This document shows, one piece after another, positions 1 to 64,000 of a DNA stretch of 64,000 nt. Below the pieces are notes generated by a model. That model saw only the letters and a program-made list of their open reading frames with translations. It ran no database searches and was not told where the DNA came from. The stretch lies in the NCBI GenBank assembly GCA_964406075.1, contig CAYOQI010000001.1, positions 197,015-261,014 on the forward strand, in the 5' to 3' direction. Position 1 is the stretch's first letter, and each line of letters opens with the position of its first letter. The position numbers and the translations under genes were made by a program. This DNA comes from an uncultured Pseudomonadales bacterium (GTDB lineage: Bacteria; Patescibacteriota; Microgenomatia; UBA1400; PJMF01).

Positions 1-120
1 GATAAAAAAAGCGTGGACTGCAACCAGGAAATAATCGCGATGTTTCATGAGGATATTTTAACAGGAAAAGAGATCCCGGATTCCCTGCCTACCGGCAGGC
101 AGGTCTGCCCAAGGGGAGAG

Positions 121-155
121 AAAACATACAGAATGACAAAAGTCATACTGTATGT
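121..155 (-). terminator. Stem-loop downstream of the 218..856 gene, a possible intrinsic terminator
   Basis: Arms ACATACAGAATGAC (124-137) and GTCATACTGTATGT (142-155) pair at 13 of 14 positions. On the minus strand a short U-run follows (TTTTCTCTCC). Confidence 0.45.
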
Positions 156-217
156 AAAAAACTACTGGGATTTAAGACATAGCCCCGGGATCACTCCTGG
201 GGCCGTCTAGTTGCACG

Positions 218-856
218 TCATTTTGCCAACGCAGGGTAAATAGAGCAAACGTGAAAGAGTGTATTTCCGTCCTCGGTGGCGAGTTTGTAGCATGCGATAT
301 AAACTCGCTTATGCTCCTTTGTCCAGCTGAAATCACTGAAAGGGTCGGTCTTTTCTCCATTCCTTAGTTGGTGTGTCTCAAGGCTTGGGTTCAGATAGAC
401 TGTCCCAATAAAACGTAACTCTCCACCAACTCTTTGTACTTGTTGGATATCAAAAACGAATTTCTGCTTTCTTTCGTGAACGACTTCGACAACTTGTCCA
501 ATTAGTTGACTTAAGTCGGTAACGAAAAACAAATTGTTTTTCGTATCCAGTAAGAACGGTTGTCCATGTATCCACGCTTCGTGAGTGAAATCAGGCTGAT
601 GCCGGATCACATGGGGAGAAACAAAGATGTCTTCTTCCTTGGAACTAAGATATTCTTCGACTTGGCTCAAAAGAACCGGCATGTTTCCTATTATCCACTG
701 AGTTCTATGAGGAAAAACGACTTGGTATGCCAATCTTGACAGTCTTGAGGCAGCAATAATTGCATCATGCAACTTACCTGTTGCACGAGCATGCCTTACC
801 CAACAAATTACGTCATCTAACAAAAGAGCAAAATCCCGATTATCAATCTCTGCCAT
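218..856 (-). CDS. hypothetical protein (212 aa)
   Basis: Uninterrupted ORF from the track. I recognise no motif. Hairpins follow its stop codon. Confidence 0.5.
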   Translation of the reverse strand: MAEIDNRDFALLLDDVICWVRHARATGKLHDAIIAASRLSRLAYQVVFPHRTQWIIGNMPVLLSQVEEYLSSKEEDIFVSPHVIRHQPDFTHEAWIHGQPFLLDTKNNLFFVTDLSQLIGQVVEVVHERKQKFVFDIQQVQRVGGELRFIGTVYLNPSLETHQLRNGEKTDPFSDFSWTKEHKRVYIACYKLATEDGNTLFHVCSIYPALAK

Positions 857-908
857 TTTCTCATACCTCTTACATTTGAATATTTGAACGAGCGAACCAG
901 ACGTGGGG

Positions 909-917
909 ATTATACCA
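909..917 (-). promoter_or_regulatory. Candidate extended -10 element (TGGTATAAT on the minus strand) upstream of 218..856
   Basis: The plus strand reads attatacca at 909-917, which is TGGTATAAT on the minus strand. It lies about 55 nt upstream of the ATG at 856. No good -35 element. Confidence 0.3.
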
Positions 918-1057
918 TTTCAAGTTATGATGGTATTTGAAGTACTACACAACTCTCTTCCTCTGGACTTCTTTGCTTCACCACGAAAGCTACACGTGGT
1001 CATACGTCTATAGGTTCTCTTCAAGCAGAGAATCATTTTGTGATTTTCAATGATAAA

Positions 1058-1078
1058 AACTCGATACCTCGACGAGTT
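1058..1078 (-). terminator. Weak stem-loop with a U-run after the 1090..2028 gene
   Basis: Minus strand reads AACTCG-TCGAGGTAT-CGAGTT followed by TTTAT. The stem is 6 bp. Confidence 0.4.
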
Positions 1079-1081
1079 TCA

Positions 1082-1111
1082 CCCCACCTTCACCGGTGGG
1101 GTTTTTCTTTT
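1082..1111 (+). terminator. Strong plus-strand intrinsic-terminator-like hairpin with no plus-strand ORF upstream (orphan)
   Basis: CCCCACC (1082-1088), loop ttcacc, GGTGGGG (1095-1101), then TTTTTCTTTT. It overlaps the stop codon of the minus-strand ORF 1090..2028. Confidence 0.55.
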
Positions 1112-2028
1112 AAGATCTGAGGCAAGCTAAATTTTTTGTAATTTTCTGCAATAATTCTCTTCATTTTTTTCACAAGTTGCATACACATAAACCGCGCTTC
1201 TGGATGCGACAAATCTTTAATCGTTTCAGTGAGGGTGTCCAAAGCCTTTTCCATCTTTTCCGTTTGTCTGAGAAAATAAAAATGAATGAAACGATTATTT
1301 ACTACTTCTTCGTAGGAAGATTCTGTCGTCAAACGGGCACTTTTCAAAACTTCTGCTGGAATGTTTTTTATATTCCGAGGCCAATCGATATGCAAATCCC
1401 GGATACTGTAGAGTTGTCCTTGTGCGTAACACAGTGCTTGTAAACGTTCCAAAATAGGTTCTCCATTTTCCTCAAACTTCAGCTCGTCAGGAACAAGAAA
1501 TTTCTGTTGGCCTAATCCATAACATAAAATGTTGACTGAATCTTTGAAAGCATTGTAGAAATAACGATCCAAGTCTGTTTTACTCAAAGCAGGCTGAACG
1601 TCCTCAAGACTTGATCTATCAAAATCGTATTGAATATAGACTATGGCCTGTGAAAAGAGTGTGATGACTACTTCATCATCAACCCCTTTTTCTGAAAAAA
1701 GACTAATAATTTCATCATAAAGAGGAGTTACAGAAACAGCTTGTTGATCATAAGGATTTGAGACATATCCAAGAATATTTATTAATTCCTTCTTCTGATC
1801 CTCTCGTTTTGTAAAATCTGGATGATCTCCATCTCCCACATCATCTGCATACCGAAGCAATAAATAGGAATACTTCGCCAATAATCGTTCTGTTTCTTCC
1901 ACACCTCGCAACCGCATCAATACTTCATAGTATCCAAAGTATTGAAGAAACTTTGTGAATTTTAAATCCAAAAGTCGCTTCATCTCTTTTCGAGCAAATT
2001 CTTCAGCGGAAAATTCTTTTTCTGGCAT
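1090..2028 (-). CDS. hypothetical helical protein (312 aa) with weak resemblance to class-1 isoprenoid (squalene/phytoene) synthase motifs
   Basis: Long ORF. The acidic box LLRYADDVGDGD and a later YSIRDLHIDW are reminiscent of the DDxxD and RDxxxD boxes. This is motif-level resemblance only. Confidence 0.5.
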   Translation of the reverse strand: MPEKEFSAEEFARKEMKRLLDLKFTKFLQYFGYYEVLMRLRGVEETERLLAKYSYLLLRYADDVGDGDHPDFTKREDQKKELINILGYVSNPYDQQAVSVTPLYDEIISLFSEKGVDDEVVITLFSQAIVYIQYDFDRSSLEDVQPALSKTDLDRYFYNAFKDSVNILCYGLGQQKFLVPDELKFEENGEPILERLQALCYAQGQLYSIRDLHIDWPRNIKNIPAEVLKSARLTTESSYEEVVNNRFIHFYFLRQTEKMEKALDTLTETIKDLSHPEARFMCMQLVKKMKRIIAENYKKFSLPQILKEKPHR

Positions 2029-2080
2029 AACTCCACTCTATGAGAAATCAAAATGGAATTCAAGTTCGATGAGAAGGAGA

Positions 2081-2812
2081 TTACTTTTTTTCAATTTCAG
2101 CCACGATAGCCATGTGGTCACTCACACCACTGACAACGCGAACATCGTGTGCAGAATATTGGGGTGTGGTAAAAAGATGATCAACAACCAAAGGGCGAAG
2201 AGTGTCACCGACGCGATGTAAATCATTATCAATCGTTGTTTGAACATCTTGAGGAATATTGTCCGTAAACTTTTCAGCAAGCAATGAAAAAATTTCTCCT
2301 CCGCGTGGAGAGTTGAAATCTCCAGTTAAAATTAATTCGAAATGCGAGTCTAAGACTGAGAATAAGGTGTGAATATCTTTTTGCTGATCTTCATTTGTCC
2401 CACCATCATCTGCCCAAGTAAAATGTGTCATTGCTAAGTGATAAACCTGACCGTCTTTTTCTACGTCTGCAAACAGTACATATCGGTTGACCGAGTTGGG
2501 TTCACCAATTACGAAGTCCGGAACTGTATTCGGCTCTCCTTTGTATAGAACTGCAGAAGTTGTGACAGGAAGTTTTGTAAACAAGGCGATGCCCCAATTC
2601 CCTTTTTGGGCCAGTCGGTACGGATTGGGCTGAGTAATACTAGCCATGGAAATATGTGTTCCTTTCATTCCTAACTTTTCTTCAAACATCGGAATATCCA
2701 CTTCCCACATTTCTTGGAGGCAAATCACATCAGGATTTTCTTTTTTAAAAAATGGGAAAATTTTGTCGTAGTGGTTGTCACCTTCGATGTTAAGGGAGAT
2801 GAGTTTTAGCAT
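2081..2812 (-). CDS. endonuclease/exonuclease/phosphatase (EEP) family protein
   Basis: LKLISLNIEG...DVICLQE...LTGDFNS...SDHMAIVAEI matches the EEP catalytic motifs. I placed the start at the ATG at 2812 (MLKLISLN). The track ORF extends to 2836. Confidence 0.85.
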   Translation of the reverse strand: MLKLISLNIEGDNHYDKIFPFFKKENPDVICLQEMWEVDIPMFEEKLGMKGTHISMASITQPNPYRLAQKGNWGIALFTKLPVTTSAVLYKGEPNTVPDFVIGEPNSVNRYVLFADVEKDGQVYHLAMTHFTWADDGGTNEDQQKDIHTLFSVLDSHFELILTGDFNSPRGGEIFSLLAEKFTDNIPQDVQTTIDNDLHRVGDTLRPLVVDHLFTTPQYSAHDVRVVSGVSDHMAIVAEIEKK

Positions 2813-2881
2813 GAATGTCGACATTATATACTTCAAATAGATTAACTATCTTTTTCCTCTTTAATTTTGTAGGCTGTAGAC

Positions 2882-3361
2882 ATGATGAGACTCATTCTGT
2901 TTGTGTTATTTCTGTTTTTAATTTTGTTGTTCTTTTTTGCCTTCATTTCCTATCGCCATATCAAAACCCAACAATCTGTTGCTCAGTCTGAATACTTGAA
3001 TGGAAAAGTTCCTGCTCCACTTCCTGATGGACTCATGAAAGGTTCGATCGATGGACCCAAAGTGTCTTGGCAAGGGAAAAAGTTCGATCAAAAAACTACA
3101 ACTGGAATTAACTTGTTTAAACAAAAAGACGGAACAGTGAAAGAACTCTATCCATTTAAAACATATGTGGGAAAAGGTGCAGTCGATACTCAGCTCGATA
3201 CATTGAAGATTGATTACGACATTCCAGAAAATCCACTCTGGCTGAGATTTATTTTGGATGAAATCGTTGAAGTTGAGCCAGGAAAGTACCTTGGCAAAGT
3301 CTTTTTACGACTGAGTCCAAATGTTTCTTTCGCGTTGGGATACTTCAGGTTGGAAAATTAA
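2882..3361 (+). CDS. hypothetical membrane-anchored protein (159 aa)
   Basis: N-terminal hydrophobic helix LILFVLFLFLILLFFFAFI followed by a soluble domain. No motif recognised. Confidence 0.55.
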   Translation: MMRLILFVLFLFLILLFFFAFISYRHIKTQQSVAQSEYLNGKVPAPLPDGLMKGSIDGPKVSWQGKKFDQKTTTGINLFKQKDGTVKELYPFKTYVGKGAVDTQLDTLKIDYDIPENPLWLRFILDEIVEVEPGKYLGKVFLRLSPNVSFALGYFRLEN

Positions 3362-3579
3362 TTTACTTTTCTTCGGGTGAAAATGATACTGTTTCCAATA
3401 CACGATGGCCAAAAAAATTCGGCACGATGGTGATCCAAAATAATAGTCGTTAATTCATTGGCTACATTCGAAACACTGCCAGAATCAACAGTTACCGTGA
3501 TACTTTTATCTTTAGATTGAGTCACTTGATCCCAAACTATTCGAGCCTCAGGTGATAATTCGGTCTGACTCACTGCCAT
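3358..3579 (-). CDS. hypothetical small protein (73 aa)
   Basis: ORF only. It is convergent with 2882..3361 and overlaps it by 4 nt. Confidence 0.35.
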   Translation of the reverse strand: MAVSQTELSPEARIVWDQVTQSKDKSITVTVDSGSVSNVANELTTIILDHHRAEFFWPSCIGNSIIFTRRKVN

Positions 3580-3717
3580 ACATTCCTTTTCTCCTCAACA
3601 AAAAAAACAACTCTAAATACATTGCTGTATTTCAATCGATTTTTCGCGTCGGTTGGGTTTGGTGCTCAATCAAGTGTCGGTAATAGGTCTGGACTTGATT
3701 GAACGAAATTATTTTGA

Positions 3718-3733
3718 TTCTCAATATTGAGAA
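3718..3733. promoter_or_regulatory. Perfect 16-bp palindrome TTCTCAATATTGAGAA in a divergent intergenic region (candidate operator)
   Basis: Read directly from the sequence. A 10-bp-stem hairpin TCAATCAAGT/ACTTGATTGA lies just upstream (about 3666-3706). Confidence 0.4.
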
Positions 3734-3953
3734 GAGTGAAGTATACACCCAGATTACAGAATCCTGTCAAGATCCTTGATAGAACCTCACATATATGTTG
3801 TTCTTGTACAAGTTATATAAGAAAACATCACTTCCTTATTCTTTTTTAGGTTGCTAGAATGTTCGATGGTTAGTGTGCGATAGAGTAGAAAACGACTTGC
3901 TACATCTTTTTAAATCTTTTACCGCTTTGTCTTCTGTCACCAGAAGATATCAG

Positions 3954-3994
3954 GAGCAGTTCTTCCAACTAAAAACTGCTCGTCCATTTTTTTT
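3954..3994 (+). terminator. Terminator-like hairpin 60 nt upstream of purA with no ORF before it
   Basis: GAGCAGTT (3954-3961) pairs with AACTGCTC (3974-3981). A T8 run follows at 3987-3994. A smaller hairpin TCTTCTG/CAGAAGA lies at about 3930-3947. Confidence 0.5.
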
Positions 3995-4055
3995 CTTCAA
4001 AAATAAACTGTTAATTTGTTACTCATTTTTTTATTTATAAACTAAAGGAAAACCT

Positions 4056-5417
4056 ATGAACGTTTTTCGCGCCAAGACGTATGCTTTTTGTGGTGGAGCA
4101 TTTGGAGATGAAGGCAAAGGACGGATCGTCGATATGATCGCGCATGATCTGTCGATACATGGTCCCGTTGTGGTCTATCGGGACAATGGAGGTGCGAATG
4201 CGGGACATACCGTGGAGTTTTCTAATGGCCAACGGGTAGCACTTCATCAACTTCCGTCTGGTGTCTTTATCAAACGGACCACAGTAGTCTTGGGAAAGGA
4301 AATGGTCCTGCATCCTGGTGATTTAATTACTGAACTTGATCAAGTCATGAATGTCTCAGTCGTGACCGATCGCGCTACAATTTTGATCGACGAACTAGCC
4401 CTGCTCTCCCTCGATACACATCGAGCCTACGAAAGTGTGCTCAAACAATGGCAGTCTGGAGGAAAAGGCTCAACTGGTCGTGGAGTGTCACCAGCGTATG
4501 CCGACGTCTTGTTGAGACATCCACTCAGAATGCGAGATCTCATTTCATTTGATGAGAAAAAAATCACTCAACATTATGAAATGTACACAGCGCTCATAAA
4601 AGGTCTGGGAGAAAACATGGAAAAATTAACTGTGGCTACTTTAGCTGGAGAAAGTATCGTTGTTGGGAATTTACCAACCTTTTTAAAACGGTTGAAGAAA
4701 CAAGCCGATCAACTCAGAACGTATGTAGACAATGTTCAGGAATTTTTGCAAAAAAAATGGAAGGATAAAAAAGTCGGCTTTGTCTTTGAAAAAGCCCAAG
4801 CCATCGGGCTCGATTTTCGGTGGGGTGTCTATCCTGACATTACAGCTTCAGACACTACTTTTGACGGAATCTTTTCTGCTACTCAAGGTGTGATTGATCC
4901 TGATCTGATCAAAATGAAGGCTGGCGTCATCAAAGCTACCTATATGTCCAGTGTTGGAACACGCAAATTACCGACTGAAATAAAAGGAAAACTGGCAGAA
5001 CGCATTCGTGAGGATGCACACGAGTATGGAGCGACAACAAAAAGACCGCGTGATATCGCCTATCTTGATTTGCCAGCTCTGAAATTTTTCAGCAAAGTTG
5101 GACGTCTCAATAGTTTGGTTTTAACTCACATGGATGTCTGCTATCCTGATCAGCCCATCCAAGTCTGTATCAAGTATCAAGTAAAAGGGAAAACAGTGGA
5201 GTATCAACCCGACCAACTCTTTTTGAATTCAGTCAAACCAGTGTATAAAAAGTTTGCCCCATGGAATGTTGAAAAGTTAAGAAAGGCTCGCAATTTTGAC
5301 GAACTCCCAAGTCAGGCAAAAAAGTTCCTTCAATTTTTATCCATCCAATTTGAAATGCCAATTACCTGGATCACGACAGGACCACAGCGAGAACAAGGAA
5401 TAAAAATAGAGCTTTAA
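4056..5417 (+). CDS. purA: adenylosuccinate synthetase
   Basis: GDEGKGRIVD P-loop, GGANAGHTV and GATTKRPRD motifs. 453 aa. An AAAGGAAAA purine tract precedes the ATG. Confidence 0.9.
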   Translation: MNVFRAKTYAFCGGAFGDEGKGRIVDMIAHDLSIHGPVVVYRDNGGANAGHTVEFSNGQRVALHQLPSGVFIKRTTVVLGKEMVLHPGDLITELDQVMNVSVVTDRATILIDELALLSLDTHRAYESVLKQWQSGGKGSTGRGVSPAYADVLLRHPLRMRDLISFDEKKITQHYEMYTALIKGLGENMEKLTVATLAGESIVVGNLPTFLKRLKKQADQLRTYVDNVQEFLQKKWKDKKVGFVFEKAQAIGLDFRWGVYPDITASDTTFDGIFSATQGVIDPDLIKMKAGVIKATYMSSVGTRKLPTEIKGKLAERIREDAHEYGATTKRPRDIAYLDLPALKFFSKVGRLNSLVLTHMDVCYPDQPIQVCIKYQVKGKTVEYQPDQLFLNSVKPVYKKFAPWNVEKLRKARNFDELPSQAKKFLQFLSIQFEMPITWITTGPQREQGIKIEL

Positions 5418-5515
5418 GATTCTCTACAAATCGTCTTCATGTCCTATAGTGTTGATATTTCTTCTTTTTTTGCTATAATTCGCTGTTCGTTCAAATAGTT
5501 CATGAGGTTGAAACT

Positions 5516-5857
5516 GTGAACCCGCTTCTTAAGAAGTATCTGAAGGCAGTAGTAAAGAATTTGCTTGTTGCAGCAATAGTAGCTCTGATTGCCAGAGTTC
5601 TGTTTCATGCCAATGAGTGGGGTATCTTCCTCCTATGGGGGATAGTCGCAGTCACAATTAACACAGTTGGATTAGTGATAACGCATTTCACGATCAAGAG
5701 CTTAGAGGAGCAATTGGAAATGCCTTATCTGCACTTATATGAGGCGTATGTTGTGCACAAAATCCATAGGCAAATACCTATGGAACAATGGACACAGCCC
5801 ATCGTCTACTATTATTTGACTTTATATCGGACGACGGGTGGGAAACCACTCCTGTAG
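5516..5857 (+). CDS. hypothetical membrane protein (113 aa)
   Basis: GTG start. Two predicted TM helices. A terminator follows. Confidence 0.45.
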   Translation: MNPLLKKYLKAVVKNLLVAAIVALIARVLFHANEWGIFLLWGIVAVTINTVGLVITHFTIKSLEEQLEMPYLHLYEAYVVHKIHRQIPMEQWTQPIVYYYLTLYRTTGGKPLL

Positions 5858-5880
5858 GCGATGAAAGCCATGAATCGAAC

Positions 5881-5912
5881 GAAGCGCTTCTAACTAGGAG
5901 CGCTTTTTTTTG
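5881..5912 (+). terminator. intrinsic terminator
   Basis: GAAGCGCT...AGCGCTT stem followed by a T8 run. Confidence 0.7.
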
Positions 5913-6014
5913 CGTTTAGAAACTGATATCTACTGCTCCGTCATCCCTGAAAACCTTTTCTTCATTTTAACTTTTCTTTACTCCTAGCTTGATGAATGAG
6001 ATGATATTTTTCAC

Positions 6015-7172
6015 ATGTTTATTATTCTCCTCCTCGCTTTTGGAATTTCAGCCTATTTTCTCTATTCTCAAAAAAGACCACTGAAACAATTACTCTTGCT
6101 TCCTGTCGCACCTCTCTATTTCGCAGTGCTTAATCTTCGTCATCACATGGAACAAACAGCCTTGATGTCGGCCGGATTAACTATCCTTACTCTTATTTTT
6201 CTTTTTTCTCCAAATCTCTTTCTTCAACTGATACTTTTTGCACTTTATTTTGGCTGGAGCTCTGTACTGATTTACTTTGGTGGTGTTCCAAACACTGGTG
6301 CCCGCTCCGCAATACCATATAAAAAAGCTTTTCCACCAATTGTTTTGAATACTCCAAAAAAAGGTTTAGAGTTACTCGTTTTTCAAACTGGGAAAATTGA
6401 AACTGGAAGTTGGGGTGTGTATGAAGGTCCATCTAAACCCATCGTAATGGATGAAGCTGCTTTTGTGATCAAACATCCCACTCATGGCTACATTATGTAT
6501 GAAACTGGAATTCATCCGGAAGTTTCATCTGATCCAGTCGGATATGTCGGACCACTGCTCTACTTTGGCGGATTTTTAAAAATGGAACAAGAAAAGCATC
6601 AAGATATTCTCAGCCAACTCAAAAAAAATCGGATTACATTAAATGACATTAAAACTATTTTTGTCTCTCACCTCCATCCTGAACATGGCGGCGCCATCAC
6701 TTCTTTTCCTGATACGCCAATTGCGGTGGATAAAAAAGAGTACGACTATGCATTCAACAAACCAAAATACAATTATTTTGAAAAAGAATATAAAACGGTA
6801 GAAAAATGGAAGCTCCTCGATTTTGAGCAGAAAAATGACTTCGAACCGTTTGAGGGAGCTATTGACTGGTTCAAGGATGGTTCAGTCTTTGTCATTTCAA
6901 CCCCAGGCCATACTCCCGGTCATATTTCTCTGCTACTGAATCTTCCTCAAGGACCTGTCTTTCTGGTTGGTGACATCATTTGGAAACAAGAAAATTTGAG
7001 TACCCAAACAATTGGTATGCCTTTTGTGAGTGTGGATGGTGAAGCCCATCGAAAAGCCCTCGGGCAGCTGACAAAATTCGTTGAAGTAAATCCTGAAGTC
7101 CTCATCGTCCCGAGTCATGATTTGAGGAATGTGAAAAATACCAGCAGAGGTGATATCAAAATTGTTAACTAA
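6015..7172 (+). CDS. MBL-fold metallo-hydrolase with an N-terminal multi-TM segment
   Basis: VSHLHPEHGG (HxHxxH-type zinc motif), TPGHTPGH and PSHD. The N-terminal region of about 90 aa is hydrophobic. Confidence 0.8.
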   Translation: MFIILLLAFGISAYFLYSQKRPLKQLLLLPVAPLYFAVLNLRHHMEQTALMSAGLTILTLIFLFSPNLFLQLILFALYFGWSSVLIYFGGVPNTGARSAIPYKKAFPPIVLNTPKKGLELLVFQTGKIETGSWGVYEGPSKPIVMDEAAFVIKHPTHGYIMYETGIHPEVSSDPVGYVGPLLYFGGFLKMEQEKHQDILSQLKKNRITLNDIKTIFVSHLHPEHGGAITSFPDTPIAVDKKEYDYAFNKPKYNYFEKEYKTVEKWKLLDFEQKNDFEPFEGAIDWFKDGSVFVISTPGHTPGHISLLLNLPQGPVFLVGDIIWKQENLSTQTIGMPFVSVDGEAHRKALGQLTKFVEVNPEVLIVPSHDLRNVKNTSRGDIKIVN

Positions 7173-7248
7173 ATGTTATCCAATATAACTTTTAAGTTAA
7201 ATAACTCTCAATACACGATCGCCACATTTCATCTAGTCTTGTTCAATT

Positions 7249-7713
7249 TCAATTTCGGGGCCGAATAGGAAACAATTTTCTTTCAAATTCACTCGTCTTA
7301 ATGCTAAATGTAAACTCTTGTGAGAGTAAATACTGTCTCTGTCGATCGTAGTCTTCCAAAGCTTCTTCACGACTTTCATACCAGTTTGGAACGCTCCCAA
7401 TTCCAGCTCCATCAAGAACTGAGGAAGTGACAAATTCTGTAGTTTCTTCGCCAACATACGTAATAAGGGCATACGAAAACTGCCCATAACCATGAAAATA
7501 GATAACTTCTTGATCTATGTCTACACTTTCTGTGACCTTCGGGGTCATTTTTGACTTATGATTTTGTAAGCTATTTTGTTCCAGCAGTACAGCAACCATA
7601 TTTCTCCTATCTCCCCAATAACAACAGGAACCAAGTAAATGCCAATCGATTCCATTCAAAGGGAAAAAAGGGATTGTAGTCCAAAGCAAAACTGAATGCA
7701 ACACTCCCTTCAT
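7249..7713 (-). CDS. hypothetical protein
   Basis: The track ORF 7249..7788 overlaps the start of the well-supported KamA gene. I trimmed it to the internal ATG (MKGVLHS). No motif recognised. Confidence 0.35.
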   Translation of the reverse strand: MKGVLHSVLLWTTIPFFPLNGIDWHLLGSCCYWGDRRNMVAVLLEQNSLQNHKSKMTPKVTESVDIDQEVIYFHGYGQFSYALITYVGEETTEFVTSSVLDGAGIGSVPNWYESREEALEDYDRQRQYLLSQEFTFSIKTSEFERKLFPIRPRN

Positions 7714-7733
7714 ACTCACGTTATAATTCCGGA

Positions 7734-8777
7734 ATGCATTCGACGGATATTCGGACAGTTCAACAACTTGAAAGTTTTTTGCACTCAAAAAAGCTCACAT
7801 GGAAAGAGTGTGGACTTCCTGACCCTACACTTTTTGACGAAACATTTCCCGTTCGAATTCCGCTTTTCTATGCGAATTTAATTGATTGGAAAAATCCTAA
7901 TGATCCATTACGGTTAATGGTGATTCCAGATCAAAATGAAAAAGATATTAAAGAATATGAACTGCTCGACCCTATTGGGGATACTTCACACGAACCCGTA
8001 CCCGGACTCATTCACCGATACCCTGATCGCTGTCTCTTCCTCTTCACGACACATTGTGCGGTGCATTGTCGATTTTGTTTTCGACGCGATGTGATCGGAC
8101 AACCACGTCCCGCGGAAATTTTGAATGCGATTGAGTATATTAAAAATCATACGGAGATTCGAGAAGTTATCTTTACCGGTGGAGATCCTGGAATATTCCC
8201 GGCTGGATTTTTAGAAAATATTTTTCAAAAATTATCACCACTTTCCCATGTGAAAGCGATTCGATTTCATACTCGGGCGCTTGTTAGCAACCCAGTAGGG
8301 ATAACGCCAACGTGGATTACATCATTTGATCTATTATCCCAACAAAAAGTAGTTGTGCTTCACATCAATCATGTTCGGGAGATTTCAGAAGAATTAAAAA
8401 CTCTGGTTCAAAATTTACTTAAAAATAATTTCAAAATGTATTCACAAAGTGTGTTACTCAAAGGTGTAAATAACAGTTCCGAAGATTTGAAACAACTGTT
8501 CTTAGGAATTGTCGATGCTGGTATCACTCCTTATTATCTTCATCATCTCGATTATGCCCGCGGGACACATCATTTCAGAATATCAGTGGAAGAAGGAAAA
8601 AAGCTTTTTTCAAGTTTACGTGGAAAAATTGCAGGTTATGCTCTGCCGGAATATGTGATTGATTTACCCGGAGGCGATGGAAAGTATCCCGTTTTGTGGA
8701 TGAAAAAATTAGAGGGAAATATGTATGAGGCAAAAAGTTGGAATGGCGAAAAAGTTATATACCGAGATCAAGCATAG
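7734..8777 (+). CDS. KamA-family radical SAM protein (lysine 2,3-aminomutase / EpmB-like)
   Basis: CAVHCRFCFRR (CxxxCxxC cluster), PGLIHRYPDR and FTGGDP, as in the KamA/YjeK family. Confidence 0.85.
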   Translation: MHSTDIRTVQQLESFLHSKKLTWKECGLPDPTLFDETFPVRIPLFYANLIDWKNPNDPLRLMVIPDQNEKDIKEYELLDPIGDTSHEPVPGLIHRYPDRCLFLFTTHCAVHCRFCFRRDVIGQPRPAEILNAIEYIKNHTEIREVIFTGGDPGIFPAGFLENIFQKLSPLSHVKAIRFHTRALVSNPVGITPTWITSFDLLSQQKVVVLHINHVREISEELKTLVQNLLKNNFKMYSQSVLLKGVNNSSEDLKQLFLGIVDAGITPYYLHHLDYARGTHHFRISVEEGKKLFSSLRGKIAGYALPEYVIDLPGGDGKYPVLWMKKLEGNMYEAKSWNGEKVIYRDQA

Positions 8778-9195
8778 TTTTTTTTAATACTTCAATATCT
8801 TTGCGAGTCACCACAGACAATGGTAACTTTTCTGCTTCATCAAGTGTGAACCACCCAATCTCATCGGTTTTTCCAGGTTCCATGATGGAAGGAGTCCCTT
8901 CAACAATCTCACAAATATAACTCGGTGCCACCCAATGTTGTTTTTCGTCTGGAAGAATGTGATCGGTAAGATGAAGTAATTTTTTGACTTTTATTTTTAT
9001 TCCAAATTCTTCAAAGGTTTCGCGGATGATTGCTTGCTCGAAGGTCTCACCAAATTCAAGCGCACCACCCGGAATTTCCCACTTCCCTCGTTCGTTTTTG
9101 GCCAGAGGTCCACGTTTTGACAAAAAAACTTTCCCATCTGAATTGACAAGAATTGCACCTACTCCCACACCAATGAAATCAAGACCTGGTTTCAT
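8755..9195 (-). CDS. NUDIX hydrolase
   Basis: Nudix box GGALEFGETFEQAIIRETFEEFGI. Confidence 0.85.
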   Translation of the reverse strand: MKPGLDFIGVGVGAILVNSDGKVFLSKRGPLAKNERGKWEIPGGALEFGETFEQAIIRETFEEFGIKIKVKKLLHLTDHILPDEKQHWVAPSYICEIVEGTPSIMEPGKTDEIGWFTLDEAEKLPLSVVTRKDIEVLKKTMLDLGI

Positions 9196-9198
9196 ACA

Positions 9199-10236
9199 TT
9201 AAAAAATCCTACGGATTTTTGCCCAAATACGAAGGAATTTCCAACGAATATTCTCTGCAAAACGATAGAAAGAATAAATCGGCGGATTTAGTACAAGATC
9301 GTATGTTCCGAGAAACTCATAGAGCTGAGGTCCATAGCCTTCTTTGAAACGATGAAAGCCATACCACGGATCTTTTTCATTCGGATTTGGCCCTAATGCT
9401 CCCCACATATCAAACTTTTTTAATCCCATACTTTTTCCAAATTTAATAATTTCCCACATCATCAGATTACTCGCCATCACATCTCTATGTTCAGAACTTG
9501 AAGCTCCGTATGGATAATAAAGAGTATCGCCAAAAATAAACACAATCCAACTTACCAGGGGCTTCCCTTCGTAATGTGCCTCAAAAATACGCATCTGACC
9601 GGACTCACCCATTTGATCCCACATTTTTCTAAAATAGGTTTGATTGTGAGCGTAAAAACCTTGGCGTTTGGTCGTCTCAGCTAAGATATTGAGATGAGTC
9701 TCAACTCCTTCTTTGGTCGAGTTTTCAAAAATCTCAACACCCTTTTTTTCAGCTAAATTGACGTTGTACCGAGTCTTTGATTTCATGAGCTCCATCAATT
9801 TTTGTTCAGACTGGGTCAGATCTAAAATAAAGGTATAGCGAGTGAAAAGCGCCTTACCTGGCTGACAACCATGCTCAGTCAAAAAATCTGAAATAGCTTG
9901 ATGTCCAGATGGATGTCCTATTTCTTGAGCAATATTAGGTTCCAATTTGATTGCAATTGCATTGTGACGTTTTCCTAATTGTTGAAGACCCGTGAGCTGC
10001 TCCTCATCCGGCATATAGCCTTTTGGAAAATAGCCCATCGTAAAAGAGGTGTTCGGAATTTTATGAAAAAAGACCTGAATCACTCTTTTCATTTTTCCAT
10101 TGTCAAAATATCCCACCCGCTCAACGTCGGTCGTATCATTTTTTTTGAACTCTCCCCATTGCCATGACTGCAGAGGATGACCGGCTAAGTCATTGTGAAG
10201 CTTTTGATCTTCGAGAGTGAGGACGCGCAAAATCAT
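9199..10236 (-). CDS. FemAB-family peptidoglycan bridge-formation (aminoacyl)transferase
   Basis: Length and motifs resemble FemX/FemA (YHAHNQTYF, YYPYGASS, MWEIIKFGKSMGLKKFDMWGA). Start placed at MILRVLTLED. Confidence 0.75.
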   Translation of the reverse strand: MILRVLTLEDQKLHNDLAGHPLQSWQWGEFKKNDTTDVERVGYFDNGKMKRVIQVFFHKIPNTSFTMGYFPKGYMPDEEQLTGLQQLGKRHNAIAIKLEPNIAQEIGHPSGHQAISDFLTEHGCQPGKALFTRYTFILDLTQSEQKLMELMKSKTRYNVNLAEKKGVEIFENSTKEGVETHLNILAETTKRQGFYAHNQTYFRKMWDQMGESGQMRIFEAHYEGKPLVSWIVFIFGDTLYYPYGASSSEHRDVMASNLMMWEIIKFGKSMGLKKFDMWGALGPNPNEKDPWYGFHRFKEGYGPQLYEFLGTYDLVLNPPIYSFYRFAENIRWKFLRIWAKIRRIF

Positions 10237-10355
10237 AGTGATATGGTAGCATGCCAAAACCAGAGGAGGAAGTGTTTACTTCAGAAAACTTCTTCAGCTT
10301 TTTTTCAACACATCTATTACACTAGTTAGTAGATTAACAATTCACATTTTTGTAC

Positions 10356-11423
10356 ATGAAAAAAATTCTTCCACTTCTTCTCGTTATTCTTTTCTTAGCT
10401 ATTGGTGGAGTGATCCTGACTCGATCAAATCTTCTCAAAAATGCTGGGTTCGAAACCGATAACTTGAATGACAGTCTTGATAGTTTGGTTGAACAACCGA
10501 TTCAAGAAGTCATCGAACAACTTCATCCCTTATCAATTGAGAATTTAAGACAAACTGAAACCCCTGGCAGTGAGTTTGTGATCGAAGAAACACTCACTCC
10601 TGGATCAAACTACAATCGATACCGAGTATCGTATCAATCTGATGGCTATAAAATTTATGCACTCTTAACAATTCCCAAAGGCACGAAACCTGAAACTGGT
10701 TGGCCGGTCGTAATTTTTAATCATGGCTATATCCCTCCCGCTGAGTATCGAACCACTGAAAGATATATCGCTTATACCGATGCTTTTTCTCGAAATGGAT
10801 ATATATTGCTTCGATCAGACTATCGTGGTCATGGCAGTTCGGAGGGACCAGCAACCGGTGGGTATGGATCAAATGGGTATACCGTCGATGTCCTGAATGC
10901 GGTGGCATCAATCAAAAAACACCAGGATGTCGATGTCAATCGAATCGGGATGTGGGGACACTCAATGGGTGGATATATCACGCTTCGGATCATGGTCGTG
11001 AATAAAGATATCAAAGCAGGTGTGATTTGGGCCGGAGTGGTGGCCTCGTATCCAGATTTAATCAATAATTGGCGACGACCAAATCGCTCCCCTTCACCAA
11101 ATGTGACACCTAACGCGAGAAGTTGGAGAAACCAATTGACCTCTCAATATGGTTCACCAGAATCAAATCCTGAGTTTTGGAATTCATTGTCGGCTAATTC
11201 TTATTTAAGTGATATTTCTGGACCAGTTCAACTTCATCACGGAACCGCAGACACTTCTGTCCCGGTAGAATTTTCTCAGACACTCGAAACTCAAATGGAA
11301 GCCGTGAGTAAACCAGTCGAACTCTTCATTTATCAGGGTGACGATCACAATCTGTCAAACTCATTCAGTGCTGCCATGAATCGATCTGTGCAGTTTTTTG
11401 ATGAACATGTAAAAGGAGAATAA
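10356..11423 (+). CDS. secreted alpha/beta hydrolase (S9 / dienelactone-hydrolase-like)
   Basis: N-terminal TM/signal segment, GHSMGG nucleophile elbow, late HHGTAD and DDHN. The ATG at 10356 follows a TTG listed in the track. Confidence 0.75.
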   Translation: MKKILPLLLVILFLAIGGVILTRSNLLKNAGFETDNLNDSLDSLVEQPIQEVIEQLHPLSIENLRQTETPGSEFVIEETLTPGSNYNRYRVSYQSDGYKIYALLTIPKGTKPETGWPVVIFNHGYIPPAEYRTTERYIAYTDAFSRNGYILLRSDYRGHGSSEGPATGGYGSNGYTVDVLNAVASIKKHQDVDVNRIGMWGHSMGGYITLRIMVVNKDIKAGVIWAGVVASYPDLINNWRRPNRSPSPNVTPNARSWRNQLTSQYGSPESNPEFWNSLSANSYLSDISGPVQLHHGTADTSVPVEFSQTLETQMEAVSKPVELFIYQGDDHNLSNSFSAAMNRSVQFFDEHVKGE

Positions 11424-11474
11424 TAAACTCAAATAATTTTTGTCATCACAAAATATGGTTTATACTATAACTAT

Positions 11475-12098
11475 ATGAAAAAAATACTTCTCGTTCTTCC
11501 ACTACTTTTCTTGACTGCCTGCCAACCTAAAACTCCCACCGCTCAAATTGACCAAACTGAATCAGAGACTATTAATGAAGCACAACAAATGGGTAAATTA
11601 GTTGCTGAAGGTAAACCAGTTGCATGTGTGGTGACAGACAAGAAAACTAACGCCAGCTACACATATAAAATGATTGGTAAAAAAGTTCGAATGAGTGGGA
11701 TAACTACCACAGGACAAACGGGCAAGAGCTCCATGCTCCTTGATGAACAAAATATGTATATGTGGGACGAGGAGAAAAAAACCGGAACAAAATGGGCCAT
11801 CCCCACTGAAGACGACGCTAAAAAAACTGCTGAACAACAAGGGCGAAATATTCCAGATCTTTCCACCGAAGAATCTCGTGAGGAATACATCAATCAAGGA
11901 TATGCCGTTGATTGCGAGGAAACAGTCGTCACAGATTCAGACTTTATTCCACCAGCAGATGTAACCTTCAGTGATCTGTCCAGCATGATGGATTCTGCCA
12001 ATCAAATGATGCAAAATCCAACAGCCACATTGACACCTGCTCAGCAAGAGATGCTTCAAAAGCAATCTGAAGAGATGATGATGCAGTACCAACAATAG
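11475..12098 (+). CDS. lipoprotein, function unknown
   Basis: Signal peptide with lipobox LLFLTAC. Confidence 0.6.
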   Translation: MKKILLVLPLLFLTACQPKTPTAQIDQTESETINEAQQMGKLVAEGKPVACVVTDKKTNASYTYKMIGKKVRMSGITTTGQTGKSSMLLDEQNMYMWDEEKKTGTKWAIPTEDDAKKTAEQQGRNIPDLSTEESREEYINQGYAVDCEETVVTDSDFIPPADVTFSDLSSMMDSANQMMQNPTATLTPAQQEMLQKQSEEMMMQYQQ

Positions 12099-12126
12099 GT
12101 TCAAGGTATTAGGTACAAGGTGCAAG
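12097..12126 (+). repeat. Heptad array AGGTTCA AGGTATT AGGTACA AGGTGCA AG (NAG-N4 period on the plus strand)
   Basis: Read directly. It begins inside the TAG stop of 11475..12098. The first 11 nt, AGGTTCAAGGT, are the exact inverted repeat of 12511-12521. Confidence 0.75.
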
Positions 12127-12139
12127 ATTACGTCAATCT

Positions 12140-12517
12140 ATGAATGAATCTAAGCAGATTACTTCATTTAAAGATTTACTTGTATGGCAACGAGCAGTCA
12201 TATTTGTTACAAAAATCTATACTTTAACTAATACTTTCCCTAAAACAGAAACATTCAGTTTGATTGATCAGCTCAGAAGAGCTGCAGTTTCCATTGCCTC
12301 TAACATTGCAGAAGGGAAACAAAGACAAACTAAAAAAGAGTATATCCAATTTCTTCATATTGCCTACGGATCATGTGCTGAGGTATATACACAATTAATT
12401 ATTTCAAAAAATCTCGGTTACTTTAATGAAAAATCTTTGAACAATTTCTTGGATGAACTTCTTGTTATAGAAAAAATGCTTTCTTCTTTAATCAAAAAAT
12501 TGAAATCTTTACCTTGA
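12140..12517 (+). CDS. four-helix-bundle protein (23S rRNA intervening-sequence protein family)
   Basis: FKDLLVWQRA...LIDQLRRAAVSIASNIAEG...YGSCAEV matches the family signature. 125 aa. Confidence 0.85.
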   Translation: MNESKQITSFKDLLVWQRAVIFVTKIYTLTNTFPKTETFSLIDQLRRAAVSIASNIAEGKQRQTKKEYIQFLHIAYGSCAEVYTQLIISKNLGYFNEKSLNNFLDELLVIEKMLSSLIKKLKSLP

Positions 12518-12552
12518 ACCTTACATCCTGCACCACAAACCTTTCCTTTTCA
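12511..12552 (-). repeat. Heptad array; plus strand reads ACCTTGA ACCTTAC ATCCTGC ACCACAA ACCTTTC CTTTTCA
   Basis: Read directly. It overlaps the TGA stop of the four-helix-bundle gene. It is the complement-orientation partner of 12097-12126. Confidence 0.75.
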
Positions 12553-12644
12553 GGTTCCCTTCAGCTCATATCGTATAATTGAGCCTAGAGAAGAGTGTGT
12601 CAATTTCTCCCCTCTTCCATTTTTTAGATAAAAAAGGTCCAATT

Positions 12645-13316
12645 ATGCGAATACTTGTCATCGAGGATGAACATCGAATTGCCAACACAATTAAAAAAGG
12701 GTTGGAGCAAGAAAAGTATGCGGTCGATGTCACGTATGATGGTGAGACTGGATTGACGATGGCATTTGGTGAAGAGTACGACATCATCCTGCTCGATCGC
12801 ATGTTACCCGGAATCAATGGGGTGCAAGTAGCCAAAGAACTTCGAGATAAAAAACTTCATACGCCTATTTTGATGTTAACCGCCAAAGGTGAAGTTTCGG
12901 ATAAAGTCGAAGGTCTCGATTCTGGAGCCGATGACTATCTCACTAAACCTTTTTCGTTTGATGAATTATTAGCGCGAATTCGAGCACTCACTCGCCGCCC
13001 TTCTAACGTTTTAGAAACAGTTTTAAAGATTCAAGATCTTTCTCTGAATACCACTACCTTTGAAGTATCACGAGCCGATCAACATATTCAGCTGTCCACT
13101 AAAGAATTTTCTTTACTGGAATACTTACTCCGTCACGCTGAAACCACAGTTACGAAAGATCAAATTATCCAACATGTTTGGGATTATGATGCTGATGTTT
13201 TACCAAATACAGTAGAAGTGAATATTAAAAATTTACGCAATAAAATTGATAACCCGTTTAAAGATAAACCAAATTTAATTCAGACTGTTAGAGGCTTTGG
13301 ATATAAATTAGGATAG
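12645..13316 (+). CDS. OmpR-family response regulator
   Basis: Receiver domain (ILVIEDE, DIILLDRMLPG, LTAK) plus a winged-helix C-terminus (RGFGYKL). Start placed at MRILVIEDE. Confidence 0.9.
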   Translation: MRILVIEDEHRIANTIKKGLEQEKYAVDVTYDGETGLTMAFGEEYDIILLDRMLPGINGVQVAKELRDKKLHTPILMLTAKGEVSDKVEGLDSGADDYLTKPFSFDELLARIRALTRRPSNVLETVLKIQDLSLNTTTFEVSRADQHIQLSTKEFSLLEYLLRHAETTVTKDQIIQHVWDYDADVLPNTVEVNIKNLRNKIDNPFKDKPNLIQTVRGFGYKLG

Positions 13317-13321
13317 GTTGT

Positions 13322-14350
13322 ATGTTCGAAAGCGCCCGACTGAAGCTCACCTTGTGGTATTTGCTCATCATCATGTTGATTAGTTTGTGTTTTAGCATGG
13401 TGATTTATGGTTTACTTTCTCGCGAAGTCGAACGATTTGCCTCACTTCAACGGGTGAGACTCGAAAAACGATTTCAAGATGTCTACGTCTTTCAGCCAGG
13501 TGCTCAACAACCGAATCCTGTCCTGGTAACCATTTCCGAAGAGGATCTTGTTCAAGATCTCAAACAAAGACTGATTAATATCTTGATTGTGGTGAACAGC
13601 ACCATTTTCATTGTTTCTGGTGGCATTTCGTATTTGTTCGCTGGAAAAACACTTCGCCCTATTAAAGATATGGTGAATGAACAACATCGCTTTATCAGTG
13701 ATGCATCGCATGAATTTCGTACTCCATTAACCTCACTTCGTAGTGCCTTTGAAGTCTACCTTCGTGGAAAACAATCGCTGATTGAGGCGAAAGTTGTGAT
13801 AACCGAAAGTTTGGACGAGGTAAAAAAACTTCAACAACTCTCAGACTCACTTCTCCAGCTCGCTCAATATCATAAACCAAATGGTCACACTCTTTTTGAA
13901 AAAATTTCTCTTGATTCCACTATTTCAACAGCACTTCGCCGAATGAAACCGATTGCGGTTCAGAAAGATATTCAACTTCAGTATGAGAAACAGGAGTTTT
14001 CCGTCATTGGAGATAAAGATAGTTTGACCAATTTATGGGTGATTTTGATTGATAACGCCATTAAATATAGTCCTGAAAAATCAATCATAAAATTTTCTAC
14101 GGTGAAAAAAGATGGATATGTTTTGACCACAATTCAGGATCAAGGCATCGGCATTGATGAAAAAGCTTTACCTCATATTTTTGATCGCTTCTATCGGGCA
14201 AATTTAGCCCGCAGTAGAAATGGCGCTGGTGGTTATGGACTGGGATTATCAATCGCAAAAAAAATTGTTGACCAGCATAAAGGGAGTATCATTGCCAAAA
14301 GCAAACCGAATGAAGGCACAACCTTTACTATTAAACTTCCCGTAAAGTAA
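13322..14350 (+). CDS. sensor histidine kinase (HisKA + HATPase_c)
   Basis: H-box SDASHEFRTPLTSL, N-box IDNAIKYS and G-boxes DQGIGI / GYGLGLSIAK. Two N-terminal TM helices. Confidence 0.9.
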   Translation: MFESARLKLTLWYLLIIMLISLCFSMVIYGLLSREVERFASLQRVRLEKRFQDVYVFQPGAQQPNPVLVTISEEDLVQDLKQRLINILIVVNSTIFIVSGGISYLFAGKTLRPIKDMVNEQHRFISDASHEFRTPLTSLRSAFEVYLRGKQSLIEAKVVITESLDEVKKLQQLSDSLLQLAQYHKPNGHTLFEKISLDSTISTALRRMKPIAVQKDIQLQYEKQEFSVIGDKDSLTNLWVILIDNAIKYSPEKSIIKFSTVKKDGYVLTTIQDQGIGIDEKALPHIFDRFYRANLARSRNGAGGYGLGLSIAKKIVDQHKGSIIAKSKPNEGTTFTIKLPVK

Positions 14351-14400
14351 CAGATCACTTTTCAGCGATTCTTCAGACTGTTTTCTTACACTACTCAGTT

Positions 14401-15684
14401 ATGTCATTGATTTCTTCTTCAAGAAGCATTGTTTCAAATACGTGGAAACGTATTCGAATGGCTTCTTTACTCACCAAAATTATTTTCATCCTCTTAATTG
14501 GAGGCGTCGGTTGGTATGGATATACCAAACTAAAAACTCCCACAACAGATACCCCTGTGCTCGTCACCGAAGAAGTCAAACGCGGAAATTTAACCATCAG
14601 CGTATCTGCTTCCGGAAAAGTTGCGAGTACCAATGCCAGTACTATTACTACTCAAGCTTCCGGTGTCGTCTCAAAAATTTTAGTCAAAGAAGGAGCACAA
14701 GTAACTGCTGGGCAGGCCATTGCTCAGGTCGATCTTGATTTAATCGGACGACAAAAATCAGCCCAAGCCTATGCCTCGTATCAATCTGCAAAAAATTCGT
14801 TAGCAAGTGCTCAAGCCTCTCAACATTCTTTGCAAAGTCAGTTATTCAAAGCCAATCAAACATTTATCAATGGAGCCGTGGCTGATAATTTATCCTCCAG
14901 TGATCCAAACTTTATTCAACAAAATGCGGACTGGCTCGCTTCCGAAGCGAGTTATAAAAATCAGGCGACAGTCATAGCCCAAGCTCAAACTTCTCTGAGT
15001 AGTGCGTGGCTCAGTTACCAACAATCGTCAGCCACTATTTATGCTCCACTGTCCGGAAAAATTACCGGTCTGTCTATTCAACCCGGCACCATTTTAAACA
15101 GCAGTAATAGTACAGAAAGTACCGCCACCGAGATAGGGTATGTCACGACTCAAGCCAATCCGACAATTCAAATTTCGTTGACGGAAATTGATGTGCCAAA
15201 AGTAAAAATTGGAAATACGGTCGAAGTCACCATCGATGCACTTCCCAATCAAACCTTTCCTGGAAAAGTCGTCAGTATTGATACAGTCGGAAGTAGTACT
15301 TCTGATGTGTCCAGCTACCCGATCACGATCCAGCTTGATACAGCCGACTCTCAAATTTTTTCAAACATGACTGCCAATGCAACTATTACAACCGATTCAA
15401 AAGGAAATGTCTTGATCGTACCGTCTTCTGCTGTCCAAAATCGGAATGACACTTCATTCGTGCGAGTGATGAAAGACGGAAAAACTGAGATGGCCAAAGT
15501 CGAAACCGGTTTGAGTTCAGATACGGAAACGGAGATCATCTCCGGCCTTTCTGAAGGCGATATCATCATTACATCTTCTCCTACTGTCATCACTGGCTCG
15601 TCTACCGACTCACCGTTTGGCATGACTAGCTTTGGTGGTCGAAGTGGAGGGACTGGCGGAGGTGCCGTCAGAATTGCGAGATAA
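14401..15684 (+). CDS. efflux periplasmic adaptor (HlyD/MacA-like)
   Basis: N-terminal TM segment, coiled-coil Ala/Gln-rich middle and beta-barrel C-terminus (VEVTIDALPNQTFPGKVVSID). It lies directly upstream of the ABC pair. Confidence 0.8.
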   Translation: MSLISSSRSIVSNTWKRIRMASLLTKIIFILLIGGVGWYGYTKLKTPTTDTPVLVTEEVKRGNLTISVSASGKVASTNASTITTQASGVVSKILVKEGAQVTAGQAIAQVDLDLIGRQKSAQAYASYQSAKNSLASAQASQHSLQSQLFKANQTFINGAVADNLSSSDPNFIQQNADWLASEASYKNQATVIAQAQTSLSSAWLSYQQSSATIYAPLSGKITGLSIQPGTILNSSNSTESTATEIGYVTTQANPTIQISLTEIDVPKVKIGNTVEVTIDALPNQTFPGKVVSIDTVGSSTSDVSSYPITIQLDTADSQIFSNMTANATITTDSKGNVLIVPSSAVQNRNDTSFVRVMKDGKTEMAKVETGLSSDTETEIISGLSEGDIIITSSPTVITGSSTDSPFGMTSFGGRSGGTGGGAVRIAR

Positions 15685-15689
15685 ATTTC

Positions 15690-16364
15690 ATGATTAGCGT
15701 TTCTCACATTTCCAAGATTTATCATACTGAAGCGGGCGAAACCGTCGCTCTCAAAGATGTGTCTTTTGAGATCAAAAAAGGTGAGTTCGTGGCGATCATG
15801 GGACCATCCGGATCTGGAAAATCAACTTTAATGCATATTCTCGGAGCCTTAGATTTACCGACGGAAGGTCAATATATTTTGGATGGAAAAAATGTTTCAA
15901 AACTCAGTGATGATGATCTGGCCGATATTCGCAATCAAAAAATCGGATTCATTTTTCAATCCTTTAATCTTCTCCCTCGTACTACGTCTCTCCGAAATGT
16001 GATGCTTCCGATGATGTACGCAGGGATTCCCAAAGCGGAGCGAAAACGGAAAGCCGAAAAATACTTGGAAATGGTTGGTCTCGGGCATCGCCTCTATCAC
16101 ACTTCGAATCAACTCTCCGGCGGCCAACAACAGCGCGTTGCCATCGCCCGTGGCTTGGCGATGAATCCTGCAATCTTGTTGGCCGATGAACCGACAGGGA
16201 ATATCGCCTCTGCTCAAGCTGAAGAGATTATGGATATTTTTAAAAAATTACACAAAGACGGCCATACCATTGTCATGATCACGCATGAACCCGATGTGGC
16301 TATGCATGCCAAACGCATCATCACGATCAAAGATGGTGAAATTGCGAGTGATAAGAAAAATTAA
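15690..16364 (+). CDS. ABC transporter ATP-binding protein (MacB/LolD-type)
   Basis: Walker [10 protein letters not shown], signature [14 protein letters not shown] and Walker B ILLADEPT. Confidence 0.9.
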
Positions 16365-16368
16365 ACCT

Positions 16369-17592
16369 ATGGATTACATCGAATTAATCACGGAAGCAGT
16401 CAGTACGCTCACCCTCAATAAAATGCGGACAGGGTTAGCGGTGCTGGGCATCATCATCGGAATTGGCAGTGTAATTGCGTTGGTCTCGATCGGCCAAGCC
16501 AGTCAAAAATCAGTCGAAAATCAAATTCAATCACTCGGATCAAATCTACTCACCATCTCACCCGGTGGCCAAAGTAGTGGCGGTGTTCGTGGTGCGGCTG
16601 GCAGTGCGACGACCTTAACGCTGGAGGATGCGAAAGCGATCGAAACCCAATTATCTGGTTCAACAGTCAAAAGTGTCTCACCTGAATACTCATCTCGCAG
16701 TCAGGTGGTGGCGGGAAAAAATAACACCAATACCTCGATCACTGGTGTGTACGAACAATATGCTGACATCCGAAAAATCGATATGGAAATGGGAAGTTTC
16801 ATTACTGAGGCCGATGTCATCGGCATCAAAAAAGTCGCTGTGCTCGGACCAACGGTGGTAGAAAACTTATTTGGCGAAGGAGTGAATCCCATTGGTCAAT
16901 CGATTCGGATTGAAGGTCAAACCTTTCAAGTCATTGGGGTGACAAAATCAAAAGGTGGCACTGGATTTAATAATGCTGATGACGCGATTTACGTTCCGCT
17001 GTCCACTGCGCAAAAACAATTGTTTGGTGGAAAAAGTGTCACTAGTATTGCCGTCGAAGCGCAGAATCAAGAGGTGATGACCCAAGCTCAAACTGAAATC
17101 GGATACTTACTCCTCGAACGTCACAAGCTCGATACGCCCGAAGAAGCGGACTTTATGATCTTTTCACAAAATGACATTCTCGATACTGCTTCCCAAATCA
17201 CGACCATTTTTACCACGTTGCTGGGTGGCATCGCTGCTATCTCGCTGGTCGTAGGTGGAATTGGAATCATGAATATCATGTTGGTGACGGTGACCGAACG
17301 AACTAGAGAAATTGGTCTGCGAAAAGCCCTCGGTGCGAAGAAAAAAGTGATAACGATGCAGTTTTTGATCGAATCGATCATGCTAACCGTGACTGGTGGA
17401 TTGATCGGGATGGCAGTGGGAATCGCCGTCTCGTTTGGTATTTCGAAAGTGATGAGTCTTCCCTTCACCATCTCACCGATGTCCATCCTGCTCGCCCTCG
17501 GCGTCTCCGGCGCCATCGGTATCATCTTCGGCCTCTACCCTGCTCAAAAAGCCGCCAACCTCCAACCAATTGAAGCGTTGAGGTATGAGTAA
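16369..17592 (+). CDS. ABC transporter permease (MacB periplasmic domain + FtsX)
   Basis: N-terminal TM segment, large periplasmic domain and C-terminal FtsX-type TM bundle (ERTREIGLRKALGA). Start placed at the ATG at 16369 after the ATPase stop. Confidence 0.9.
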   Translation: MDYIELITEAVSTLTLNKMRTGLAVLGIIIGIGSVIALVSIGQASQKSVENQIQSLGSNLLTISPGGQSSGGVRGAAGSATTLTLEDAKAIETQLSGSTVKSVSPEYSSRSQVVAGKNNTNTSITGVYEQYADIRKIDMEMGSFITEADVIGIKKVAVLGPTVVENLFGEGVNPIGQSIRIEGQTFQVIGVTKSKGGTGFNNADDAIYVPLSTAQKQLFGGKSVTSIAVEAQNQEVMTQAQTEIGYLLLERHKLDTPEEADFMIFSQNDILDTASQITTIFTTLLGGIAAISLVVGGIGIMNIMLVTVTERTREIGLRKALGAKKKVITMQFLIESIMLTVTGGLIGMAVGIAVSFGISKVMSLPFTISPMSILLALGVSGAIGIIFGLYPAQKAANLQPIEALRYE

Positions 17593-17665
17593 GATTATTA
17601 ATTGAACTAAAGATCTTTTCAAATCTTTTTTTCGTTTCTTTCTATTATTATCTCCAGATTGGGTA

Positions 17666-17694
17666 TTGACTACATATCGGAATTATTGTAAATT
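17666..17694 (+). promoter_or_regulatory. Candidate sigma70-type promoter for fic that would yield a (near-)leaderless mRNA
   Basis: TTGACT (17666-17671), a 17-nt spacer, then TAAATT (17689-17694). The ATG lies at 17703, only 8 nt after the -10. No SD. Confidence 0.4.
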
Positions 17695-17702
17695 TTCGAT
17701 AT

Positions 17703-18791
17703 ATGACATCTAGAATACCTTTTGATCCGCTACGTCCTTATAACTTACCTTTATTACCTCCTACATTTGACTACAAGGATAGTAAATTTACAGAATTACG
17801 TGTAAAAGCTCGTGTTGAACTCGCAGAGCTCAAAGCATATAGCACAGATATGCCTAATCAATTATTACTACTTTCTCCAACAATCTTAAAGGAATCAATT
17901 GCAAGTTCTGGTGTTGAAAATATAAATACAACAATGATGAACGTTTTGGAGAATCAACTTTTTTCAGAACAAGAACAAAGACCACAAGATAAAGAAGTTT
18001 TAAGATATAAAGATGCTGTTATTGAAGGTTTTAAAAGTCTTGATAAGTATTCTCTAGCTACCAGAACTATTATTAATATTCACAAGAATCTACTCACAGA
18101 TTCTCCAGGAAAATATAGGAGTCATGCAGTACAGATTCAAAATAATATAACAAAAGAAATAGTTTATACACCGCCAGAAGCTAGAAGAATTCATGAATTA
18201 TTAAATAATCTTGAAAATTTTCTTCACCAAAATGATGATATCGATCCTTTGATAAAAGCGTCAATTATTCATTACCAATTTGAAGCAATTCATCCTTTCA
18301 GTGACGGGAATGGACGAACAGGGAGAATTTTAATGGTTTTATATCTTCTTAGAAAAGATTTATTACATTTTCCAACATTGTATATTAGTGGATATATTTT
18401 AAAAAATAGAAATGATTACTATCGTTTATTACTAAATGTTACAGAAAAACAAGATTGGTCAGAGTATATTGAATTTATGTTAAATGGCTTTTACCTTCAA
18501 GCTAAAGAAACAAAAGAGCTTTTATTCAAAATTAAAAATGAATACGCAAGTTTTAAAGAAATACTTAAAACAAAATATAAAAATATTTATAATGCTGTAG
18601 ATCTGGTAGATACGCTCTTTGCTTTTCCTGTAATTACAGCAACTAAGCTAGCAGAAAATGTCGGTTGTACATGGGAAACAGCAAGTACATATTTGAAAAC
18701 TTTGAAAAAGGCAGGATTAATGTCGGATAAAAAAATGGGAAAATATCATATCTATGTTAATAATAAATTGATTAAAATTCTTCATTCTTAA
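17703..18791 (+). CDS. Fic family protein (AMPylase-type) with its own N-terminal inhibitory motif
   Basis: Core motif HPFSDGNGRTGR. N-terminal SSGVEN fits [ST]xxxE[GN]. C-terminal winged-helix-like tail. The gene is visibly more AT-rich than its neighbours. Confidence 0.9.
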   Translation: MTSRIPFDPLRPYNLPLLPPTFDYKDSKFTELRVKARVELAELKAYSTDMPNQLLLLSPTILKESIASSGVENINTTMMNVLENQLFSEQEQRPQDKEVLRYKDAVIEGFKSLDKYSLATRTIINIHKNLLTDSPGKYRSHAVQIQNNITKEIVYTPPEARRIHELLNNLENFLHQNDDIDPLIKASIIHYQFEAIHPFSDGNGRTGRILMVLYLLRKDLLHFPTLYISGYILKNRNDYYRLLLNVTEKQDWSEYIEFMLNGFYLQAKETKELLFKIKNEYASFKEILKTKYKNIYNAVDLVDTLFAFPVITATKLAENVGCTWETASTYLKTLKKAGLMSDKKMGKYHIYVNNKLIKILHS

Positions 18792-18894
18792 ATTGCTTTT
18801 TCCGCTATTATTTATTGCAATCTTTTTAAGATTCATCTTTTCAGCCTCTTTTCAGTCCGCCTTTTTATACTCGTGAATACGAAAGGAGGGACAC

Positions 18895-19425
18895 ATGAAT
18901 AAAACAAAACTACTTGTTCCCGCACTGGCAGTGTTTATCACCGGAGGAGCTCTACTCGGAGCAACGGGAGCGTACGCTCAGGGGAATGGAACGGCCACAT
19001 ACCGCCCAATTGCCCAGAAGATCGCTGACAAATTCGGACTCAAAGTAGAAGACGTCCAATCCGTCTTTGACGAAGAGAGAGCTTCGCATCAAGCTGAATT
19101 CAAACAAAAATATGAGGATCGACTCACGACCGCAGTGACGGAGGGCAAGATCACCGAAGCCCAAAAGCAACTCATCATCCAGAAACATACAGAGATGCAA
19201 ACAAAGATGAAAGAGAACTTGGAAGCTTGGAAAAATTTATCATCTGAAGAAAGGAAAACCAAAATGGAAACCGAACGTCAAGAACTCGAAACTTGGGCAG
19301 AACAAAACGGCATTGACATGAAATATGTTATGCCAAGAATGTTTAAGTTTGAGAAACATGGCGGATTCAGGGGTGAAAGAGGAGATAAAGAGGAGATGAT
19401 GTGGAATAAAAAAATAGCTGAATAA
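18895..19425 (+). CDS. secreted helical protein, function unknown
   Basis: Signal peptide ...GATGAYAQG. Lys/Glu-rich helical body. Strong SD AAAGGAGGG 5 nt upstream of the ATG. Confidence 0.6.
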   Translation: MNKTKLLVPALAVFITGGALLGATGAYAQGNGTATYRPIAQKIADKFGLKVEDVQSVFDEERASHQAEFKQKYEDRLTTAVTEGKITEAQKQLIIQKHTEMQTKMKENLEAWKNLSSEERKTKMETERQELETWAEQNGIDMKYVMPRMFKFEKHGGFRGERGDKEEMMWNKKIAE

Positions 19426-19450
19426 TCCCGACACATTCGTGTCGAAGGAT
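19425..19450 (+). repeat. R1-family hairpin repeat, short degenerate copy
   Basis: ATCC-CGACAC-attc-GTGTCG-AA-GGAT. It has the same ATCC...(G)AAGGAT frame as the other R1 copies but lacks the TGTC lead. Confidence 0.5.
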
Positions 19451-19453
19451 GAA

Positions 19454-19512
19454 CCCCACCTCTCGTGTCTGCCAAAGGCAGACTCGAGTTCCTCCCCAGT
19501 AAATGGGGAGGG
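19454..19512 (+). repeat. R2-family structured repeat, the only plus-strand copy
   Basis: CCCCACCTCTC, then GTCTGCC-AAA-GGCAGAC, then CCTCCCC-AGTAAAT-GGGGAGG. Its box and terminal hairpin are near-identical to the copy at 55772-55831. Confidence 0.7.
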
Positions 19513-19554
19513 ATTCCGGCTGAGTTCGGGACAAGAGACCTAGAGACAAGTACT

Positions 19555-19587
19555 GGACACTTTCATATATTGAAGTGTCCGGTTTTG
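19555..19587 (+). terminator. intrinsic terminator
   Basis: GGACACTT / AAGTGTCC stem followed by GGTTTTG. Confidence 0.6.
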
Positions 19588-19681
19588 TATCAGGAGGACG
19601 ATCAATTGAAAAATCACAGAAATATCCTATAATATCGGCAGTGTTCGATTTTCACCCGGAATACCCGGGAAGGAAAAACAG

Positions 19682-19846
19682 ATGAATGACTTTGAAAGAA
19701 ATGAAGAAGCCGAAGAACAGGAAGATGAGGATGATGGCCTCGGTATAGCTGTCACACTCGCCATCATTTTTGGCGGAGCCGCCATCGGTGTGATTTTCCT
19801 CATTTTCATGTGGTTTATAACCAATGGAGGAATTATTCCTTACTAA
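19682..19846 (+). CDS. small membrane protein (54 aa, below the track cutoff)
   Basis: My translation is MNDFERNEEAEEQEDEDDGLGIAVTLAIIFGGAAIGVIFLIFMWFITNGGIIPY. A GGAAGGA tract lies upstream and a terminator follows. The listed antisense ORFs 19627..19824 and 19652..19882 look spurious. Confidence 0.45.
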   Translation: MNDFERNEEAEEQEDEDDGLGIAVTLAIIFGGAAIGVIFLIFMWFITNGGIIPY

Positions 19847-19862
19847 CACCACTACGCCGTAT

Positions 19863-20444
19863 TCATGGCCCGTCGAACACAATCGGCGGGCTTTTTTTTA
19901 ACTCCAGCTCGATTTTATTCACAGGCAACCCAATCGCATTGTCTAGATCCCCTTCGATATGATCGATCAGAAAAGAACCTTTTTCCTGAAATGCATATGC
20001 TCCCGCTTTGTCCAACGGCTCACCGGTCGTCACGTAGTCGATTAATTCCTGCTCACTAACTTGTTTGAAAAATATTTTTGTTTCTTCAGCAAATGAAATA
20101 ATTTTAAAAGGAGATGGAAAAATAATGGTCACACCCGTAATGATGGAGTGCTCAGTCCCGTTCAACTCCTTCAACATTTCTAGCGCTTTGTCAGCAGTAT
20201 GGGGTTTGCCGTAGATTTTTTTATCAAAAACAACAACCGTATCTGCTCCTATTACAACAGATTCCGGAAAGTTATTTACCACAGCTTGTGCTTTGCCATA
20301 GGACAATTTTTTGACCAACTCAAACGGATCACTATCCTGAGTAATCACTTCTTCAAAATCACTGGGTTCGACAGTAAACGGAATGTTTAATTTTCGAAGT
20401 AATTCTTTGCGACGCGGTGAGGTAGAGGCGAGGATGAGGTTCAT
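19863..20444 (-). CDS. maf: Maf-like nucleoside triphosphate pyrophosphatase
   Basis: LILASTSPRRKELL...GADTVV...GKP...AGAYAFQE. Start placed at MNLILAS. The track ORF extends to 20489. Confidence 0.85.
   Translation of the reverse strand: MNLILASTSPRRKELLRKLNIPFTVEPSDFEEVITQDSDPFELVKKLSYGKAQAVVNNFPESVVIGADTVVVFDKKIYGKPHTADKALEMLKELNGTEHSIITGVTIIFPSPFKIISFAEETKIFFKQVSEQELIDYVTTGEPLDKAGAYAFQEKGSFLIDHIEGDLDNAIGLPVNKIELELKKSPPIVFDGP
19868..19899 (+). terminator. intrinsic terminator overlapping the maf 3' end
   Basis: GCCCGTCGA / TCGGCGGGC stem (one G-U pair) followed by a T8 run. Confidence 0.75.
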
Positions 20445-20502
20445 AGTAGTTTTTCCAGTAATGTGTTGATTGTAATGCATCTTATTCAAATTGGGCTAAT
20501 TC

Positions 20503-20531
20503 TTGAGAATTTATCACTATAGGACTATAAT
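20503..20531 (+). promoter_or_regulatory. Near-consensus sigma70-type promoter
   Basis: TTGAGA (20503-20508), a 17-nt spacer, then TATAAT (20526-20531). Confidence 0.6.
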
Positions 20532-20569
20532 GACCCCTTCGTTCGCTAATCCTTAGAAGGAGAAGCAAG

Positions 20570-20662
20570 ATGAAACGAGTTAATTTTTGGATTTTTGTAA
20601 TCATTGTGGTGGGAAGCTTGTTGCTTACTGCCCCACAATGGTTACCAGGGCTTCTGCCGTAG
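20570..20662 (+). CDS. 30-aa hydrophobic peptide (below the track cutoff)
   Basis: My translation is MKRVNFWIFVIIVVGSLLLTAPQWLPGLLP. SD GAAGGAG lies upstream. It has its own promoter and its own terminator. Confidence 0.4.
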   Translation: MKRVNFWIFVIIVVGSLLLTAPQWLPGLLP

Positions 20663-20683
20663 CTCGCCCAATAACCACCTGCT

Positions 20684-20718
20684 CACCTGACGCATTCCGT
20701 CAGGTGGGCACCTTTTTT
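20684..20718 (+). terminator. intrinsic terminator
   Basis: CACCTGACG-cattc-CGTCAGGTG, then GGCACC and a T6 run. Confidence 0.6.
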
Positions 20719-20758
20719 ACCTGACAGATAAAAAAAATAGGTGTACACTAAGGTACAC

Positions 20759-21139
20759 ATGTCTATCGTCGCCTTGATTGATGACAATACAGATTCTCAA
20801 GATATTTATTCTTCTCTACTCAAAGAGGAAGGCTTCACCGTTCTTCAGGCCTTTGATGGCAAAACCGGTTTTCAACTGATCAAAGACAAAAATCCTGACC
20901 TCGTCATTCTCGACATTATGCTTCCTGGCAAAATGAATGGTTTTGATTTCATGGAGATGATGAAGCAAGATGCGAAGCTCAAAAACACTCCGGTGATTGT
21001 GTTAACTAACCTTGATACTGAAGAACAAGTTGCAAAAAACATCGGTGCCAAAGAGTATTTGATCAAATCAAATATGAAGATGGAAGATTTTCTCGAATTG
21101 GTCAAAAAACACGCCAAGAAAAAAGGCTTGTTTGGGTAG
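20759..21139 (+). CDS. single-domain response regulator (CheY-like receiver)
   Basis: VALIDDN...DLVILDIMLPG...VIVLTN...KEYLIK. No output domain. ATG at 20759. Confidence 0.85.
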   Translation: MSIVALIDDNTDSQDIYSSLLKEEGFTVLQAFDGKTGFQLIKDKNPDLVILDIMLPGKMNGFDFMEMMKQDAKLKNTPVIVLTNLDTEEQVAKNIGAKEYLIKSNMKMEDFLELVKKHAKKKGLFG

Positions 21140-21147
21140 AGTGTTAT

Positions 21148-23262
21148 TTACTCTTTATCATACGGCCAGTATTCTTCAAAAAACTGTTGAATCTCTCGTG
21201 ATGAAGTACCGACAGCTTCTCGAAATAACTCAATATCTTCTGGTGCTATCTTATGGATTCGGTCATCATAAATTTTTTGGAACTCCTTTTGACGATTGAG
21301 GATGTATCGTCTGCCCCCTGTATGAAACGACAATAATGCATTGGGTTCATCTTGATACTCAAGTTTTGGTTCTCTATCTAAATAGATCGAATGATTCGTC
21401 TCGAAAAAAGGCTCAAAATTACCATGAAAAGATTCTTCACGACGAAAAGGAAAAAATCCCTTTAACTGAACTGGATAATTGATTTCTAACCTACTCTCAT
21501 AAGATTGCTTATTTTCATCATTAAAGGATTCCTCAATTTCATCTCCATTTTCTTGTTGTTCTTTCCTTAATCTCACTTCGGTTCCTCGTATGACCGCTGT
21601 GAGCAGCAAGTCATACATTCTGGCTTGAATTCCCGGAATGACAGTCGCATTCGGATTTGATTCACTCTTAATTAGAGTACCGATAGCAAAATACCCTGGA
21701 TACACTCTGTCTCTTCCAGAAGCATCTATAGTTGACTGAACTTCTCCATCATAATCAACTGCCGGTACCCCTAAGTATTCATCGATTACCTGCATTCCCA
21801 TACCACGAAGCACATCGGGATCCTGACCATATCCGATCAAGGTGAATAGCTTATGATTTTCAAAAGAAAACTGTCCGTTTGTTTCTGTAGCAACCTCAAG
21901 TGTTTTATCTTCAAGAACTGCGCATTCTTTTACTGAAGAAATAATATTTCCCGCATTCAGAGCATCAAAATATGCTTCCCTAATTTCAGGTAAGTCTCCT
22001 GCCCATTTTGTTAAGTTGGGACGTGAGATATCGCGAAATACTCGATACGACCTACCCTCTATTTCAATGGTCCTGTCCGGATTTTCAAGTGCAAGATTTG
22101 GTATATGGGTCAGCACTTTATACGAAACATCTATTCCTTGTTCTCTAAGCTTTTTTAGCTGAACCAACATTTCTGCTGTACTGTTTCCTAGCCCAATAAA
22201 TACTAATGTCGTACCTGCTTCTACAAATTTTCTGGCTTCATCTTCGGAAATTTGTTGTTGCCATCGTTCACCTGCCTCAGACTTGGTCATATTCATTTGA
22301 ATGTATCCTTCTCGATTGAGAGGGAGTGGACGACTATTACCAATTGCATTAATGATAATATTCGCCTCGATTGTTTTTTCTTTACCACCCTCTTTGTAGC
22401 GAATTATGTGATGAAGGTCTCCTGGAATAACTTCAATAACTGAAGCACGTGTTGGTATGGGTAGATGAGCGCGGGTAAAGAAGTAATTTCGAACTGTAAC
22501 ACGTTGTAAAAAATCAGCGATTGTGAAGCCTGGACCCGGGGCAGCCTCAGCTCTAATACCTTCAAAATCAATTGGAAAAGGATTATTTTTCGACCCATCC
22601 GCTACATTTGCTTGATTCCAAATTCCACCATATTTTCCGTTTTTATCTAAAACCTGAATGTTTCCTGGTTGAAAACCTAACTCAATCAATCCTCTAGTTG
22701 TCATCAGTCCTGCTGCACCACCACCAATCACGACAACTTTGACATCTCTCAAAAAAGGGGATTGCTCTTCTCGTCGAACGTCACCAATTCTAAAGAAAGG
22801 TGTTGCTCCTACTCCACTTTTCTGTCTTCGAGGATCTTTTTTAGAAGTGCTTGTTTTAATCGCTTCATCAATTAAAACATTTTCTTCTGGAGAACCTGTA
22901 TATGAAGGTAAAACTTTCCCTGCCTGCAAAATTTGAATTGCTTCTTCCAAAGCATCATCGACTGCTACCATTGAGTCTTGGTCTTGACGTAAAGCTAAGT
23001 TTGAAAAGAGCTTATGAAGTCCTCCTGACTCTAAAAGCAGTTGCAAAGCCAAAGGGTCATAACCCTTATCAACAAAAGTCCGTGCAATTTCATTAATAAT
23101 AGCTTGTCGTGTTTCCTTAATAATAAATGAGGATTCTAATACCGCAGGAGCATCTCGTTTTACTGTTGCAATAGCGGGACCTGATCGTCTTTCAGTTTCT
23201 TTAGAGGGTAATTTTTCTTTTGGTGCCATATAACCGGATAATTTAAACAGGCAGTATATCAT
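21148..23262 (-). CDS. large FAD/NAD(P)-binding oxidoreductase (flavin-monooxygenase-like core) with long N- and C-terminal extensions
   Basis: VVVIGGGAAGL...GKYGGIW (FAD-binding GxGxxG plus GG-W) and a second dinucleotide site FIGLGNSTAEM. About 180 aa N-terminal and 130 aa C-terminal are unrecognised. The start could instead be the ATG at 23229. Confidence 0.65.
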   Translation of the reverse strand: MIYCLFKLSGYMAPKEKLPSKETERRSGPAIATVKRDAPAVLESSFIIKETRQAIINEIARTFVDKGYDPLALQLLLESGGLHKLFSNLALRQDQDSMVAVDDALEEAIQILQAGKVLPSYTGSPEENVLIDEAIKTSTSKKDPRRQKSGVGATPFFRIGDVRREEQSPFLRDVKVVVIGGGAAGLMTTRGLIELGFQPGNIQVLDKNGKYGGIWNQANVADGSKNNPFPIDFEGIRAEAAPGPGFTIADFLQRVTVRNYFFTRAHLPIPTRASVIEVIPGDLHHIIRYKEGGKEKTIEANIIINAIGNSRPLPLNREGYIQMNMTKSEAGERWQQQISEDEARKFVEAGTTLVFIGLGNSTAEMLVQLKKLREQGIDVSYKVLTHIPNLALENPDRTIEIEGRSYRVFRDISRPNLTKWAGDLPEIREAYFDALNAGNIISSVKECAVLEDKTLEVATETNGQFSFENHKLFTLIGYGQDPDVLRGMGMQVIDEYLGVPAVDYDGEVQSTIDASGRDRVYPGYFAIGTLIKSESNPNATVIPGIQARMYDLLLTAVIRGTEVRLRKEQQENGDEIEESFNDENKQSYESRLEINYPVQLKGFFPFRREESFHGNFEPFFETNHSIYLDREPKLEYQDEPNALLSFHTGGRRYILNRQKEFQKIYDDRIHKIAPEDIELFREAVGTSSREIQQFFEEYWPYDKE

Positions 23263-23334
23263 GTTTCGATTTATCGGGTTATTTAAAAAAAGTTATGAAG
23301 GTAAAACAACGTCAGTTGATATAAAATATTTGAT

Positions 23335-23940
23335 ATGAAAGTTACAGCTGTTCTTGTCATTACGCTTATTGCAGGATTTATTTTTCTCCAACGCATGAAA
23401 ACGTTTGATCAGCGGTATAACACTGATGAAATCGCTCAAGACACTCCTACACCAACAACAATTCCCTGCGTCCCTACCTTTGTCGACGGGGGAGGTCCGT
23501 ACTATTTGCCCGATGCTCCTTTTCGTTCCACACTCAATCCCGAAAACCATCAAGGCCAAGTCCTAAAAGTATCAGGAAAAGTTTTGCTCAATGATTGCGT
23601 CACACCGGCGCCAGAAACAACAATCGATATCTGGCATGCTGATGAAACAGGTGAGTATGTCAACGACTGGTACCGTGGTCAAATTATCACGGATGAACAG
23701 GGGAATTATTCTTTTGAAACAGTCATTCCGAAAGGCTACGGCGAGGGTACCGCCTATCGTCCTCCACATATTCACTTTAAAATTTTTCGCGCAAAACGAG
23801 AGGTTATCACATCACAAATGTTCTTTCCTGACGTGACCGGACGAGAAGGTTTCGACGATGCCTATATCATGAAAACGGAAGAAAAAACTGAAGGTGAAGA
23901 GAAAGTCGTCTACGCAAGTCACAACATCATTCTTCCTTAA
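23335..23940 (+). CDS. intradiol ring-cleavage dioxygenase family protein, membrane-anchored or secreted
   Basis: IDIWHADETGEY and YRPPHIHFKI motifs. N-terminal hydrophobic segment. Confidence 0.75.
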   Translation: MKVTAVLVITLIAGFIFLQRMKTFDQRYNTDEIAQDTPTPTTIPCVPTFVDGGGPYYLPDAPFRSTLNPENHQGQVLKVSGKVLLNDCVTPAPETTIDIWHADETGEYVNDWYRGQIITDEQGNYSFETVIPKGYGEGTAYRPPHIHFKIFRAKREVITSQMFFPDVTGREGFDDAYIMKTEEKTEGEEKVVYASHNIILP

Positions 23941-24635
23941 CTCAACGTCGTTGGAACTACAGTATTTGAGTTGATCACAGCAGAAGCTATTTTTTTCTTA
24001 GGAAAAAAAGTAATCGCTATTTGCAGAATAATTCTTAATACAATCACCGCAATCGCAAACACCGTGAGAACCAACCGAGGCGGTGGAACAGTTTCCATGG
24101 TTGAGAACCACACCTGCCAAATTTCACCTTCAATCATCACTGCTCGAATAATCAATAAAATAAAGGCGATATATCCCATCCGTAAAAGAATTCTCCAAAA
24201 TGTCGCACCTAAAATATGAACCGCTTGTGGATGCGAAATAATGGCCATCATCGTCAAAATCGCCATCGCTCCGAAACCGAGTAGAACTTCCCCATCCAAG
24301 ATGTGTGAGGTTAAACCATTCCCATATTTTTCCGGAAAACGAAACACAAGAGTCAGTGAATACACTAACGCGAAGTAATATCCAACTAGTCCAAGTTGTT
24401 TCCGGTAATGCAATTTGCTGTCTAAAAAATTAAAAAAATAACTCATTCCACTGAGTGCAAATGAAAAACCCAGAAGAAATCCTGCAGTTGCAGCCAAAGA
24501 CTCACTCAAAATCGCTAAATTGATTTGAAACGTTTGAGCATACAAAAGATTGTAAAGAATCATCACAGCAAAAATAATGTCGGCGAGAATACTGACTTTT
24601 AACCAGTGTGGAAGTGTGGCAGAACTAATAAACAT
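23937..24635 (-). CDS. polytopic membrane protein (about 6 TM), function unknown
   Basis: Hydrophobicity pattern only. Confidence 0.55.
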   Translation of the reverse strand: MFISSATLPHWLKVSILADIIFAVMILYNLLYAQTFQINLAILSESLAATAGFLLGFSFALSGMSYFFNFLDSKLHYRKQLGLVGYYFALVYSLTLVFRFPEKYGNGLTSHILDGEVLLGFGAMAILTMMAIISHPQAVHILGATFWRILLRMGYIAFILLIIRAVMIEGEIWQVWFSTMETVPPPRLVLTVFAIAVIVLRIILQIAITFFPKKKIASAVINSNTVVPTTLS

Positions 24636-24685
24636 CTGAGGAGATTGTAATATGAAATCGAGTGAAGAAGAAAGGAAGGAAAAAA

Positions 24686-25462
24686 TTAAGTCTGAAGTAA
24701 TTTTTCCTGCTCCAAATATGCCAGGATGCCATCCGCAATTCCTTGCGCAGAAACATGTGGCTTTTGAACAATGATGGTTCGATCAGAAGCATTGGTCAAA
24801 AATCCGGTCTCGACAATCACCGAGGTCGTCATCGGATGCACTGAGTGCTCATACCGCCAAAACGCAAAGGCGTAGTACCCTCTCATGTTCCGAGAAATGT
24901 TCGGATCTTTTCCAAAATTTGTGGCTTGCTGATACGTGGTTTCAATATGGGCAGTCAAATCATCAGCCTTGCCTGTCAAATCTCTCCATGGTGGAGCCAC
25001 TTTGAATCCTCGGGCACTTCGATCTTCGCTCCCATCAGCGTGAATGGCGATAAAAGCATCTGCCACATAATCTGGTGGAACTGTGGACGGCAAGATATCG
25101 ACGATCACCCCTTCCGCCCGCAGAATCTCTGCGGTCGCTTCCGCAATAGCATGATTGACTTCCCATTCCCACTTGCCTCCACCCGACGCACCTGTGTTTC
25201 CGATCAGCTTTTTCAACTCTTCCGGCAACTCATCATTTTTCCAATGTCCAACTTGCAAACCCACCCGAGCCGGACCTTCCGGTCGTTTCCAATCCTTAAT
25301 CCAGGCATAAGGATTCAAATCTGGCACCTGGTTTTCAGGCTCACCATACGGAGGAGCTCCAGAAATTTCAGGAGTGGGAGCAAAAAACAAGCGTTTGGCT
25401 GCAAAAACAGAAGTGATACCAACCAATAAAAAACTCAGTAGAATGAATCGACGTCTGTGCAT
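24686..25462 (-). CDS. N-acetylmuramoyl-L-alanine amidase (Amidase_3-like)
   Basis: AFIAIHADG...VIVETGFLTNASD pattern. N-terminal TM segment. Start placed at MHRRRFILL. Confidence 0.75.
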   Translation of the reverse strand: MHRRRFILLSFLLVGITSVFAAKRLFFAPTPEISGAPPYGEPENQVPDLNPYAWIKDWKRPEGPARVGLQVGHWKNDELPEELKKLIGNTGASGGGKWEWEVNHAIAEATAEILRAEGVIVDILPSTVPPDYVADAFIAIHADGSEDRSARGFKVAPPWRDLTGKADDLTAHIETTYQQATNFGKDPNISRNMRGYYAFAFWRYEHSVHPMTTSVIVETGFLTNASDRTIIVQKPHVSAQGIADGILAYLEQEKLLQT

Positions 25463-25527
25463 AAACTTTGAAATGCATGTTCTCAAAAATTTCTGAAGAT
25501 TTTCTGAAAATATAAAGAAGAGGACTG

Positions 25528-25791
25528 TTACTTCTTTTTGTTCCCCCATCGCCATTCTGGTTTTTCACCAGTCAAATAGGCAATCCGAATAAATGCGATC
25601 GTGAGCAAAATCATTGGGAGAAAAAAAGTAAACGCTACTTCATTGGGAGGCGATGATTCGTCGATGGTCGACGCAAATAGCATAATCAGAACAACGTACC
25701 CAATGGTAATCGCCCATCCTTGCCAAGCAGCGGGATACCAACCATATCCATAACTTTTGGCTTTGAACCAAAGCTGTTTTTGCGCTTTCAT
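25528..25791 (-). CDS. small membrane protein (87 aa)
   Basis: Two hydrophobic helices. ORF only. Confidence 0.45.
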   Translation of the reverse strand: MKAQKQLWFKAKSYGYGWYPAAWQGWAITIGYVVLIMLFASTIDESSPPNEVAFTFFLPMILLTIAFIRIAYLTGEKPEWRWGNKKK

Positions 25792-25794
25792 ACT

Positions 25795-26130
25795 CTAAGT
25801 ATAAACTTCCTTTTCTAAAAAACTACTGATTTCCGTTTTCAACATCTCCACTAACTCCGGATCCATGTACTGATACTCATCCGGAATATTTAGATTCACT
25901 ATTTTTTTATTTTTTAATACTTCTCTAAATTTTTCTTGTATAAATGCTTGATGTTTTTTTTCCATCACAAAAATCACGTCAGCCCAACCAATATCAGTTG
26001 AATTCACCGTGTGTCGCGCATTGCTGGCAGTTCCGGCAGACCGAACGGAGATGCCAGGAGTTTTTTTGAAAATATGTTCAGCGGTCGGACTCCGCCATTG
26101 ATTGAGCGTGCAAATAAACAGGAGGTTCAT
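25795..26130 (-). CDS. low-molecular-weight phosphotyrosine phosphatase-like protein
   Basis: CX5R(S) loop in LLFICTLNQWRSPTAE. 111 aa. Confidence 0.7.
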   Translation of the reverse strand: MNLLFICTLNQWRSPTAEHIFKKTPGISVRSAGTASNARHTVNSTDIGWADVIFVMEKKHQAFIQEKFREVLKNKKIVNLNIPDEYQYMDPELVEMLKTEISSFLEKEVYT

Positions 26131-26507
26131 AAGACGGATACAATTTTCTTTCTCCCCACATGCCAGCAGACAAAAATGATAAAAACATAGGTAGCTCCAA
26201 TTGTTTGGAAATACTTCAGATAGGTCAGATTTGCCAACGGAACGACAGTAAAAAGATCCAGGAATACATTCAATGTAGTTGCAAACAGACCCGACAAGAT
26301 AACTGATTGAAGAGAGATTGGTGGATATTTTTGAAAAAATAATTGAAACGACACAAACGACGTAATCAGTAAACTCATGATCATCACAAACTTGAACGAA
26401 GAATAGGACACCAGCAACTGACTATTTTGATCATAAAAAAGAAAGCTCAACGCAAATGGGACCAACCAAATGATAAATGCGGTGACCAACAATGGTAAAA
26501 ACTTCAT
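26127..26507 (-). CDS. membrane protein (about 4 TM), function unknown
   Basis: Start placed at MKFLPLLV, downstream of the terminator at 26543-26568. The track ORF extends to 26639. Confidence 0.5.
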   Translation of the reverse strand: MKFLPLLVTAFIIWLVPFALSFLFYDQNSQLLVSYSSFKFVMIMSLLITSFVSFQLFFQKYPPISLQSVILSGLFATTLNVFLDLFTVVPLANLTYLKYFQTIGATYVFIIFVCWHVGRKKIVSVL

Positions 26508-26542
26508 GAAAATAAGTGTAACAGAAAAGTGTGAACAGGTAG

Positions 26543-26568
26543 AAAAAGGGCGACGCAGAGCGTCGCCC
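26543..26568 (-). terminator. intrinsic terminator
   Basis: Minus strand reads GGGCGACG-ctctg-CGTCGCCC followed by TTTTTC. Confidence 0.75.
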
Positions 26569-26580
26569 AATGGTTCAGAG

Positions 26581-26799
26581 TTATTCAATAATATCTGAAT
26601 TTGCAGTTTCGAGTGCATCTGCGACTCGTTCCACATCAACAGATATGTTTTCGTATGCAGTAGCTATGCGTTCTTGAGCATTCGCCAATTTTTCAAGCGA
26701 TATGATAAAGCGCTCAACCCATGATACGACGATAACTGCAACCACAGCAATACATAGAAAAACGATCAACAAGACTATTAAGTCATTGTTATCCCACAT
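26581..26799 (-). CDS. small membrane-anchored protein (72 aa)
   Basis: One TM helix followed by an acidic helical tail. A terminator follows. Confidence 0.45.
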   Translation of the reverse strand: MWDNNDLIVLLIVFLCIAVVAVIVVSWVERFIISLEKLANAQERIATAYENISVDVERVADALETANSDIIE

Positions 26800-26883
26800 G
26801 ATATTTATTTTCTCCTTCTCTTAAATAGAGAAGAATTGTACTATTTTTTTTGAGAAAAATCAACACTATAGGACTCAATTAGC

Positions 26884-26909
26884 AAAAAGGCACTCTCGGG
26901 TAGAGTGCC
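26884..26909 (-). terminator. intrinsic terminator
   Basis: Minus strand reads GGCACTCT-acccg-AGAGTGCC followed by TTTTTGC. Confidence 0.75.
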
Positions 26910-26932
26910 TAATAAAAACAACACGCTTTGTC

Positions 26933-27211
26933 TCACGATTCTGGAGTGACTTCCAGCGTGAAACAAGTGGGTTGTGGGGTTGTTTCAGGCTTGCCTGCCA
27001 CTGCCCAACAAAGTTTCCCTGTATCCGCATCCAAGACGATACTGACACTCATTATCACTGGATCATCCGATACAACATCGTCAGAACTTTCCCCCCTCAA
27101 ACCGTATCCAGTAGACCCAGCGATGAGTGCAGTCAGAACAATTATGCACAGAATGACAATCGTTATGTCCCTAAATTCTCTACGTCGCCCCTTTTTCTCT
27201 TCGTCAGTCAT
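26933..27211 (-). CDS. small membrane-anchored protein (92 aa)
   Basis: Basic N-terminus, one TM helix and a short ectodomain. The plus-strand ORFs 26928..27218 and 26972..27232 are antisense alternatives that I do not favour. Confidence 0.45.
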   Translation of the reverse strand: MTDEEKKGRRREFRDITIVILCIIVLTALIAGSTGYGLRGESSDDVVSDDPVIMSVSIVLDADTGKLCWAVAGKPETTPQPTCFTLEVTPES

Positions 27212-27312
27212 TTCTTAGTCCTCAACTCTTGAGCCGATTTTAGGATCTTATCACCGGACGAATTACCAGTCAAAGAAATTAGGAAAATAAAATTATGAGG
27301 ATAACTGATTGT

Positions 27313-27705
27313 CTACTTCTTCAACACATACAAATCATTTGAACCGTAAATCGTGTAGTATTCTCCATCTTTGCGGGCTCGGACTTTCACCGTTTTGCCC
27401 ACATCATCCGCCCCGACATCACTCTGCCCGACTTCTTCAGGAGCTGGTCGTAATCCTGCCCCGACAATAATGTTGTAGCCCTTCACATTGGCGATACACA
27501 ACGCATCAAAAGCACAATCTGATACAAATCCATCCATCACCCCTTCAAATTCGATGATGTCCGATTGAGGTGAGGATTCAGTCGTGGGAATTGGGGAAGG
27601 AGGAACTTCCATATTTTTGACATTTTTACTCAGTATCCAAGTCAGCAGAATAACGGAACTCAGCAGTATGATGGCAAGAAAAAGAAGTTTTTTTTTTGAA
27701 AGCAT
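27313..27705 (-). CDS. secreted or membrane-anchored protein (130 aa)
   Basis: N-terminal signal/TM segment LLFLAIILLSSVILL. Confidence 0.5.
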   Translation of the reverse strand: MLSKKKLLFLAIILLSSVILLTWILSKNVKNMEVPPSPIPTTESSPQSDIIEFEGVMDGFVSDCAFDALCIANVKGYNIIVGAGLRPAPEEVGQSDVGADDVGKTVKVRARKDGEYYTIYGSNDLYVLKK

Positions 27706-27729
27706 AGAGTCCTTTTTATTTTTTTAAAT

Positions 27730-28314
27730 TTAATATTGTTTATTCCGAAACGACTGAATGAGTAGCGCTTCATCAATTGACTCGGACAAACGAACACTAT
27801 CAGGTGATATCGATGTTCGAACCAGAAAACTGTTTGGCTTATAGTGATCTTGCTCTATTGTAGTGGAAAAAAACCCAACCTGAATAAGATCAGGAACACG
27901 AAGGCGATTCCGTAGTGAACGTGCATTCGTTTTAAGAATCGAACCTTTCACGGTTTCTACACCCATGTCAATTAAATATTGAAAAAGATATGCCAATGCA
28001 AGAGTGATGATTCCTTTTTTTTGAAAAGTTGGATCGTCCTCATCTTCGTACCTTTTTCCCAGTTTTATCGCAGTCCGATTTTCAGCAGTGAGATGTGCGA
28101 TCACCGCAGCCACCTCATTTTCTTCACTCGTCACAATCACTTGAATCTGATCATTAGGAACAAATTTTGCTGTGAAGGTAACTTCCGTATTTTCAATTCG
28201 TACATGCAATCCTTCCTTCAAGGATACAATTAATTCATCTCGCTTTTTTACTTGATCGTCTTTTTCTATTTTTTCAGGATTCAAAACGGTAATGATATGT
28301 GGAACTTCGTTCAT
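27730..28314 (-). CDS. possible GNAT-family acetyltransferase
   Basis: QKKGIITLALAYLFQYL...NARSLR resembles GNAT motif A. This is weak evidence. Start placed at MNEVPHI. Confidence 0.4.
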   Translation of the reverse strand: MNEVPHIITVLNPEKIEKDDQVKKRDELIVSLKEGLHVRIENTEVTFTAKFVPNDQIQVIVTSEENEVAAVIAHLTAENRTAIKLGKRYEDEDDPTFQKKGIITLALAYLFQYLIDMGVETVKGSILKTNARSLRNRLRVPDLIQVGFFSTTIEQDHYKPNSFLVRTSISPDSVRLSESIDEALLIQSFRNKQY

Positions 28315-28391
28315 ATGAGAAAACTTTTGTATGTCGAAATTATAACAATAAAAGCACCTGGCGTTCGTTTCCCTGTTAAAATGAACAGATC

Positions 28392-29114
28392 GTGAATACA
28401 CGTCTTTTCCAAAAACTCCAAAAACTTTTCTTCTTTTCGCTCAGTTCATATGGTACTTTTTTCCTCTTTCTGGAAGTTTGTCTTGGAATTTTTCTCTGCC
28501 TTTCTTCACTCATCCTTTTTATAGAAATTGGTGAGGAAGTCTTGGAGCAAGAAACACTTTTTCTCGATACAGTCATTTCGCATGCCATTTATTCTCTACG
28601 CCAGCCGTGGCTGACTCAGATCATGCGATTATTCAGTTTTTTGGGAGGGGAATTTACCACTTTTGCCTCACTCTGTATTGCACTTTTTTTTCTAAAAAAG
28701 AAACATATCCAGGAAGCCTTACTTTTTTCTATCACGGTCTTTGGTGGAAATCTGCTCAACGTGGGACTCAAAATGGTATTTCGTGTTCCGCGTCCTGCCA
28801 TTGATCCAATTTATATTGAAAAGTATTACAGTTTTCCATCCGGTCACGCGATGGGATCATTTATTTTTTACGCTAGTTTTGCCTACTTTTTTTATCACTT
28901 CACCCGCAAACGCAAGTATAGTTTGATCGTCAGTGCCTTTTCGGCGGTCATGATTTTTCTAGTTGGCTTTAGTCGCGTCTACTTAGGAGTGCACTATCCG
29001 AGTGACATTCTCGCTGGCTTCATTGTCGGCTTTTGGTGGGTGGTCACTGCGGTGCTGATTGATAAAACAGTCTACTTTTATCGACTGTATCGGAAACAAC
29101 ATCCGAGAGCGTAA
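28392..29114 (+). CDS. PAP2-family phosphatase (undecaprenyl-diphosphatase-type)
   Basis: KMVFRVPRP, PSGH and SRVYLGVHYPSD, which are the three PAP2 motifs. Multi-TM. GTG start. Confidence 0.85.
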   Translation: MNTRLFQKLQKLFFFSLSSYGTFFLFLEVCLGIFLCLSSLILFIEIGEEVLEQETLFLDTVISHAIYSLRQPWLTQIMRLFSFLGGEFTTFASLCIALFFLKKKHIQEALLFSITVFGGNLLNVGLKMVFRVPRPAIDPIYIEKYYSFPSGHAMGSFIFYASFAYFFYHFTRKRKYSLIVSAFSAVMIFLVGFSRVYLGVHYPSDILAGFIVGFWWVVTAVLIDKTVYFYRLYRKQHPRA

Positions 29115-29120
29115 AATGAT

Positions 29121-29216
29121 TCACCGTCGACGGATTAATTCGACGGTCTCCAGGCACAATCAACGGATAGCGACGGTACCGTTGACAGTGATCGACGGTA
29201 ACCGTCAACGGTTGAG
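29121..29216. repeat. Cluster of three palindromes built on CGACGGT / ACCGTYRAC
   Basis: ACCGTCGACGG...CGACGGT (29123-29147), CGACGGTACCGTTGAC (29171-29186) and CGACGGTAACCGTCAACGG (29193-29211). Confidence 0.6.
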
Positions 29217-29253
29217 CTTCTACATGATTTTTTCTGTAAAATTGATATAGTGA

Positions 29254-29808
29254 ATGTACATGTCCACTCCTTCCCAGTCAGACTGGCACCAAGTTCGAAG
29301 TACAATTGCACAAAAGGAAAAACGCTCTAGCGATGGTAAATTCACAAAAGAAGATCCTCCAATCGTGGCGTTTGAGGTAAATAATCCGGTGAATCATCTC
29401 AGAAATTGGTGGCAAAAAGTCATCGGTAAAGAAGGCATCGATATTCGGTTCAAAATTCATCCTTTGACTGCGATTATTCTGGTTTCAATCATTGCCGGAA
29501 CCAGTTTTAGTCTCGGACAAATTTCAATTCTCAAATCAGTACCGCTCATTAACCAACTTCCGATATTTCCTGAAGCTTCCCCACTTCCTACGCCAATCCC
29601 AGCCAGAAGAACGGCCTTCCGTGGACTTTTTTTCCAATCCACTCAGGGTCAAATCTACTTACTCACTGATGAAAGTGAAGCCATCATTCTCTACGATCTT
29701 CCGAGCACTGCCATGGATGAGGCGGGTGGTCAACGAGTCGTAGTCGAAGGCATGTTTGATCAAACCACTCACAGCCTGGCTGTCATGAGTTGGACCGTCC
29801 GAGAGTAG
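29254..29808 (+). CDS. hypothetical single-pass membrane protein (184 aa)
   Basis: Central TM segment LTAIILVSIIAGTSF. No motif recognised. Confidence 0.5.
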   Translation: MYMSTPSQSDWHQVRSTIAQKEKRSSDGKFTKEDPPIVAFEVNNPVNHLRNWWQKVIGKEGIDIRFKIHPLTAIILVSIIAGTSFSLGQISILKSVPLINQLPIFPEASPLPTPIPARRTAFRGLFFQSTQGQIYLLTDESEAIILYDLPSTAMDEAGGQRVVVEGMFDQTTHSLAVMSWTVRE

Positions 29809-29889
29809 TTTTTATCCCATAATACTTCTTTTTAGTCTTCATCTGTTATAATGTTGGTTCAGTTTTTTTGTTGTTTAGGAGTAAAAGCG

Positions 29890-30153
29890 ATGAGAATGCT
29901 ACTTTTGGTTGGTGACGAAAACCAACCGCAGGAAGATCACACTGAGGTCACCTTTGATAGCACCTCCTCAGAAAACTCGATTCCGCACCGCTTCGCGTGG
30001 TATTGGAGTCGAGAGATACGGCTTCGTCCTGAAATTCTGGCACCAGGAGTGGTGCACAAGATAGAGGGATTGCGTGTCAAAGTGTTAAGCGTCGAGGAAC
30101 CCATCGGTAAAAGGTCCCGTCGAAATTCTACCTTGAAGAAGAGGACCTCCTGA
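29890..30153 (+). CDS. hypothetical protein (87 aa)
   Basis: ATG at 29890 preceded by AGGAG (29876-29880). A terminator follows at 30221. Confidence 0.4.
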   Translation: MRMLLLVGDENQPQEDHTEVTFDSTSSENSIPHRFAWYWSREIRLRPEILAPGVVHKIEGLRVKVLSVEEPIGKRSRRNSTLKKRTS

Positions 30154-30220
30154 GATATTTAATTAGGCCTGGCCTGCAACTCGCAGACTTTAGCTATTAA
30201 ATACACTCACATTTTTTTCA

Positions 30221-30250
30221 TAGGCCACTTTCATGAGGTGGCCTATTTTG
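30221..30250 (+). terminator. intrinsic terminator
   Basis: TAGGCCAC-tttcatgag-GTGGCCTA followed by TTTTG. Confidence 0.65.
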
Positions 30251-30500
30251 CATCTACTGGTGAATGGAGTAGCTTTTCTTTTTCTTTTCTCGTTAACTTT
30301 TTGAGTTGAATTTCTCTCCGAAGCGCATCTCCGATCGTTTCAAATGTTTCGGAATACACCAACGTCACTGGCCGGCGAGTTTTGGTATATCGAGCTCCAG
30401 ATTTCAAATTGTTATGAGAATGCAAACGTTTTTCCAAGTTATTGGTGGAGCCAATATAGTAGGTGGAGTCTGCACACTGGAGGATGTAGATGAAGTACAT
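30243..30500 (-). CDS. GIY-YIG nuclease family protein (small, stand-alone)
   Basis: MYFIYILQC...YYIGSTNNLEKRLHSHN. Confidence 0.8.
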   Translation of the reverse strand: MYFIYILQCADSTYYIGSTNNLEKRLHSHNNLKSGARYTKTRRPVTLVYSETFETIGDALRREIQLKKLTRKEKEKLLHSPVDAK

Positions 30501-30525
30501 ACGACCATATTATACGATTGATAAG

Positions 30526-31296
30526 TTAGTATCGAAGTCTTTTTAACTTTGCTTCAAATTTAGGCATCTCTGTTTCTGAAGCCAGTTCCGTATTTCTTTC
30601 ATATAGTCTTTTTCTATTCAAATCTCCTACCAACTCATCAGTATTTATCCCATTCACCGCTTGAAACAAATAATATGGTGCCCTTGATAAAACTTTCTGT
30701 CTATTCTGATCACCTCTCGCTCCAGGAAAATCAGAAACATCTCTCTCAGATAATGGTTTTCCATAAAAATACACAGGATTAAAGAGACCTTCAATTGTCT
30801 GAATGACCTCTTCTTGAAGTTTCATTACTTCTGAAAGTTCTCCAGTGTGAATGTCTGAAAGGCCACCTTTTATTCCTTTTTGTTCAAAAAGTGACCGAAC
30901 AAGTACCCACCCTTCCGGGGTAAATAACTTCGCGCGCACCACAACTTTCACTTCAACCATAAACTTATCGTAGTCTTTGTTTTGTGGAAAATCAGGCAAA
31001 ATAATGACTTGAGTCATTCCTGCCCTACCTTCAGATGCTCTTACAATAAATTGCAAATAACTCTCCGCAACAGCTTCAATTGATTTCTTGGCTAACGGTT
31101 TCAAATCAAAAAAAGATTCGATTTCAACCTGGGAAGTCAGAGTATCCCACTGAACAATACCATTCTCATTTCGGTATTGTTGTAATAACTTCGCTAAAGG
31201 CGGACAAATTCCTCTGCCTACAATTTCTGTTTCAATCCACTTTTGAATAGCAAGAACTTCTTTGGGAATAGGACGTTTTTTTATTTTTTCTGACAT
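30526..31296 (-). CDS. hypothetical protein (256 aa)
   Basis: Long ORF with no motif recognised. Confidence 0.55.
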   Translation of the reverse strand: MSEKIKKRPIPKEVLAIQKWIETEIVGRGICPPLAKLLQQYRNENGIVQWDTLTSQVEIESFFDLKPLAKKSIEAVAESYLQFIVRASEGRAGMTQVIILPDFPQNKDYDKFMVEVKVVVRAKLFTPEGWVLVRSLFEQKGIKGGLSDIHTGELSEVMKLQEEVIQTIEGLFNPVYFYGKPLSERDVSDFPGARGDQNRQKVLSRAPYYLFQAVNGINTDELVGDLNRKRLYERNTELASETEMPKFEAKLKRLRY

Positions 31297-31361
31297 AAAA
31301 AATATTCATGTATAAAGAAAGTGGGATTATAGCGGAAAAAAGGAGAATGTTAGAACTTGGT

Positions 31362-31730
31362 TTACTTTGCCGGCTCAAACAACTCAATCGGATTTCCTGA
31401 TGGATCTTCAATAAGAATTTGCTTGCCACCAGGTCCGGTAAGTATATCGTTGCGAAAAGTAAGTGATTCAGTTTTGAGCTTCTGCACCATCTCAACTATA
31501 TTTTCTACTTCAATGACAAATCTACTCCAACCTCCAGGCACAGGCATGTCACCGTTGGACATTGGACGTGCTGCTGAGCTTTGGGGGCCACTCAACCATA
31601 AAACCAAATCGCCTTTGGAAACTTTGGCAAAAGCAGGCGCCATGCTCTCATCTAAATGAAAACCAAGATGAGTTGTGTAGAAATAGATTGATTCCTCAAC
31701 GTCTTTGACCAAATAGCGAACTGTAATCAT
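31362..31730 (-). CDS. VOC (glyoxalase/bleomycin-resistance) family protein
   Basis: MITVRYLVKDVEESIYFYT..LGF and C-terminal EDPSGNPIEL. Start placed at the ATG at 31730. Confidence 0.75.
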   Translation of the reverse strand: MITVRYLVKDVEESIYFYTTHLGFHLDESMAPAFAKVSKGDLVLWLSGPQSSAARPMSNGDMPVPGGWSRFVIEVENIVEMVQKLKTESLTFRNDILTGPGGKQILIEDPSGNPIELFEPAK

Positions 31731-31815
31731 AGTTGTCTTTCTTTTAAGAAAATGAAAACAGAGATAACCACATTCTATCAAAACTTGAATAACAAAAGTA
31801 CGTTAGTGCCAATTG

Positions 31816-31886
31816 CTGCCGGACTAGGGGTCGAACCTAGATGAATGGATTCAGAGTCCACTATCCTGCCATTAGATGATCCGGCA
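31816..31886 (-). tRNA. tRNA-Gln: tRNA-Gln (anticodon CUG)
   Basis: Folded by hand. Acceptor TGCCGGA/TCCGGCA with U1-A72 and discriminator G73, as in bacterial tRNA-Gln. D stem ATC/GAT. Anticodon stem GTGGA/TCCAT with loop CTCTGAA. T arm CTAGG-TTCGACC-CCTAG. 71 nt. CCA is not encoded. Confidence 0.85.
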
Positions 31887-31932
31887 AATTCTCCTACTCA
31901 TTTTAACAGAAAAAGCTATAATTCGGCACGAT

Positions 31933-32286
31933 ATGCCGATCAATCTAGAAACTATCTATTTTGGAAAAAAAAGCTTGAGAACTGTTTCCGAATTAACACC
32001 CGGAACGAGTGTTTACCTCACCACTCCAAAAATACCAAAAAATCAAACTCTTCCATCTCAGTTTGTCGTTAAAGTGATTAACCGTGAAACAATTCGACTC
32101 ACAGTACAAACAAGTGACATCCTCAAAGTGCTTCAAGAATTTCCCTTATTTAATGAAGTGTTACCAGCAACCAGAACAGAGGGTGCAATACTACTCGAAG
32201 GAGAAATCATAAATCGTATGAATTTGGAATCATTGCCTGATTGTTTGCAAAGAACATATCGAATCCACTATCGATCAACACAATAA
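31933..32286 (+). CDS. hypothetical protein (117 aa)
   Basis: The track ORF start (31876) overlaps the tRNA, so I trimmed it to the ATG at 31933. Confidence 0.4.
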   Translation: MPINLETIYFGKKSLRTVSELTPGTSVYLTTPKIPKNQTLPSQFVVKVINRETIRLTVQTSDILKVLQEFPLFNEVLPATRTEGAILLEGEIINRMNLESLPDCLQRTYRIHYRSTQ

Positions 32287-32291
32287 TTTTC

Positions 32292-32828
32292 CTAACTCTT
32301 CAACTTTTCCTTATACAAATCTTCCAACTTGTGAACTTTGGGAGCGATCACAATCTGACAGTACGGTGCGTTTTTGTGCGTTTCAAAATAATTTTTGTGA
32401 TAATCTTCAGCTTCGTAAAATTTAGTTAACGGTTCTAGTGTTGTCACAATCGGGTCTTTAAATTCTTTGGACTCATGTAATTTTTTAATAAAATTTTCAG
32501 CCTGCTTTTTCTGTTCATCACTGGAATAGAACACAGCCGACCGATATTGAGTTCCTTCATCTGCACCTTGTTTGTTTAAAGTAGTTGGATCATGTGTGTG
32601 AAAAAAGATGTCTAACAATTCTTCATAACTTAGAACTTCAGAATCAAACTCAATTTTGACCACTTCTGCATGATTGGTATTTCCCATTGAGACTTGGTCA
32701 TAACTAGGATCTTCAACAGTTCCACCAGCATAACCAGGAACAGCTGAGATCACACCGTTTAATCTTAAAAAGATGGCTTCTGTACACCAGAAACATCCAC
32801 CGCCAAAAACTGCAGTTTCTTTTGTCAT
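32292..32828 (-). CDS. msrA: peptide-methionine (S)-S-oxide reductase
   Basis: GGGCFWCTEAIF active-site motif. Confidence 0.9.
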   Translation of the reverse strand: MTKETAVFGGGCFWCTEAIFLRLNGVISAVPGYAGGTVEDPSYDQVSMGNTNHAEVVKIEFDSEVLSYEELLDIFFHTHDPTTLNKQGADEGTQYRSAVFYSSDEQKKQAENFIKKLHESKEFKDPIVTTLEPLTKFYEAEDYHKNYFETHKNAPYCQIVIAPKVHKLEDLYKEKLKS

Positions 32829-33199
32829 ATGTTTGTTTCCTTTTTTACAAACTTCATCGAAATGGAGTTCACACAGTGTCGAGTATTTTTCTCCGTAAAC
32901 CCTTCCCCTTCAAACACATGCCCGAGATGTGCTCCACAGGTCGCACACTCAATCTCAATTCTCTGTCCGTCGGGATCAGGTAATTTCTTCACTGCTCCCG
33001 GAATTTCTTGATCAAAACTTGGCCATCCACAACCTGAATGAAATTTTGCATTGGAAACGTACAAAGGAGTTTCGCAACGTCGACAAATATATGAGCCCTC
33101 TTCCCAAAACTCATCATACTCGCCGGTGAACGGCATTTCCGTCCCTTTATTGACGATCACTCGTTCTTCTTCTGGAGTTAATGTGTTCATTTTTGCCAT
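32825..33199 (-). CDS. msrB: peptide-methionine (R)-S-oxide reductase
   Basis: Two CxxC pairs (CRRC, CATC), HLGHVF and RHCVNS. It overlaps msrA by 4 nt. Confidence 0.9.
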   Translation of the reverse strand: MAKMNTLTPEEERVIVNKGTEMPFTGEYDEFWEEGSYICRRCETPLYVSNAKFHSGCGWPSFDQEIPGAVKKLPDPDGQRIEIECATCGAHLGHVFEGEGFTEKNTRHCVNSISMKFVKKETNI

Positions 33200-33215
33200 A
33201 AATTTCTTCTCTCAC

Positions 33216-33350
33216 TGTCATTCTGAATACTCAAGTGTATTCACGTGAGATGAAGAATCCCGTCGTTAAAGAAGTGCTAAAAAAAGCAACCTCAATCTTT
33301 CCACCGGATCCTTCGCTTCTCGCGATTACGCAAGAACACTCAGGATGACA
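33216..33350. repeat. Complete R1 element: two R1 hairpin halves in inverted orientation (MITE-like, 135 bp)
   Basis: Left half 33216-33265 is TGTCATTCTGA...GAAGAATCCCGTCG. Right half 33304-33350 is CCGGATCCTTCGC...TCAGGATGACA. The ends form the TIR TGTCATYCTGA/TCAGGATGACA. Homologous to 46434-46573. Confidence 0.7.
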
Positions 33351-33367
33351 ATCGTTTACTATTTATT

Positions 33368-33793
33368 TTAAATTGCAAACATCCCCATTCCACCAGCCTT
33401 TTCAGCTTCCTTAATCAATTCTTTTAGTACATCTAAATTAATATCGGACAGTTTTTTAAACCGAATACAACTCTTTCCCACGCTTACTTTTCCCAATCGA
33501 TCTTTATTTGTCTCGGCAATATACTTTCCATCTTTTACTGCACAGACATAAACAGAAATGTAATTTTTTCGATTTGATAAAAGAATCAACGACCAATCAC
33601 CTTCTCGACCACTTTTGGTTTTGTAATGATACTTGCCGTACCCAATCATGCCACTAATTATTTGAGGTTTTAGGTCAGGAACAGTTTTTTGAATGAGTTG
33701 ATGCAAGGTGTTCATATCTTCTTTTCGCTCATCATCAATATGAGCAAGATATTCGTTCGGAGTCGTGTATTGGCTTGGTTGAAACATGTTCAT
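33368..33793 (-). CDS. DUF1801 (YdhG-like) domain protein
   Basis: Size and pattern (EYLAHI...LHQLIQKTVPDL...MIGYGKYHYK) are recalled from that family. Moderate confidence. Confidence 0.5.
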   Translation of the reverse strand: MNMFQPSQYTTPNEYLAHIDDERKEDMNTLHQLIQKTVPDLKPQIISGMIGYGKYHYKTKSGREGDWSLILLSNRKNYISVYVCAVKDGKYIAETNKDRLGKVSVGKSCIRFKKLSDINLDVLKELIKEAEKAGGMGMFAI

Positions 33794-33851
33794 ATATTAA
33801 AATTATACCCTACCTTAGCTGAACCTCTCACCTCTGAGTTATAATACTCCC

Positions 33852-34622
33852 ATGTCACCAAAAACTGCTATTTCTCTCAATAATTTGAAAACAGAACTTC
33901 AACGCACAGCTAACTCTGACAAAATTCCTGGACTTCAACGTTACTTTAAAACTGGTCCCGGTGAGTATGCCGAAGGCGACGTCTTTATTGGGTTAACAGT
34001 GCCACAACAACGCACGTTAGCCAAAAAATATCGAACACTTTCATTAGATGAAGTGGAGAAATTAATTCAAAGTAAAATTCATGAAGAGCGTTTAACAGCA
34101 CTCCTGATTTTGGAACTGCAGTTTCAGAAGGCGAAAACCAAACGTAAAATTTTAATAGAATTTTATTTAAAAAATAAAAAACATATTAATAATTGGGACT
34201 TGGTAGATACATCTGCCGAAATGCTGGGTGAGTATTTAGACGAACAAAATGACTTTTCGATTCTGGAAAAACTGTTAACTTCCGAGTCAGTTTGGGATCG
34301 TCGCATTGCTATCATTGCTACATTTTTTTTGATTAAAAAAAAGAGACCAGAACTTACACTTCAGTTTGCAAAAGTGGTGCTCGAAGATCAAAATCATTTA
34401 ATTCAAAAATCTACAGGATGGATGTTGCGTGAAATCGGAAAACGTTGTGGAGAAAAAGTTTTAACAAACTTTCTCGATCAATACGTTATTCAAATGCCTA
34501 CCATTATGTTCTCCTATGCGACGGAACGCCTTACAATAGCAAAAAAGAGTTACTATCAACAAATACGCCGTGATCACAGAAAAACTCTTGTGATCTCACA
34601 CTTAAACGAAAAACTCAATTAA
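33852..34622 (+). CDS. DNA alkylation repair (AlkD-like HEAT-repeat) protein
   Basis: LQRYFKTGPGEYAEGDVFIGLTVPQQR and NNWDLVD motifs. Confidence 0.75.
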   Translation: MSPKTAISLNNLKTELQRTANSDKIPGLQRYFKTGPGEYAEGDVFIGLTVPQQRTLAKKYRTLSLDEVEKLIQSKIHEERLTALLILELQFQKAKTKRKILIEFYLKNKKHINNWDLVDTSAEMLGEYLDEQNDFSILEKLLTSESVWDRRIAIIATFFLIKKKRPELTLQFAKVVLEDQNHLIQKSTGWMLREIGKRCGEKVLTNFLDQYVIQMPTIMFSYATERLTIAKKSYYQQIRRDHRKTLVISHLNEKLN

Positions 34623-34627
34623 AAAAT

Positions 34628-35605
34628 ATGAAAACAACAATATACGGCTCAGATCAACTGGAACAAGGACTTTCCTTAGCTGTAGAGAAACTTCGCCATG
34701 ATGAAGTGGTGGCTTTTCCAACTGAAACTGTCTATGGTTTGGGTGCTCGAATTTTTTCTCCGTCAGCAATTCAAAAAATTTACCAAGCCAAAGGTCGCCC
34801 AAGTGATAATCCTTTAATTGCTCACATCAGTAATATGGATCAAGTCAAAATGATTGCCAAAGATCTTCCTAAAACTTTTGAAATTTTAAGTGCAGCGTTT
34901 TTTCCTGGACCCTTAACTCTTATCGTTCCCAAACATCCAAATGTTCCAGATGAAGCCTCAGCTGATTTACCAACAATTGGAGTTCGGATGCCCAATCATC
35001 CCTTAGCACTCGCACTGATTGAACACACTGGTGAACCCATCGTCGCCCCTTCTGCGAATTTATCTGGAAAACCAAGTCCAACTCAGGCCAAACATGTGCT
35101 GAAAGATTTAGATGGAAAAATCGAAATCATTTTAGATGGAGGTCCATGTCAGATTGGAATTGAATCCACAATCTTAGATCTCACCACACCAACTCCCACA
35201 ATTCTTCGTCCTGGAGCAATTACCAAAAATGAAATTGAAGAAGTCCTCGGAAGCGAGATTCACCAATCAACTCACGTTGATGATAATGCCACACCAAAAG
35301 CGCCCGGTATGAAGTATCGCCACTATGCGCCGGTTGCCAAAGTTGTAATTATGGAAAACTGGTCAGACGCTAATATTCAAGAAGTTATTGAATTAAAAGA
35401 TACTTCAGTAGTACTCAGTGATAGCGAACTTCCGGAGAAACTTAAAAATGTGGCAAGAGTCTGGTCACTCACGACTGCATCACTCTATAGCGCTTTTCGC
35501 CAGGCTGACGAAGATCAACTCACTCATATTTTTCTTGCCCTGTCATCAAATCTTCAACAAAACACAGGTCTCTTTGATCGTATTCTCAAAGCATCCCAGG
35601 AATAA
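34628..35605 (+). CDS. tsaC: L-threonylcarbamoyladenylate synthase (Sua5/YwlC type, with the Sua5 C-terminal domain)
   Basis: VVAFPTETVYGLGA, KGRPSDNPLIAHI and SANLSGKPS. Confidence 0.9.
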   Translation: MKTTIYGSDQLEQGLSLAVEKLRHDEVVAFPTETVYGLGARIFSPSAIQKIYQAKGRPSDNPLIAHISNMDQVKMIAKDLPKTFEILSAAFFPGPLTLIVPKHPNVPDEASADLPTIGVRMPNHPLALALIEHTGEPIVAPSANLSGKPSPTQAKHVLKDLDGKIEIILDGGPCQIGIESTILDLTTPTPTILRPGAITKNEIEEVLGSEIHQSTHVDDNATPKAPGMKYRHYAPVAKVVIMENWSDANIQEVIELKDTSVVLSDSELPEKLKNVARVWSLTTASLYSAFRQADEDQLTHIFLALSSNLQQNTGLFDRILKASQE

Positions 35606-35611
35606 TCCTGG

Positions 35612-35650
35612 TGAACCAATGAACCTGCACCTGACAGCTGGAACCTATTC
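35612..35650 (-). repeat. Heptad-like array; plus strand reads TGAACCAATGAACCTGCACCTGACAGCTGGAACCTATTC
   Basis: ACCT/AGCT recurs at 6-8-nt spacing between tsaC and the beta-CASP gene. Confidence 0.5.
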
Positions 35651-35668
35651 CGTTATACTTTTTGAACT

Positions 35669-37015
35669 ATGAACATCACATTTCTTGGTGCTGCCGGCAC
35701 AGTTACAGGCTCAAGCTATTTGTTAACAACTGACAATGGTGAAAAAATCCTCATCGATATGGGGATGTTCCAAGGCAACGAAGAAATCATGTCGATCAAC
35801 AATGAACCCTTGCAATTTGATCCGAAATCAATTGATGCAGTCATCCTCACCCATGCTCACATTGATCACAATGGTCGACTCCCGATGTTAGCAAAGCATG
35901 GGTACAAAGGCCCAATTTACATGACTGAGGCCACTCAGTTATTAAGTGAACTCACACTTTTGGATTCTGCCAAAATTGCTGCTGAGAACGCCACTGTCGA
36001 TCCTCTCTACAGCGATCAAGACGTCTATGCCACGCTGAATTTAGCTCGTATTGTTCGATATGGTGAACAAATTAATATTGGCTCACTCAAATGCATTTTT
36101 CGTGATGCAGGTCACATTCTCGGTTCTGCCAGTATTGAATTGATCAACAATGAAAAAAAACGTATTATTTTCAGTGGTGATCTCGGGAATTCACCGGAAG
36201 ATTTAGTCAGACCAACAGAATTAATTCCTGAAGGTGATGTCGTCATCATGGAATCCACCTATGGCGATCATGCGCACTCAACCGAAGATCCAAATGCAAT
36301 TCTCCAGCAAGAAATTAATCGGGTTGAAAAAAATGGTGGTGCCTTATTAATTCCTGCTTTTTCGTTAGAACGATCTCAAATCTTACTGTATAAAATTGAT
36401 AAGTTAAAACGTGATGGTTTAGTAAAAATGGAAACACCAGTCTTTTTAGACAGTCCTATGGCGGTGAGAGCCACTCGTATTTATAAAGATTTTAAAGAAT
36501 TACACAATGTGACATATTTAGCTCAAGAACAATTTGATGACCCACTCGATTTTCCTGGTTTAGAAATGATCGAAGATGTTCACAAAAGTCGTGAGATCAA
36601 ACGTCGAGAAGGTGCCAAAGTCATCATTGCGGGAAGTGGCATGATGTCAGGTGGTCGAATCCTTGGTCACTCAATCGAATTTCTTCCTCTCGAAACCACT
36701 CGTCTTCTGATCGTAGGTTTCCAAGGTGAAGGCACACTTGGTCGACAAATTGAAGAGGGTGCAAAAGTAGTGACAATTTTTGATACTGAAGTTGCAATAA
36801 ATGCGACAGTGCGTAAACTGTCTTCGATCAGTGCTCATGCCGATCAACCAAAATTGATGAGTTGGCTGAGTTACATCCAAGGGGTAAAACAAGTTTTCCT
36901 CACTCACGGTGAAGATGACAGTCGAAATATTTTATCGGAAAAAATTAAAGCCGATTTAGATATTAAAAATGTGATACTTCCAAAACGTGGTGAACAAATA
37001 GATATTCAGTTGTAA
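35669..37015 (+). CDS. MBL-fold beta-CASP RNA-metabolising hydrolase (RNase J/CPSF-like)
   Basis: HAHIDHNGRLP, ESTYGD and C-terminal SAHAD. Confidence 0.85.
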   Translation: MNITFLGAAGTVTGSSYLLTTDNGEKILIDMGMFQGNEEIMSINNEPLQFDPKSIDAVILTHAHIDHNGRLPMLAKHGYKGPIYMTEATQLLSELTLLDSAKIAAENATVDPLYSDQDVYATLNLARIVRYGEQINIGSLKCIFRDAGHILGSASIELINNEKKRIIFSGDLGNSPEDLVRPTELIPEGDVVIMESTYGDHAHSTEDPNAILQQEINRVEKNGGALLIPAFSLERSQILLYKIDKLKRDGLVKMETPVFLDSPMAVRATRIYKDFKELHNVTYLAQEQFDDPLDFPGLEMIEDVHKSREIKRREGAKVIIAGSGMMSGGRILGHSIEFLPLETTRLLIVGFQGEGTLGRQIEEGAKVVTIFDTEVAINATVRKLSSISAHADQPKLMSWLSYIQGVKQVFLTHGEDDSRNILSEKIKADLDIKNVILPKRGEQIDIQL

Positions 37016-37109
37016 TTTTTCTTAACTCTAACTACTTAGCTACATACTGTTTTTTTGTGCAAATTTTGTCAAAAATATTCATTTCAATAAACTTAAAGCA
37101 AATACTAAA

Positions 37110-37144
37110 ACCTGATACCTTGCCCCTAATCCCTAGCAAACCTA
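37110..37144 (-). repeat. Heptad array; plus strand reads ACCTGAT ACCTTGC CCCTAAT CCCTAGC AAACCTA
   Basis: Read directly. It spans the stop codon of the DUF2207 gene. Confidence 0.65.
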
Positions 37145-39136
37145 TCCCGCACCACCTCCACCACCGCCTCCTCCTCCGCCACCACCACCGGATGAACCGC
37201 CGGAAGAGCTAACACCTGATGCTCCGTAACCGGATGAAACTGAAGTGGATAATGAAGAAAAGGCATCTGAAATTCCAGAAAAAGCTGACGAAAAATTCGC
37301 TGATCCCATACCACTAGAACCTGAGTTCACTCCACTCCAATGTGCCATGACCAAAGCTTGATCAGCTTGAGAAAATTTGACTGGAAACTCCGACAATGCT
37401 TTCGCAGAAATTCCAAGCAGAGTTCCGTACACCAAATACTTTTCCCACAGAATGACAGAATCAATTGGGTACTCTTTTGTCTTTGCATACTCTTTCATAT
37501 GTTTTTTAAACGCTTCCCATTTTGAAGCTTCTGTCGCACCTTCGACTGTTTTTTTATGACTACTTGCTAAGAAAATAATTTCGATAATAAAATAAAGTGC
37601 ATTCAATGCGATGGCGATTACAGCCAAGACAATCACCCAAGCTTGAGTGGAATTAATAATCCAAGTGAAAAGTACCCACCACAAAATCACTTCAATAATG
37701 CCAAAGATAAATATCCACTGCACTCCAGCTGCCGCTTTTTGTGCAGCAATATCAAACAATTTTTGATCACCATTCATCTTCATGGCTTGCTTTTCAAATG
37801 ACTTGAAAAATGCATACGTGCTTGTTTTATGAGCTTTGCAGTATTTCACAATATCGTCTAGCTCAATTCCTTGAACTGATCCTTCTACCGAAGCAAATTC
37901 TTTTTTCCCAACTGAATGAAGAAAATTTTGAATTTTCTCATCGATAGAGTTTAACTTTTCATGCTTGTCCCACGAAGCTTCAGCGAAGTGGGAACCATGT
38001 TTTCCTTCAACTAAAGCATAAGCATATTTTCGAGATAAAAATCCTTTTTTATCCTGGCTTCGAACCAATCGGAATACTTTTTTTTGAACCAAACGCAGTA
38101 CTCCCGCCGTAAATGACTTTGCAGTTAGCGTTTCACTACTATTTAGGAGCTGTTCCACTTGCATCGGATGCAGATCACTTGGTGGTTCCCACAATCGACC
38201 TGACAGGTTAACAGCCGGGACAACAGGATCCTTGCCATATTTCATGAAGTTTCTGTACCGCTTGATAAATACCCAGGTAGAAAAGGCAATTGCCGCACCA
38301 ACCAATATTCCAAAAAAAGTTTGCTGGTTTTTGGTGGAAGCAATAAATTTGTTTTCCTGATTAATAATATCTTGGCGTGAATGTGTGCCGGCTACCCCTG
38401 AATCAACAAGCTCTTTCGCAAAAATGATTCGTCCTTCCAGGAACTTTCCACTCGATAGTCGTGGAGATGTAAAGGTCACTGTTTGAGCATCAGGGATGGC
38501 CACAACACCATTCAGCGGTCCATGCATCCAGGCTTGGATATCATCATTCTGAACAGGTTGAGGTAATGAAACTTGAACACGAATGTTTTGCTGCTCAGTT
38601 TCCCATCGATCACCGATAAATTTCCAATACAGTTCGGCCACATCTTGATGTTGAGTGACTGCATTCTCAATAGTATAGGAAAGATCAAACGTACGTTGCT
38701 CGTTGTACACGTCATAAAACCACTTGATGTAGTACGAGTCATGTTGCTCATCTACATAAAATGATCCAGCTCTCTCTTCTATTCCAAGATTATCTGCCGA
38801 TTGATCAGTTAATCGGTAGCACTCATCTTCATCCTTGCCCCTCGTAGCTTTAGCGAAGTGGGGACAAATCTTAAAGTTCGATAACTCATACTGTTCAGTT
38901 CGACCTGAGCCATATGTTTCATTCGCATTTTTTAAAATTTCTAAATAGGCAAAGGAAAAACTTCCTTCAAAAGCATAGGTTCTTGACTCAGTTACATCCA
39001 TTGATCCATCAGGATTTATTTTTGCATCAATCGTAACCTGAGGAATTGAAAAGGACTTATCCGCCAAAACTCGTTTAGGCAAAAAAGAAGCGAGTAAAAA
39101 GAAAACGAAGGTAGCAAAAAATGCTTTTTTGAACAT
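37142..39136 (-). CDS. DUF2207 domain membrane protein with a poly-Gly C-terminus
   Basis: Signal peptide, large N-terminal ectodomain, TM cluster and a tail SSGGSSGGGGGGGGGGGGGAG typical of DUF2207. Confidence 0.75.
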   Translation of the reverse strand: MFKKAFFATFVFFLLASFLPKRVLADKSFSIPQVTIDAKINPDGSMDVTESRTYAFEGSFSFAYLEILKNANETYGSGRTEQYELSNFKICPHFAKATRGKDEDECYRLTDQSADNLGIEERAGSFYVDEQHDSYYIKWFYDVYNEQRTFDLSYTIENAVTQHQDVAELYWKFIGDRWETEQQNIRVQVSLPQPVQNDDIQAWMHGPLNGVVAIPDAQTVTFTSPRLSSGKFLEGRIIFAKELVDSGVAGTHSRQDIINQENKFIASTKNQQTFFGILVGAAIAFSTWVFIKRYRNFMKYGKDPVVPAVNLSGRLWEPPSDLHPMQVEQLLNSSETLTAKSFTAGVLRLVQKKVFRLVRSQDKKGFLSRKYAYALVEGKHGSHFAEASWDKHEKLNSIDEKIQNFLHSVGKKEFASVEGSVQGIELDDIVKYCKAHKTSTYAFFKSFEKQAMKMNGDQKLFDIAAQKAAAGVQWIFIFGIIEVILWWVLFTWIINSTQAWVIVLAVIAIALNALYFIIEIIFLASSHKKTVEGATEASKWEAFKKHMKEYAKTKEYPIDSVILWEKYLVYGTLLGISAKALSEFPVKFSQADQALVMAHWSGVNSGSSGMGSANFSSAFSGISDAFSSLSTSVSSGYGASGVSSSGGSSGGGGGGGGGGGGGAG

Positions 39137-39161
39137 ATCTATACTTTCTAACTGTTAACTG

Positions 39162-39191
39162 TCCGCCCAAGGCGGATCCGCCTTGGGCGGA
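39162..39191. repeat. Perfect 30-bp GC-rich palindrome TCCGCCCAAGGCGGATCCGCCTTGGGCGGA
   Basis: Verified base by base as its own reverse complement. It can also fold as two tandem 6-bp hairpins. It lies 26 nt upstream of the ATG at 39136. Confidence 0.8.
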
Positions 39192-39240
39192 ACTAACTGA
39201 TAACTATGTTTAGTATATTCCTCTTTCTGCCGTTCTCAAC

Positions 39241-39286
39241 TTCCTCCAACACCTTTCCCCTCTTAGAGGGGAAATACAAAGGGGAG
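39241..39286. repeat. Possible degenerate R2-like element
   Basis: TTCCCCTC-tta-GAGGGGAA hairpin followed by AAAGGGGAG. It lacks the second hairpin, so assignment is uncertain. Confidence 0.35.
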
Positions 39287-39371
39287 TTTAAAATAGAATG
39301 AACAATTTAACAATTTAATTTTTATCTACTGTTTCTTCCCTCTTCACTCTTGCATCGGTTATGATTAATGC

Positions 39372-39845
39372 ATGAACAACACTGACTTTCTTGCAGTTTT
39401 CAAAAATCCATTATTTCTTCTTCTCGCTTGTTTAACTCTCTGTACTGTTTTCATCGCCGGAGTCGTCGTAGGAGGGAAACAATTTGAAACAGATAAAGTT
39501 GTCCCGCCAACTTATGAATACATGGATGATACTCTTCCTCCAGATGCCTATCCGGATAAATCACCACAACCTCCGTATCCTCCTCAAGAATCAATGGTGC
39601 CTTCCAGTAATAATGGCTGCGTTCCGGCAGGCTGTAGTGGAGAAATTTGTGCTGATGAAAATAGTAGTAATACAGTTATTTCAACTTGTGAATTACAGCC
39701 TGAATATGTTTGCTACCAACAATATGGAAAATGTGAACGAAATAAATACGGCGATTGCGCTTGGACAACCAATACTGAATTTGAACAATGCTACCAGAAA
39801 GAAACTGGAAGAATTTATTTAGAGAATCCTCAAGCTTTGTATTAA
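39372..39845 (+). CDS. secreted cysteine-rich protein (eight-Cys cluster C-terminal domain)
   Basis: N-terminal TM/signal segment, Pro-rich linker, then CVPAGCSGEIC...C...C...C...C...C (8 Cys). Confidence 0.55.
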   Translation: MNNTDFLAVFKNPLFLLLACLTLCTVFIAGVVVGGKQFETDKVVPPTYEYMDDTLPPDAYPDKSPQPPYPPQESMVPSSNNGCVPAGCSGEICADENSSNTVISTCELQPEYVCYQQYGKCERNKYGDCAWTTNTEFEQCYQKETGRIYLENPQALY

Positions 39846-39861
39846 CTTCTTAAATTGGAAA

Positions 39862-41055
39862 TTACCTCGGCACAACTCGAAATATTTTATCGTCGCCTGG
39901 ATTCACATCACCTCGACTATCTCGATTACTGGTGGAAAAGTAAATTGATCCATCCGGTCCTTCAGTAATTTCTCGAACTCGGCCGACATCGATTCCTGCC
40001 ATTTTTTCATACTGCACAACTTCTCCACTTTCGACATGAAGGATAAAAATGCCTTCGCCTTTTAATCCCCCAAAGAAAAAATGATTGGTCCATTGAGGAA
40101 AGGTTGAACTTTTGTAAAACATTCCTGAAGCGGGAGCGACGGCTGGAGTATATACAATCAAGGGATCAACCAAACCGTCTTTGGATTTTTCGTGAGACAC
40201 AATCGGCCAGCCATAATTTTTTCCAGCTTCAATTAAATTCACTTCATCTCCACCAGCAGGCCCATCAAATAGCGAGGGGCCGTGTTCGGTCTCAAACAAC
40301 TGACCGGTCAAAGGATGCCAATCGATTCCTTGCGGATTTCGATGACCGAGTGAATAAACAGGGGAGTTAGGAAAAGGATTGTCAGAAGGAATCGAGCCAT
40401 CTGCGTTTAATCGCAGAACTTTGCCCCCTAAACTATTCATGTCTTGAGCAATATTTTTATCTGTCGCATCACCGGTCGTAACGTACAGCTTGCCGTCAGG
40501 TCCAAACTTCACTCGACATCCCGCATGATATTGTGCGGCTGGAATGTTATCTAGAATCACCGTTTCATCGGTTAACGAACTTCCCTGATCTGTTAGACGA
40601 ACCACTCTTGCATTCATCTCATTCCCTTGTTGCCCGGCATAACAAAAATAGAGATACTTATTTTTTTGATACTCAGGATCCATCGCCATTCCCATCAAAC
40701 CTTCTTCAGATTGTTGCGACACGTTCGCGAATGTATGAAGGGGCTGAGCTTGCAATGAACCATTTTCAATAATACGAACTTTTCCATTTCGCTCTGTTAC
40801 TAACATACGATCTGAAGTAGAAAAAACAATGCTCCACGGCACAAAAAGTCCAGAAGCGACCTCTTCCACTTTCGTTTCCACTGGAACAGTAGAGCTCGAA
40901 GAGTTCCCGATATCTTCAAGGGAATTATCAATTCTTTTAACCAGTTCTTGCGAAGTCGGTATTGATTGAAAAAGGGCAAAGTACGTAATCGCCCATCTCC
41001 CTACAAAAAGGAGAATGATGAATAAGAAAAGCCCAACCAAAATTTTTTTATTCAT
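39862..41055 (-). CDS. PQQ-dependent sugar dehydrogenase (soluble GSDH / sorbosone dehydrogenase family)
   Basis: GLMGMAMDPEY, GHRNPQGIDWHP and NYGWP motifs. N-terminal anchor. Confidence 0.85.
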   Translation of the reverse strand: MNKKILVGLFLFIILLFVGRWAITYFALFQSIPTSQELVKRIDNSLEDIGNSSSSTVPVETKVEEVASGLFVPWSIVFSTSDRMLVTERNGKVRIIENGSLQAQPLHTFANVSQQSEEGLMGMAMDPEYQKNKYLYFCYAGQQGNEMNARVVRLTDQGSSLTDETVILDNIPAAQYHAGCRVKFGPDGKLYVTTGDATDKNIAQDMNSLGGKVLRLNADGSIPSDNPFPNSPVYSLGHRNPQGIDWHPLTGQLFETEHGPSLFDGPAGGDEVNLIEAGKNYGWPIVSHEKSKDGLVDPLIVYTPAVAPASGMFYKSSTFPQWTNHFFFGGLKGEGIFILHVESGEVVQYEKMAGIDVGRVREITEGPDGSIYFSTSNRDSRGDVNPGDDKIFRVVPR

Positions 41056-41057
41056 AT

Positions 41058-41498
41058 TTAAATCCTCGCTTCTTCATTAATTCCCACCTCTTCTTCCACT
41101 TCTTCATCCGCAATTTCTTCCACTAATTTCTTCAATGGGTCAAGATAAAACGAACGCCATCCTTCTTCGATTGAGATTAGCTCTGTGTCCGGAATTCCTT
41201 CGTGTATCAGTTCCAACTCGGTCTTTCCAGCTACAGATTTTAAATTAAACGTTACAGTTGAAAAAGGAACTTCTCCCCACTTTTTCTCTTTCCATTCTTG
41301 AACCAATTTATGTCGAGGATCGACCTGAGTGTTTTTTCCAAAAATATCTCCACCCCAAAGTGAAAAAGCATCTTCAGGCATGGCTGACATTTTTGCGGGT
41401 CCACCACCCCATTCCTCAATCATGGCTGGATCTGTCAACGCTTGCCAAACCAAATTCACCGGTGCATCAATCATGTAAGACTGTCGTAAATTTTTCAT
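41058..41498 (-). CDS. SRPBCC / AHSA1 (Aha1-like START-fold) family protein
   Basis: VWQALTDPAMIEEWGGGPA...F.LWGG pattern. Confidence 0.7.
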   Translation of the reverse strand: MKNLRQSYMIDAPVNLVWQALTDPAMIEEWGGGPAKMSAMPEDAFSLWGGDIFGKNTQVDPRHKLVQEWKEKKWGEVPFSTVTFNLKSVAGKTELELIHEGIPDTELISIEEGWRSFYLDPLKKLVEEIADEEVEEEVGINEEARI

Positions 41499-41584
41499 AT
41501 ACCATTCATTGTAAAGCGGTAAGAAAAAACTTGAAAGGTTCTGTCTTCCTTTATTCTGTATTCTATCTTCTGTATACTATTACC

Positions 41585-43318
41585 ATGCTTCTTCTGATTC
41601 CTTTTGCTTTTCTTGCTGGAATTGTCACTATTCTTTCTCCGTGTATTCTTCCCATTCTGCCAATTATTTTGTCCGGTGCAGTCGGTGAAAACAAACGCAA
41701 ACCCCTTGGAATCGTTCTTGGCTTCGTTGCCAGTTTTACTTTTTTCACTTTATTTCTCACTACTCTCGTCAAACTCAGTGGTGTGTCACCAGATTTAATT
41801 CGCCAACTTTCCATCGTCATCATTTTCTTATTCGGAATAACTTTGATCGTCCCACAAGCCCAACTCTGGATAGAACGCATGTTCAGTGCAATTTCGTCTA
41901 AATTTCAAATCAATCAAAATAATAAATCAGGCATTGGTGGCGGAATAATAATTGGAGCGAGTTTAGGTCTGCTGTGGACACCGTGTGTCGGACCGATTCT
42001 CGCAACAGTTATTTCTTTAGCATTAACCGAAACAGTAACCGCTAGCGCCGTATTCATCACGCTTGCGTATGCACTTGGAACCGCAATTCCCATGTTTGTG
42101 ATTATGCGTGGCGGGCAAAGTGTTTTGCAAAAAAATCGATGGCTTCTCACACGTGGTGCATTGATCCAACAAATTTTTGGCGTGATCATGATTGCTACCG
42201 CAGTCGTGCTCAATTTCAATATTGACCGAAAATTTCAGACCTATATTCTCCAAACTTTTCCAAACTACGGAACAGGTCTTACTACATTTGAACAAAATGA
42301 TTGGGTGAACTCTGCACTCCAAAGTATTCGTGGAACATCAGGAACTCCGGATAAATACAAAAAATCTGGCATCATGCTTCAAAACTACGGGTCAGCTCCA
42401 GAATTAGTAGCTGGTGGTGAATGGCTCAATACTGATCCATTAACACTTGCTGGGTTGAAAGGGAAAGTGGTGCTCATCGATTTCTGGACATACACCTGTA
42501 TAAACTGCATCCGCACACTCCCGTATTTAAGAACGTGGGACGAAAAATATCGTGACAAAGGTTTAACCATTATTGGTGTTCACGCTCCCGAATTTGAATT
42601 TGAAAAAAATGTTGAGAATGTTAAAAAAGCTGCCTCTGACTTTGAATTACAGTATCCCATCATGCAAGATAATAATTTTGAAACGTGGAAAGCCTTTGAA
42701 AATCGATATTGGCCAGCTAAGTATTTGATTGATAAAGACGGCAATATTCGCTATGTTCACTTTGGAGAAGGAGAATATGATGAGACCGAACAAGCCATTC
42801 AACAGCTACTAAACGAATCAGGCCAAGAGGTGACGGAGGAAATTAATAATCCCCAATATCAGTTGAGTAGAACAACTCCTGAACTCTACCTTGGCTATGC
42901 ACGCATGGAGTATGACTACTCACCAGAAATTGCTGTTCAGCCAGATAAATTAACCACTTACCCCGAAAAAGATTCTTCCAAAATTCCATTGAATAATTTT
43001 AGTTTCGTTGGTAATTGGACCGTGAATAATGAATCATCATTATCTGAAGTGAACTCAAAATTTATCTTAAAATTCCGCGCCAAAGAAGTATTTTTAGTTA
43101 TGAATCCAAATGATGATACGTCAGTAACTGTGGAAGTTTTGCTGGACGGTCAGCCTGTTTCTGCTGACATAGCTGGAGAAGACGTAATCGATGGAAAAGT
43201 GTTAATTGATGCCGACCACTTGTATAAATTGATTAAATTACCAGAATCCGGAGATCACACCTTGGAGATTCGTTTCCCGGAAGGAAATGTCGAAGTCTTC
43301 GCATTTACATTTGGGTAA
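41585..43318 (+). CDS. DipZ-like thiol:disulfide oxidoreductase (CcdA/DsbD TM domain + TlpA-like thioredoxin + C-terminal beta-rich domain)
   Basis: LSPCILPILP and WTPCVGP (the CcdA cysteines), then WTYTCINC (CxxC). Start placed at the ATG at 41585, because the track ORF start at 41258 overlaps the SRPBCC gene on the other strand. Confidence 0.85.
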   Translation: MLLLIPFAFLAGIVTILSPCILPILPIILSGAVGENKRKPLGIVLGFVASFTFFTLFLTTLVKLSGVSPDLIRQLSIVIIFLFGITLIVPQAQLWIERMFSAISSKFQINQNNKSGIGGGIIIGASLGLLWTPCVGPILATVISLALTETVTASAVFITLAYALGTAIPMFVIMRGGQSVLQKNRWLLTRGALIQQIFGVIMIATAVVLNFNIDRKFQTYILQTFPNYGTGLTTFEQNDWVNSALQSIRGTSGTPDKYKKSGIMLQNYGSAPELVAGGEWLNTDPLTLAGLKGKVVLIDFWTYTCINCIRTLPYLRTWDEKYRDKGLTIIGVHAPEFEFEKNVENVKKAASDFELQYPIMQDNNFETWKAFENRYWPAKYLIDKDGNIRYVHFGEGEYDETEQAIQQLLNESGQEVTEEINNPQYQLSRTTPELYLGYARMEYDYSPEIAVQPDKLTTYPEKDSSKIPLNNFSFVGNWTVNNESSLSEVNSKFILKFRAKEVFLVMNPNDDTSVTVEVLLDGQPVSADIAGEDVIDGKVLIDADHLYKLIKLPESGDHTLEIRFPEGNVEVFAFTFG

Positions 43319-43320
43319 AA

Positions 43321-44010
43321 TCAGGAAGATATTTCTTCGTTCTTCTCATTATCATCATGTTTTGATCTTTCATTTTTCCCATGGATTGCAAATTGTTCTG
43401 CATCAGACTTCATAACTACTAAACCTGACACAGCTGTACTGATAAACATAACAAAAAGACAGTTATTTAAAAAAAAGATTGGATCCAGGTCTACTTGCTC
43501 AGGAAATCGTAACACCTGACTAGAAACTTCACCGGCAAAACCAAGAATCATTCCACCAATAATTATCACAGAAGAACTTGCGGAAAAGTTCATAACATCA
43601 ACTGCTGTTTTCAGCGTTGCATCAAATGTTAAAGTTCCTTGTAAATAATCAATTAAATGTCGTAATTCGTGTTGAAGCGTTTTCTTCTTTTTAAAAGGGA
43701 GATAGAGTAGTATTTTTTCAGAATTAGTTTCAGGATCTTGAATGAAATTTATCATTCCTGTATTTGATAAAATCCGTAAAGCTAAACCCAATCGAAGCAC
43801 AGGATTAAAATCTTTCTTCATCATCTCTTGAACTTTAGAAACATACTGAAAAGGTGTCGCAACAACTTCTATTGTTGAAACAAGAGTCTTTTTTTCCTCA
43901 AGTAATCCTTCAACTTTCATCTCCTGAGCGAGCAAATATAACTCTTCCATTACTTCTTTTTTTGAAAAACCCCAATCTCTTCTTGAAGATTCATTATTTT
44001 GCTCAATCAT
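43321..44010 (-). CDS. hypothetical membrane protein with an HEXXH motif (possible zinc peptidase)
   Basis: LQHELRHLIDY, with C-terminal TM helices. Motif-level evidence only. Confidence 0.4.
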   Translation of the reverse strand: MIEQNNESSRRDWGFSKKEVMEELYLLAQEMKVEGLLEEKKTLVSTIEVVATPFQYVSKVQEMMKKDFNPVLRLGLALRILSNTGMINFIQDPETNSEKILLYLPFKKKKTLQHELRHLIDYLQGTLTFDATLKTAVDVMNFSASSSVIIIGGMILGFAGEVSSQVLRFPEQVDLDPIFFLNNCLFVMFISTAVSGLVVMKSDAEQFAIHGKNERSKHDDNEKNEEISS

Positions 44011-44037
44011 GTAAATATCTTATCTTATTTTCTATTT

Positions 44038-44460
44038 CTACGCAGCTTTTTTCTTTGTATGTGATTTTTTAAAATAATCCTGTAATTTTTCAACAATCAT
44101 ATTCCAATCTTTTTCTACTTCTTCTCTTTCAGTTTTAGGAATATTTTTTACTTCAATTTCCAACTCTGTTTCATCATTTACTTCATACATCTCTAATTCA
44201 ACTTCCGCGAATACACCTTCATCCCATTGTTCTCTCTTCCATTCAAAAATTATTTTTTTAAAAGGACGAACGAGTCGAATAATTTTTCCGTCCATTCTTC
44301 GGCCGGCAACATTCCAATTAAATGGATGACCAATTGTGGCACTCATTTGAGAAGAGCCCGAGCCGAGCCATTTTTCAATATTACTTTCAAGCAGAAAAGC
44401 CTCCCAAATTTGTTCAGGTGTTCCGTCTAAACGATATTCTTTGCGAAATGGTCTATCCAT
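44038..44460 (-). CDS. SRPBCC / AHSA1 family protein (second copy)
   Basis: GTPEQIWEAFL...IEKWLG pattern. Start placed at MDRPFRKEY, downstream of the terminator. Confidence 0.65.
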   Translation of the reverse strand: MDRPFRKEYRLDGTPEQIWEAFLLESNIEKWLGSGSSQMSATIGHPFNWNVAGRRMDGKIIRLVRPFKKIIFEWKREQWDEGVFAEVELEMYEVNDETELEIEVKNIPKTEREEVEKDWNMIVEKLQDYFKKSHTKKKAA

Positions 44461-44475
44461 AGTGAGTATTATCTT

Positions 44476-44512
44476 AATAAAACTACCCAACTCTTTTGTA
44501 AGAATTGGGTAG
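44476..44512 (-). terminator. intrinsic terminator after the DUF4349 gene
   Basis: Minus strand reads CTACCCAA-(14 nt)-TTGGGTAG followed by TTTTATTA. Confidence 0.55.
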
Positions 44513-44544
44513 GAAATTGTACAGTGTAAAACGATGAACCGGAA

Positions 44545-45492
44545 TTAAACACTTCTCATCATTCTTCGAGCAATGATCACAATCACGACTCCAGCCAATA
44601 ATATCGGACTGTACACGACTGCCCAAATTGCTAGGTTTGCAATGCCTCGCACATGCATCATGAGAGATCGGACAGCGGTCTTGAAGACAACTTGAGGTCT
44701 CCATGGTTCACCTGGCGCATATGGTAATGATAATTCATCCGTTGATAAGTACAGCGTTACTAAGCTGGATTTACTGGTATTTTCAAGGTATTTTAATTGA
44801 CCAGTCAAACTATCAATTTGATCTTGGACATTAAAAATTGATTGTTGGACTCGTAAAATTTCATCCACATCTGTCGCCCGTCCTAACATATCTTGATAGA
44901 TCTGCTTGGTTCGATTCAAAGTTTCCAGTCTCGCTTGAACATCCGTGAATTGATCAGTGACGTCAGTTCCCATCACATTTTCAGAAACGACTCGAACTGA
45001 TGCTCCACGTACTTTTTCCAAGTACTCATCAAGTCGGTCACTGGGAACACGCACAGTCAGATTTCCATTTCCACCTTCTTCAGGTCGATTAATACTTGAA
45101 TTGACCATGAATCCACCGGCTGTTTCTGCGTCACCCTTGAGCTGGCGAATACTCGCTGCAACATCTTTAACTAACAATGAGAAATTTGTATCAGTCACCA
45201 CTTTTCGGTCAGCTGCATTTAAATCTGTGCTATTTCCACCAAACGGAGGCATGATTGAGCTGGTTCTCATCCCATAATCCATAGCAGGAGCGCCCATTGC
45301 AGTCATTCCAACACTTTCCGCTTTTTCATACGAGTCATACCCTTGATAGCTTGGAGAAATTGAGGGTGCAGCCATTCTCATCACATTGATACCAAACAGT
45401 CCTCCAAAAATACTCCACCCTACATACAAAACGACTAAACCAATAACTGTTAAAAATTTGTGAGTTTGCACCCAAACTATGAGATTTTTCAT
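44545..45492 (-). CDS. DUF4349 domain protein
   Basis: N- and C-terminal TM segments with a coiled-coil core (VTDQFTDVQARLETL...IDSLTGQLKYLEN). Confidence 0.7.
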   Translation of the reverse strand: MKNLIVWVQTHKFLTVIGLVVLYVGWSIFGGLFGINVMRMAAPSISPSYQGYDSYEKAESVGMTAMGAPAMDYGMRTSSIMPPFGGNSTDLNAADRKVVTDTNFSLLVKDVAASIRQLKGDAETAGGFMVNSSINRPEEGGNGNLTVRVPSDRLDEYLEKVRGASVRVVSENVMGTDVTDQFTDVQARLETLNRTKQIYQDMLGRATDVDEILRVQQSIFNVQDQIDSLTGQLKYLENTSKSSLVTLYLSTDELSLPYAPGEPWRPQVVFKTAVRSLMMHVRGIANLAIWAVVYSPILLAGVVIVIIARRMMRSV

Positions 45493-45545
45493 AACTCAAG
45501 TATACTCCCTGCTTTTTTACTCTTACAAGACTATAATATAGATGC

Positions 45546-45609
45546 TGTCATCCTCGACGCGATTCTTTTTTAATTATATTAAAAAAGAAATCGAGCATCG
45601 GGGATCCAG
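45546..45609 (+). repeat. R1-family hairpin repeat, long solo copy
   Basis: TGTCATCCTCGAC-GCGATTCTTTTTTAAT...ATTAAAAAAGAAATCGAGC-ATCGGGGATCCAG. Its outer stem is identical to that of 61906-61968. The inner stem differs but still pairs. Confidence 0.75.
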
Positions 45610-45632
45610 AAAATTAAAGTAACTAAACAACC

Positions 45633-46418
45633 ATGCCCTTTCATTCACGAAAACCAACATCAGCTCGCTCTCGCTCTTCCACATCTTGGCAACCAGTAAC
45701 GAAGTGGTACGACAAACTTGTCGGTGACCAAGGTCAGGAATACCACGAACGACTCATTTTGCCTGAACTCTTTAAGCATCTTCAGTTAAGTGAAGACGAT
45801 GCTTTGCTCGATGTGGGCTGTGGACAAGGTATCCTCGCTCGTCATATTTCCAGTACTACCAAGTATGTGGGTGTCGATGCATCCGCAGGGCTCATTTCAG
45901 CCGCTAAAAAAAGAGATGAAAATCGACTGCATACCTATGTATTAGCAGATGCCACCAAACCACTGAAAGTAAAAGATAATTTTTCTCATGCTATCTTCAT
46001 GCTCAGTTTGCAAAACATGGAAAATGCTGATCAAGCAATTAAAAATGTGGCCGGAAAATTACGAAGAAATGGAAAACTCATTCTGGTTCTGAATCACCCT
46101 GCTTTTCGAATTCCACGTCAGTCCAGTTGGGGAGTTGATGAAAAAAATAAAACTCAGTACAGAAGAATTGATCGGTATCGTGGATTTTTAAAAATTCCCA
46201 TCACAGCCCATCCGGGAAAAAAAAGTAGTCCTGTCACCTGGTCATATCATTACTCGCTTGAACAATTGAGCACTTTCCTTCATGAAAGTGGCTTTGTGAT
46301 CGAACACTTGAAAGAGCTGTACTCAGGACGAGTCAGTGAAGGCAAAGCCGCCAAAATGGAAAACCGTGCGCGAGGTGAATTTCCATTATTCTTAATGATC
46401 ATCGCCACCAAAAAGTAA
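45633..46418 (+). CDS. class I SAM-dependent methyltransferase
   Basis: LLDVGCGQGIL motif I. Confidence 0.85.
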   Translation: MPFHSRKPTSARSRSSTSWQPVTKWYDKLVGDQGQEYHERLILPELFKHLQLSEDDALLDVGCGQGILARHISSTTKYVGVDASAGLISAAKKRDENRLHTYVLADATKPLKVKDNFSHAIFMLSLQNMENADQAIKNVAGKLRRNGKLILVLNHPAFRIPRQSSWGVDEKNKTQYRRIDRYRGFLKIPITAHPGKKSSPVTWSYHYSLEQLSTFLHESGFVIEHLKELYSGRVSEGKAAKMENRARGEFPLFLMIIATKK

Positions 46419-46433
46419 TTCACTTGTCTTGTT

Positions 46434-46573
46434 TGTCATCCAGAGTACTCTGGTGTAATCACCAGAAACGAAGGATCCCGTCGATCATTGGAATAAAATG
46501 TTTACTTCGCATCTCAATAGCAACTACCGGATCCTTCACTTCTCGCGAGTACGCTAGAATGTTCTGGATGACA
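46434..46573. repeat. Complete R1 element, inverted pair (MITE-like, 140 bp)
   Basis: Left half 46434-46483 is TGTCATCCAGA...GAAGGATCCCGTCG. Right half 46528-46573 is CCGGATCCTTCAC...TCTGGATGACA. Both halves align with those of 33216-33350. Confidence 0.7.
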
Positions 46574-46960
46574 GCAACCAATCAACAGATAAATTTCCCT
46601 TCCCCTTTCATTTCCTTACCAAATTTTGTACAATGTGCATACTGTATTGCGTTTTATCGAACATTAAGTAAAACAATTGAAGTTATGGAGAATATTTTTT
46701 CAAACTACTCGAGAAACACCAGCCTTATTTCCCTGAAATTGATACGGGACACTGTTGTCGACCGACTAACTGACTTTTCTCCACTTCTGAGATAAATTTC
46801 TCACACCTCGATAAACGCTTCCAGGTCTTAATTGCCACTGTTTTTTTGGTGATCAAGAATTTTTACAACCTTGTAACAATGCAAACAATGTAACCCGAGA
46901 AAAAGTCATGGGTGAAAACCATCCAATGAATCATTATCTCGGCTTGCAAGAAAGACCCGT

Positions 46961-48628
46961 ATGTCATTTTTTGGAAAATTATCCGGCGTATTTGGACCAA
47001 ATAGAAAATCTGGACCATCCCGTCCATCTTTAAAACCTGTAGGAAGTGCACCAGTGCGTCCAACCCCTCGGGTTCAACCTACTCGTCCACTCACCCCTCT
47101 CACCCAAAAAGTCTCACCTCAACCCCAGCCAAGGGCTGGTCAGCCTTTGGCTGAAACCACAAGAGTTCAACCTCAACCTCAAGTAAATCAGGTGAATTTG
47201 GCTCAACAGCAACAACAGGCTGATCACATGATTCGTGAAGCGCAGGCCAAAGCTCGAGAAGTGATTGTCGAGGCCAAAAGTGAAGTTCTTCGCATGCGTG
47301 AAGAAGCTGAACAAGAAGTGCGTAAAATTCGTCAAAGTCTCGATGATCAGCAACGATCACTCGATCAAAATTTGAACAGTTTAGAAAAACGTTTGAATAT
47401 TCTTGATCAAAAAGAAGAGCATTTAGAAAAATTCAAACAAGATTTGGAACAGACCACCATTGATTTGAGAACGAAACGTGAAAAAGTCATGTCCAAATTG
47501 GAAGAAGTTTCCAAGATGACCACTGATGAAGCTCGCGCGCTCATCTTAGAAACCATGGAAAAGAAGTTGAGCAAAGAAACATCGCTCATGGTTCGTCAAA
47601 AAGAAGAAGAAGCCAAGAATCAAGCTGATGAGATCGCCAAAGAAATCATCGTGGAAGCCATGAGACATGGTGCGACTGATTATGTTCCCGAGTACACCCT
47701 TTCCGTGGTGAAAATCCCAGATGAAGAAGTCAAAGGTCGGATCATTGGAAAAGCCGGAAGAAACATTCACGCCTTTGAGCACATCACCGGCGTCGATGTC
47801 GATCTCGATGGCGATCCAAACGAAGTTCGATTGTCCTGTTTCGATCCAGTACGCCGTGAGATTGCTCGACAATCTTTGGAGCAATTGATCAAAGATGGCC
47901 GAATCCAACCTTCTCGTATTGAAGAAATTGTGGCCAAAGTTACTCGTGATCTTGAAAAGATCATGTTCGAAGAAGGCAAGAAACTCTGTCATGCTGTCGG
48001 CGTCTACAATTTACCAGCGGAATTAGTTGCCTACTTAGGTCGATTCAAGTATCGCTTCTCGTATGGTCAAAACTTAATAGCTCATACTCTTGAAGAAACA
48101 AAGATCGGTATCAAGTTGGCTCATGAAGTGGGAGCCAATGTCGATGTCGTCAAACTAGGATGTTTGTTGCATGACATTGGAAAAGTCGTGAATGATGAAA
48201 ATGGTAGTCACGTCGAACTCGGTGTGAAATTATTGAAAAAATATAAAATGCCGAAAGCAGTCATCGACTGTGTGGCTCAACATCACGAAGATGAACCATT
48301 CAGTGGAGTCGAACAAGTGCTCGTCTACATCGCTGACGCCATCTCAGGTGCCCGACCAGGAGCCCGATACGAAAACTACGATGAGTACGTGGCTCGTTTG
48401 AGCAAACTGGAAGAAATTGCAGTTTCCTACGATGGAGTCGATCACGCATACGCTATTCAAGCTGGACGTGAAGTCCGAGTGATCTTGAATCCAGGGCAAT
48501 CTCGCGATGACGATGTTGTCGCTTTATCACATACCATTAAGGATCGTATTCAAAACGAAATGACCTATCCTGGAACGGTCACTGTCACCGTCATTCGTGA
48601 ATCACGAGCCATGGATGTTGCGAAATAA
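46961..48628 (+). CDS. rny: ribonuclease Y
   Basis: KH domain (GRIIGKAGRNIHAFEHITGVDV) and HD domain (LLHDIGK). The N-terminus is a Pro/Gln-rich segment rather than a TM helix. Confidence 0.9.
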   Translation: MSFFGKLSGVFGPNRKSGPSRPSLKPVGSAPVRPTPRVQPTRPLTPLTQKVSPQPQPRAGQPLAETTRVQPQPQVNQVNLAQQQQQADHMIREAQAKAREVIVEAKSEVLRMREEAEQEVRKIRQSLDDQQRSLDQNLNSLEKRLNILDQKEEHLEKFKQDLEQTTIDLRTKREKVMSKLEEVSKMTTDEARALILETMEKKLSKETSLMVRQKEEEAKNQADEIAKEIIVEAMRHGATDYVPEYTLSVVKIPDEEVKGRIIGKAGRNIHAFEHITGVDVDLDGDPNEVRLSCFDPVRREIARQSLEQLIKDGRIQPSRIEEIVAKVTRDLEKIMFEEGKKLCHAVGVYNLPAELVAYLGRFKYRFSYGQNLIAHTLEETKIGIKLAHEVGANVDVVKLGCLLHDIGKVVNDENGSHVELGVKLLKKYKMPKAVIDCVAQHHEDEPFSGVEQVLVYIADAISGARPGARYENYDEYVARLSKLEEIAVSYDGVDHAYAIQAGREVRVILNPGQSRDDDVVALSHTIKDRIQNEMTYPGTVTVTVIRESRAMDVAK

Positions 48629-48661
48629 ACGTTAAACTATATTCTGCCCAAAGGAGTTCAT

Positions 48662-48883
48662 ATGTCTCGTGGTATTGAAGAAAGAGGCTACAAGCCTAGT
48701 GAAAGAAGAGATGCCAATGTAAAAATTGGAAAAAAAATTGATGCTGAACTGCTTATGGAGGCAAAAAATACTTTCTTTTGGAGATCAACTTATCCTGGAG
48801 AGAAGGAGAAAGATCCTACTTTAACTGCAGAAGCTTTTTATATTAAATATCAAGGTGACCTAGAACGTGCAATGGGTGTATAG
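48662..48883 (+). CDS. hypothetical protein (73 aa)
   Basis: An AAAGGAG tract lies upstream. Tightly coupled to the next ORF. Confidence 0.4.
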   Translation: MSRGIEERGYKPSERRDANVKIGKKIDAELLMEAKNTFFWRSTYPGEKEKDPTLTAEAFYIKYQGDLERAMGV

Positions 48884-48885
48884 AT

Positions 48886-49350
48886 ATGCCAGAAGAAAAA
48901 AGTTCTGCCTTTCGTCGACCAGCTGATGCTAATTCAGTTTTACTTGCGAAAACTCGCGATACAGCAATTAAAAACCAAAACCTGGATGAAATTAATAGTA
49001 TTGATTACGAAGCAGAATCTCACTTTACTCCTCGTTGGCTATGTCCTTGTGGCAGAGATAATGAATGTGCCGTAAGTACGTGTAATCAATGTAGCAACAC
49101 TCGCCCCCCCATTCTTCATGGTGACCCCAATCAAGGTGACCCGTATTTGGGATTAGCCCGTATGGTCGCAAGAAACATTTTACATCACGGTATACCTGTA
49201 GAATATCAGGTGAAGTCCACACAATGGCAATCATTTCCTAGTAGATATACTATAGATCAATATAAATTTGATTCAGAACAAAAAGGGAAAGGTCGTTGGA
49301 TGGGTTGGCAAGATTATGTAGATTTTATTCAAAATGGCGGAAAAGTTTAA
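48886..49350 (+). CDS. hypothetical protein with a Cys4 zinc-ribbon-like motif
   Basis: CPCGRDNECAVSTCNQC. Confidence 0.45.
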   Translation: MPEEKSSAFRRPADANSVLLAKTRDTAIKNQNLDEINSIDYEAESHFTPRWLCPCGRDNECAVSTCNQCSNTRPPILHGDPNQGDPYLGLARMVARNILHHGIPVEYQVKSTQWQSFPSRYTIDQYKFDSEQKGKGRWMGWQDYVDFIQNGGKV

Positions 49351-49386
49351 ATTTCGACTGTATTATTTTTCACTATCATCGCTTGA

Positions 49387-49407
49387 ACTTAGCACCTAAA
49401 ACCTAGC
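49387..49407 (-). repeat. Heptad array; plus strand reads ACTTAGC ACCTAAA ACCTAGC
   Basis: Read directly. On the minus strand it gives TAG/TAG/TAA at 7-nt spacing across the rfbB stop. Confidence 0.6.
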
Positions 49408-50371
49408 CCTTCAACGGTTTCCACCAGCCCTCATTATTTTTATACCATTCAGTGGTACGAGTTAAACCTTCTTCAAGCGTTACTGAAGGCGACCAACCAA
49501 GTTCTTGATGGATTTTTGACCAATCCACCGCATATCGTCGATCATGACCTTTTCGATCCTCGACAAACTCAATCTGAGTTTCATCTTTACCCATAATTTG
49601 AAGAATCATTTTCACCACTTCCAGATTACTCACATCTTTCGATAATCCACCAATCAAATACGTATCTTGGTTTTTGCCTTTGGTTAAGACTTCAGCGATG
49701 GCTCGACAGTGATCTTCAACGAACAACCAATCGCGAACATTGAGCCCATCCCCATAGACTGGAACTTTTTCACCTTCAATTAAATTAGTAATAGCTAATG
49801 GAAATAACTTTTCGGGGAAATGGTACGGCCCGTAATTATTTGAACAATTGGTCATCGTGTACGGCAAACCATATGTCTCGCCGTAGGCTCGAACTAAGTG
49901 GTCTGAACCCGCTTTACTTGCAGAATACGGGCTACGCGGATCATACTTCGTATCTTCGTTAAATTTCTCTGAACTTCCTAACTCTAACGACCCAAATACT
50001 TCATCTGTCGAAATATGATGAAAACGCTCAACTCCGGCTTTCAATGCACAATCCAGAAGAACTTGCGTTCCAATCACATTCGTTTGGACAAATATTTGCG
50101 GACCAGTAATAGATCGATCGACATGTGTCTCAGCTGCAAAGTGAACGACATGTGTCACGCCGTGCATAGCTTGAGTAACAGCCTGGGAATCAGTAATGTC
50201 AGCTTTGATAAAAGAATATCGGGAATCGTTTTCAATATCTTTGAGACTTTCCAAGTTACCAGCGTATGTGAGCAAATCAAGATTCACCACTTCAGAATCA
50301 AAATTCTTCAACCAGTAATGGATAAAATTGGAGCCGATAAACCCAGCTCCTCCGGTAACTAAAAGCTTCAT
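49403..50371 (-). CDS. rfbB: dTDP-glucose 4,6-dehydratase
   Basis: LLVTGGAGFIGSNF, YSASKAGSD and the overall RmlB pattern. Confidence 0.9.
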   Translation of the reverse strand: MKLLVTGGAGFIGSNFIHYWLKNFDSEVVNLDLLTYAGNLESLKDIENDSRYSFIKADITDSQAVTQAMHGVTHVVHFAAETHVDRSITGPQIFVQTNVIGTQVLLDCALKAGVERFHHISTDEVFGSLELGSSEKFNEDTKYDPRSPYSASKAGSDHLVRAYGETYGLPYTMTNCSNNYGPYHFPEKLFPLAITNLIEGEKVPVYGDGLNVRDWLFVEDHCRAIAEVLTKGKNQDTYLIGGLSKDVSNLEVVKMILQIMGKDETQIEFVEDRKGHDRRYAVDWSKIHQELGWSPSVTLEEGLTRTTEWYKNNEGWWKPLKG

Positions 50372-50373
50372 AA

Positions 50374-50541
50374 TTAGTTTTCTTGCAACTCTAAATAGCG
50401 AATATTCAATCGATTATATCTTTTTTCAAGCTCTTGAAACTTGGTCAGGTAGTATCCAGCAAACAGTGAAAGTATAAAAATAATCACAACAAGAAATCGA
50501 ATTATCCACAAAAAATGTATCGGCTGTGTATTTTTTTCCAT
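50374..50541 (-). CDS. 55-aa membrane/coiled-coil protein (below the track cutoff)
   Basis: My translation is MEKNTQPIHFLWIIRFLVVIIFILSLFAGYYLTKFQELEKRYNRLNIRYLELQEN. Its TAA stop lies 2 nt before the rfbB ATG. An R2 element lies directly upstream. Confidence 0.4.
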   Translation of the reverse strand: MEKNTQPIHFLWIIRFLVVIIFILSLFAGYYLTKFQELEKRYNRLNIRYLELQEN

Positions 50542-50547
50542 GTGTTT

Positions 50548-50605
50548 TCTCTCCTCGAGGAGAGATCCTCAAGACGACCGAAAGAAGTCATGAGGAAGAG
50601 AGGTG
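50548..50605 (-). repeat. R2-family structured repeat (SD-sequestering hairpin)
   Basis: Minus strand reads CACCTCTCTTCCTCA..TGAGGA-TCTCTCC-TCGA-GGAGAGA-AAACAC-ATG(50541). Confidence 0.7.
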
Positions 50606-50657
50606 TATATTCAGCAATTTAATAATTTAGCAATGTTACAAATACTATCTAACAAAT

Positions 50658-50699
50658 GACCTTTTCCCTTGCACCTTTAACCTCGAACCTGTCCTTATT
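50658..50699 (-). repeat. Heptad array; plus strand reads GACCTTT TCCCTTG CACCTTT AACCTCG AACCTGT CCTTATT
   Basis: Read directly. It ends on the stop codon of the GT2 gene. Confidence 0.7.
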
Positions 50700-51885
50700 T
50701 TTTCTTTCTCCAAATGATTTTTGAATATGCAAAAAAGTTCCAAAACATTCCAGCCAAAATACCAACCACAGCGTAGAAGAAGCCCGTATCAAACTCGATA
50801 CCGATAATTGGAAGTGTGATTAAAGTAAAAAGTCCAATAAATTTTTCTCCCCCAGTGCTAATCAAGAACTGAATGAGTAACGAACCAAGTGAAGTTAAAT
50901 TGAACTGTAAAAATTTGGCTGGAACTTGGACAGCTGTTAACTTTCGATCAGCAAATGTCCATAAATTACTAAAGATAAAATTGGAAATAATCGCCGTTTC
51001 AATACTCAGTAACGTCGCCTCTTGAAAAGCCGACAGAAAGGATACATGATTCACCGGAATTAAATAACGAAAAAGATGAAGAGAACTCAATTGTATTGCT
51101 GCACCAAGCCCACCAACCATGACAAATTTGAATGCTCTCTTCTTCATGAGTTCTTGAATTCGCACTTTGAGAATGTACATAAGTGTATTTTTGATATATT
51201 CAGTACCTAGTTTTGATTCACCAAAGGTTCGATCCACAAATTTGAACGGCACCTCTGCTATTTTGAAACCTCGGCGTACTGCTTTATGTAAAAATCCGAT
51301 TTGGAAAGTATACCCTGAAAATTGATCTGTGTTCATCTCACTTTTCACGGCTTCATATACTTCTTTCTTAATCGCTCGATACCCACTTGTCCAATCATGA
51401 ATTGAAAAATCGGTCAGCACCACGGTAATAATGATATTACCAACTACGCTCAAAAACTTTCGATGCGCTCCCCAATCATCCGGAATTCCACCACCTTCAA
51501 TATACCGCGATCCGAGTACAAAATCATATCCCTGATCAATTTTTTCTAAAAATTGAGGGATTTTGCGCGGGTCATGGGATAAATCAGCATCAAACTCGAA
51601 GATAACATCAGCATCCATATTGTTAAATGCTTCAGCCATTCCCTTTAAATATGCTCCACCTAATCCAGATTTTTTTGGATTAATGAGTAAAGAAACATAC
51701 GGGAGTTTTTTTGAAATTTTTCTGACCACATCTGCGGTTCCATCAGGCGAAGTATCGTCAACGATCAAGACTTCCAGTTTCCAGTCTTTTGATAAAGTGG
51801 AACGCACAGTATCCACAGCCAGGAGAGTCTGCTCGATATTCTCAGCTTCGTTGTACGTAGGGATGATTATGACGGCTTTGGACAT
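50695..51885 (-). CDS. GT2 polyprenol-phosphate glycosyltransferase fused to a GtrA-like membrane domain
   Basis: IIIPTYNEAENI, VDDTSPDGT and DADLSHDP (Dpm1/PPM synthase-like). The C-terminal 4-TM region is GtrA-like. Confidence 0.85.
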   Translation of the reverse strand: MSKAVIIIPTYNEAENIEQTLLAVDTVRSTLSKDWKLEVLIVDDTSPDGTADVVRKISKKLPYVSLLINPKKSGLGGAYLKGMAEAFNNMDADVIFEFDADLSHDPRKIPQFLEKIDQGYDFVLGSRYIEGGGIPDDWGAHRKFLSVVGNIIITVVLTDFSIHDWTSGYRAIKKEVYEAVKSEMNTDQFSGYTFQIGFLHKAVRRGFKIAEVPFKFVDRTFGESKLGTEYIKNTLMYILKVRIQELMKKRAFKFVMVGGLGAAIQLSSLHLFRYLIPVNHVSFLSAFQEATLLSIETAIISNFIFSNLWTFADRKLTAVQVPAKFLQFNLTSLGSLLIQFLISTGGEKFIGLFTLITLPIIGIEFDTGFFYAVVGILAGMFWNFFAYSKIIWRKKK

Positions 51886-52045
51886 GTATTTTTTTTATCT
51901 AAAACATTCACTCTTGTGCTTGTGTGACATACGGACAGGAAAGCCCAATAAACGAGGGGAGATAGAATATACTATCTCTTACATGTGTAAGTATTTCTCA
52001 GTAAATTCGTAAGAAAATTCTTACACATCCCGATTGATTTGAAAA

Positions 52046-53011
52046 TTACACCCGCTCATTTTCCAATTCTGCCTCAACCATCAACGTCACTAATTCCGCA
52101 AAACCAACAGTTGGCTTCCAACCCAGTTTTTGTTGAGCCTTCGAAGCATCACCAACCAATAAATCTACTTCAGCTGGGCGATCATACTTCGGATTGTGTT
52201 TATAAATTGATTTCCAATCATCGATACCGACAGCTTTACACGCTAACTCTAAATACTCTTGAACCGAGTGCGTTTCACCAGTAGCGATGACAAAATCTTC
52301 GGGTGTATCTTGCTGAAGCATTAGCCACATCGCTTCCACATAATCCTTGGCATATCCCCAGTCTCGTTTAGCGTCAAGATTTCCAAGCTCTACCACATCC
52401 TGCTTCCCAAGTTTTATTCTGGCGACAGCATTTGCGATTTTTCTAGTGACAAACTCTAAACCTCGACGTGGGGATTCATGATTAAAAAGAATGCCGGACA
52501 CAGCAAACATGTCAAATGACTCACGATAATTTACCGTAATCCAATGTCCATACACTTTTGCAACACCATATGGAGAGCGAGGATAAAAAGGTGTGGTTTC
52601 TTTTTGTGGTGTTTCTTGGACTTTTCCAAACATTTCTGAACTCGAAGCTTGATAAAATTTTGCCTTTGGATGCGCGTGTTTGACTGCTTCCAACATCCGT
52701 GTCACTCCTATCGCAGTAAACTCACCGGTCAAGACCGGTTGTTCCCAACTTGCCTGAACAAAAGATTGTGCGGCTAAGTTGTAGACTTCATCAGGTTTGA
52801 TTTTTTGAATGGCATTCGTAATGGAATGTTGATCGATCAAATCGCCTGAGATGAGCTCAATTTCATGAATAATATGTTCAATACGGGCAAAGTTTTGTGT
52901 ACTCGTCCGACGAGTCAAACCATAGACTTTGTATCCTTTTTGGAGAAGTAATTCCGCCAAATATGATCCATCTTGGCCGGTAATACCGGCAATAAATGCT
53001 GATTTAGACAT
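52046..53011 (-). CDS. gmd: GDP-mannose 4,6-dehydratase
   Basis: [31 protein letters not shown] and NHESPRRG. Confidence 0.9.
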
Positions 53012-53069
53012 TGTTTTCCTCTTTTTTAGATTAATGTTGTATATTTTTTAGTTTAAAAACTGTAACTTG

Positions 53070-54038
53070 TTAAGCCTTCCCTCGCCACTCTTCTAGCACT
53101 AACTTTAAACTTTCCTCGAGCGGTATTTCTGGTTTCCATCCTAACTTTTTTATCTTGTCACTGTTTGAAACCAGTGGAGAAGTATCGGGTCTCAATCGCG
53201 ATTCATCCGTCTTTACATCGATACTCACCTTCGCATGAGCAATCATCTTATCAAGCAATGATCGCATTGTGTAGCCTTGCCCACTGCCCACGTTATAGAC
53301 TTCACCTCGAACCCCTTTTTCCATCAAGAGCACATACGCTTTGACCACATCTCTCACATCACTCAAATCTCTAATTGGTTCCAAATTCCCGACTTTAACT
53401 TCCTTTTGTTCTCCTCGCTCCACCGCAACAATTTGACTTGCAAACGCTGGAATTGCAAAGTCAGCCGTTTGTCCCAACCCAATGTGGTTAAAAGGTCGCA
53501 CTCGAACAATATCCAACCCATATGAATTTGCATATGCGAGACCCAACAAATCTTGAGTAACTTTGGAAACTGCATACGGCGAAAGTGGTTGCAATGGATC
53601 TTCTTCCGAAAAAGCTATTCCTTCTGACTGGCTCGCCGTTTTTATTCCATATTCGGTTCCACTTCCTATAACTAAGACTCGAGCTTGTGGTGAGTGTTCT
53701 CGAACAGCTTCAAGCACATTCAGTTGAAGAGTAAGGTTATTGTGAAAAACTTCAGCCGCCCGTTCAAAACTCGCACCAACTATTGAGATCGCCGCCAGAT
53801 GAAATATCCAATTCGGTTGAATAGCTTTAATCAGCTCAAACACCGCCGAATGATTTGTCAGATCAAGACTCATGTATCGAACTTTTTCAGAAAAAGAAAT
53901 GTTTTTAGGAGCTGTATGTGAAAAACCCGTCGCCACAATTTGACAATCAAATGTTTTATCAAGCAACTCGATTAAATGACGACCAGCAAATCCAGTTCCC
54001 CCGGTCACTAAAATTGTTTTTGGCTGTGAAGCATCCAT
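53070..54038 (-). CDS. NAD-dependent epimerase/dehydratase, GDP-4-dehydro-6-deoxy-D-mannose reductase (Rmd)-like
   Basis: ILVTGGTGFAGRHL, SPYAVSK and RPFNHIGLGQ. Adjacent to gmd. Start placed at MDASQPK (54038), because the track start at 54110 lies inside the R2 repeat. Confidence 0.7.
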   Translation of the reverse strand: MDASQPKTILVTGGTGFAGRHLIELLDKTFDCQIVATGFSHTAPKNISFSEKVRYMSLDLTNHSAVFELIKAIQPNWIFHLAAISIVGASFERAAEVFHNNLTLQLNVLEAVREHSPQARVLVIGSGTEYGIKTASQSEGIAFSEEDPLQPLSPYAVSKVTQDLLGLAYANSYGLDIVRVRPFNHIGLGQTADFAIPAFASQIVAVERGEQKEVKVGNLEPIRDLSDVRDVVKAYVLLMEKGVRGEVYNVGSGQGYTMRSLLDKMIAHAKVSIDVKTDESRLRPDTSPLVSNSDKIKKLGWKPEIPLEESLKLVLEEWRGKA

Positions 54039-54047
54039 AAAAGTATG

Positions 54048-54106
54048 GCTTCTCTCCTTTGGGAGAGAAGCCTGGTAATCCAGGCAGTGAGGGGAGAATG
54101 ATCTCC
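54048..54106 (-). repeat. R2-family structured repeat (SD-sequestering hairpin)
   Basis: Minus strand reads GGAGATCATTCTCC-CCTCACTG-CCTGG-atta-CCAGG-CTTCTCTCC-CAA-AGGAGAGAAG-CCATACTTTT-ATG(54038). Confidence 0.75.
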
Positions 54107-54123
54107 GCACTTATTGCCATTGT

Positions 54124-54165
54124 TTCAACTGTCTCTAACCTCTAATCTCAATTCTCTTACTTGAT
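54124..54165 (-). repeat. Heptad array; plus strand reads TTCAACT GTCTCTA ACCTCTA ATCTCAA TTCTCTT ACTTGAT
   Basis: Read directly, in the divergent intergenic region before trmD. Confidence 0.6.
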
Positions 54166-54173
54166 GATAAAAT
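54165..54173 (+). promoter_or_regulatory. Candidate extended -10 (TGATAAAAT) that would give a leaderless trmD mRNA
   Basis: TGaTAAAAT ends 6 nt before the ATG at 54180. No SD. Confidence 0.3.
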
Positions 54174-54179
54174 CTTACC

Positions 54180-54917
54180 ATGCGTATAACCATTTTGACA
54201 CTTTTTCCTGAGATGTTCACTGGAGCTTTTTCACACTCCATGCTCAAACGTGCCCAGGATAAAAAATTGCATGATACTCCTCCACTTGAAATAGGAATCA
54301 TTAATATTCGAGATTTTGCTACAGATAAACATCAAACGACGGATGACCGTCCATACGGTGGTGGAGCCGGCATGGTAATGAAAGTCGAACCAATCGATCT
54401 TGCACTCCAGTATGTTCTCTCCCCCTCTAGGGGGAGAACTCAGGCGAGTTATCTGAAAGAAACTCGCCTGATAAGAGAGGGGGAAAGCTCCAAAAGTCAA
54501 ATAACTGCCTCGAAATCCTCAACCAAAATAATCCTCACCTCCGCCAAAGGGAAACTCTTTGGGCAACAAACAGCACAAGTGTATAGTCAGCTTGATCACT
54601 TAGTGATTATCTGTGGTCATTACGAAGGAGTCGATCAACGAGTTGCTGATCATTTAGTTGATGAAGAAGTTCGAATTGGAGATTATGTTTTAACAGGTGG
54701 TGAACCTGCCGCAGCAGTGATAACGGATGCCGTGGCTCGTTTACTTCCAGGAGTTTTAGGAAATGACGTCAGCGCGACTCACGAATCTCACTCTGAACCA
54801 GGATATTTAGAACATCCTCAATACACTCGTCCCGAAAAATATAACGATTGGGAAGTGCCTAAAGTCCTTTTACAAGGGAATCACAAAGAGATTGATGACT
54901 GGAGAAGTAAAAAATAA
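54180..54917 (+). CDS. trmD: tRNA (guanine37-N1)-methyltransferase carrying an in-frame insertion of about 24 codons derived from an R2 repeat
   Basis: ILTLFPEMF, DDRPYGGGAGMVM, CGHYEGVDQRV, IGDYVLTGGE and HPQYTRP. There are extra residues between PIDLAL and KIILTSAKG. Confidence 0.9.
   Translation: MRITILTLFPEMFTGAFSHSMLKRAQDKKLHDTPPLEIGIINIRDFATDKHQTTDDRPYGGGAGMVMKVEPIDLALQYVLSPSRGRTQASYLKETRLIREGESSKSQITASKSSTKIILTSAKGKLFGQQTAQVYSQLDHLVIICGHYEGVDQRVADHLVDEEVRIGDYVLTGGEPAAAVITDAVARLLPGVLGNDVSATHESHSEPGYLEHPQYTRPEKYNDWEVPKVLLQGNHKEIDDWRSKK
54416..54485 (-). repeat. R2-family structured repeat located inside the trmD coding sequence (antisense orientation)
   Basis: Plus strand reads TCTCCCCC-tcta-GGGGGAGA-ACTCAG-GCGAGTT-(11 nt)-AACTCGC-CTGATAAGA-GAGGGGGAA. 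The architecture matches the copies at 54048 and 58827. Confidence 0.75.
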
Positions 54918-54925
54918 AGCGTAAT

Positions 54926-55759
54926 TTATACAATTACTTTCTTCAATTTTTCTACATTCAACGCAGTATTTTTTTGGTATGGTCGCTTCGCAGTTCTCAA
55001 ATATTCTTTGAGACTTCCTGGGCGTACTTCTCCCGCTAATCCAAATTGTTCTTTTACTTTGAGTGCAAATTGATAATCAGTCGTCACTGGATCTGTGGAC
55101 GCATGATATAAACCAGTGATTTTTTCTTTGATAACAAAATTAAAAGTATCGGCCAGTTTTTCTATCTGAGTTGGAGTAAAACTGTGATCAATAAACATGG
55201 GTTGGAGTTTATCTTCTTCCAAAAGTTTCTTTATCCGATGCATGACATCCATTTTGGGAAAATCATCTTGACGATAGGGAAATGCGATCCGAAGAATCGT
55301 GTACTCTGCACCTGACTTCTCCACTTCTTCTTCTGCCCAAGCTTTTGTCTGCCCATACCACTCAATAGGATTCACAGAATCTTCCTCCGTGTACAATCCT
55401 TTTTTCTCTCCATCAAATACAAAATCAGTCGAAATATGAATAAGATGTTTGCCAAAATCTTTGGCAGCTTGAGCCATGTTACGTGTTCCCAGGACATTTA
55501 CGGCATACGCAATCCCAGATTTGTCTCCAGTCTCGGCAAAGGCTGCATTTACATCTGTGAACGCTGCAAGGTGGATGATTGTGTTGGCTGTACTTTTTTC
55601 AATTATTTTTTTGATTTGTTTTTCATCAGTAATATCAATACCCGTCGCTCGATCTAGATTGGTAAACTCATACGTATCTGTATACAGATCAACAAACTTT
55701 GAACCAACTAAACCAGATAAACCCGTCCCAATAATTTCCACTTTTTTATTTTTTGTCAT
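54926..55759 (-). CDS. dTDP-4-dehydrorhamnose reductase (RmlD)-like SDR
   Basis: IIHLAAFTDVNAA, HISTDFVFDG and YGQTKAWAE. Confidence 0.7.
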   Translation of the reverse strand: MTKNKKVEIIGTGLSGLVGSKFVDLYTDTYEFTNLDRATGIDITDEKQIKKIIEKSTANTIIHLAAFTDVNAAFAETGDKSGIAYAVNVLGTRNMAQAAKDFGKHLIHISTDFVFDGEKKGLYTEEDSVNPIEWYGQTKAWAEEEVEKSGAEYTILRIAFPYRQDDFPKMDVMHRIKKLLEEDKLQPMFIDHSFTPTQIEKLADTFNFVIKEKITGLYHASTDPVTTDYQFALKVKEQFGLAGEVRPGSLKEYLRTAKRPYQKNTALNVEKLKKVIV

Positions 55760-55771
55760 ACCTATTTAATA

Positions 55772-55831
55772 CCTCCCCATTTATTAGGGAGGACCTCGAA
55801 TCGAATGATAATGAGATTCAGAGAGGTGGGG
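55772..55831 (-). repeat. R2-family structured repeat (SD-sequestering hairpin)
   Basis: Minus strand reads CCCCACCTCTC-TGAATC..GATTCGAG-GT-CCTCCC-taataaat-GGGGAGG-(12 nt)-ATG(55759). Confidence 0.7.
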
Positions 55832-55952
55832 TTACTCGTTTTTTTCTCACCACTCTTCCCCGTCCACCGGCAGGAAACCTCTAACCTCTCGCAACGAAGT
55901 ATAGTAATTTTATAAACAAAACAAAAGGGGAAAGATCGATCCATTTATCGGA

Positions 55953-56210
55953 TTAAAACGTCAGGAGGAAAATTATTGTCCCTGCGAGTAGTGCTGCAAA
56001 AAGATACTCTTTTACAATGGCCGTGGTGAGGTGACTTGACTTGACGTGAGTTAAAATTCCCCAGAAAAAATACATGGCTGATAATGATCCCGCCACAATT
56101 CTCATTCCCGGTCTCGACGGCCACAAGGACAGAAATGCAATCACATGTCCAACCAGTAACACAATCAGAATGGCATATGCAAATTTATGTCGAGATATTT
56201 CATTAAACAT
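55953..56210 (-). CDS. small membrane protein (85 aa, 3 TM)
   Basis: Hydrophobicity pattern. Last gene of the co-directional fibre-locus string. Confidence 0.45.
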   Translation of the reverse strand: MFNEISRHKFAYAILIVLLVGHVIAFLSLWPSRPGMRIVAGSLSAMYFFWGILTHVKSSHLTTAIVKEYLFAALLAGTIIFLLTF

Positions 56211-56259
56211 GAGTTCCTTTTACTTAAGGCTTATTTCAACAAATTAGTTCACTACTTCA

Positions 56260-57342
56260 CTACGCTCCCACTACTCCACCTTTAAAGAAAATAATGAGAA
56301 ACAGGATCGTGATAAAAAGAGCAATGTGAGCAAAATTTTTCCCTACAAACCGAATCGTATTCAATTTTTCGATCACCATCGTATCGTAAATCAAGACGGC
56401 AATGACCAACAGCACGAGTGCCAAAAAGACCGCTTTTGAAAGGTGGAGAGGTGAAAAAAGTGGTGGACGTTCGATGTTTTGAATATACTCGACACTTTCT
56501 CTAAAAAGTTCTGGCGTGGCCAATACTTCAGGCTGTGCTTCCTCACTATTTTCTGTCATCACGGGCGGTTCCTGATCTTGACCGACAACTTCGTCGACTT
56601 GATTGATCACATCTTCTACTGCTTGCTCAGGATTTACCATTTCCCCAGTGACTTCATCAATAGCAGCTAAGGCTTGGGAATTTGCAACTGGAGCAGTCGT
56701 AGCTACAGGTTGAGGTGTTTTTTGCGGAGTGATCGCTCCCGTTCTACGAGTCGCGGCTGTACTTCCAAACATTTGAACTACCAACGTAGTCTCTGTTCCA
56801 TTGAGCACTCCATCGACCACCGCAATTCCAATTTCTTTATATCGAGTGTTCACAATATTTTCTTTATGGGTTGGCGAATTCATCCATGCTCTCATCATGT
56901 CTTCCGATTCCATAAAATCACGCGCCAGGTTTTCACCTGCAATAGTGTAACGATAGCCTGCCGTCTTCATGAACTGCCAAGGCGTTTTCCCTTTCGGCGA
57001 ATAGTGTGCCCAGTATTGATCAGCAAACATATCTCTGGCTTTGGCCAGTGCGGCATCACTCAGTTGTTTGTTGACGACTAATTCTCCCGTTCCAGCTTTG
57101 ACCCGTTCTTTATTGGTCAGCTCTACCACTTGAGTAGGAGTAATCGATGAAGAGTAGCCTAAAATTGTTCCTTGTTCAGACGACACACCACGAAGAATTC
57201 CGACTCCAGATCGAAAAATAACGACCAACAATAACAGAACTAGAAAACCTTCTGGATGCAAAATCCTCGGCCGATGATTATTCGAATGCCGAGGATGGAA
57301 AAGATGGGCAAATGTTTCAAAAACTTGCATGAATATATCCAT
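56260..57342 (-). CDS. CAP/SCP (YkwD-like) domain protein flanked by N- and C-terminal TM segments
   Basis: LTNKERVKAG...ARDMFADQYWAHYSP...AGENLA...AWMNSPTHKENI matches YkwD-type CAP domains. Start placed at MDIFMQ, because the track start at 57393 uses the CAT of an R1 repeat. Confidence 0.8.
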   Translation of the reverse strand: MDIFMQVFETFAHLFHPRHSNNHRPRILHPEGFLVLLLLVVIFRSGVGILRGVSSEQGTILGYSSSITPTQVVELTNKERVKAGTGELVVNKQLSDAALAKARDMFADQYWAHYSPKGKTPWQFMKTAGYRYTIAGENLARDFMESEDMMRAWMNSPTHKENIVNTRYKEIGIAVVDGVLNGTETTLVVQMFGSTAATRRTGAITPQKTPQPVATTAPVANSQALAAIDEVTGEMVNPEQAVEDVINQVDEVVGQDQEPPVMTENSEEAQPEVLATPELFRESVEYIQNIERPPLFSPLHLSKAVFLALVLLVIAVLIYDTMVIEKLNTIRFVGKNFAHIALFITILFLIIFFKGGVVGA

Positions 57343-57387
57343 TATGCTGAATTTTTTATCTGAAAACAAGGTATTTTTACAGTGTAA

Positions 57388-57420
57388 TGTCATCCCGACC
57401 GAAGTGGAGGGATCCCTGTC
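57388..57420 (+). repeat. R1-family hairpin repeat, short form
   Basis: TGTCATCCCGACCGAAGTGGAGGGATCCCTGTC. Confidence 0.65.
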
Positions 57421-57476
57421 ACGAGGTACACACAGACATTAGAAAACATTGAAGCAAAATAATCTGAAGATTTTAT

Positions 57477-58820
57477 TTAATTAATGCGAAATCTACGAAC
57501 TAACCCACGCCCCAACCAGCTCCCAATTCCTACTCCTCCAGCCAATAACCAATACCACTGACATAACCAGTGTAACCATGAGCCTGGTTCACAATCACAG
57601 CTACTTAACGTATAGAAAAAGTAAATGGAAGTCAGAATGAAAATAAAATCGGCACCAAGATGGAATGAATGTATTTTTTTTCGGAGTAATACATGATTTG
57701 CACCGTGACCAATTGCTTGTAGTAATAAAATAATGAGCGCCAGCCACATTCCATCCTGAGCACACTCCATCACTTCAGTCGCACTTGTTCCTAAAATAAA
57801 CGGAATAACTCCTGACAGAAATGGTTCTGGAGTGGGTGAGGGTTCGATTACATCTCCTAGTACTTCCCCATCGCTAAATCCAAGTGGAGCAGTAAAGGCA
57901 CCTGCAATAGCCGGTTGTCCTGTGGTCGCAACTTCATTCGATCGAGGTCCCGGTGCACATCCATTTATACCGAGTACTTGAAAGTAGTATTGAGTATTTG
58001 GAGTTAAGCCTGAAACTGTATAACTGGTCACATTGCCAACACTATTATTTCCAAATAAATAAACACCTGGTTGGACGCCAAAATTAATAGCATATGTCGT
58101 GACTGGTGAAACTGCTGACCATGCCAACGTCACTTGTCCATTCGCATTCACAATTCCCGGCACAAAAAGTTGAGGGGCAGAACTGGGTAGTTGATCGGTA
58201 CACGGTAGAGCAAAAGCATCCGTTGTCGTTCCGGCTACTGAGTTGAATGAGGTCGATGAAGTGGTTGAAATAGGCGTAGGTGTTGGAGGAGTCGGAAATG
58301 GTGTTAATTGAACTGCTACTTCAACATCAAATACGGTCTGTTTACCTTGAAATTGATTTCCCGAACTTGGATCAAATGTCGCAATGAACGCATATGTTTG
58401 AGTTTGTTGAGCAAGCAGGGGAGAGTAGGAGAGTAAGCTGGAAGAATTTAGTAAACTTTCCAAACTCTGAGAACTCATCACCACTTCCCCACTTTCTGTG
58501 TCTTTTCGAATTTCTATAAAAATTGCTGATGCCAAAGATTGATCGGTGACACCACTTGAACCCATCGCTTGCCAAGCCGGATACAAGGTCTCATTGGTCA
58601 TATTCGTAATAGCGAGGTGTTGAACAAATCTATCACCAGGTAATGTGTTCGTTTCTGAGAAAAGTTGGGCATTTGATGGAGTGATCACACAATCATCAAT
58701 TTCATTTGAACCAAAACAGATGACAGACAAATCTTGGCTTTGTGAGGATGCAAAAATCGGCTTGGTGAATCCAATGTAAAAAATAAAAAGGAAAATGAAG
58801 AAGGAAAAAAATTTAGGCAT
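57477..58820 (-). CDS. secreted TasA-like domain + Pro/Thr linker + fibronectin type III domain + Cys-rich 3-TM C-terminal anchor
   Basis: Signal peptide ...KPIFASS. LPGDRFVQHLAITN and GNQFQGKQTVFDVEVAVQ match the TasA/camelysin hallmarks PGD and QG...F.F.A.Q. FN3 signature VTLAWSAV...YTVSGLTPNTQYYFQV. The hydrophobic C-terminus contains CDCEPG/WLC. Confidence 0.65.
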   Translation of the reverse strand: MPKFFSFFIFLFIFYIGFTKPIFASSQSQDLSVICFGSNEIDDCVITPSNAQLFSETNTLPGDRFVQHLAITNMTNETLYPAWQAMGSSGVTDQSLASAIFIEIRKDTESGEVVMSSQSLESLLNSSSLLSYSPLLAQQTQTYAFIATFDPSSGNQFQGKQTVFDVEVAVQLTPFPTPPTPTPISTTSSTSFNSVAGTTTDAFALPCTDQLPSSAPQLFVPGIVNANGQVTLAWSAVSPVTTYAINFGVQPGVYLFGNNSVGNVTSYTVSGLTPNTQYYFQVLGINGCAPGPRSNEVATTGQPAIAGAFTAPLGFSDGEVLGDVIEPSPTPEPFLSGVIPFILGTSATEVMECAQDGMWLALIILLLQAIGHGANHVLLRKKIHSFHLGADFIFILTSIYFFYTLSSCDCEPGSWLHWLCQWYWLLAGGVGIGSWLGRGLVRRFRIN

Positions 58821-58826
58821 GGATCA

Positions 58827-58878
58827 TCTCTCCTTTGGGAGAGAACTCAAGCCCGATAGGGCCTGAGAGTGAGGGGCG
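58827..58878 (-). repeat. R2-family structured repeat (SD-sequestering hairpin)
   Basis: Minus strand reads CGCCCCTCACTCTCAG-GCCC-tatc-GGGC-TTGAGT-TCTCTCC-CAA-AGGAGAGA-TGATCC-ATG(58820). Confidence 0.75.
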
Positions 58879-58890
58879 TTAATATTTTAT

Positions 58891-58911
58891 ATCTTGAATC
58901 TTAGATCTCAG
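58891..58911 (-). repeat. Heptad array; plus strand reads ATCTTGA ATCTTAG ATCTCAG
   Basis: Read directly. It overlaps the stop codon of 58908..59855. Confidence 0.6.
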
Positions 58912-59855
58912 TTTTGCCAATCAAGTGGAAACGTCAGAGTATCTGTAATTTCTTGATTGTTCAGTAATTCCAACGTGACGGTCAAGCCAGCGACTTCCAG
59001 GTGAGGATTGCAACTCTGTTCATCTTCGGTGCACGTCCCGACATAGACATCTGGCATTTCAAACTCACCAAACGCATCTCGTTCTATCTGATTGGTTACA
59101 ACTTCCTCCACTGTTTCTCCATCTTTGACATGAGTATAGGTAAAGGTTTGCTTGATCGAGGTAACCTCATCATTCATCAACACTTGAGAAAGTAAGAACT
59201 CTCCGAGCTGAGTAACTTTGACTCCTTTTTCATTCATCAATACTTTTTCGTATATTTCAGTTGCTCCAGCTTCTGTCTGTGCCCCTTCAAGAATTTGTGA
59301 ATAGGTTGCTGGTTTTTCACCGGTGATCATAGCGACATCTTGAAATCCACCTAAGACTTCACCTTGCCAAGCCTCAGCCATAATTTTCACTTCACATGCA
59401 TGTGTATTGTCAGGATAAATTAATTGGTACCACCACTGCGTTTCTTCTTCAGACAGTAAAGAAAATGCTTGTCCTTGCTCTTCAGCCAGAGAGAGTGCAG
59501 TCAGTTTTCCAGAAAAAAGTGGAGTATCATCCGAACTGTTTTTCCATACCTCGATGTTAATACCTTCACAATTCACATCAGGATCGGGAGTCACTTCCCC
59601 CACAATCCGATACACAAAAGGTCGAGATCCAATATTTTTCACCATAAAACTTGAACGTTCGTTTTGAGGGGAATCTGTTACTGCTAATCTTGAAAGGTTG
59701 GAAGTCAAAGAGGTAACTTCTATATCCAGTGAACCTGTTCCCCACTGACTCACTTCTCCAACTTCCCGATCATGTGAGTACGACAATGTAGTTGGGATGA
59801 GTATGCTCATGACCAACGCCAACATGCCAGTAATTCGAACAATATGTTTTTTCAT
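58908..59855 (-). CDS. secreted protein with a divergent TasA-like N-terminal domain and an extra C-terminal domain
   Basis: Signal helix, then SHDREVGEVSQWGTGSLDIEV (compare FSDTETSxxNxFxAGSIDL). The later CEVKIMAEAWQ resembles the F.F.A.Q end motif. Confidence 0.5.
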   Translation of the reverse strand: MKKHIVRITGMLALVMSILIPTTLSYSHDREVGEVSQWGTGSLDIEVTSLTSNLSRLAVTDSPQNERSSFMVKNIGSRPFVYRIVGEVTPDPDVNCEGINIEVWKNSSDDTPLFSGKLTALSLAEEQGQAFSLLSEEETQWWYQLIYPDNTHACEVKIMAEAWQGEVLGGFQDVAMITGEKPATYSQILEGAQTEAGATEIYEKVLMNEKGVKVTQLGEFLLSQVLMNDEVTSIKQTFTYTHVKDGETVEEVVTNQIERDAFGEFEMPDVYVGTCTEDEQSCNPHLEVAGLTVTLELLNNQEITDTLTFPLDWQN

Positions 59856-59863
59856 TTCTTATC

Positions 59864-59914
59864 TGTCATCCTGAACATTCTTGAGTAATTTCAAGAAGTG
59901 AAGGATCCCGTCGG
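59864..59914 (+). repeat. R1-family hairpin repeat, solo copy
   Basis: TGTCATCCTGAACATTCTTGA-gtaatt-TCAAGAAGTGAAGGATCCCGTCGG. Confidence 0.75.
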
Positions 59915-59950
59915 GAACTGAAATACTTTGAAAACTCGGCTAAATTATCA

Positions 59951-59999
59951 ATCTACTAAATACCAACTACTAATTACTAATTACTAATTACTACTTTCT
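59951..59999 (-). repeat. Heptad array with three perfect tandem AATTACT units
   Basis: ATCTACT AAATACC AACTACT AATTACT AATTACT AATTACT ACTTTCT. It overlaps the last codons and TAG stop of the signal peptidase gene. Confidence 0.8.
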
Positions 60000-60843
60000 T
60001 TTCTCCACCATCAATATGAAGAACGTGATTCATTTTTTGTTTCGCAAGTGTCTTCATGCTCAAAACAGGTGCCGGATTCAGTCGATGCGATTCGAGAGGT
60101 ATGAACGTAATCGGTTTTCTCGGTCGTCGAATTGAAACATCAGTTTCCGCAATGCTCCCAGCTTTTTTTGCTTCAACATGTTTTTTAACAACATGATGAA
60201 CGGCTACAGGCGTTTTAATTTTCGGTGTTTCGCCTACCTGTTTTCGACCTTGGGTGATGATCACCATTTGTTTGCCTTCAGCTTTCCATCCACTTTTGGG
60301 TTCCCGTTTTATCATTTTCACTACTTCACCTTTTATGGCGATCAATTCTGAATACAGCAAAATTGTTGCAGGCACCACGATCATGATGATGAATCCCATT
60401 TGTGTTTGAGCAAACGAAATAATGCGTCCGACATACGGAAGGTGAACAAACACTTTCCCCACCACTCTATTGGCTGGGATGACTTCCCGATCTATTTCTT
60501 CATTAGCATCACCTTTGAGCGTGTATTGAGGAGCACTTCCTTCTGTTTTTGAAACGATTCGATGCGTGACTGTTTCTGTCGGATCTTTCGCTCCTTGTAC
60601 CGTGATCACATCATTCACGGCATATGTTGACTGTGGCATCACAATCACCAAGCTTCCCATTGAGATGGCCGGCTCCATTGAGCCTGACAGCACCGCAAAA
60701 AGTTTTAGTTTAAAAGGGGTATTAATTGTTGAAAGAACAATCACTGCAGCCACCAAAACCATCAGCAAAATAAAGAGATTGTAGGAAATTCCTACAGCTC
60801 CTTTCACTACATTCGCCGGTGTCACTTTTCTGCCTGTTTTCAT
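59977..60843 (-). CDS. sipW: signal peptidase I, ER/archaeal (SipW) type, with a basic C-terminal tail of about 118 aa
   Basis: N-terminal TM segment, LSGSMEPAI (catalytic Ser box), THRIV (His box), KGDAN and a second TM segment. The tail covers residues 171-288. Confidence 0.85.
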   Translation of the reverse strand: MKTGRKVTPANVVKGAVGISYNLFILLMVLVAAVIVLSTINTPFKLKLFAVLSGSMEPAISMGSLVIVMPQSTYAVNDVITVQGAKDPTETVTHRIVSKTEGSAPQYTLKGDANEEIDREVIPANRVVGKVFVHLPYVGRIISFAQTQMGFIIMIVVPATILLYSELIAIKGEVVKMIKREPKSGWKAEGKQMVIITQGRKQVGETPKIKTPVAVHHVVKKHVEAKKAGSIAETDVSIRRPRKPITFIPLESHRLNPAPVLSMKTLAKQKMNHVLHIDGGEKKVVISN

Positions 60844-60850
60844 CCTATAT

Positions 60851-60913
60851 TCTTAAAATCTCGCTTCCTGTTTCTTTAATCTCTCATCTTAATTTTAACT
60901 GACCGTTACTAAC
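60851..60913 (-). repeat. Heptad array of about 9 units; plus strand reads TCTTAAA ATCTCGC TTCCTGT TTCTTTA ATCTCTC ATCTTAA TTTTAAC TGACCGT TACTAAC
   Basis: Read directly. It fills the intergenic region between paralogue P1 and sipW. Confidence 0.6.
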
Positions 60914-61784
60914 TCCCCGTTAAATCAGGATTACACACAAAGTCAGGGTTGTTTCTAGATTGTTCCGCATAGAAAGACACGTTTCCTTCCATACTATCTG
61001 TCTGTGACACATTCGTCACCAATATTCCTTCACACTCTAAGCCAGTCGTATTTCGGATCATCGGCCCTTCTGTTGTGAGATTATCTTGAGTTACTACTGG
61101 ATCAAGTGGCGCAAGTTCACCATAACACCATGCTTGTCCGATAAAGTACTCTTCCTCACCGGTCACTGGACCGGTAAAGTCATCCCCTGGTCCCGCCGTG
61201 CTTGCTTTCCAAATATTCAATGTTGTATCTGCGAGTGGGAAACGAATCCCGCCATTGTCATCACCTTGCAAAAATTCGGAAGCTTTTCCTGCAATCAAGA
61301 AACCGTCAGCTTCATTTTCTTCCAAAACGTTATCTCCATCATCTGCCCAGAACATATAGCTCAACTCGTCATCAAGTTCGCCATCCCAATTGCCATTGGC
61401 AAGATCATCACCGTCGTTCGTTTCAGGAGTGGTTGCGACATTTTCCGCAGCACCCGTGAGCTCGATATCCATACACAAGTATGAATCGTTGTCATCCACT
61501 CGTAAACTAATAGTATCCTCGGTCATGTCTCCGGGTTTGAAATCTTCAAGGTTAAAAAAAAGTTCATCTTCTAAATCCGTCAGGGACCAAGTACTTGCCG
61601 AAATCGAAGACACCAGTCCATCTCGGATCAGATAACTCGCATTACCAACTTTTAGATCAATTGATCCTGCCACAAATGTATTATTGGAAGAAGTCTCTGT
61701 ATCAGAGAAAAACGCTTGTGTGCCAAAGATGAGGGCACTGATCGCACCGACAATCAACACTCCACTTAAAAGTATTCTTCGCAT
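60909..61784 (-). CDS. TasA/camelysin-like secreted protein with a SipW-cognate-type signal (paralogue P1)
   Basis: MRRILLSGVLIVGAISALIFGTQAFFSDTETSSNNTFVAGSIDL, FKPGDMTEDTISLRV and SQTDSMEGNVSFYAEQSRNNPDFVC. Four Cys are conserved with P2 and P3. Confidence 0.8.
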   Translation of the reverse strand: MRRILLSGVLIVGAISALIFGTQAFFSDTETSSNNTFVAGSIDLKVGNASYLIRDGLVSSISASTWSLTDLEDELFFNLEDFKPGDMTEDTISLRVDDNDSYLCMDIELTGAAENVATTPETNDGDDLANGNWDGELDDELSYMFWADDGDNVLEENEADGFLIAGKASEFLQGDDNGGIRFPLADTTLNIWKASTAGPGDDFTGPVTGEEEYFIGQAWCYGELAPLDPVVTQDNLTTEGPMIRNTTGLECEGILVTNVSQTDSMEGNVSFYAEQSRNNPDFVCNPDLTGS

Positions 61785-61905
61785 AAAAAATTCCTTTCAC
61801 CGTAAAATGTAATCTAAAACAACATCTCTAAATAAAGAAAAAAATCGCCTACTCCACTTCGTTTTATATCCTAATTTCGCAAGAAGTCAAATTGCGACCT
61901 AATTT

Positions 61906-61968
61906 TGTCATCCTCGACCTGAATCAATTTAAATTTATTAAAATTGAATTCAAGATCGGGGATCCAGG
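61906..61968 (+). repeat. R1-family hairpin repeat, long solo copy
   Basis: TGTCATCCTCGAC-CTGAATCAATTTAAAT...ATTAAAATTGAATTCAAG-ATCGGGGATCCAGG. Confidence 0.75.
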
Positions 61969-61981
61969 TCAACAGTAAATT

Positions 61982-62009
61982 ATTCTTAAGTCTTAAATCT
62001 TACTTATGC
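61982..62009 (-). repeat. Heptad array; plus strand reads TTCTTAA GTCTTAA ATCTTAC TTATGCT
   Basis: Read directly, just downstream of the P2 stop. Confidence 0.6.
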
Positions 62010-62022
62010 TGAATTACTATAA

Positions 62023-62820
62023 TTAGGGTGCTACCTCAAATAACTCATCATTGCAGACAAATTGATTATTATTTCGATTTTGCTCAGCATAAAAAGTTAA
62101 ATCGCCGACTAATCGATCCGTTTGACTCAAATTACTTACCGGTGTTCCATCACATCCGTAACCTGGACCATTGATATCATTGTTGACTGAGAACTCTCCG
62201 TAGCAGAATGCTTTTCCGATTTTATAGACTTGTCCAGCATCGAGATCATCACCGGTACTATTTGTGAAAATGTTTTGCGTTGTATCTGCCAAAGCATACG
62301 TCGCTCCATCTAAAATATCACTGGCTGTGCCGGCTAAAAATGGTACTTCATCAGGATCTTGTTTATTGTTGTTGTGTAATTCCACCCAGAATCGAAATTG
62401 CAGATTTTCTGCTAAATCTCCATCGGGTGTGCCATCGGCATTATCAAGAAGGCTATCCATCATGTCTTCTGGCTCAGTAAAAGTGCTGTCAGAATTTTCG
62501 GTAAATTTTACATTCGCACATGCCCAAGCTGGATTGGTATCGACTTTGATACTAATGGTGTCATTTCCCCAGTCACCCGGTTTGAGATCAGTAAAATTGA
62601 AGAACTTCTCTACTCCAGTCAAGTCTTTGAGTTCCCAACTCGTTGCGACTGAAGGATTTCCAAGATAGACGCTTTCATTTCCGATTTGTAAATCAATTGC
62701 ACCAGTTTCAAATACATTCTCTTCGGAAGTTTCTGTATCAGAGAAAAACGATCTTGTTTGACTGACCAGTGCTCCTCCGATGATTGTGATAAGAAGCAAG
62801 CTGGTAAGTATTTTTTTCAT
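62023..62820 (-). CDS. TasA/camelysin-like secreted protein with a SipW-cognate-type signal (paralogue P2)
   Basis: MKKILTSLLLITIIGGALVSQTRSFFSDTETSEENVFETGAIDL, LKPGDWGNDTISIKV and SQTDRLVGDLTFYAEQNRNNNQFVC. Confidence 0.8.
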   Translation of the reverse strand: MKKILTSLLLITIIGGALVSQTRSFFSDTETSEENVFETGAIDLQIGNESVYLGNPSVATSWELKDLTGVEKFFNFTDLKPGDWGNDTISIKVDTNPAWACANVKFTENSDSTFTEPEDMMDSLLDNADGTPDGDLAENLQFRFWVELHNNNKQDPDEVPFLAGTASDILDGATYALADTTQNIFTNSTGDDLDAGQVYKIGKAFCYGEFSVNNDINGPGYGCDGTPVSNLSQTDRLVGDLTFYAEQNRNNNQFVCNDELFEVAP

Positions 62821-62880
62821 AGTACGTTGGGTGACGTAAATTTTATAAATTTGTAATGTGAAGTGTCTCGACTTGTGACT

Positions 62881-62901
62881 GCGGGCGCCCTTGGCGCCCG
62901 C
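62881..62901. other. GC-rich stem-loop between fibre paralogues P3 and P2
   Basis: GCGGGCGCC-ctt-GGCGCCCGC (9-10 bp). A T-run follows only on the plus strand (AATCTTTTT), whereas both neighbouring genes are on the minus strand. Confidence 0.6.
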
Positions 62902-62922
62902 AATCTTTTTCCAAATTTCTAC

Positions 62923-64000
62923 TTAATTTTCAAAATCAAAAACGGTGTTGTTACCTAACACACCAAGGGTGAACTTATCAATGTTTCCAGTGAAACCATC
63001 AGCATATGGTTCTCCTGCTCGGAAACCCCAGTGAGAGTCAGTCACTCGAACACGAACACTTGGATAGTCAGTTAAGATCTGTGTCCAGGTCTTAGGAGTT
63101 GTTCCAGGTTGTGCATTTGGAGCTGGCCAATTTGCACCTGAATATAACCATTGGGAACTTCCAAGAGCATCCCATTCTTGCCAAGTATCTTCTGAAACAC
63201 TACCGTTGGCACTTGGAACATAAACTAGACGACTCTGCCAAGTATCACTCAAGTTAAAATCAACGTTGAAGTTCAGATAGATTGCTCTTGTAGAAGCACC
63301 TGGATTTGAACTAGGTTGATATGTATTGAACTTCAGTGTGGTGATGTTCGCTAAAGGTGTTCCGGAAAACTGATATGTCGCTAAATTACGACGTTGAGTT
63401 CCAGAAACACTCATTTGAACACTGCCTGTTCCTGCTGGAGGAGTTCCAGGTCCTGCCACAAAGCTACCTAAAGTGGTATCCACTGTATCAGTTTCATCAT
63501 TATAAAAAACCCAATTGCTTGCACTTGGAGTTGCATCAACCGAAGTCACTTCCACGATTGTGTCCGGACTTGCACTCGGTGACGGACTCGGGCTTCCACT
63601 TGGTGATGGGAATAATGAATCCTCACATTGAAACTCTTCATTGTTTCGAGTTTGCACTGCGTAGAAAGACAAGTTTCCAACTAAGCGGTCTGATTGAGCA
63701 ATGTTGGTTGCTTCAGATCCATCACAAGTGTATCCAGGATTTGTAACAACATCACCTGAACCTGGTGCAACTGCGCCTAATGTTAAAGCTCCAAAACACC
63801 ATGCTTTCCCAATGTAGAATGACTGTTCGGCAGGAATACCTGCTGGGACAACTCCACCTACATTATTTTCATCTGAATCAGCAAGGGCGAGAGTTCCACC
63901 AGTTAAAACACCAGAAGCGGGTCCTTCTACAATAAGTGTTTCACCTGTCTCATAGACATTGTCGCCATCATCGTTCCAGAAAGCGAAATTGAGTTCATCA
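62923..64000 (-). CDS. TasA/camelysin-like protein (paralogue P3) with a Pro/Ser linker and an extra C-terminal domain of about 215 aa; 5' end lies beyond the window
   Basis: The track 'M' at 63672 is an in-frame TTG. I translated 63999..63673 with no stop codon: DELNFAFWNDDGDNV...SFYIGKAWCFGAL...SQSDRLVGNLSFYAVQTRNNEEFQC aligns with P1 and P2. The linker SPSGSPSPSPSASP follows, then an unrecognised domain. Confidence 0.75.
   Translation of the reverse strand, partial: DELNFAFWNDDGDNVYETGETLIVEGPASGVLTGGTLALADSDENNVGGVVPAGIPAEQSFYIGKAWCFGALTLGAVAPGSGDVVTNPGYTCDGSEATNIAQSDRLVGNLSFYAVQTRNNEEFQCEDSLFPSPSGSPSPSPSASPDTIVEVTSVDATPSASNWVFYNDETDTVDTTLGSFVAGPGTPPAGTGSVQMSVSGTQRRNLATYQFSGTPLANITTLKFNTYQPSSNPGASTRAIYLNFNVDFNLSDTWQSRLVYVPSANGSVSEDTWQEWDALGSSQWLYSGANWPAPNAQPGTTPKTWTQILTDYPSVRVRVTDSHWGFRAGEPYADGFTGNIDKFTLGVLGNNTVFDFEN

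Follow-up and report, generated by a model that had tools for sequence, protein, structure and literature searches.

A 64-kb stretch of the genome of a Patescibacteria (CPR) bacterium, referred to below as the window, carries short intergenic arrays of head-to-tail heptanucleotides with a recurrent AG core. These arrays raise the question of whether they are a new element read by a dedicated protein, a feature tied to replication, or the outcome of a more general process of sequence change.

The 7-nt period claimed in an earlier note on this DNA stands above the shuffled intergenic background. Lag-7 scores of at least 13/21 were obtained in 9 of 51 intergenic regions, compared with 1.97 in dinucleotide shuffles, and scores of at least 15/21 in four regions, compared with 0.13. 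On the plus strand of the window, the pattern (CT N5)x4 occurs 10 times against 0.82 expected, with no in-phase fourfold CT at periods 5, 8, or 10, and with no other dinucleotide comparable. Both strands together give 12 occurrences (1.35 expected), a count reached in 0 of 100 shuffles, and (CCT N4)x3 occurs seven times against 0.25 expected. The short 7-nt tandem repeats are confirmed as real, and their excess is specific to period 7. Two of the arrays recur without any difference in the sole other assembly, made independently by Logan from the same sample (50658 in L085 and 54124 in L081).

Table 1. Tandem arrays of the window, with their units, periodicity, and neighboring genes.
Coordinates	Strand	Units	Periodicity	Context
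12097..12126	+	AGGT-type: AGGTTCA AGGTATT AGGTACA AGGTGCA AG	lag-7 15/21; TRF period 7, 4.3 copies	begins within TAG stop of gene 11475-12098(+); sense
12510..12541	-	marginal heptads, AG strand: AGGTAAA/AGGTTCA/GGATGTA/TGGTGCA...	lag-7 only 12/21	overlaps TGA stop of four-helix-bundle gene 12140-12517(+)
37105..37144	-	AGG-type: TAG GTTTGC TAGGGAT TAGGGGC AAGGTAT CAGGTTT TAG	lag-7 13/21	opens with TAG stop of gene 37142-39136(-); sense; convergent intergenic region
41539..41580	-	TTCTGTA x5 on + (TACAGAA on -)	TRF period 7, 5.1 copies; lag-7 15/21	86-nt divergent region between gene 41058-41498(-) and DsbD-like gene (likely start ATG 41585)
49387..49407	-	short AGGT-type, three units: TAGGTTT TAGGTGC TAAGTTC	lag-7 12/21	opens with TAG stop of dTDP-glucose 4,6-dehydratase gene 49403-50371(-); sense
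50658..50699	-	AGGT-type, 5-6 units: TAAGGAC AGGTTCG AGGTTAA AGGTGCA AGGGAAA AGGTCAT	lag-7 14/21	opens at TAA stop of glycosyltransferase gene 50695-51885(-); sense
54124..54165	-	AGA/AGG-type; + is the CT strand: GTCTCTA ACCTCTA ATCTCAA TTCTCTT	lag-7 14/21	divergent region between epimerase gene 53070-54110(-) and trmD 54180-54917(+)
56248..56279	-	period-8 array: GTAGTGAA x2 plus degenerate units	TRF period 8, 2.0 copies; lag-8 scan	straddles TAG stop of gene 56260-57393(-); not previously listed
58891..58911	-	AGAT-type: TGAGATC TAAGATT CAAGATA TAA	lag-7 15/21	opens with TGA stop of gene 58908-59855(-); sense
59951..59999	-	AGTAATT, three perfect and four degenerate units	TRF period 7, 5.7 copies, 87% matches; lag-7 20/21	straddles TAG stop of SipW-type signal peptidase gene 59977-60843(-)
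60851..60913	-	AGAT/AGAA-type	lag-7 13/21; clear period only in six units nearest downstream start	occupies 65-nt spacer from stop of 60909-61784(-) to start of 59977-60843(-)
61982..62009	-	AGA-type: TAAGATT TAAGACT TAAGAAT	TRF period 7; lag-7 15/21	13 nt past TAA stop of gene 62023-62820(-); sense

Individual sites were scored by lag-7 matches out of 21, with TRF for period and copy number (Table 1). The arrays at 12097, 50658, 54124, 58891, 59951, and 61982 are strong, and those at 37110, 49387 (three units only), and 60851 (periodic only in its six promoter-proximal units) are moderate. Nine or ten of the sites previously listed are supported; the listing had overlooked 41539-41580 and had included 35612, where the lag-7 identity of 0.38 equals background. 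The listed site at 12511, though marginal by lag-7, is validated as the inverted partner of the 12097 array: positions 12097-12108 and 12510-12521 are complementary at 12/12 positions, with 75% complementarity over 24 nt, and the two arms (12097..12126 on the left, 12510..12541 on the right) bracket one gene. In the minimum free energy (MFE) fold, the two arrays pair around the ORF.

The 52 heptads follow the pattern A-G-R-W-N-N-N, and C accounts for only 6% of their bases. The constant, in-phase NAG described earlier is borne out by A1 in 47/52 and G2 in 50/52 units, followed by R3 in 42/52 and W4 in 47/52; the N of NAG is T in ∼35% and A in ∼42%. Six of the 11 arrays are of AGAT, AGAA, or AGTA types. 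Stop triplets were also said to fall in all three frames, which is correct for 5 of 11 arrays, but these triplets are not in excess of composition (43 vs 37.9 ± 3.9 predicted, P = 0.12). RNA structure is lacking at all arrays but one, with fold z-scores from −1.9 to +1.3; the exception, 59951..59999, is the sole array with self-complementarity (z-score −3.2). No terminator or antiterminator hairpins were found at the arrays, and comparison with Rfam matched no family.

The arrays are anchored at stop codons (combined P = 0.009), and all eight stop-adjacent arrays are in sense orientation, beginning on the stop or no more than 13 nt from it. The earlier description of arrays straddling stop codons holds for seven, with the eighth 13 nt away. 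A single absolute orientation had also been described, and CT does lie on the plus strand in 10 of 11 arrays, but this orientation is confounded with gene strand: the single reversed array, 12097, follows a plus-strand gene, and the "absolute orientation" comes down largely to the orientation of the genes. The sense bias after stops recurs in unrelated genomes (22:5 and 20:3) and in viral contigs (40:18).

The prevalence of CT on the plus strand could be due to a replication-oriented DNA feature, in which the CT strand is kept on the C-rich strand, probably the lagging-strand sequence, through asymmetric origin or action at the fork. GC skew is negative throughout the window, in agreement with the strand of the 10 arrays (P = 0.012), both arrays in divergent regions keep that strand, and purine and G-rich strands coincide in 17 of 21 cases at other loci. 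Gene sense, however, predicts the purine strand at least equally well (20/23), with the five discordant cases divided 3:2, and the sole array after a plus-strand gene flips with that gene. Arrays follow 1 of 34 plus-strand and 7 of 45 minus-strand genes, a difference that is not significant (P = 0.13). The motif used by primases is CTN; should the skew mark the leading strand, AG rather than this motif would lie on the template of the lagging strand. A further argument for a DNA-level role had been drawn from two antisense arrays at 12511 and 35612; the latter is no array, and the former makes up an inverted pair with 12097. Replication and gene orientation are inseparable in these data. Overall, a replication-oriented feature appears improbable.

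Comparison with relatives shows that the arrays turn over fast. Two syntenic relatives (L082 and L084) have flanking genes with ∼80% amino acid and 76-79% nucleotide identity, and they also carry arrays after stops, yet with different units (TAAGATT, GTT-type), often with a period of 8, and with GT/TT as the in-phase dinucleotide versus AG in the window. The arrays are not always located at the same gene; downstream of the glycosyltransferase stop, AGGT x5 in the window compares with ∼12 units in L084 and none in L082. More distant Patescibacteria have almost no arrays (35 loci, ∼410 kb). Across 80 unrelated genomes (1.2 Mb), 62 arrays were found at lag 7, compared with 4-20 at lags 4, 5, 8, 10, 11, and 13.

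The earlier note had raised, as one possibility, an oligomeric NAG-binding attenuation protein similar to HutP or TRAP. HutP sites consist of NAG triplets with 4-nt spacers, so that the present arrays share in-phase NAG with HutP and TRAP RNA sites and the spacer with those of HutP, and a hexamer would accommodate 3 to 6 units on one face or on two. Apart from the spacer, the evidence points away from such a reader, which is extremely unlikely. The N is variable, being T in no more than roughly one unit in three, and the arrays lie past stops, including convergent gene ends, rather than in leaders before a terminator, with no alternative hairpins and no terminator/antiterminator logic. They are also numerous (∼10 per 64 kb), and relatives alter both the spacing, to period 8, and the in-phase dinucleotide. 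A search of 30 small ORFs in the window, itself only a fraction of the genome, yielded no HutP, TRAP, CsrA, or Hfq domain, and similar arrays occur in phyla in which HutP is not known.

The arrays are best regarded, with moderate confidence, as simple-sequence repeats (SSRs) that slippage generates and that persist according to their position and strand. They would thus represent, locally and in one lineage, the intergenic 7-bp tandem repeats known from many bacteria. Slipped-strand replication or small tandem duplication would copy a 7-nt unit (occasionally 8 nt) that contains or adjoins a stop codon, and the copies would increase in number before point mutations eroded them. Survival would be limited to places where gaining or losing a length not divisible by three is harmless, as in the first few dozen bases past a stop codon or the promoter-distal part of a spacer, and only in the orientation giving a purine-rich, C-poor transcript. 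No dedicated reader protein would be necessary, and both the additional stop triplets out of frame and the AGGT cores, which weakly resemble Shine-Dalgarno sequences, would be by-products. We infer both slippage as the generating process and selection as the cause of the filter.

Traces of local copying are visible in the units. Perfect adjacent copies, suggestive of recent duplication, occur in the window (AGTAATT x3) and in L082 (TTAGATG x4). At the variable positions 5-7, adjacent units are identical at 0.42 versus 0.31 for units of other arrays (P = 0.008), and at positions 3-4 at 0.72 versus 0.37 (P < 0.0002), with non-adjacent units within one array intermediate. Because neighboring units resemble each other more than they resemble units of other arrays, the pattern indicates a probable origin by local tandem duplication. 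For the preference for 7 nt, a polymerase-based account is a published conjecture, as cited in PMC4692102 and PMC4679880. An identical 10-mer, AAGGTGCAAG, occurs in the AGGT arrays at 12097 and 50658, which lie 38 kb from each other, and this counts against the slippage reading.

Neutral SSR decay also does not explain the near-invariant A1-G2 across otherwise differing arrays, and this core, together with the drift at positions 5-7, would suit an alternative in which sense-strand (W)AGRW heptads past the stop act on the transcript as a cis element, with ubiquitous machinery as the reader. Tandem weak Shine-Dalgarno-like sites, in which AGGU pairs with ACCU of the 16S 3′ tail, may retain ribosomes that are terminating or recycled, or may shield the RNA downstream; alternatively, the heptads may be phased sites that an RNase or a KH/S1-type protein cleaves or binds. 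Pfam domains in L082 and L084 show that the lineage encodes RNase Y. An RNA-level role also agrees with the way the arrays run in sense from the stop codon onward, and C-poor, unstructured RNA would be accessible. AGGT, AAGG, and AGGAG heptads recur after stops across unrelated phyla, where AG is among the commonest conserved in-phase dinucleotides (15/117, or 12.8%, vs 6.2% background), and (AGGTTCA)x3 was found in 34 IMG/VR stretches, whereas two permuted versions of the heptad gave 4 and 1, an excess of ∼10-fold or more. This recurrence and excess of AGGT-type heptads suggests either sequence-specific constraint or spread by copying. Nevertheless, the AGAT, AGAA, and AGTA arrays have no anti-Shine-Dalgarno complementarity, several arrays at convergent gene ends have no cistron downstream, and the ∼80%-identity relatives have GT/TT in phase, often at period 8, with some orthologous sites lacking an array. 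An RNA-level cis element is rather unlikely on this evidence.

The arrays are no new kind of element but members of a widespread class of bacterial heptanucleotide repeats that is already known. The statement in the earlier note that no described element like them was known does not hold, as heptanucleotide repeats with the same placement have been published for Xanthomonas and Nostoc (PMC4692102); for the Patescibacteria lineage of the host, a literature search found no description of heptad arrays. According to the summaries in PMC4679880 and PMC4692102, Mrazek, Guo and Shah (2007) found heptanucleotide repeats to be the most abundant class of long SSRs in most prokaryotic genomes. As summarized there, these SSRs resemble the present arrays in their head-to-tail 7-nt units, mainly intergenic location, sporadic lineage-specific abundance (PMC4679880), and preference for period 7 over neighboring periods, which was reproduced here in 80 unrelated loci. 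The present arrays differ from the SSRs so summarized in being short (3-9 units), mostly imperfect, and all AG-cored.

A match in placement is provided by the Xanthomonas GGGAATC and Nostoc GGGGAYT repeats, whose G-rich strand is the sense strand up to 50 bp after a stop, or antisense upstream of an ORF (Rehm et al. 2015, PMC4692102). The placement rule is as here, stop overlap included, and these repeats are likewise under-represented between divergent genes and vary widely in number and sequence among related species (PMC4692102). Their units, however, contain GGG or GGGG tracts, form G-quadruplexes (G4) in vitro, and prefer four units (PMC4692102). In the window, a sense-strand G4, for which at least four G-tracts spaced at 7 nt are needed, would be conceivable for arrays 12097, 37105, and 50658, which have four or more AGG/AGGG tracts, and position and strand agree with the published G4 heptads (PMC4692102). 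The tracts are mostly just GG, though, and the six AGAT, AGAA, and AGTA arrays have none; with an AG-R-W core of this kind, G4 formation is unlikely for most arrays, and as a general explanation it is very improbable.

The TAACTGA heptamers of marine Beggiatoaceae, some cyanobacteria, and Bacteroidetes (MacGregor 2015, PMC4679880) are also intergenic tandem repeats, with 2-6 copies, no predicted RNA structure, and forward-orientation stop triplets that restrict overlap with coding ends; S1, Csp, and CsrA have been discussed as candidate readers. They differ in having one fixed unit per genome, mainly a few nucleotides upstream of start codons (PMC4679880). The present arrays, in contrast, have several unit types and are located mainly at stop codons. 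The STRR heptads of heterocystous cyanobacteria have unit sequences that differ from those described here and belong to another phylum. As cited in PMC4692102 for Calothrix PCC 7601, STRR sequences are similarly tandem 7-nt non-coding units near gene ends. STRR arrays are longer and more uniform than those of the window.

The 7-nt periodicity described in the earlier note is real at most of its sites. The exact pattern CT-N5 in four consecutive units occurs 12 times on both strands of the window, compared with 1.35 expected from dinucleotide-preserving shuffles, and no shuffle reached 12. The stricter pattern CCT-N4 in three units occurs seven times in the window, with 0.25 expected. On the plus strand, four in-phase CT dinucleotides were found 10 times at a period of 7 (0.82 expected) and not once at periods of 5, 8, or 10; when all 16 dinucleotides were scored in phase on this strand, the runners-up TA, CC, and AC were all owed to the same arrays. 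A motif-free scan of lag-7 identity finds the same places, with at least 13 of 21 matches in nine of the 51 intergenic regions (1.97 in shuffles) and at least 15 of 21 in four (0.13 in shuffles). Intergenic DNA makes up only 9.5% of the window, and identity there is slightly higher at lags 7 and 14 than at adjacent lags. Two arrays are matched base for base by Logan contigs assembled independently from the same sample and are therefore not artefacts of one assembly.

TRF and lag-7 scans delimit 10 arrays of three to nine head-to-tail 7-nt units, the structure of long simple-sequence repeats, and like that class they exceed chance for the genome composition. Most of the sites listed in the earlier note are backed by lag-7 identity, although one is marginal, one lies at background level, and one array had been overlooked (see the table). 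In register on the AG strand, which carries the unit A-G-R-W-N-N-N (the CT strand is its complement), 52 units have A in 47, G in 50, R in 42, and W in 47, bearing out the constant NAG that had been described. Positions 5-7 are variable, and C contributes only 6% of array bases. The exact 10-mer AAGGTGCAAG is common to two AGGT arrays 38 kb apart.

Heptad arrays and dispersed repeats of the window, with the lag-7 grade of each site
Feature	Position (nt)	Lag-7 grade	Unit or remark
Array	12097	strong	AGGTnnn
Array	12510 (12511)	marginal	AGGTnnn, partner of 12097
Listed site	35612	background	
Array	37105 (37110)	moderate	AGGTnnn
Array	41539-41580		AGAT/AGAAnnn; TTCTGTA x5; absent from earlier list
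Array	49387	moderate	AGGTnnn
Array	50658	strong	AGGTnnn
Array	54124	strong	AGAT/AGAAnnn
Array	58891	strong	AGAT/AGAAnnn
Array	59951	strong	AGTAATT
Array	60851	moderate	AGAT/AGAAnnn
Array	61982	strong	AGAT/AGAAnnn
Period-8 array	56248-56279		GTAGTGAA x2; spans stop codon
Dispersed repeat	33209-33277		
Dispersed repeat	33303-33350		
Dispersed repeat	46427-46495		
Dispersed repeat	46526-46573		
Dispersed repeat	59857-59925		within 50 nt of array 59951
Shorter relative of dispersed repeat	45546-45575		
Shorter relative of dispersed repeat	61906-61935		within 50 nt of array 61982
35-nt element	19481-19515		inverted relative to next copy
35-nt element	55768-55802		inverted relative to previous copy

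The array RNA is unstructured (fold z-scores of -1.9 to +1.3), save for the AGUAAUU array, which is self-complementary and has a z-score of -3.2. Hairpin terminators were rejected on this basis, and scanning 48.5-64 kb for consensus terminators and promoters gave counts not above shuffles. Known RNA families were likewise set aside, as an Rfam search of the window returned one tRNA only and no match for the arrays. G-quadruplexes could form in three arrays only, and as a general account of the arrays they are very improbable.

When the 3′ flank of every gene was aligned at its stop codon, eight arrays were found to adjoin a stop, and each of them is in sense orientation relative to its gene, that is, with the AG strand as the gene strand (P = 0.008). 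The claim that arrays span stop codons holds well: seven of the eight start inside or on the stop (for example TAG/GTTCA AGGTATT..., TAG GTTT TAGGTGC TAAGTTC, and TGAGATC TAAGATT CAAGATA), and the eighth begins 13 nt downstream. Their closeness to the stop has a combined P of 0.009 against uniform placement of each array in its own spacer.

The single absolute orientation noted earlier holds as a description but is mostly gene direction. Seven of the stop-adjacent arrays follow minus strand genes, and the sole one after a plus strand gene is 12097, the array that had been singled out as opposite. Arrays follow one of 34 plus strand genes and seven of 45 minus strand genes (P = 0.13), and a strand effect beyond gene direction is not demonstrated; the arrays in divergent spacers, 41539 and 54124, fit a gene rule and a strand rule alike. 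A replication-oriented DNA feature keeps its place among the rivals because gene direction and skew are confounded in both the window and the control loci, where discordant cases split 3:2, yet it is improbable. Local GC skew was rejected as a separator of the two orientations, which are too correlated. The idea of primase sites (CTN on the template) was also discarded, as skew would give the presumed lagging-strand template AG rather than CT.

Two sites had been read as antisense to their neighboring genes. One, 35612, is at background, and the other, 12511, pairs with 12097 as its inverted counterpart, the 12-mers AGGTTCAAGGTA and TACCTTGAACCT being perfect complements (12/12) and 24 nt being 75% complementary. 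The two arms bracket a four-helix-bundle gene (12140-12517) of the TIGR02436 family, around which the predicted fold pairs them. TIGR02436 is the family of 23S rRNA intervening-sequence proteins, its gene here lies exactly between the inverted arrays (12097-12541), and the predicted arm pairing resembles, by analogy, the stems beside rRNA intervening sequences. This unit may represent a cassette that was inserted, or a stem used in RNA processing.

Several neighboring genes have features of their own. The gene at 35669-37015 encodes a beta-CASP ribonuclease of metallo-beta-lactamase fold, whose best NCBIfam matches, the type VII CRISPR-associated Cas14 and archaeal aCPSF1, are far below the family cut-offs, and no CRISPR array came to light in the window. 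The gene at 37142-39136 encodes 664 amino acids with no family match and a glycine-rich tail from a CAC/CGC triplet repeat (37150-37190), and it contains a 38-nt repeat (37958-37995 and 38828-38865) whose 870-nt spacing suggests a tandem domain duplication. Both the DsbD-like gene (ATG at 41585) and trmD (ATG at 54180) lack a Shine-Dalgarno (SD) sequence and have -10-like hexamers, TATACT and TAAAAT respectively, ending 6 nt upstream of the ATG (41573-41587 and 54168-54182), which suggests leaderless transcripts; heptad arrays sit directly upstream of these hexamers. The co-directional cluster at 57477-63672 has a heptad array in almost every spacer. It holds a SipW-type signal peptidase (59977-60843) and an adjoining gene with a SipW-dependent signal peptide, which is a paralogue of the next gene (61640-61721 and 62676-62757 are 72% identical).

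Stop triplets in all three frames, a further property ascribed to the arrays, occur in five of the 11 window arrays but not as a general excess: the AG strands carry 43 stop triplets compared with 37.9 ± 3.9 in composition-matched shuffles (P = 0.12), so three-frame back-up stops were rejected as the purpose of the arrays. In the syntenic relatives L082 and L084, stop triplets are significantly enriched in all three frames (39 compared with 24.7 ± 3.3). Multi-frame stops are accordingly treated as a side effect of units that started from a stop codon, or as a lineage-dependent feature.

The arrays are also distinct from the dispersed repeats R1 and R2 of the earlier note, as whose degenerate ends they might have been taken. 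A dispersed-repeat copy is present within 50 nt of 59951 and 61982 only, and most arrays (12097, 37105, 41539, 49387, 54124, and 60851) have none adjoining. The dispersed intergenic repeat itself is about 48-69 nt long, TGTCATCCTGA...GAAGGATCCCGT, often occurs as closely spaced inverted pairs, and is probably R1; a Chloroflexota MAG locus (L014) has its TGTCATCCTGAGC motif as well, following a heptad array. A 35-nt element, GACTCGAGTTCCTCCCCAGTAAATGGGGAGGGATT, with its own hairpin and two inverted copies that are 86% complementary, is probably R2.

Units within an array resemble their neighbors. At positions 5-7, agreement is 42% between adjacent units, 37% between non-adjacent units of the same array, and 31% between arrays (permutation P = 0.008); at positions 3-4, the corresponding values are 72%, 66%, and 37% (P < 0.0002). 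Perfect adjacent copies such as AGTAATT x3 are present, and together these patterns are the signature of local tandem duplication followed by decay, as in long simple-sequence repeats. We infer that slippage generates the arrays and selection filters them, and our preferred reading, held with slightly better than even confidence, is that they are slippage-made repeats kept only at harmless positions and in a purine-rich transcript orientation. Slippage would duplicate a 7-nt unit, sometimes one of 8 nt, that contains or abuts a stop codon, and the resulting arrays would lengthen, shorten, and decay. They would survive only where gaining or losing a number of bases not divisible by three does no harm, just after a stop or in a promoter-distal spacer, and only in the orientation that leaves the transcript purine-rich and C-poor.

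Comparison with relatives points to rapid change. In a search against one genome per GTDB species, the best TrmD among the matches listed is 55% identical and the top ones include several Patescibacteria, and homologues of the glycosyltransferase (50695-51885) that carry a source name are mostly labelled as Patescibacteria or Paceibacterota. A cyanobacterial origin (STRR), hinted at by composition and some family names, was rejected because the homologues are Patescibacteria. The syntenic loci L082 and L084 share 81% and 80% amino-acid identity with the window, and their coding DNA is 76-79% identical, whereas the spacers have no detectable similarity. Both carry short-period arrays directly after stops with other units (TAAGATT, TTAGATG, and GTT-type); in several, lag-8 identity exceeds lag-7 identity (0.47 vs 0.21, 0.51 vs 0.24, and 0.48 vs 0.33), and the in-phase dinucleotide is GT or TT, not AG. 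At the orthologous glycosyltransferase genes, five AGGT units follow the stop in the window, about twelve units in L084, and none in L082. Long post-stop arrays with in-phase GTT occur, for example, at 4788-4842, 7845-7945, and 10256-10350 of L084 and at 6426-6470 of L082. Neither the spacing nor the core is fixed within the lineage, and arrays are all but absent from 35 Patescibacteria loci (about 410 kb) whose glycosyltransferases are 52-64% identical, so the arrays are lineage-specific and turn over fast. Array presence, unit, and period differ between relatives at 76-79% nucleotide identity; where other assemblies of the same organisms cover the arrays, they are identical. The linker insertion of TrmD (54180-54917) differs by about 25 residues between the window and L084 (6080-6784), with L082 (1377-1423) intermediate, and the L082 insertion DNA is a 7-nt periodic array within the coding region; heptad slippage in 21-nt multiples may lengthen tolerant protein linkers.

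Similar arrays are found in unrelated taxa. A control set of TrmD loci from distant relatives among the matches listed, comprising 80 unrelated genomes and 1.2 Mb, contains 62 lag-7 arrays compared with 4-20 for lags of 4, 5, 8, 10, 11, and 13. Within 60 nt of a stop, the purine-rich strand is sense in 22 of 27 arrays (20 of 23 in a second count), whereas arrays near starts have no strand bias (8 vs 10). Many control arrays are AG-cored, including AGGTTAC x4 in a gammaproteobacterial MAG, AAGGTnn in a planctomycete, and AAGGAGT in a deltaproteobacterium, and AG is joint first among in-phase dinucleotides after stops (12.8% vs 6.2% background), with CC and TG depleted, in a small sample. In IMG/VR contigs picked solely by AGGTNNN x4 or AGGTTCA x3, 40 of the arrays after stops are sense and 18 antisense, and of those before starts 36 are antisense and 24 sense. 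AGGTTCA x3 itself occurs in 34 IMG/VR stretches, compared with 4 and 1 for two permuted heptads of equal composition. AGGTTCA heptads are carried by IMG/VR loci L094, L110, L551-L580, and others, some of them small contigs with three or four arrays. Many arrays in other taxa form inverted pairs that would fold into hairpins, long ones where an AGGT array faces an inverted ACCT array. GGTTCRA is also similar to the tRNA T-arm motif, which may be coincidence. AGGT x7 in IMG/VR, found at periods of 6, 7, and 8 in more than 120, at least 94, and at least 69 stretches, was set aside as a test of period because period 6 is confounded by coding and period 8 takes in AGGT tetranucleotide repeats.

The slippage model does not account for two points, why AG is nearly invariant throughout the arrays of this genome and why AGGT-type units recur in unrelated taxa, and these keep alive the reading that the arrays function in RNA, through anti-SD pairing or as a site for an RNase or RNA-binding protein. 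This is possible but unlikely, as more than half of the window arrays lack an SD-like core, several lie at convergent gene ends, and the relatives have other cores and another period; readings by way of attenuation proteins, replication, or G-quadruplexes rank below it. Bolder and more doubtful still is the idea that AG-core heptads are a cross-phylum functional 3′-end RNA signal read by conserved machinery, which could be a general RNase or the 16S anti-SD tail acting as ribosomes terminate or recycle. Its units could be AGGT, AGGA, or AGAT plus three free bases, in sense directly after the stop, with the tandem form merely how the signal arises and is tuned. Such a signal would explain why AG is almost unchanging, why the orientation is sense in each of three independent data sets, and why AGGTTCA-like units recur in unrelated bacteria and phage contigs. 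Should the rule of strand and position stem from selection on the transcript, there would be an unrecognized constraint on the first bases after the stop codon; should it stem from mutation only, it would be useful for tracing the slippage and repair properties of reduced genomes.

HutP sites consist of two sets of three UAG triplets, spaced by 4 nt, within a leader that precedes a terminator, and TRAP sites of 9-11 (G/U)AG triplets 2-3 nt apart. The earlier note proposed that a protein of this kind reads the arrays, and the 4-nt spacer, the sole fitting feature, agrees with HutP; however, U occupies the N position in about 35% of units, and the arrays follow stop codons and lack hairpins. The spacing differs from that of TRAP sites, as does the number of units (3-7 per array). 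Such a reader is barely credible, and no HutP- or TRAP-like domain was found among 30 small ORFs of the window.

For heptanucleotide repeats, to our knowledge, neither a function nor a generating mechanism has been demonstrated. As summarized in PMC4679880 and PMC4692102, the survey of long simple-sequence repeats by Mrazek et al. (2007) found heptanucleotide repeats to be the commonest class of such repeats in most prokaryotic genomes. MacGregor described TAACTGA heptads and considered S1, Csp, and CsrA as candidate readers (PMC4679880); these Beggiatoaceae-type repeats lie mostly just before start codons, whereas the window units are AGGTnnn, AGATnnn, or AGTAATT and lie mostly at stops. The GGGAATC and GGGGAYT heptads of Xanthomonas and Nostoc have a mean distance of 28 nt to the ORF before them and are placed preferentially in sense orientation within 50 bp after the stop, stop overlap included, or alternatively on the antisense strand within 50 bp upstream of an ORF; they are under-represented between divergent genes, differ among related species, and had no function found (Rehm et al., PMC4692102). 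The earlier statement that no such element had been described is thus incorrect, although the observation itself was real and well described. The window arrays follow the same sense-strand rule, with the G-rich strand sense at 0-13 nt from the stop in 8/8 cases. Unlike the G4 heptads of Xanthomonas and Nostoc, with four or more runs of at least three G at 7-nt spacing, they have AGG, AGA, or AGT cores and GGG in few units only.

No literature on such repeats in Patescibacteria was found. The arrays belong to a known and widespread kind of repeat, and what is new is the host, a lineage of the candidate phyla radiation. In annotation, such arrays should not be taken for regulatory protein-binding sites or mobile elements. 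The window is a compact case that combines a shared AG-R-W core, arrays starting on the stop codon, and the published sense-strand rule, which also emerged from viral contigs and from the 80 unrelated genomes. What makes the finding valuable is how cleanly the arrays are anchored on stop codons, together with an AG core that recurs across phyla.

Follow-up and report, generated by a model that had tools for sequence, protein, structure and literature searches.

The question raised by this locus is what a set of short hairpin repeats dispersed through the 64-kb window (the whole stretch of DNA that was analyzed) represents, and what recognizes it. The window holds nine hairpin halves of the family, here called R1, plus one degenerate copy; four of the halves make up two inverted dimers, and every copy is intergenic. 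Form 1 (~50 nt; TGTCATYC-WGA-(inner hairpin)-GAAGRATCC) accounts for five window copies, and form 3 (63-64 nt; TGTCATCCTCGAC-(AT-rich hairpin)-ATCGGGGATCCAG) for two. The copies, together with the sole GIY-YIG gene of the window, are as follows.

33216-33266 (+), form-1 half, left arm of dimer 1; reads TGTCATTCTGA-(inner hairpin)-GAAGAATCC-CGTCG and matches the R1 regular expression
33300-33350 (-), form-1 half, right arm of dimer 1
46434-46484 (+), form-1 half, left arm of dimer 2; between a methyltransferase gene and rny
46523-46573 (-), form-1 half, right arm of dimer 2; inner tail CGGTAGTTGCTATTG
59864-59914 (+), solo form 1; antisense to ORF 58908-59855(-) and 9 nt upstream of its start
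57388-57420 (+), solo short form, GTCATCCCGACCGAAGTGGAGGGATCC; provides the upstream ATG of ORF 56260-57393(-)
45546-45609 (+), solo form 3; tag TGTC; outer stem of 8 bp (ATCCTCGA/TCGGGGAT) enclosing a long AT-rich hairpin; tail CCAG
61906-61968 (+), solo form 3; frame as in 45546-45609, inner hairpin unrelated
19425-19450 (-), degenerate form-3-like copy, TTCATCCTTCGACACGAATGTGTCGGGATT; tag mutated; fold of -7.4 kcal/mol, z -3.1
30243-30500 (-), GIY-YIG gene; 85 aa, single domain, UPF0213/YhbQ type; no flanking R1

The solo and dimer copies of the original prediction are all read in the sequence where it had placed them, and the degenerate copy exists as well, with its strand now set as minus. 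The two 135-140-bp inverted-pair elements are real, with hairpin cores 45 and 50 nt apart, and their right halves are alike, as had been noticed (85% identical, 33300-33350 arm versus 46526-46573). That R1 is a genuine hairpin repeat family is borne out by compensated stems and by window matches far above chance, with five matches to GTCATYC..RGGATCC (0.06 expected) and six to a stricter regular expression (0.14 expected). A relaxed scan of the window gave no additional convincing copies; an extra TGTCATCC at 61490 is without a partner. The suspicion that R1 creates spurious ORF calls also proved right: the repeat contains the ATG at 57393, a second Met following 17 codons on, and ORF 46424-46795 runs through the dimer and has no gene call on an identical Logan contig.

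R1 units are 25 to 64 nt long and consist of an unpaired 5′ TGTC tag, a 5-bp outer stem, a G·A or internal loop and then a variable inner hairpin, the loop position being open to an arbitrary extra hairpin; on the 3′ side a C directly follows the palindrome and a short tail comes next. The outer stem starts with A-T, T-A (ATCCT/AGGAT), often continued by tandem G·A pairs, and the frame GTC-AT...AT-C is present in every copy, with the first two stem pairs invariant. The proposed combination of a conserved outer pairing with inner stems that vary yet still pair is supported by two analyses. For the five form-1 copies of the window, RNAalifold predicts 15 pairs, of which 7 show two-sided changes that preserve the pair. 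In DNA folds, eight of the nine window copies form both an inner stem and the outer ATCC(T)/(A)GGAT stem; the MFE DNA fold of 46434-46484 has the inner stem alone. Both stems form in 33216-33266, where the outer one covaries (T-A versus C-G in other copies), and 45546-45609 folds at -14.9 kcal/mol (z -5.4). The only difference between the hairpin core of 57388-57420 and GTCATTCCGACCGAAGTGGAGGAATC at another locus (L049) is one stem pair, T-A in place of C-G, a compensated change. Among R1 copies from the listed genome loci, outer-stem position 2 is C-G in 227, T-A in 50 and mismatched in 7, and position 4 is T-A in 243 and C-G in 27. Of 335 distinct copies, 277 to 288 have a tagged strand that folds better than the complementary one. 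With a covarying outer stem, compensated pairs and a better-folding tagged strand, the structure of R1 is under selection.

A genome scan found the frame TGTCATCC-WGA…GAAGGATCC in more than 10 phyla, mostly as inverted dimers (at least 119 loci), with a paired, copy-specific inner hairpin in nearly all of the matches listed. R1 is thus the local version of a repeat present across many bacterial phyla and no lineage-specific element. Of all 554 matching copies, 511 carry the tag TGTC and 43 the tag CGTC. Of 76 close pairs, 51 are inverted with the tags outward (median spacer 30 nt), and tandem arrays also exist (for example, L021). The genes adjoining R1 among the listed loci are housekeeping genes, and the suggested association of such repeats with four-helix-bundle genes was not supported, PF05635 being absent from the 25 commonest Pfam families among 93 small ORFs beside R1 in the 119 listed genomes.

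The function of R1, which the original prediction gave as unknown, can be narrowed, because its tag and frame are those of the CGTC/TGTC-tagged REPs (PMC3733652) and of the NTS/SRM hairpins (PMC11893778). The latter, the nearest relatives described so far, are bound and cut as ssDNA by single-domain GIY-YIG Ssn nucleases (Chenal 2025, PMC11893778). Ssn binds the tagged strand only and cuts a few nucleotides upstream, cutting requires the GTC and binding the 3′ C, and the enzyme is indifferent to loop content, so that loop extensions are tolerated (PMC11893778), in agreement with the variable inner hairpins of R1. The R1 frame matches the NTS frame CGTCATTCCCGCG..GCGGGAATCYRG (PMC11893778): both are oriented hairpins with a 5′ (C/T)GTC-AT, a stem, a loop and a return stem ending in AT-C, followed by YNB. 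Both also occur as hundreds of intergenic copies per genome with free loop content, and both are found as inverted copies on the two sides of a small nuclease gene. R1 has the GTC upstream and the C right after the palindrome, the same bases that are critical in NTS mutagenesis (PMC11893778), and in other genomes the R1 type flanks single-domain GIY-YIG genes of probable cd10448 type. The two differ in the stem, which is ATCCTGA../..GAAGGAT with tandem G·A in R1 and ATTCCCGCG/CGCGGGAAT in NTS/SRM, and in the loop, which in R1 often carries an extra hairpin of 10 to 40 nt. None of the 554 R1 copies fits the published SRM pattern HGTCWYN(0-2)YYVSBRHN(0-5)WNVSBRGN(0-2)RNCYNB; a Neisseria NTS, taken as positive control, does fit.

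The CGTC-tagged REPs, which include Neisseria dRS3 and Rickettsia RPE-4/RPE-6 (Di Nocera 2013, PMC3733652), share with R1 the unpaired CGTC/TGTC at the 5′ end (TGTC in eight of nine window halves) and a stem starting with complementary A-T, T-A. Their CC(A)-type tail has a close counterpart only in the two form-3 copies, where it is CCAG (45546 and 61906); elsewhere the R1 tail is CCCG, CCGG or CTGC. Shared, too, are the predominance of inverted dimers, the intergenic location with divergent contexts rare (6/69 listed) and the lack of a linked transposase. The REPs have continuous 8-9-bp stems with 4-5-nt loops, whereas R1 has an interrupted stem with long variable inserts; even form 3, with its 8-bp outer stem, carries a 40-nt insert. 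R1 also occurs in phyla absent from PMC3733652, namely CPR/Patescibacteria, Acidobacteriota, Chloroflexota, Fibrobacterota and Bacillota. Integron attC sites resemble R1 as single-strand-specific DNA hairpins in which end motifs and structure are conserved and the center is free in length and sequence, but they have other end motifs, a tyrosine recombinase partner and cassette arrays.

A link to Ssn-like genes was seen in 80 metagenome loci selected by the Ssn-like protein alone and not by R1. R1-type copies are present in 46 of them (108 copies versus 0.05 expected), and among the 59 loci having both flanks, 21 carry R1 on both sides and 26 have none within 500 bp. In L040, too, an Ssn-like gene is bracketed by R1 copies. 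In the typical layout, an R1(+) copy precedes the ATG by 55-90 bp and an R1(-) copy follows the stop codon at 60-75 bp. The two copies are often identical terminal inverted repeats with a common tail TGCGGTTGCTTTTC, and tail CGGTAGTTGCTATTG of the window arm 46523-46573 resembles the GGATC-TGCGGTTGCTTTTC tail of the copies flanking Ssn-like genes. Ssn-like genes of other genomes have R1-type copies as their terminal inverted repeats. Since the same inverted pair brackets the small GIY-YIG gene there, the dimers resemble this unit without its gene, and the label "MITE-like" given to them earlier is apt in this sense. In a relative of the host (L274), a 96-aa Ssn-like gene that is 48% identical to the L040 type lies between conserved genes; its flanks, TGTCATTCCCGCGCAGGCAGGAATCCAG and an inverted partner, are Neisseria-like NTS hairpins and not of the R1 subtype. 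Judging from motifs and from this 48% identity to an NTS-flanked protein, the R1-flanked proteins probably belong to cd10448.

The window itself contains no cd10448-type Ssn gene. The product of 30243-30500 matches Pfam PF01541 (E = 2e-19), has the UPF0213 proteins 1ywl and 1zg2 as best PDB matches, and scores 45 bits against the Ssn-like profile, on which a true Ssn-like gene reaches 108 bits. No R1 was found near its orthologues (eight loci; three orthologues, 60-75% identical), and it is at most a candidate partner of R1.

We consider it probable that R1 is a strand-specific DNA hairpin family of the (C/T)GTC-tagged REP superfamily, made up of gene-less derivatives of R1-ssn-R1 units and recognized by an Ssn-type nuclease. 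The characterized members of that superfamily (Neisseria NTS/dRS3, "Ssn-related motifs") are bound as ssDNA by Ssn nucleases (PMC11893778), and the tags of the R1 dimers point outward, as in the pairs bracketing Ssn-like genes. By analogy with REPINs and the REPtron, the window dimers would be derivatives of an R1-ssn-R1 unit that carry no gene, and solo copies may be half-elements. A cognate Ssn-type nuclease, presumably encoded outside the 64-kb window, would recognize the copies on ssDNA exposed during replication or when foreign DNA is taken up. Weighing against this reading are the UPF0213 type of the sole GIY-YIG gene in the window and the R1-free surroundings of its orthologues, the misfit of all 554 copies with the SRM pattern, the 26 of 59 Ssn-like loci that have no R1 within 500 bp, the NTS flanks of the gene in L274, and the missing target-site duplications and excision footprints.

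Among other explanations, the one that survives best, though it is unlikely, is that R1 acts mainly as RNA, as a 3′ mRNA stabilizer, a terminator or a processing hairpin for RNase III or RNase Y, with the Ssn link incidental. The hairpins fold well, all copies are intergenic, and the 69 classified contexts among the matches listed (at least 119 loci) are mostly same-direction (46) or convergent (17) and rarely divergent (6), a bias equally reported for tagged REPs by Di Nocera et al. (PMC3733652). However, at 57388, 59864 and 61906 the solo copy runs antisense to the same-strand genes on either side, whose transcripts would bear the weaker complement with C·U replacing G·A. The window hairpins are not followed by a U-tract, a covariance-model search gave no Rfam family match, and SsnA binds neither RNA nor dsDNA and does not act on RNA (PMC11893778). 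An RNA role also leaves unexplained the conserved unpaired TGTC tag and the presence of R1, in inverted orientation, at both ends of a nuclease gene. An RNA processing site, one of the functions suggested originally, is thus disfavored, given the three antisense solos and the inactivity of SsnA on RNA.

Syntenic relatives of the host provide the empty sites that bear on mobility. Relatives with an 83% identical RNase Y are without the 45546 copy and the 46434-46573 dimer and carry R1 dimers at other sites. In L266, the 45546 copy is missing from an orthologous 52-bp spacer and the entire 46434-46573 dimer from another. In L270, which has no R1-type match anywhere, the spacer orthologous to that of the 57388 copy measures 51 bp, versus 83 bp in the window. 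R1 copies thus come and go between syntenic relatives. Target-site duplications, which had been another point to check, are seen at neither window dimer, and the filled/empty comparison of the 45546 and 46434-46573 sites shows neither such a duplication nor a clean excision footprint. That R1 lies at variable points in otherwise syntenic regions, and that Neisseria dRS3 is the target of a phage recombinase (cited in PMC11893778), would suit a role chiefly as attachment or target site for site-specific recombinases, IS110-type elements or filamentous phages. This is compatible with recognition by an Ssn-type nuclease, but we judge it improbable as the chief role, with no recombinase, IS or prophage junction at any window copy and none of these among recurrent neighbors in 119 listed loci.

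Mobilization as REP/REPIN elements by a REP-associated tyrosine (Y1/HUH) transposase (RAYT) is very unlikely. The geometry is REPIN- and BIME-like, with an unpaired 4-nt tag and hairpin, tandem arrays (L021), and inverted doublets that resemble gene-less copies of a repeat-bracketed gene unit. The tag, however, is TGTC or CGTC (511 and 43 copies) and not GTAG, and the putative partner is a GIY-YIG nuclease instead of a Y1 HUH transposase: GIY-YIG is the sole recurrent neighbor family around 131 copies among the loci listed, no Y1 tyrosine transposase recurs beside R1 in about 8 kb per genome of these loci, and in the work of Di Nocera et al. (PMC3733652) CGTC REPs flanked no tyrosine transposase. 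An origin of the dimers as ordinary MITEs of a DDE-type insertion sequence, which 135-140-bp units with inverted ends TGTCATYCWGA/TCWGGATGACA might suggest, is scarcely credible, with no target-site duplication at the dimer borders, no parent IS found, ends that are themselves hairpins with covarying stems, frequent solo halves, and a 96-117-aa GIY-YIG nuclease, not a transposase, as the sole gene found with these ends.

Beyond recognition by an Ssn-type nuclease, R1-ssn-R1 units could conceivably move autonomously and spread horizontally by a mechanism of a new class, in which a GIY-YIG single-strand nuclease of ~100 aa takes the place of a transposase and dimers and solos are non-autonomous progeny; we regard this as a tentative and rather doubtful proposal. 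The turnover of copies between close relatives bears on the question of whether Ssn units are mobile elements. Were they so, horizontal spread would account for a near-identical 25-nt frame from CPR to Acidobacteriota, Chloroflexota, Fibrobacterota and Bacillota. The published SRM pattern misses the R1 subtype, which is possibly the most widespread. For practical purposes, a nuisance repeat that is scattered through metagenome-assembled genomes and gives rise to false ORF starts now has a name and a testable partner, and R1-type hairpins with their Ssn enzymes would give new specificities for ssDNA-cutting tools. For the family itself, the pairing of Ssn with hairpins is extended to a subtype outside the published pattern and to phyla such as CPR/Patescibacteria.

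R1, the hairpin repeat family of the window, is a new sequence subtype of the CGTC/TGTC-tagged palindromic repeats (REPs), equivalent to the hairpins related to Ssn, a small single-domain GIY-YIG ssDNA nuclease, and is not a new system. The copies were read one by one, and all were present where the original prediction had placed them. They are listed below with the only GIY-YIG gene in the window.

R1 copies and the GIY-YIG gene in the window
19425-19450, minus strand: degenerate R1 copy
30243-30500, minus strand: GIY-YIG gene, 85 aa, single-domain, UPF0213/YhbQ type (PDB and profile comparison)
33216, plus strand: 50-nt form, TGTCATYC-WGA-[inner hairpin]-GAAGRATCC
33350, minus strand: 50-nt form, same pattern
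45546, plus strand: 63-64-nt copy, TGTCATCCTCGAC…ATCGGGGATCCAG frame enclosing an AT-rich hairpin
46434, plus strand: 50-nt form, same pattern as 33216
46573 (46523-46573), minus strand: 50-nt form, same pattern as 33216
57388, plus strand: short copy, GTCATCCCGACCGAAGTGGAGGGATCC
59864, plus strand: 50-nt form, same pattern as 33216
61906, plus strand: 63-64-nt copy, same frame as 45546 enclosing an unrelated AT-rich hairpin

Every R1 copy is intergenic, and the R1 pattern gives 5-6 matches in the window against 0.06-0.14 expected by chance. The two units originally described as complete elements (33216-33350 and 46434-46573) are indeed inverted dimers with their TGTCAT ends pointing outward, and the proposed covariation of the stems was found as well, since 7 of the 15 pairs given by RNAalifold for the five 50-nt copies are kept through two-sided changes. 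Folding as ssDNA produces both an outer ATCC(T)/(A)GGAT stem and an inner stem in 8 of 9 copies, the one at 46434 showing the inner stem only. The tagged strand, carrying the unpaired 5' TGTC, is the plus strand in all four intact solo copies (45546-61968); 15 of 16 4-kb windows show negative GC skew, and genes from 49 kb on are mostly on the minus strand. The cuttable strand of R1 may avoid the lagging-strand template in this small sample (n = 4 solos). We also noticed a second repeat family of two inverted, 86% complementary copies (19481-19515 and 55768-55802), each with a CCTCCCCA..TGGGGAGG hairpin and the former 30 nt from the degenerate R1 copy. A 38-nt direct repeat (37958-37995 and 38828-38865, 84% identical, 870 bp apart) lies within the long ORF 37142-39136(-) and is probably an internal protein repeat; its TTCATCCTTGCCCC..GAAGTGGGGAC bears a faint likeness to the R1 frame.

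The R1 family is not local to the window. A scan of species-representative genomes with TGTCATCCWGA-N18-32-GAAGGATCC returned at least 119 loci, and the matches listed come from Acidobacteriota, Chloroflexota, Fibrobacter, Patescibacteria/CPR, Clostridia, Verrucomicrobiota, Proteobacteria, Spirochaetota, Armatimonadota, Gemmatimonadota, and Melainabacteria. Nearly all of them read TGTCATCCTGAGCG[R]AG-[own GC-rich hairpin]-G[R]AGTCGAAGGATCC, and short versions of 25-26 nt are common (eg, GTCATCCTGAGCGAAGCGAAGGATC). A looser pattern collected 284 copies from the window and the 119 listed loci, in which one position of the outer stem is C-G in 227, T-A in 50, and mismatched in 7, while another is T-A in 243 and C-G in 27. 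Most close pairs (51 of 76) are inverted dimers with the tags outward, at a median spacer of 30 nt, so the window dimers represent the standard arrangement of R1. Of 335 distinct copies, 277-288 fold better as the tagged strand than as the complementary one; part of this advantage is inherent in the motif, since its tandem G·A turns into C·T on the opposite strand.

Some copies are nested (L113, L158), and others form tandem arrays (L021, L041). In both nested cases a second CCCTGA..GAAGGG core sits in the loop of the first copy, which suggests growth of R1 through insertion or snap-back at the loop. The array in L021 (4827-5535), a gammaproteobacterial MAG, is a six-fold repeat of 124-bp units, each containing two inverted R1 halves. 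Several Acidobacteriota carry a conserved segment after the hairpin (GGATCC-AGGCGAGCCGCGCG...; L025 3878-4100, L046, L056, L095, L119, L120), with the entire 125-bp composite unit tandemly duplicated at L025 3878-4100; lineage-specific composite elements therefore exist. Contigs classed as viral in IMG/VR (57 stretches, L209-L265) hold 168 R1 copies in 550 kb, six of them in the 4.2-kb L227 (926-3781). No Ssn-like gene was found on these 57 R1-bearing stretches, so there is no sign of a phage vehicle in that sample, and the contigs may be host flanks or misclassified.

CGTC-tagged REPs were defined by Di Nocera et al. 2013 (PMC3733652) as repeats with an unpaired CGTC tag (often TGTC), A-T and T-A at the start of the stem and a CCA-like tail, which occur chiefly as inverted dimers, mainly in intergenic regions between same-direction or convergent genes, without an associated transposase; Neisseria dRS3 and Rickettsia RPE-4/6 belong to them. 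The 28-nt NTS, CGTCATTCCCGCGMAVGCGGGAATCYRG, to which Chenal et al. 2025 (PMC11893778) extended dRS3, is bound as ssDNA only and on one strand only by SsnA, a 94-aa single-domain GIY-YIG protein (CDD family cd10448) that cleaves a few nucleotides upstream. Cutting depends on the three bases before the NTS palindrome and binding on the C that follows the palindrome, the loop tolerates replacement or extension, and NTS-like motifs are found nearby in 71% of ssnA homologues (PMC11893778). R1 has the same critical frame, that is, the tag, the AT start and the 3' C, and the copies at 45546 and 61906 also have a CCAG tail like the published tagged repeats. Its stem sequence, however, is different from that of NTS. 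The published degenerate pattern for these hairpin targets (SRM) fits none of 554 R1 copies, whereas it fits a Neisseria NTS.

Ssn-like genes also have R1 as their inverted ends. Three such genes were revealed by a profile search of the 119 R1-selected loci; the one in L040 is bracketed by R1 copies and that in L065 is disrupted by them. R1-flanked Ssn-like genes include those in L135 and L137 and the one for the Occallatibacter savannae protein P0122. Homologues of the L040 protein were taken, 40 of which were aligned (A2), and 80 metagenome loci were picked by that protein alone. R1-type copies are present in 46 of these 80 loci (108 copies in 193 kb vs 0.05 expected), and in the 59 loci with both flanks they lie within 500 bp on both sides in 21 and on one side in 12, mostly on the plus strand upstream and on the minus strand downstream. 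The two flanking copies are often identical and have a common inner tail, GGATC-TGCGGTTGCTTTTC, to which the tail CGGTAGTTGCTATTG of window copy 46523-46573 is similar. The flanking copies are therefore true terminal inverted repeats of a ~450-bp unit.

Syntenic relatives, identified through RNase Y homologues, revealed R1 to be present or absent at orthologous sites. The lineage may be CPR-like, as weakly suggested by a Paceibacterota-named homologue and a Cerribacteria-named RNase Y, and it occurs in samples SRR12762304, SRR23005872, and SRR26389779. In L266 and L267 (83% identity) the spacer separating the DUF4349 and methyltransferase genes measures 52 bp vs 140 bp in the window and is without the 45546 copy, and the methyltransferase-rny spacer keeps the conserved rny leader and is without the 46434-46573 dimer, giving the empty sites that had been sought to compare with filled ones. 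L266 has R1 dimers of its own, located at the start of its contig and in the gap between two epimerase genes; at the latter place the window has a spacer of only 58 bp. No R1-type match was found in L270, in which the spacer corresponding to the 57388 site measures 51 bp vs 83 bp in the window. L274 (RNase Y 72% identity, GC 48%) has a 96-aa Ssn-like gene between epimerase and UDP-glucose dehydrogenase genes, at which place L271 has a 30-bp spacer only; TGTCATTCCCGCGCAGGCAGGAATCCAG ends one base before the ATG, and its inverted partner follows the stop. Ssn units are thus present in this lineage, and its hairpin copies undergo turnover. The hairpin upstream of the Ssn-like gene in L274 (region 8940-9320) is only two positions off the Neisseria meningitidis NTS consensus, which is striking at such bacterial distance. 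The non-coding rny leader (window 46600-46960) is strongly conserved with L266 (eg, AAATTTTGTACAATRTGCAYACTGT), and a possible 36-codon ORF at 46685-46795 (MENIFSNYSRNTSL...) has 55% protein identity in L266 and was not found in more distant relatives.

The GIY-YIG gene of the window is unsupported as the partner of R1, because its product scores low on the Ssn-like profile (45 bits vs 108 for a true member) and has UPF0213-type best PDB matches (1ywl, 1zg2), and because no R1 copy lies near it or in eight loci around three of its orthologues (60-75% identical). The gene is part of an operon in which ORF 30526-31296 precedes it by 25 nt, and a simple terminator hairpin follows it. For its protein, 248 homologues were found at E <= 1e-8; identity is 58-74% among the 120 that were listed, apart from one 99% copy.

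Recombination at R1 as a recombinase target, or its spread as a REP/REPIN driven by a REP-associated tyrosine transposase (RAYT), is a weaker explanation than the link to Ssn, and neighbor clustering around R1 gave no family apart from GIY-YIG. The suggested association with four-helix-bundle genes was not supported: PF05635 is outside the top 25 Pfam families of 93 small R1-adjacent ORFs, the Pfam scan and clustering returned housekeeping genes, thioredoxins and ribosomal proteins among them, and none of the papers citing PF05635 is on R1-type repeats. A literature search by the R1 motif string returned primer sequences only, no exact matches to three R1-flanking proteins are on record, and a metagenome scan with ORF 57477-58820 did not find relatives. 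A role of R1 at the RNA level is likewise weaker; Rfam, in gathering and E-value modes, gave no family for R1 in the window and 18 loci. A hammerhead or other ribozyme, considered from GUC/CUGA/GAA, was rejected on misfitting core spacing and the silence of Rfam. The Acido-Lenti-1 match (44.7 bits) at 6566-6612(-) in L025, an acidobacterial locus also carrying R1, lies apart from the R1 copies and represents a different GC-rich hairpin motif.

R1 occurs mostly as gene-less dimers with the geometry found around R1-flanked Ssn-like genes, and such dimers probably derive from R1-ssn-R1 units; the window copies would be recognized by an Ssn-type enzyme whose gene is elsewhere in the genome. A classical MITE is the weaker reading of these dimers. 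On its own, a GIY-YIG nuclease is not known to transpose DNA. The subtype is strikingly widespread and was missed by the published SRM search pattern, and with IS-like R1-ssn-R1 units and empty sites, Ssn-linked mobility becomes a testable question.

Follow-up and report, generated by a model that had tools for sequence, protein, structure and literature searches.

A dispersed hairpin repeat, probably of the potential-intrastrand-triplex kind, in a Patescibacteria genome

Results

Seven copies of one element

In the window analysed here, a 64-kb stretch of a Patescibacteria genome, seven dispersed copies of one GC-rich element (R2) were found. The regular expression CTCYC-N3-12-GRGAG returned exactly six clear copies, and a scan for perfect pyrimidine/purine hairpins gave the seventh. 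The initial annotation had listed seven copies, one of them (39241-39286) with doubt. All seven were confirmed, against about 0.2 expected by chance, and the doubtful one, at 39254-39286, proved to be a genuine copy in minus orientation that lacks the middle hairpin. The window holds eight GC-rich pyrimidine/purine hairpin loci, seven of which have a matching upstream box, while 40 dinucleotide-preserving shuffles gave means of 1.15 such loci and 0.17 with a matching box. No true R2 copies were found in a metagenome scan, and our sample is the seven copies of this one window.

In every copy (33-66 bp), a connector joins a C/T box to a perfect pyrimidine/purine hairpin (hairpin 2), with gaps of 0-2 nt between box and connector and between connector and pyrimidine (Y) arm. 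The connector is a hairpin of variable sequence, except in copy c7, where it is 3 nt long. This is the three-part structure proposed earlier, and in the folds the middle hairpin is paired in each copy that has one.

Copy c1 (19454-19511, plus strand) has the box CCCCACC (19454-19460), a connector hairpin (19462-19488) and the arms CCTCCCC (Y, 19491-19497) and GGGGAGG (R, 19505-19511). It lies 29 nt 3' of the stop codon of the ORF at 18895-19425, with no start codon downstream, and is followed by an intrinsic-terminator-like hairpin at about 19553-19588. The remaining copies are in minus orientation. The minimal copy c7 (39254-39286) reads CTCCCCTTT-GTA-TTTCCCCTC-TAA-GAGGGGAAA and is located in the divergent intergenic region 39136-39372. 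Copy c6 (50548-50603) has the box CCTCTCTT (50596-50603), a connector hairpin (50567-50595) and the arms TCTCTCC (50559-50565) and GGAGAGA (50548-50554). Copy c4 (54049-54096), in the divergent region common to an Rmd-like gene and trmD, is made up of the box CCCCTCACT (about 54086-54096), the connector hairpin GCCTGG-ATTA-CCAGGC (54070-54085) and the arms CTTCTCTCC (54062-54070) and GGAGAGAAG (54049-54057). Copy c3 (54418-54483) has the box CCCCCTCTCTT (54473-54483), a connector hairpin (54441-54470) and the arms TCTCCCCC (54430-54437) and GGGGGAGA (54418-54425). In c2 (55772-55831) the box CCCCACC (55825-55831) and a connector hairpin (55795-55823) are followed by the arms CCTCCC (55787-55792) and GGGAGG (55772-55777). 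Copy c5 (58827-58874), with the box CCTCACT (58868-58874), a connector hairpin (58846-58867) and the arms TCTCTCC (58838-58844) and GGAGAGA (58827-58833), occupies the 87-nt spacer that separates two co-directional genes.

Five of the seven copies are inside 8.3 kb (P ~0.02 under uniform placement), where they sit in a glycan/surface locus. Box and hairpin 2 are identical within the pairs c1/c2 and c4/c5, yet the connector hairpins are unrelated, so simple copy-and-paste is not a sufficient explanation.

The box is a mirror copy of the hairpin arm

The box was found to be a mirror (parallel) copy of the Y (5') arm and not a direct copy. Parallel matches in the seven copies are 7/7, 6/6, 8/8, 8/9, 7/7, 7/7 and 9/9, and a reversed-order control scored 1-2 lower in each of them. 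Among 15 elements from several phyla, mirror order exceeded reversed order in 13, with two ties; in tracts of such low complexity the contrast is modest for each element, and the elements are phylogenetically non-independent. An arm matched its own box at 0.94 and the boxes of other elements at 0.84 (permutation P = 5e-5).

On the G-rich strand, which is the plus strand in six copies, the Y arm comes first, followed by the loop, the R arm, the connector and the reverse-Hoogsteen tract, and the triplets are all canonical purine-motif ones (G.G-C, A.A-T or T.A-T); the opposite strand carries the pyrimidine-motif order. By the class definitions of PMC4666352, c7 has a class II intrastrand-triplex layout with stems of 9 nt and loops of 3 nt, its plus strand being Y TTTCCCCTC, TTA, R GAGGGGAAA, TAC and reverse-Hoogsteen AAAGGGGAG. 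A mirror box with a hairpin is the signature of intrastrand-triplex repeats such as BoxC/PIT/TMECO of E. coli. Judging from its sequence, R2 may be able to form the predicted triplex.

Four copies stand directly before start codons

The initial annotation placed four hairpins 6-12 nt before an ATG, and the distances measured from the end of the R arm are indeed 6 nt for c6 (ATG 50541, a conserved 55-aa membrane ORF upstream of rfbB), 10 nt for c4 (ATG 54038, the Rmd-like gene), 12 nt for c2 (ATG 55759, an RmlD-like gene) and 6 nt for c5 (ATG 58820, an fn3-domain surface protein). These four ATGs are real starts, since the Pfam domains of the Rmd-like and RmlD-like proteins start about 10 residues past the assigned ATG, the fn3 protein has a signal peptide at its N-terminus, and the 55-aa ORF is also conserved in a syntenic relative (L058). 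Enrichment 5' of start codons was borne out in the window, where four of the six intergenic copies abut one in the same orientation; a rough binomial estimate of our own is about 1e-3, beyond chance. The excess is real and its cause unexplained.

Gene leaders in this genome are A-rich and Shine-Dalgarno (SD) use is weak. Of the genes, 30% have GGAG, GAGG or AGGA upstream (background 10%), and most have no SD. Only three SD cores of at least 6 nt occur in the window, two of them R2-borne. The tract that the earlier claim held to be sequestered is the strongest SD-like one at these leaders and is paired in the hairpin. Because SD use is weak here, being the only SD-like tract does not make it a required SD in a largely SD-independent genome.

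The copies are insertions of this lineage

L058 has the same gene order and zero R2 copies. Its spacers at the orthologous sites are shorter or absent, its fn3 gene overlapping the upstream gene. R2 was not found in the orthologous leaders of L058 or of a second relative (L057). By these comparisons, the copies were shown to have been inserted within this lineage.

Copy c3 lies inside trmD (54180-54917, plus strand; tRNA m1G37 methyltransferase), antisense and in frame, as an insertion of about 27 aa. It is translated as residues ~79-102 (LSPSRGRTQASYLKETRLIREGES). The alignment of TrmD to solved structures is interrupted at residues 77/114, and there the structures have only 6 residues. The insert is missing from most trmD homologues, and the trmD of L057 has only a decayed R2 relic. 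Copy c3 was shown to be tolerated as an in-frame loop insertion. Read on the plus strand, c3 is simply trmD mRNA.

A distant relative in Rfam

No R2 copy reached an Rfam gathering score, which agrees with the first view that the element was not a known family. That view missed a weak relative, RF01762 (whalefall-1), which gave sub-threshold matches to three copies at 27.2, 21.6 and 17.2 bits (cut-off 37). The match to c5 (27.2 bits, E 9e-4) and that to c4 (21.6 bits) are on the plus strand; the three share one full-length register on the strand opposite to R2, and c1-c3 had no whalefall-1 match at all in this comparison. In the alignment, R2 and the whalefall-1 seed sequences have a common layout on opposite strands, in which a hairpin UCUCYCC-loop-GGRGAGA is followed by a second, variable hairpin and then by a purine-rich tail that closes with GAGG. 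In the two whalefall-1 subtypes, too, tail and hairpin arm co-vary as mirror copies. The CUUG loop, CAGA linker and GAGGAC end of whalefall-1 are not features of R2. Whalefall-1 appears, by these resemblances, to be a distant relative of the same kind, and its model gave a weak match (17 bits, E 0.11) to a BoxC pair of E. coli. UUCG and CUUG tetraloops occur in relatives.

Bona fide whalefall-1 copies (38-75 bits) were found on Balneolaceae-type contigs (L037, L071-L078) as inverted pairs adjoining DUF559 nuclease genes, within about 150 nt in all loci examined and in at least three genomic contexts. Their proximity to DUF559 hints at a mobile origin. In contrast, the 64-kb window has neither inverted pairs nor a DUF559 gene, and no target-site duplications were seen at the R2 copies. 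The Bacteroidota family members are oriented opposite to R2 relative to the flanking genes.

Discussion

We consider R2 to be, with fair probability, a lineage-specific dispersed repeat of the potential-intrastrand-triplex kind, similar to BoxC/PIT/TMECO. BoxC/TMECO has the form CCCTCNCCC-N3-6-GGGNGAGGG-N3-GGGNGAGGG, occurs in inverted pairs of two subtypes, and is commoner upstream than downstream of ORFs (Hoyne et al. 2000; Holder et al. 2015, PMC4666352). Triplex folding of BoxC was seen in vitro and not in vivo. In both BoxC and R2, one strand carries in succession a pyrimidine arm, a purine arm and a G-rich tract that runs antiparallel to the latter, with A faced by T or A (GGGTGAGGG in BoxC, GTGAGG in R2). 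Both are GC-rich against a lower-GC background and have many dispersed, mainly intergenic copies, whose presence differs among related genomes and which are often upstream of ORFs, with neighbours of no particular functional class. Copy c7, with its 9-nt stems and two 3-nt loops, even fits the ITxF search definition.

However, six of the seven R2 copies have a structured connector of 16-30 nt in loop 2. Since the loop limits were 1-6 nt in ITxF and 0-10 nt in Hoyne et al. 2000, published searches would miss these six. The R2 stems are 6-9 nt long with sequences other than that of BoxC, R2 is strongly biased to 6-12 nt before ATG, and its host is a Patescibacteria genome. All TMECO copies of MG1655 are intergenic, while one R2 copy lies in coding sequence, and the inverted pairs of BoxC were not seen for R2 in the window. 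What sets R2 apart from BoxC is that loop 2 is usually enlarged to a stable hairpin; its sequence is arbitrary, and it serves as connector only.

The earlier alternative of a REP-like hairpin repeat is supported in kind, and such a repeat may, as was proposed, supply ribosome-binding sites. By analogy, R2 may be likened to Rickettsia palindromic elements (RPE) and REP/MITE-like repeats as a short structured repeat spreading within one lineage, with orthologous sites differing in presence or absence and with one in-frame insertion tolerated by an essential protein, here that of trmD, in a surface loop. R2 differs in having no visible terminal inverted repeats or target duplications. To our knowledge, none of RPE, REP and classical MITEs has a mirror-repeat (triplex) design.

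R2 could instead act as a host-beneficial RNA of the REP type, its transcribed hairpins guarding mRNA ends against exonucleases or marking processing sites, and so tuning how strongly neighbouring genes are expressed relative to each other. We regard this as unlikely, and equally the form in which two stable hairpins would perhaps be joined by a pyrimidine-motif RNA triplex. The hairpins are very stable, c5, c6 and c2 lie between co-directional genes, c1 stands at a 3' end, ahead of a terminator, and the tetraloops of the relatives favour a role at the RNA level. Against it, R2 is missing at the orthologous sites of relatives, and the copy in trmD is antisense. The C+.G-C triplets also require low pH. 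Pyrimidine-motif triplexes are possible in RNA (introduction of PMC4666352), but PIT elements in E. coli have no promoter or terminator activity (PMC4666352).

The initial annotation favoured a translational switch. On such a reading, hairpin 2 would hide GGAG until it is opened by a signal, be it temperature, a ligand, a protein or pH, and the box would serve as alternative partner. We judge such a switch improbable, and likewise the co-regulation of surface-glycan and surface-protein genes that it entails. The four sense-oriented copies ahead of real starts, the grouping of five copies in the glycan/surface locus and the scarcity of SD cores outside R2 are in its favour, as are G-U pairs, which for c1, c2, c5 and c6 number one per copy in this orientation, the complement having none, and the minimum-free-energy fold of c3, which pairs the box with the purine tract. 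Like RNA thermometers (ROSE, fourU) and riboswitch platforms, R2 has an SD-like tract in a hairpin just before a start codon. However, hairpin 2 has no mismatches, with dG37 of -9.8 to -16.5 kcal/mol, and is predicted by the nearest-neighbour model to stay folded to 80-90 C, which is too stable for a thermosensor. The proposed role of the C/U box as a second anti-SD partner failed, because a mirror copy of the 5' arm is no Watson-Crick competitor for the purine arm. Three of the seven copies are not before a start (c3 antisense in trmD, c1 after a stop codon, c7 115 nt away), the element is not conserved at orthologous genes, and the Bacteroidota members face the other way. With weak SD use and no R2 in L058, a thermosensor or ligand switch is not supported.

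The least probable reading is that of independent plus-strand small RNA genes antisense to minus-strand ribosome-binding regions, as in the Rfam view of whalefall-1: Weinberg et al. 2010 (PMC2864571) rated whalefall-1 as certain RNA and not cis-regulatory, the Rfam matches fall on the plus strand, and whale-fall seed contigs have a promoter-like TTGACA-17-TATAT before the type I motif, but the R2 plus-strand copies have no promoter-like site ahead of them, the promoter scan yielded no more sites than shuffles did, bit scores are under the gathering cut-off with c1-c3 unmatched, the plus strand of c3 is trmD coding message, and G-U pairs favour the opposite strand.

We therefore hold to a dispersed repeat, and consider it reasonably probable that R2 landed beside genes, and once inside one, and is no conserved translational switch. 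R2 would spread or persist as a selfish or neutral repeat that folds while DNA is single-stranded, and its spread may be nuclease-based, judging from the relatives that bracket DUF559 genes. GGAG in the purine arm would be a by-product of the polypurine requirement. The start adjacency and the glycan/surface clustering would also fit a role in expression. At 6-12 nt before ATG, R2 probably has a constitutive effect on translation and is not a regulated switch; the stable hairpin may damp translation, or R2 may offer an SD where SDs are scarce.

R2 forms a repeat family in the window

R2 is a GC-rich repeat of the window in which a C/T-rich box is followed by a connector, usually a variable hairpin, and by a second hairpin (hairpin 2) with a pyrimidine arm and a purine arm. 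A search with the pattern CTCYC-N3-12-GRGAG returned six loci in the window and no more, namely c1 on the plus strand (19454-19511) and c6 (50548-50603), c4 (54049-54096), c3 (54418-54483), c2 (55772-55831) and c5 (58827-58874) on the minus strand. A further scan, for perfect hairpins whose 5' arm consists of pyrimidines only, added c7 (39254-39286, minus strand), and the copy near 39241-39286 that the initial annotation had considered doubtful is thus genuine. Eight GC-rich hairpins of the R2 type were found in the window, seven of them with a matching upstream box, whereas 40 dinucleotide-preserving shuffles gave a mean of 1.15 such hairpins and 0.17 with a box. R2 is therefore a real repeat family, and the copies first reported are present. 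A relaxed descriptor search of the window for decayed R2 yielded zero copies beyond these seven, of which five fall inside 8.3 kb (P about 0.02).

The GC content of the window is about 40%. The arms of R2 read CCTCCCC, TCTCTCC, TCTCCCCC and TTTCCCCTC, and the middle hairpin folds in each copy possessing one, with connector loops of AAA, TATC, ATTA and longer. Copy c1 is located after a stop codon and before a terminator-like hairpin, with no ATG downstream. Elsewhere, a scan of viral contigs with TCTCTCCYMRAGGAGAGA gave 8 matches, all by chance and none with box and connector, and a metagenome scan with CCCCACCTCTC-N10-40-AAATGGGGAGG gave 9 loci with no true R2 among them. An exact 18-mer found 47 loci in a genome collection; most were chance matches, and the search also revealed relatives from Balneolaceae and, from Bacteroidota, short forms.

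Two other sequences were observed near R2 copies. A perfect 28-nt palindrome, CCGCCCAAGGCGGATCCGCCTTGGGCGG, lies at 39163-39190, 64 nt from c7, with which it shares a divergent intergenic region. The motif GAGGTTAGAG is found on the minus strand at 50675-50684, 54133-54149 (in tandem) and 55879-55888, 30-70 nt upstream of c6, c4 and c2, and if one mismatch is allowed it occurs 8 times in the window (2.9 expected). A larger composite element made of GAGGTTAGAG and R2 was rejected, since the upstream regions align only at GAGGTTAGAG.

Mirror symmetry between box and pyrimidine arm

In every copy, the box mirrors the pyrimidine arm: running 5' to 3' in parallel with the purine arm, it has a C facing every G of that arm, and a T or an A facing every A. 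With A or T allowed opposite A, the canonical triplets over the seven copies are 7/7, 6/6, 8/8, 8/9, 7/7, 7/7 and 9/9, and the reversed-order control was lower by 1-2 in every copy. The box stands 0-2 nt from the connector hairpin, which in turn stands 1-2 nt from the pyrimidine arm. In c7 the connector is reduced to GTA (CTCCCCTTT-GTA-TTTCCCCTC-TAA-GAGGGGAAA). Over 15 elements from several phyla, the arms were fitted better by their own boxes than by the boxes of others (0.94 vs 0.84, permutation P = 5e-5), a comparison to be read with the low complexity of the tracts and the relatedness of the 15 elements in mind; the mirror order exceeded the reversed order in 13 of the 15, with 2 ties. The box recurrently has A in place of T; on the G-rich complement this gives T opposite A, and all positions are then canonical triplets of the purine motif (G.G-C, A.A-T or T.A-T). 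R2 has the sequence design of intrastrand-triplex repeats, and a single strand of it would be predicted to fold into a hairpin plus a third strand.

The boxes and arms are identical between c1 and c2 and between c4 and c5, and the connectors of both pairs are unrelated. Long divergence under structural constraint and templated correction within quasi-palindromes are both possibilities.

R2 copies were inserted in the lineage of the window

The comparison locus L058, a syntenic 16.8-kb region from another genome, has the gene order rfbB, small ORF, GT2/GtrA, GMD, Rmd-like, trmD, RmlD-like, 85 aa, CAP and fn3, and contains zero R2 copies against seven in the window. The RmlD leader is 193 nt in the window and 107 nt in L058, and the Rmd/trmD spacer is 141 nt and 103 nt, respectively. 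Upstream of the fn3 gene, an 87-nt spacer is filled by c5 in the window, whereas in L058 this gene overlaps the upstream gene (ATGA).

Copy c3 is found inside the plus-strand trmD ORF, antisense to the orientation of R2 itself. The alignment of the window TrmD to solved TrmD structures is broken at query residues 77-114, where the structures have 6 residues; most TrmD homologues have a short linker at the insertion point, and the insert (LSPSRGRTQASYLKETRLIREGES...) is the translated R2 element. The nearest relatives of this TrmD (at most 69% identity) are annotated as Patescibacteria, Woesebacteria or Cerribacteria. At the same position in the trmD of L057, a second comparison locus, a decayed R2 relic was observed, with the box GCCCCTCTCTTATCA, a mismatched hairpin and the connector lost, and none of the intergenic copies of the window occurs in L057. 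These comparisons show that the R2 copies were inserted in the lineage of the window and that R2 is not conserved at the genes which it precedes.

The same TrmD surface loop (window 54411-54521, residues 78-113; L057:821-925; also the loci L069 and L070) is occupied in several relatives by unrelated insertions, 20-55 residues long, with low-complexity sequences of the 'IPNSKFQIPK' type among them. The trmD inserts of L069 and L070 were rejected as R2 relics, their sequences being unrelated. Since unrelated inserts occupy the same loop, the loop simply tolerates insertions, and it is a general hotspot of tolerated insertions within the clade.

A REP-like mobile hairpin had been the fallback explanation of the initial annotation, and in kind it fits. 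As in MITE and REP-RAYT families, R2 comprises multiple dispersed copies that are present at some orthologous sites and absent from others. In the flanks of the copies, inspection by eye revealed no target-site duplications. R2 probably persists as a selfish or neutral repeat.

Relation to whalefall-1 and to BoxC/PIT/TMECO

At the gathering thresholds of Rfam, only tRNA-Gln was found in the window. Below them, the model of whalefall-1 (RF01762; Weinberg et al. 2010, PMC2864571) was matched over its full length on the plus strand, opposite to R2 as read here, with 27.2 bits (58824-58876, E 9e-4), 21.6 bits (54048-54096) and 17.2 bits (50545-50597); c1, c2 and c3 were unreported even with E up to 10. 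No R2 copy attains the curated gathering score of 37 bits, and the positive control, the locus L037 of a Balneolaceae MAG, scored 75.3, 71.0 and 55.0 bits. The earlier statement that R2 matches no known Rfam family thus holds at the cut-off and has to be qualified by the three sub-threshold matches. The reverse complement has the whalefall-1 layout in six of the seven copies, the seventh being without a second hairpin. Unlike whalefall-1, whose second hairpin often has a CUUG tetraloop (Weinberg supplementary text, PMC2864571), R2 has neither CUUG nor CAAG in its connector loops. R2 is a distant relative of RF01762, not a member.

The 16 whalefall-1 seed sequences (PMC2864571 supplementary alignment) form two subtypes; the positions at which their purine tails differ mirror those at which the hairpin arms do. 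The subtypes stand inverted, 35-50 nt apart, on six whale-fall contigs, and the spacer has a TTGACA-17-TATAT promoter-like site directed toward the type I copy. With regard to an independent sRNA with its own promoter, 18 promoter-like sites were counted in the window, compared with 19.7 in shuffles, none of them positioned to drive plus-strand R2 copies, and only the hairpin of c4 with its T-rich tail was terminator-like.

Short forms, made of CCTCTCT-G, a 4-5 bp hairpin and then TCTCTCCCAAAGGAGAGA (TCTCTCC-CAAA-GGAGAGA), were observed in Sphingobacteriaceae, Flavobacteriales and Marixanthomonas, all of them intergenic (comparison loci L022:3631-3672, L026:2224-2265 and L056:1563-1604). Their scores against whalefall-1 were just 22-24 bits, and two of the three have a UUCG loop. 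The flanking genes are on the strand opposite to the element in L026 and L056 and convergent in L022.

Intrastrand-triplex repeats have been described as PIT elements (Hoyne et al. 2000) and as BoxC/TMECO, which Holder et al. 2015 (PMC4666352) described from E. coli and over 260 further genomes. TMECO has the consensus CCCTCNCCC-N3-6-GGGNGAGGG-N3-GGGNGAGGG, which is of the class II purine type and reads as a pyrimidine motif on the complementary strand (PMC4666352), and its triplex has been demonstrated in vitro, not in vivo. The criteria are consecutive Y, R and (reverse-)Hoogsteen blocks on one strand, stems of 6-15 nt and at most 1 mismatched triplet (PMC4666352), with loops of 1-6 nt in the ITxF search (PMC4666352) and 0-10 nt in that of Hoyne et al. 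These three blocks were found in all seven R2 copies, as known here from sequence alone, and at that level R2 is a variant of the known intrastrand-triplex class with a new feature, the structured connector in loop 2. Short loops (3 and 3 nt) are present only in the copy at 39254-39286; in the other six, loop 2 consists of a hairpin of 16-30 nt with 1-3 nt at the junction, beyond both published limits. Because published triplex finders exclude such a structured connector, the abundance of the class is probably underestimated.

The published elements, which R2 resembles, are GC-rich, dispersed and intergenic, and they are located upstream of ORFs, at 10-310 nt, more often than downstream of them. 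Their neighbor genes belong to no functional class, promoter and terminator activities are absent, and the elements are associated with local genome variability. R2 differs in its bias toward start codons, in one copy inside a coding sequence and in its arms, which depart from the TMECO consensus (compared with the E. coli pair in the locus L068). On that BoxC pair the whalefall-1 model gave a weak match (17 bits, E 0.11). BoxC/PIT/TMECO also has two subtypes in inverted pairs, a habit common to the whalefall-1 contigs and E. coli BoxC.

DUF559 genes beside whalefall-1

A DUF559 ORF of 132 aa (Pfam E 2.6e-30) in the Balneolaceae MAG has a whalefall-1 copy on either side, the two being inverted, and one of them encodes the last codons and stop of the ORF. 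At every locus examined, bona fide whalefall-1 (31-75 bits) was found no more than about 150 nt away from a small DUF559 (PF04480) nuclease gene, often as an inverted pair bracketing the gene with one copy over the stop codon (L037:4847-5570, L071:1256-1914, L072:1374-2041, L077:1025-1142, L073:1916-2079 and L078:1604-1689). The homologues examined have 80%, 63%, 62% and 61% identity and occupy at least three genomic contexts: beside polA, beside an aminotransferase and ParD, and between FtsX and an E1 dehydrogenase. This association is unmentioned in the original description of whalefall-1 (PMC2864571), and the literature searched had nothing relevant that links DUF559 to repeats or mobility.

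It is conceivable, though we consider it improbable, that R2, whalefall-1 and BoxC/PIT form one widespread superfamily that derives from, or ends, small selfish elements with a DUF559 (PD-(D/E)XK, Vsr-like) nuclease, that the ends are recognised as folded ssDNA, and that the polypurine arm was co-opted as an RBS module for surface-glycan and surface-protein genes. R2-type repeats would then be non-autonomous derivatives or end structures of DUF559 elements, and the co-option would explain the position of R2 shortly before four start codons. No DUF559 gene is present in the 64-kb window or in the CPR relatives.

R2 at start codons and the proposed translational switch

The initial annotation had placed four copies 6-12 nt before an ATG, which was borne out: the distances from the purine arm are 6 nt (ATG at 50541), 10 nt (54038), 12 nt (55759) and 6 nt (58820). 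These ATGs are credible starts, because Pfam matches of the Rmd-like and RmlD-like genes begin about 10 residues after the ATG, the N-terminus of the fn3 protein is a signal peptide, and the ORF starting at 50541 is conserved. The latter is a predicted membrane ORF of 55 aa (50374-50541, minus strand) between the GT2/GtrA gene and rfbB; it is kept in L058 (LSLxAGYYxTKxxELxKxYxxLNxxY) and so is probably a real small gene. The suggested enrichment directly 5' of start codons was also found within the window, with four of the six intergenic copies in sense orientation before an ATG (rough binomial about 1e-3, from per-site chances of 0.05-0.18).

The use of SD sequences by genes of the window appears weak. 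GGAG, GAGG or AGGA is found at -20 to -4 in 30% of 50 ATG genes, against a background of 10%; in the leaders of these genes G amounts to 16-30% at -17 to -8 and A to up to 40-60%. SD cores of at least 6 nt precede only three genes, two of these cores being provided by R2, and the L058 orthologues start without any strong SD. The adjacency to start codons is a concrete point needing explanation, and it possibly reflects preferred sites of insertion, a survivorship filter acting where intergenic regions are very short, or the exaptation of R2 as an RBS, the genome being mostly without SD. The GGAG of R2 is probably a by-product of the polypurine arm, and a copy abutting a start codon would probably change translation passively.

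The initial annotation had read R2 as a regulated translational switch that hides this GGAG, with the C/U box as a second anti-SD partner. An SD-sequestering switch is expected to be conserved in the leaders of orthologous genes, whereas R2 is absent upstream in L058 and L057; together with the stable hairpin 2, the mirror box and the weak SD use, this argues against the proposal. As a Watson-Crick competitor of the SD the box was rejected as well, being a parallel mirror of the pyrimidine arm; the exception is c3, where such pairing is also allowed because the purine tract is itself mirror-symmetric. Of the four leaders with R2, three have an unpaired AUG in the predicted folds. A thermosensor was rejected on the predicted stability of hairpin 2 alone (dG37 -9.8 to -16.5 kcal/mol in the nearest-neighbor model, still negative at 80°C and folded at 80-90°C), since an RNA thermometer or SD-sequestering switch has a marginally stable SD hairpin that opens in the physiological range, or an alternative partner, and R2, c3 aside, has neither.

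Implications

These results remove a false lead, in that R2 is no new riboswitch or thermometer class. Whalefall-1, for which a whale-fall metagenome had been the sole source since 2010, gains a structural rationale, its purine tail mirroring the hairpin arm, as well as a host (Balneolaceae-type contigs) and a recurrent neighbor, the DUF559 nuclease genes. The in-frame copy in trmD indicates that such repeats are tolerable inside essential genes of very small genomes, and triplex repeats of the BoxC/PIT type would extend to the Candidate Phyla Radiation.
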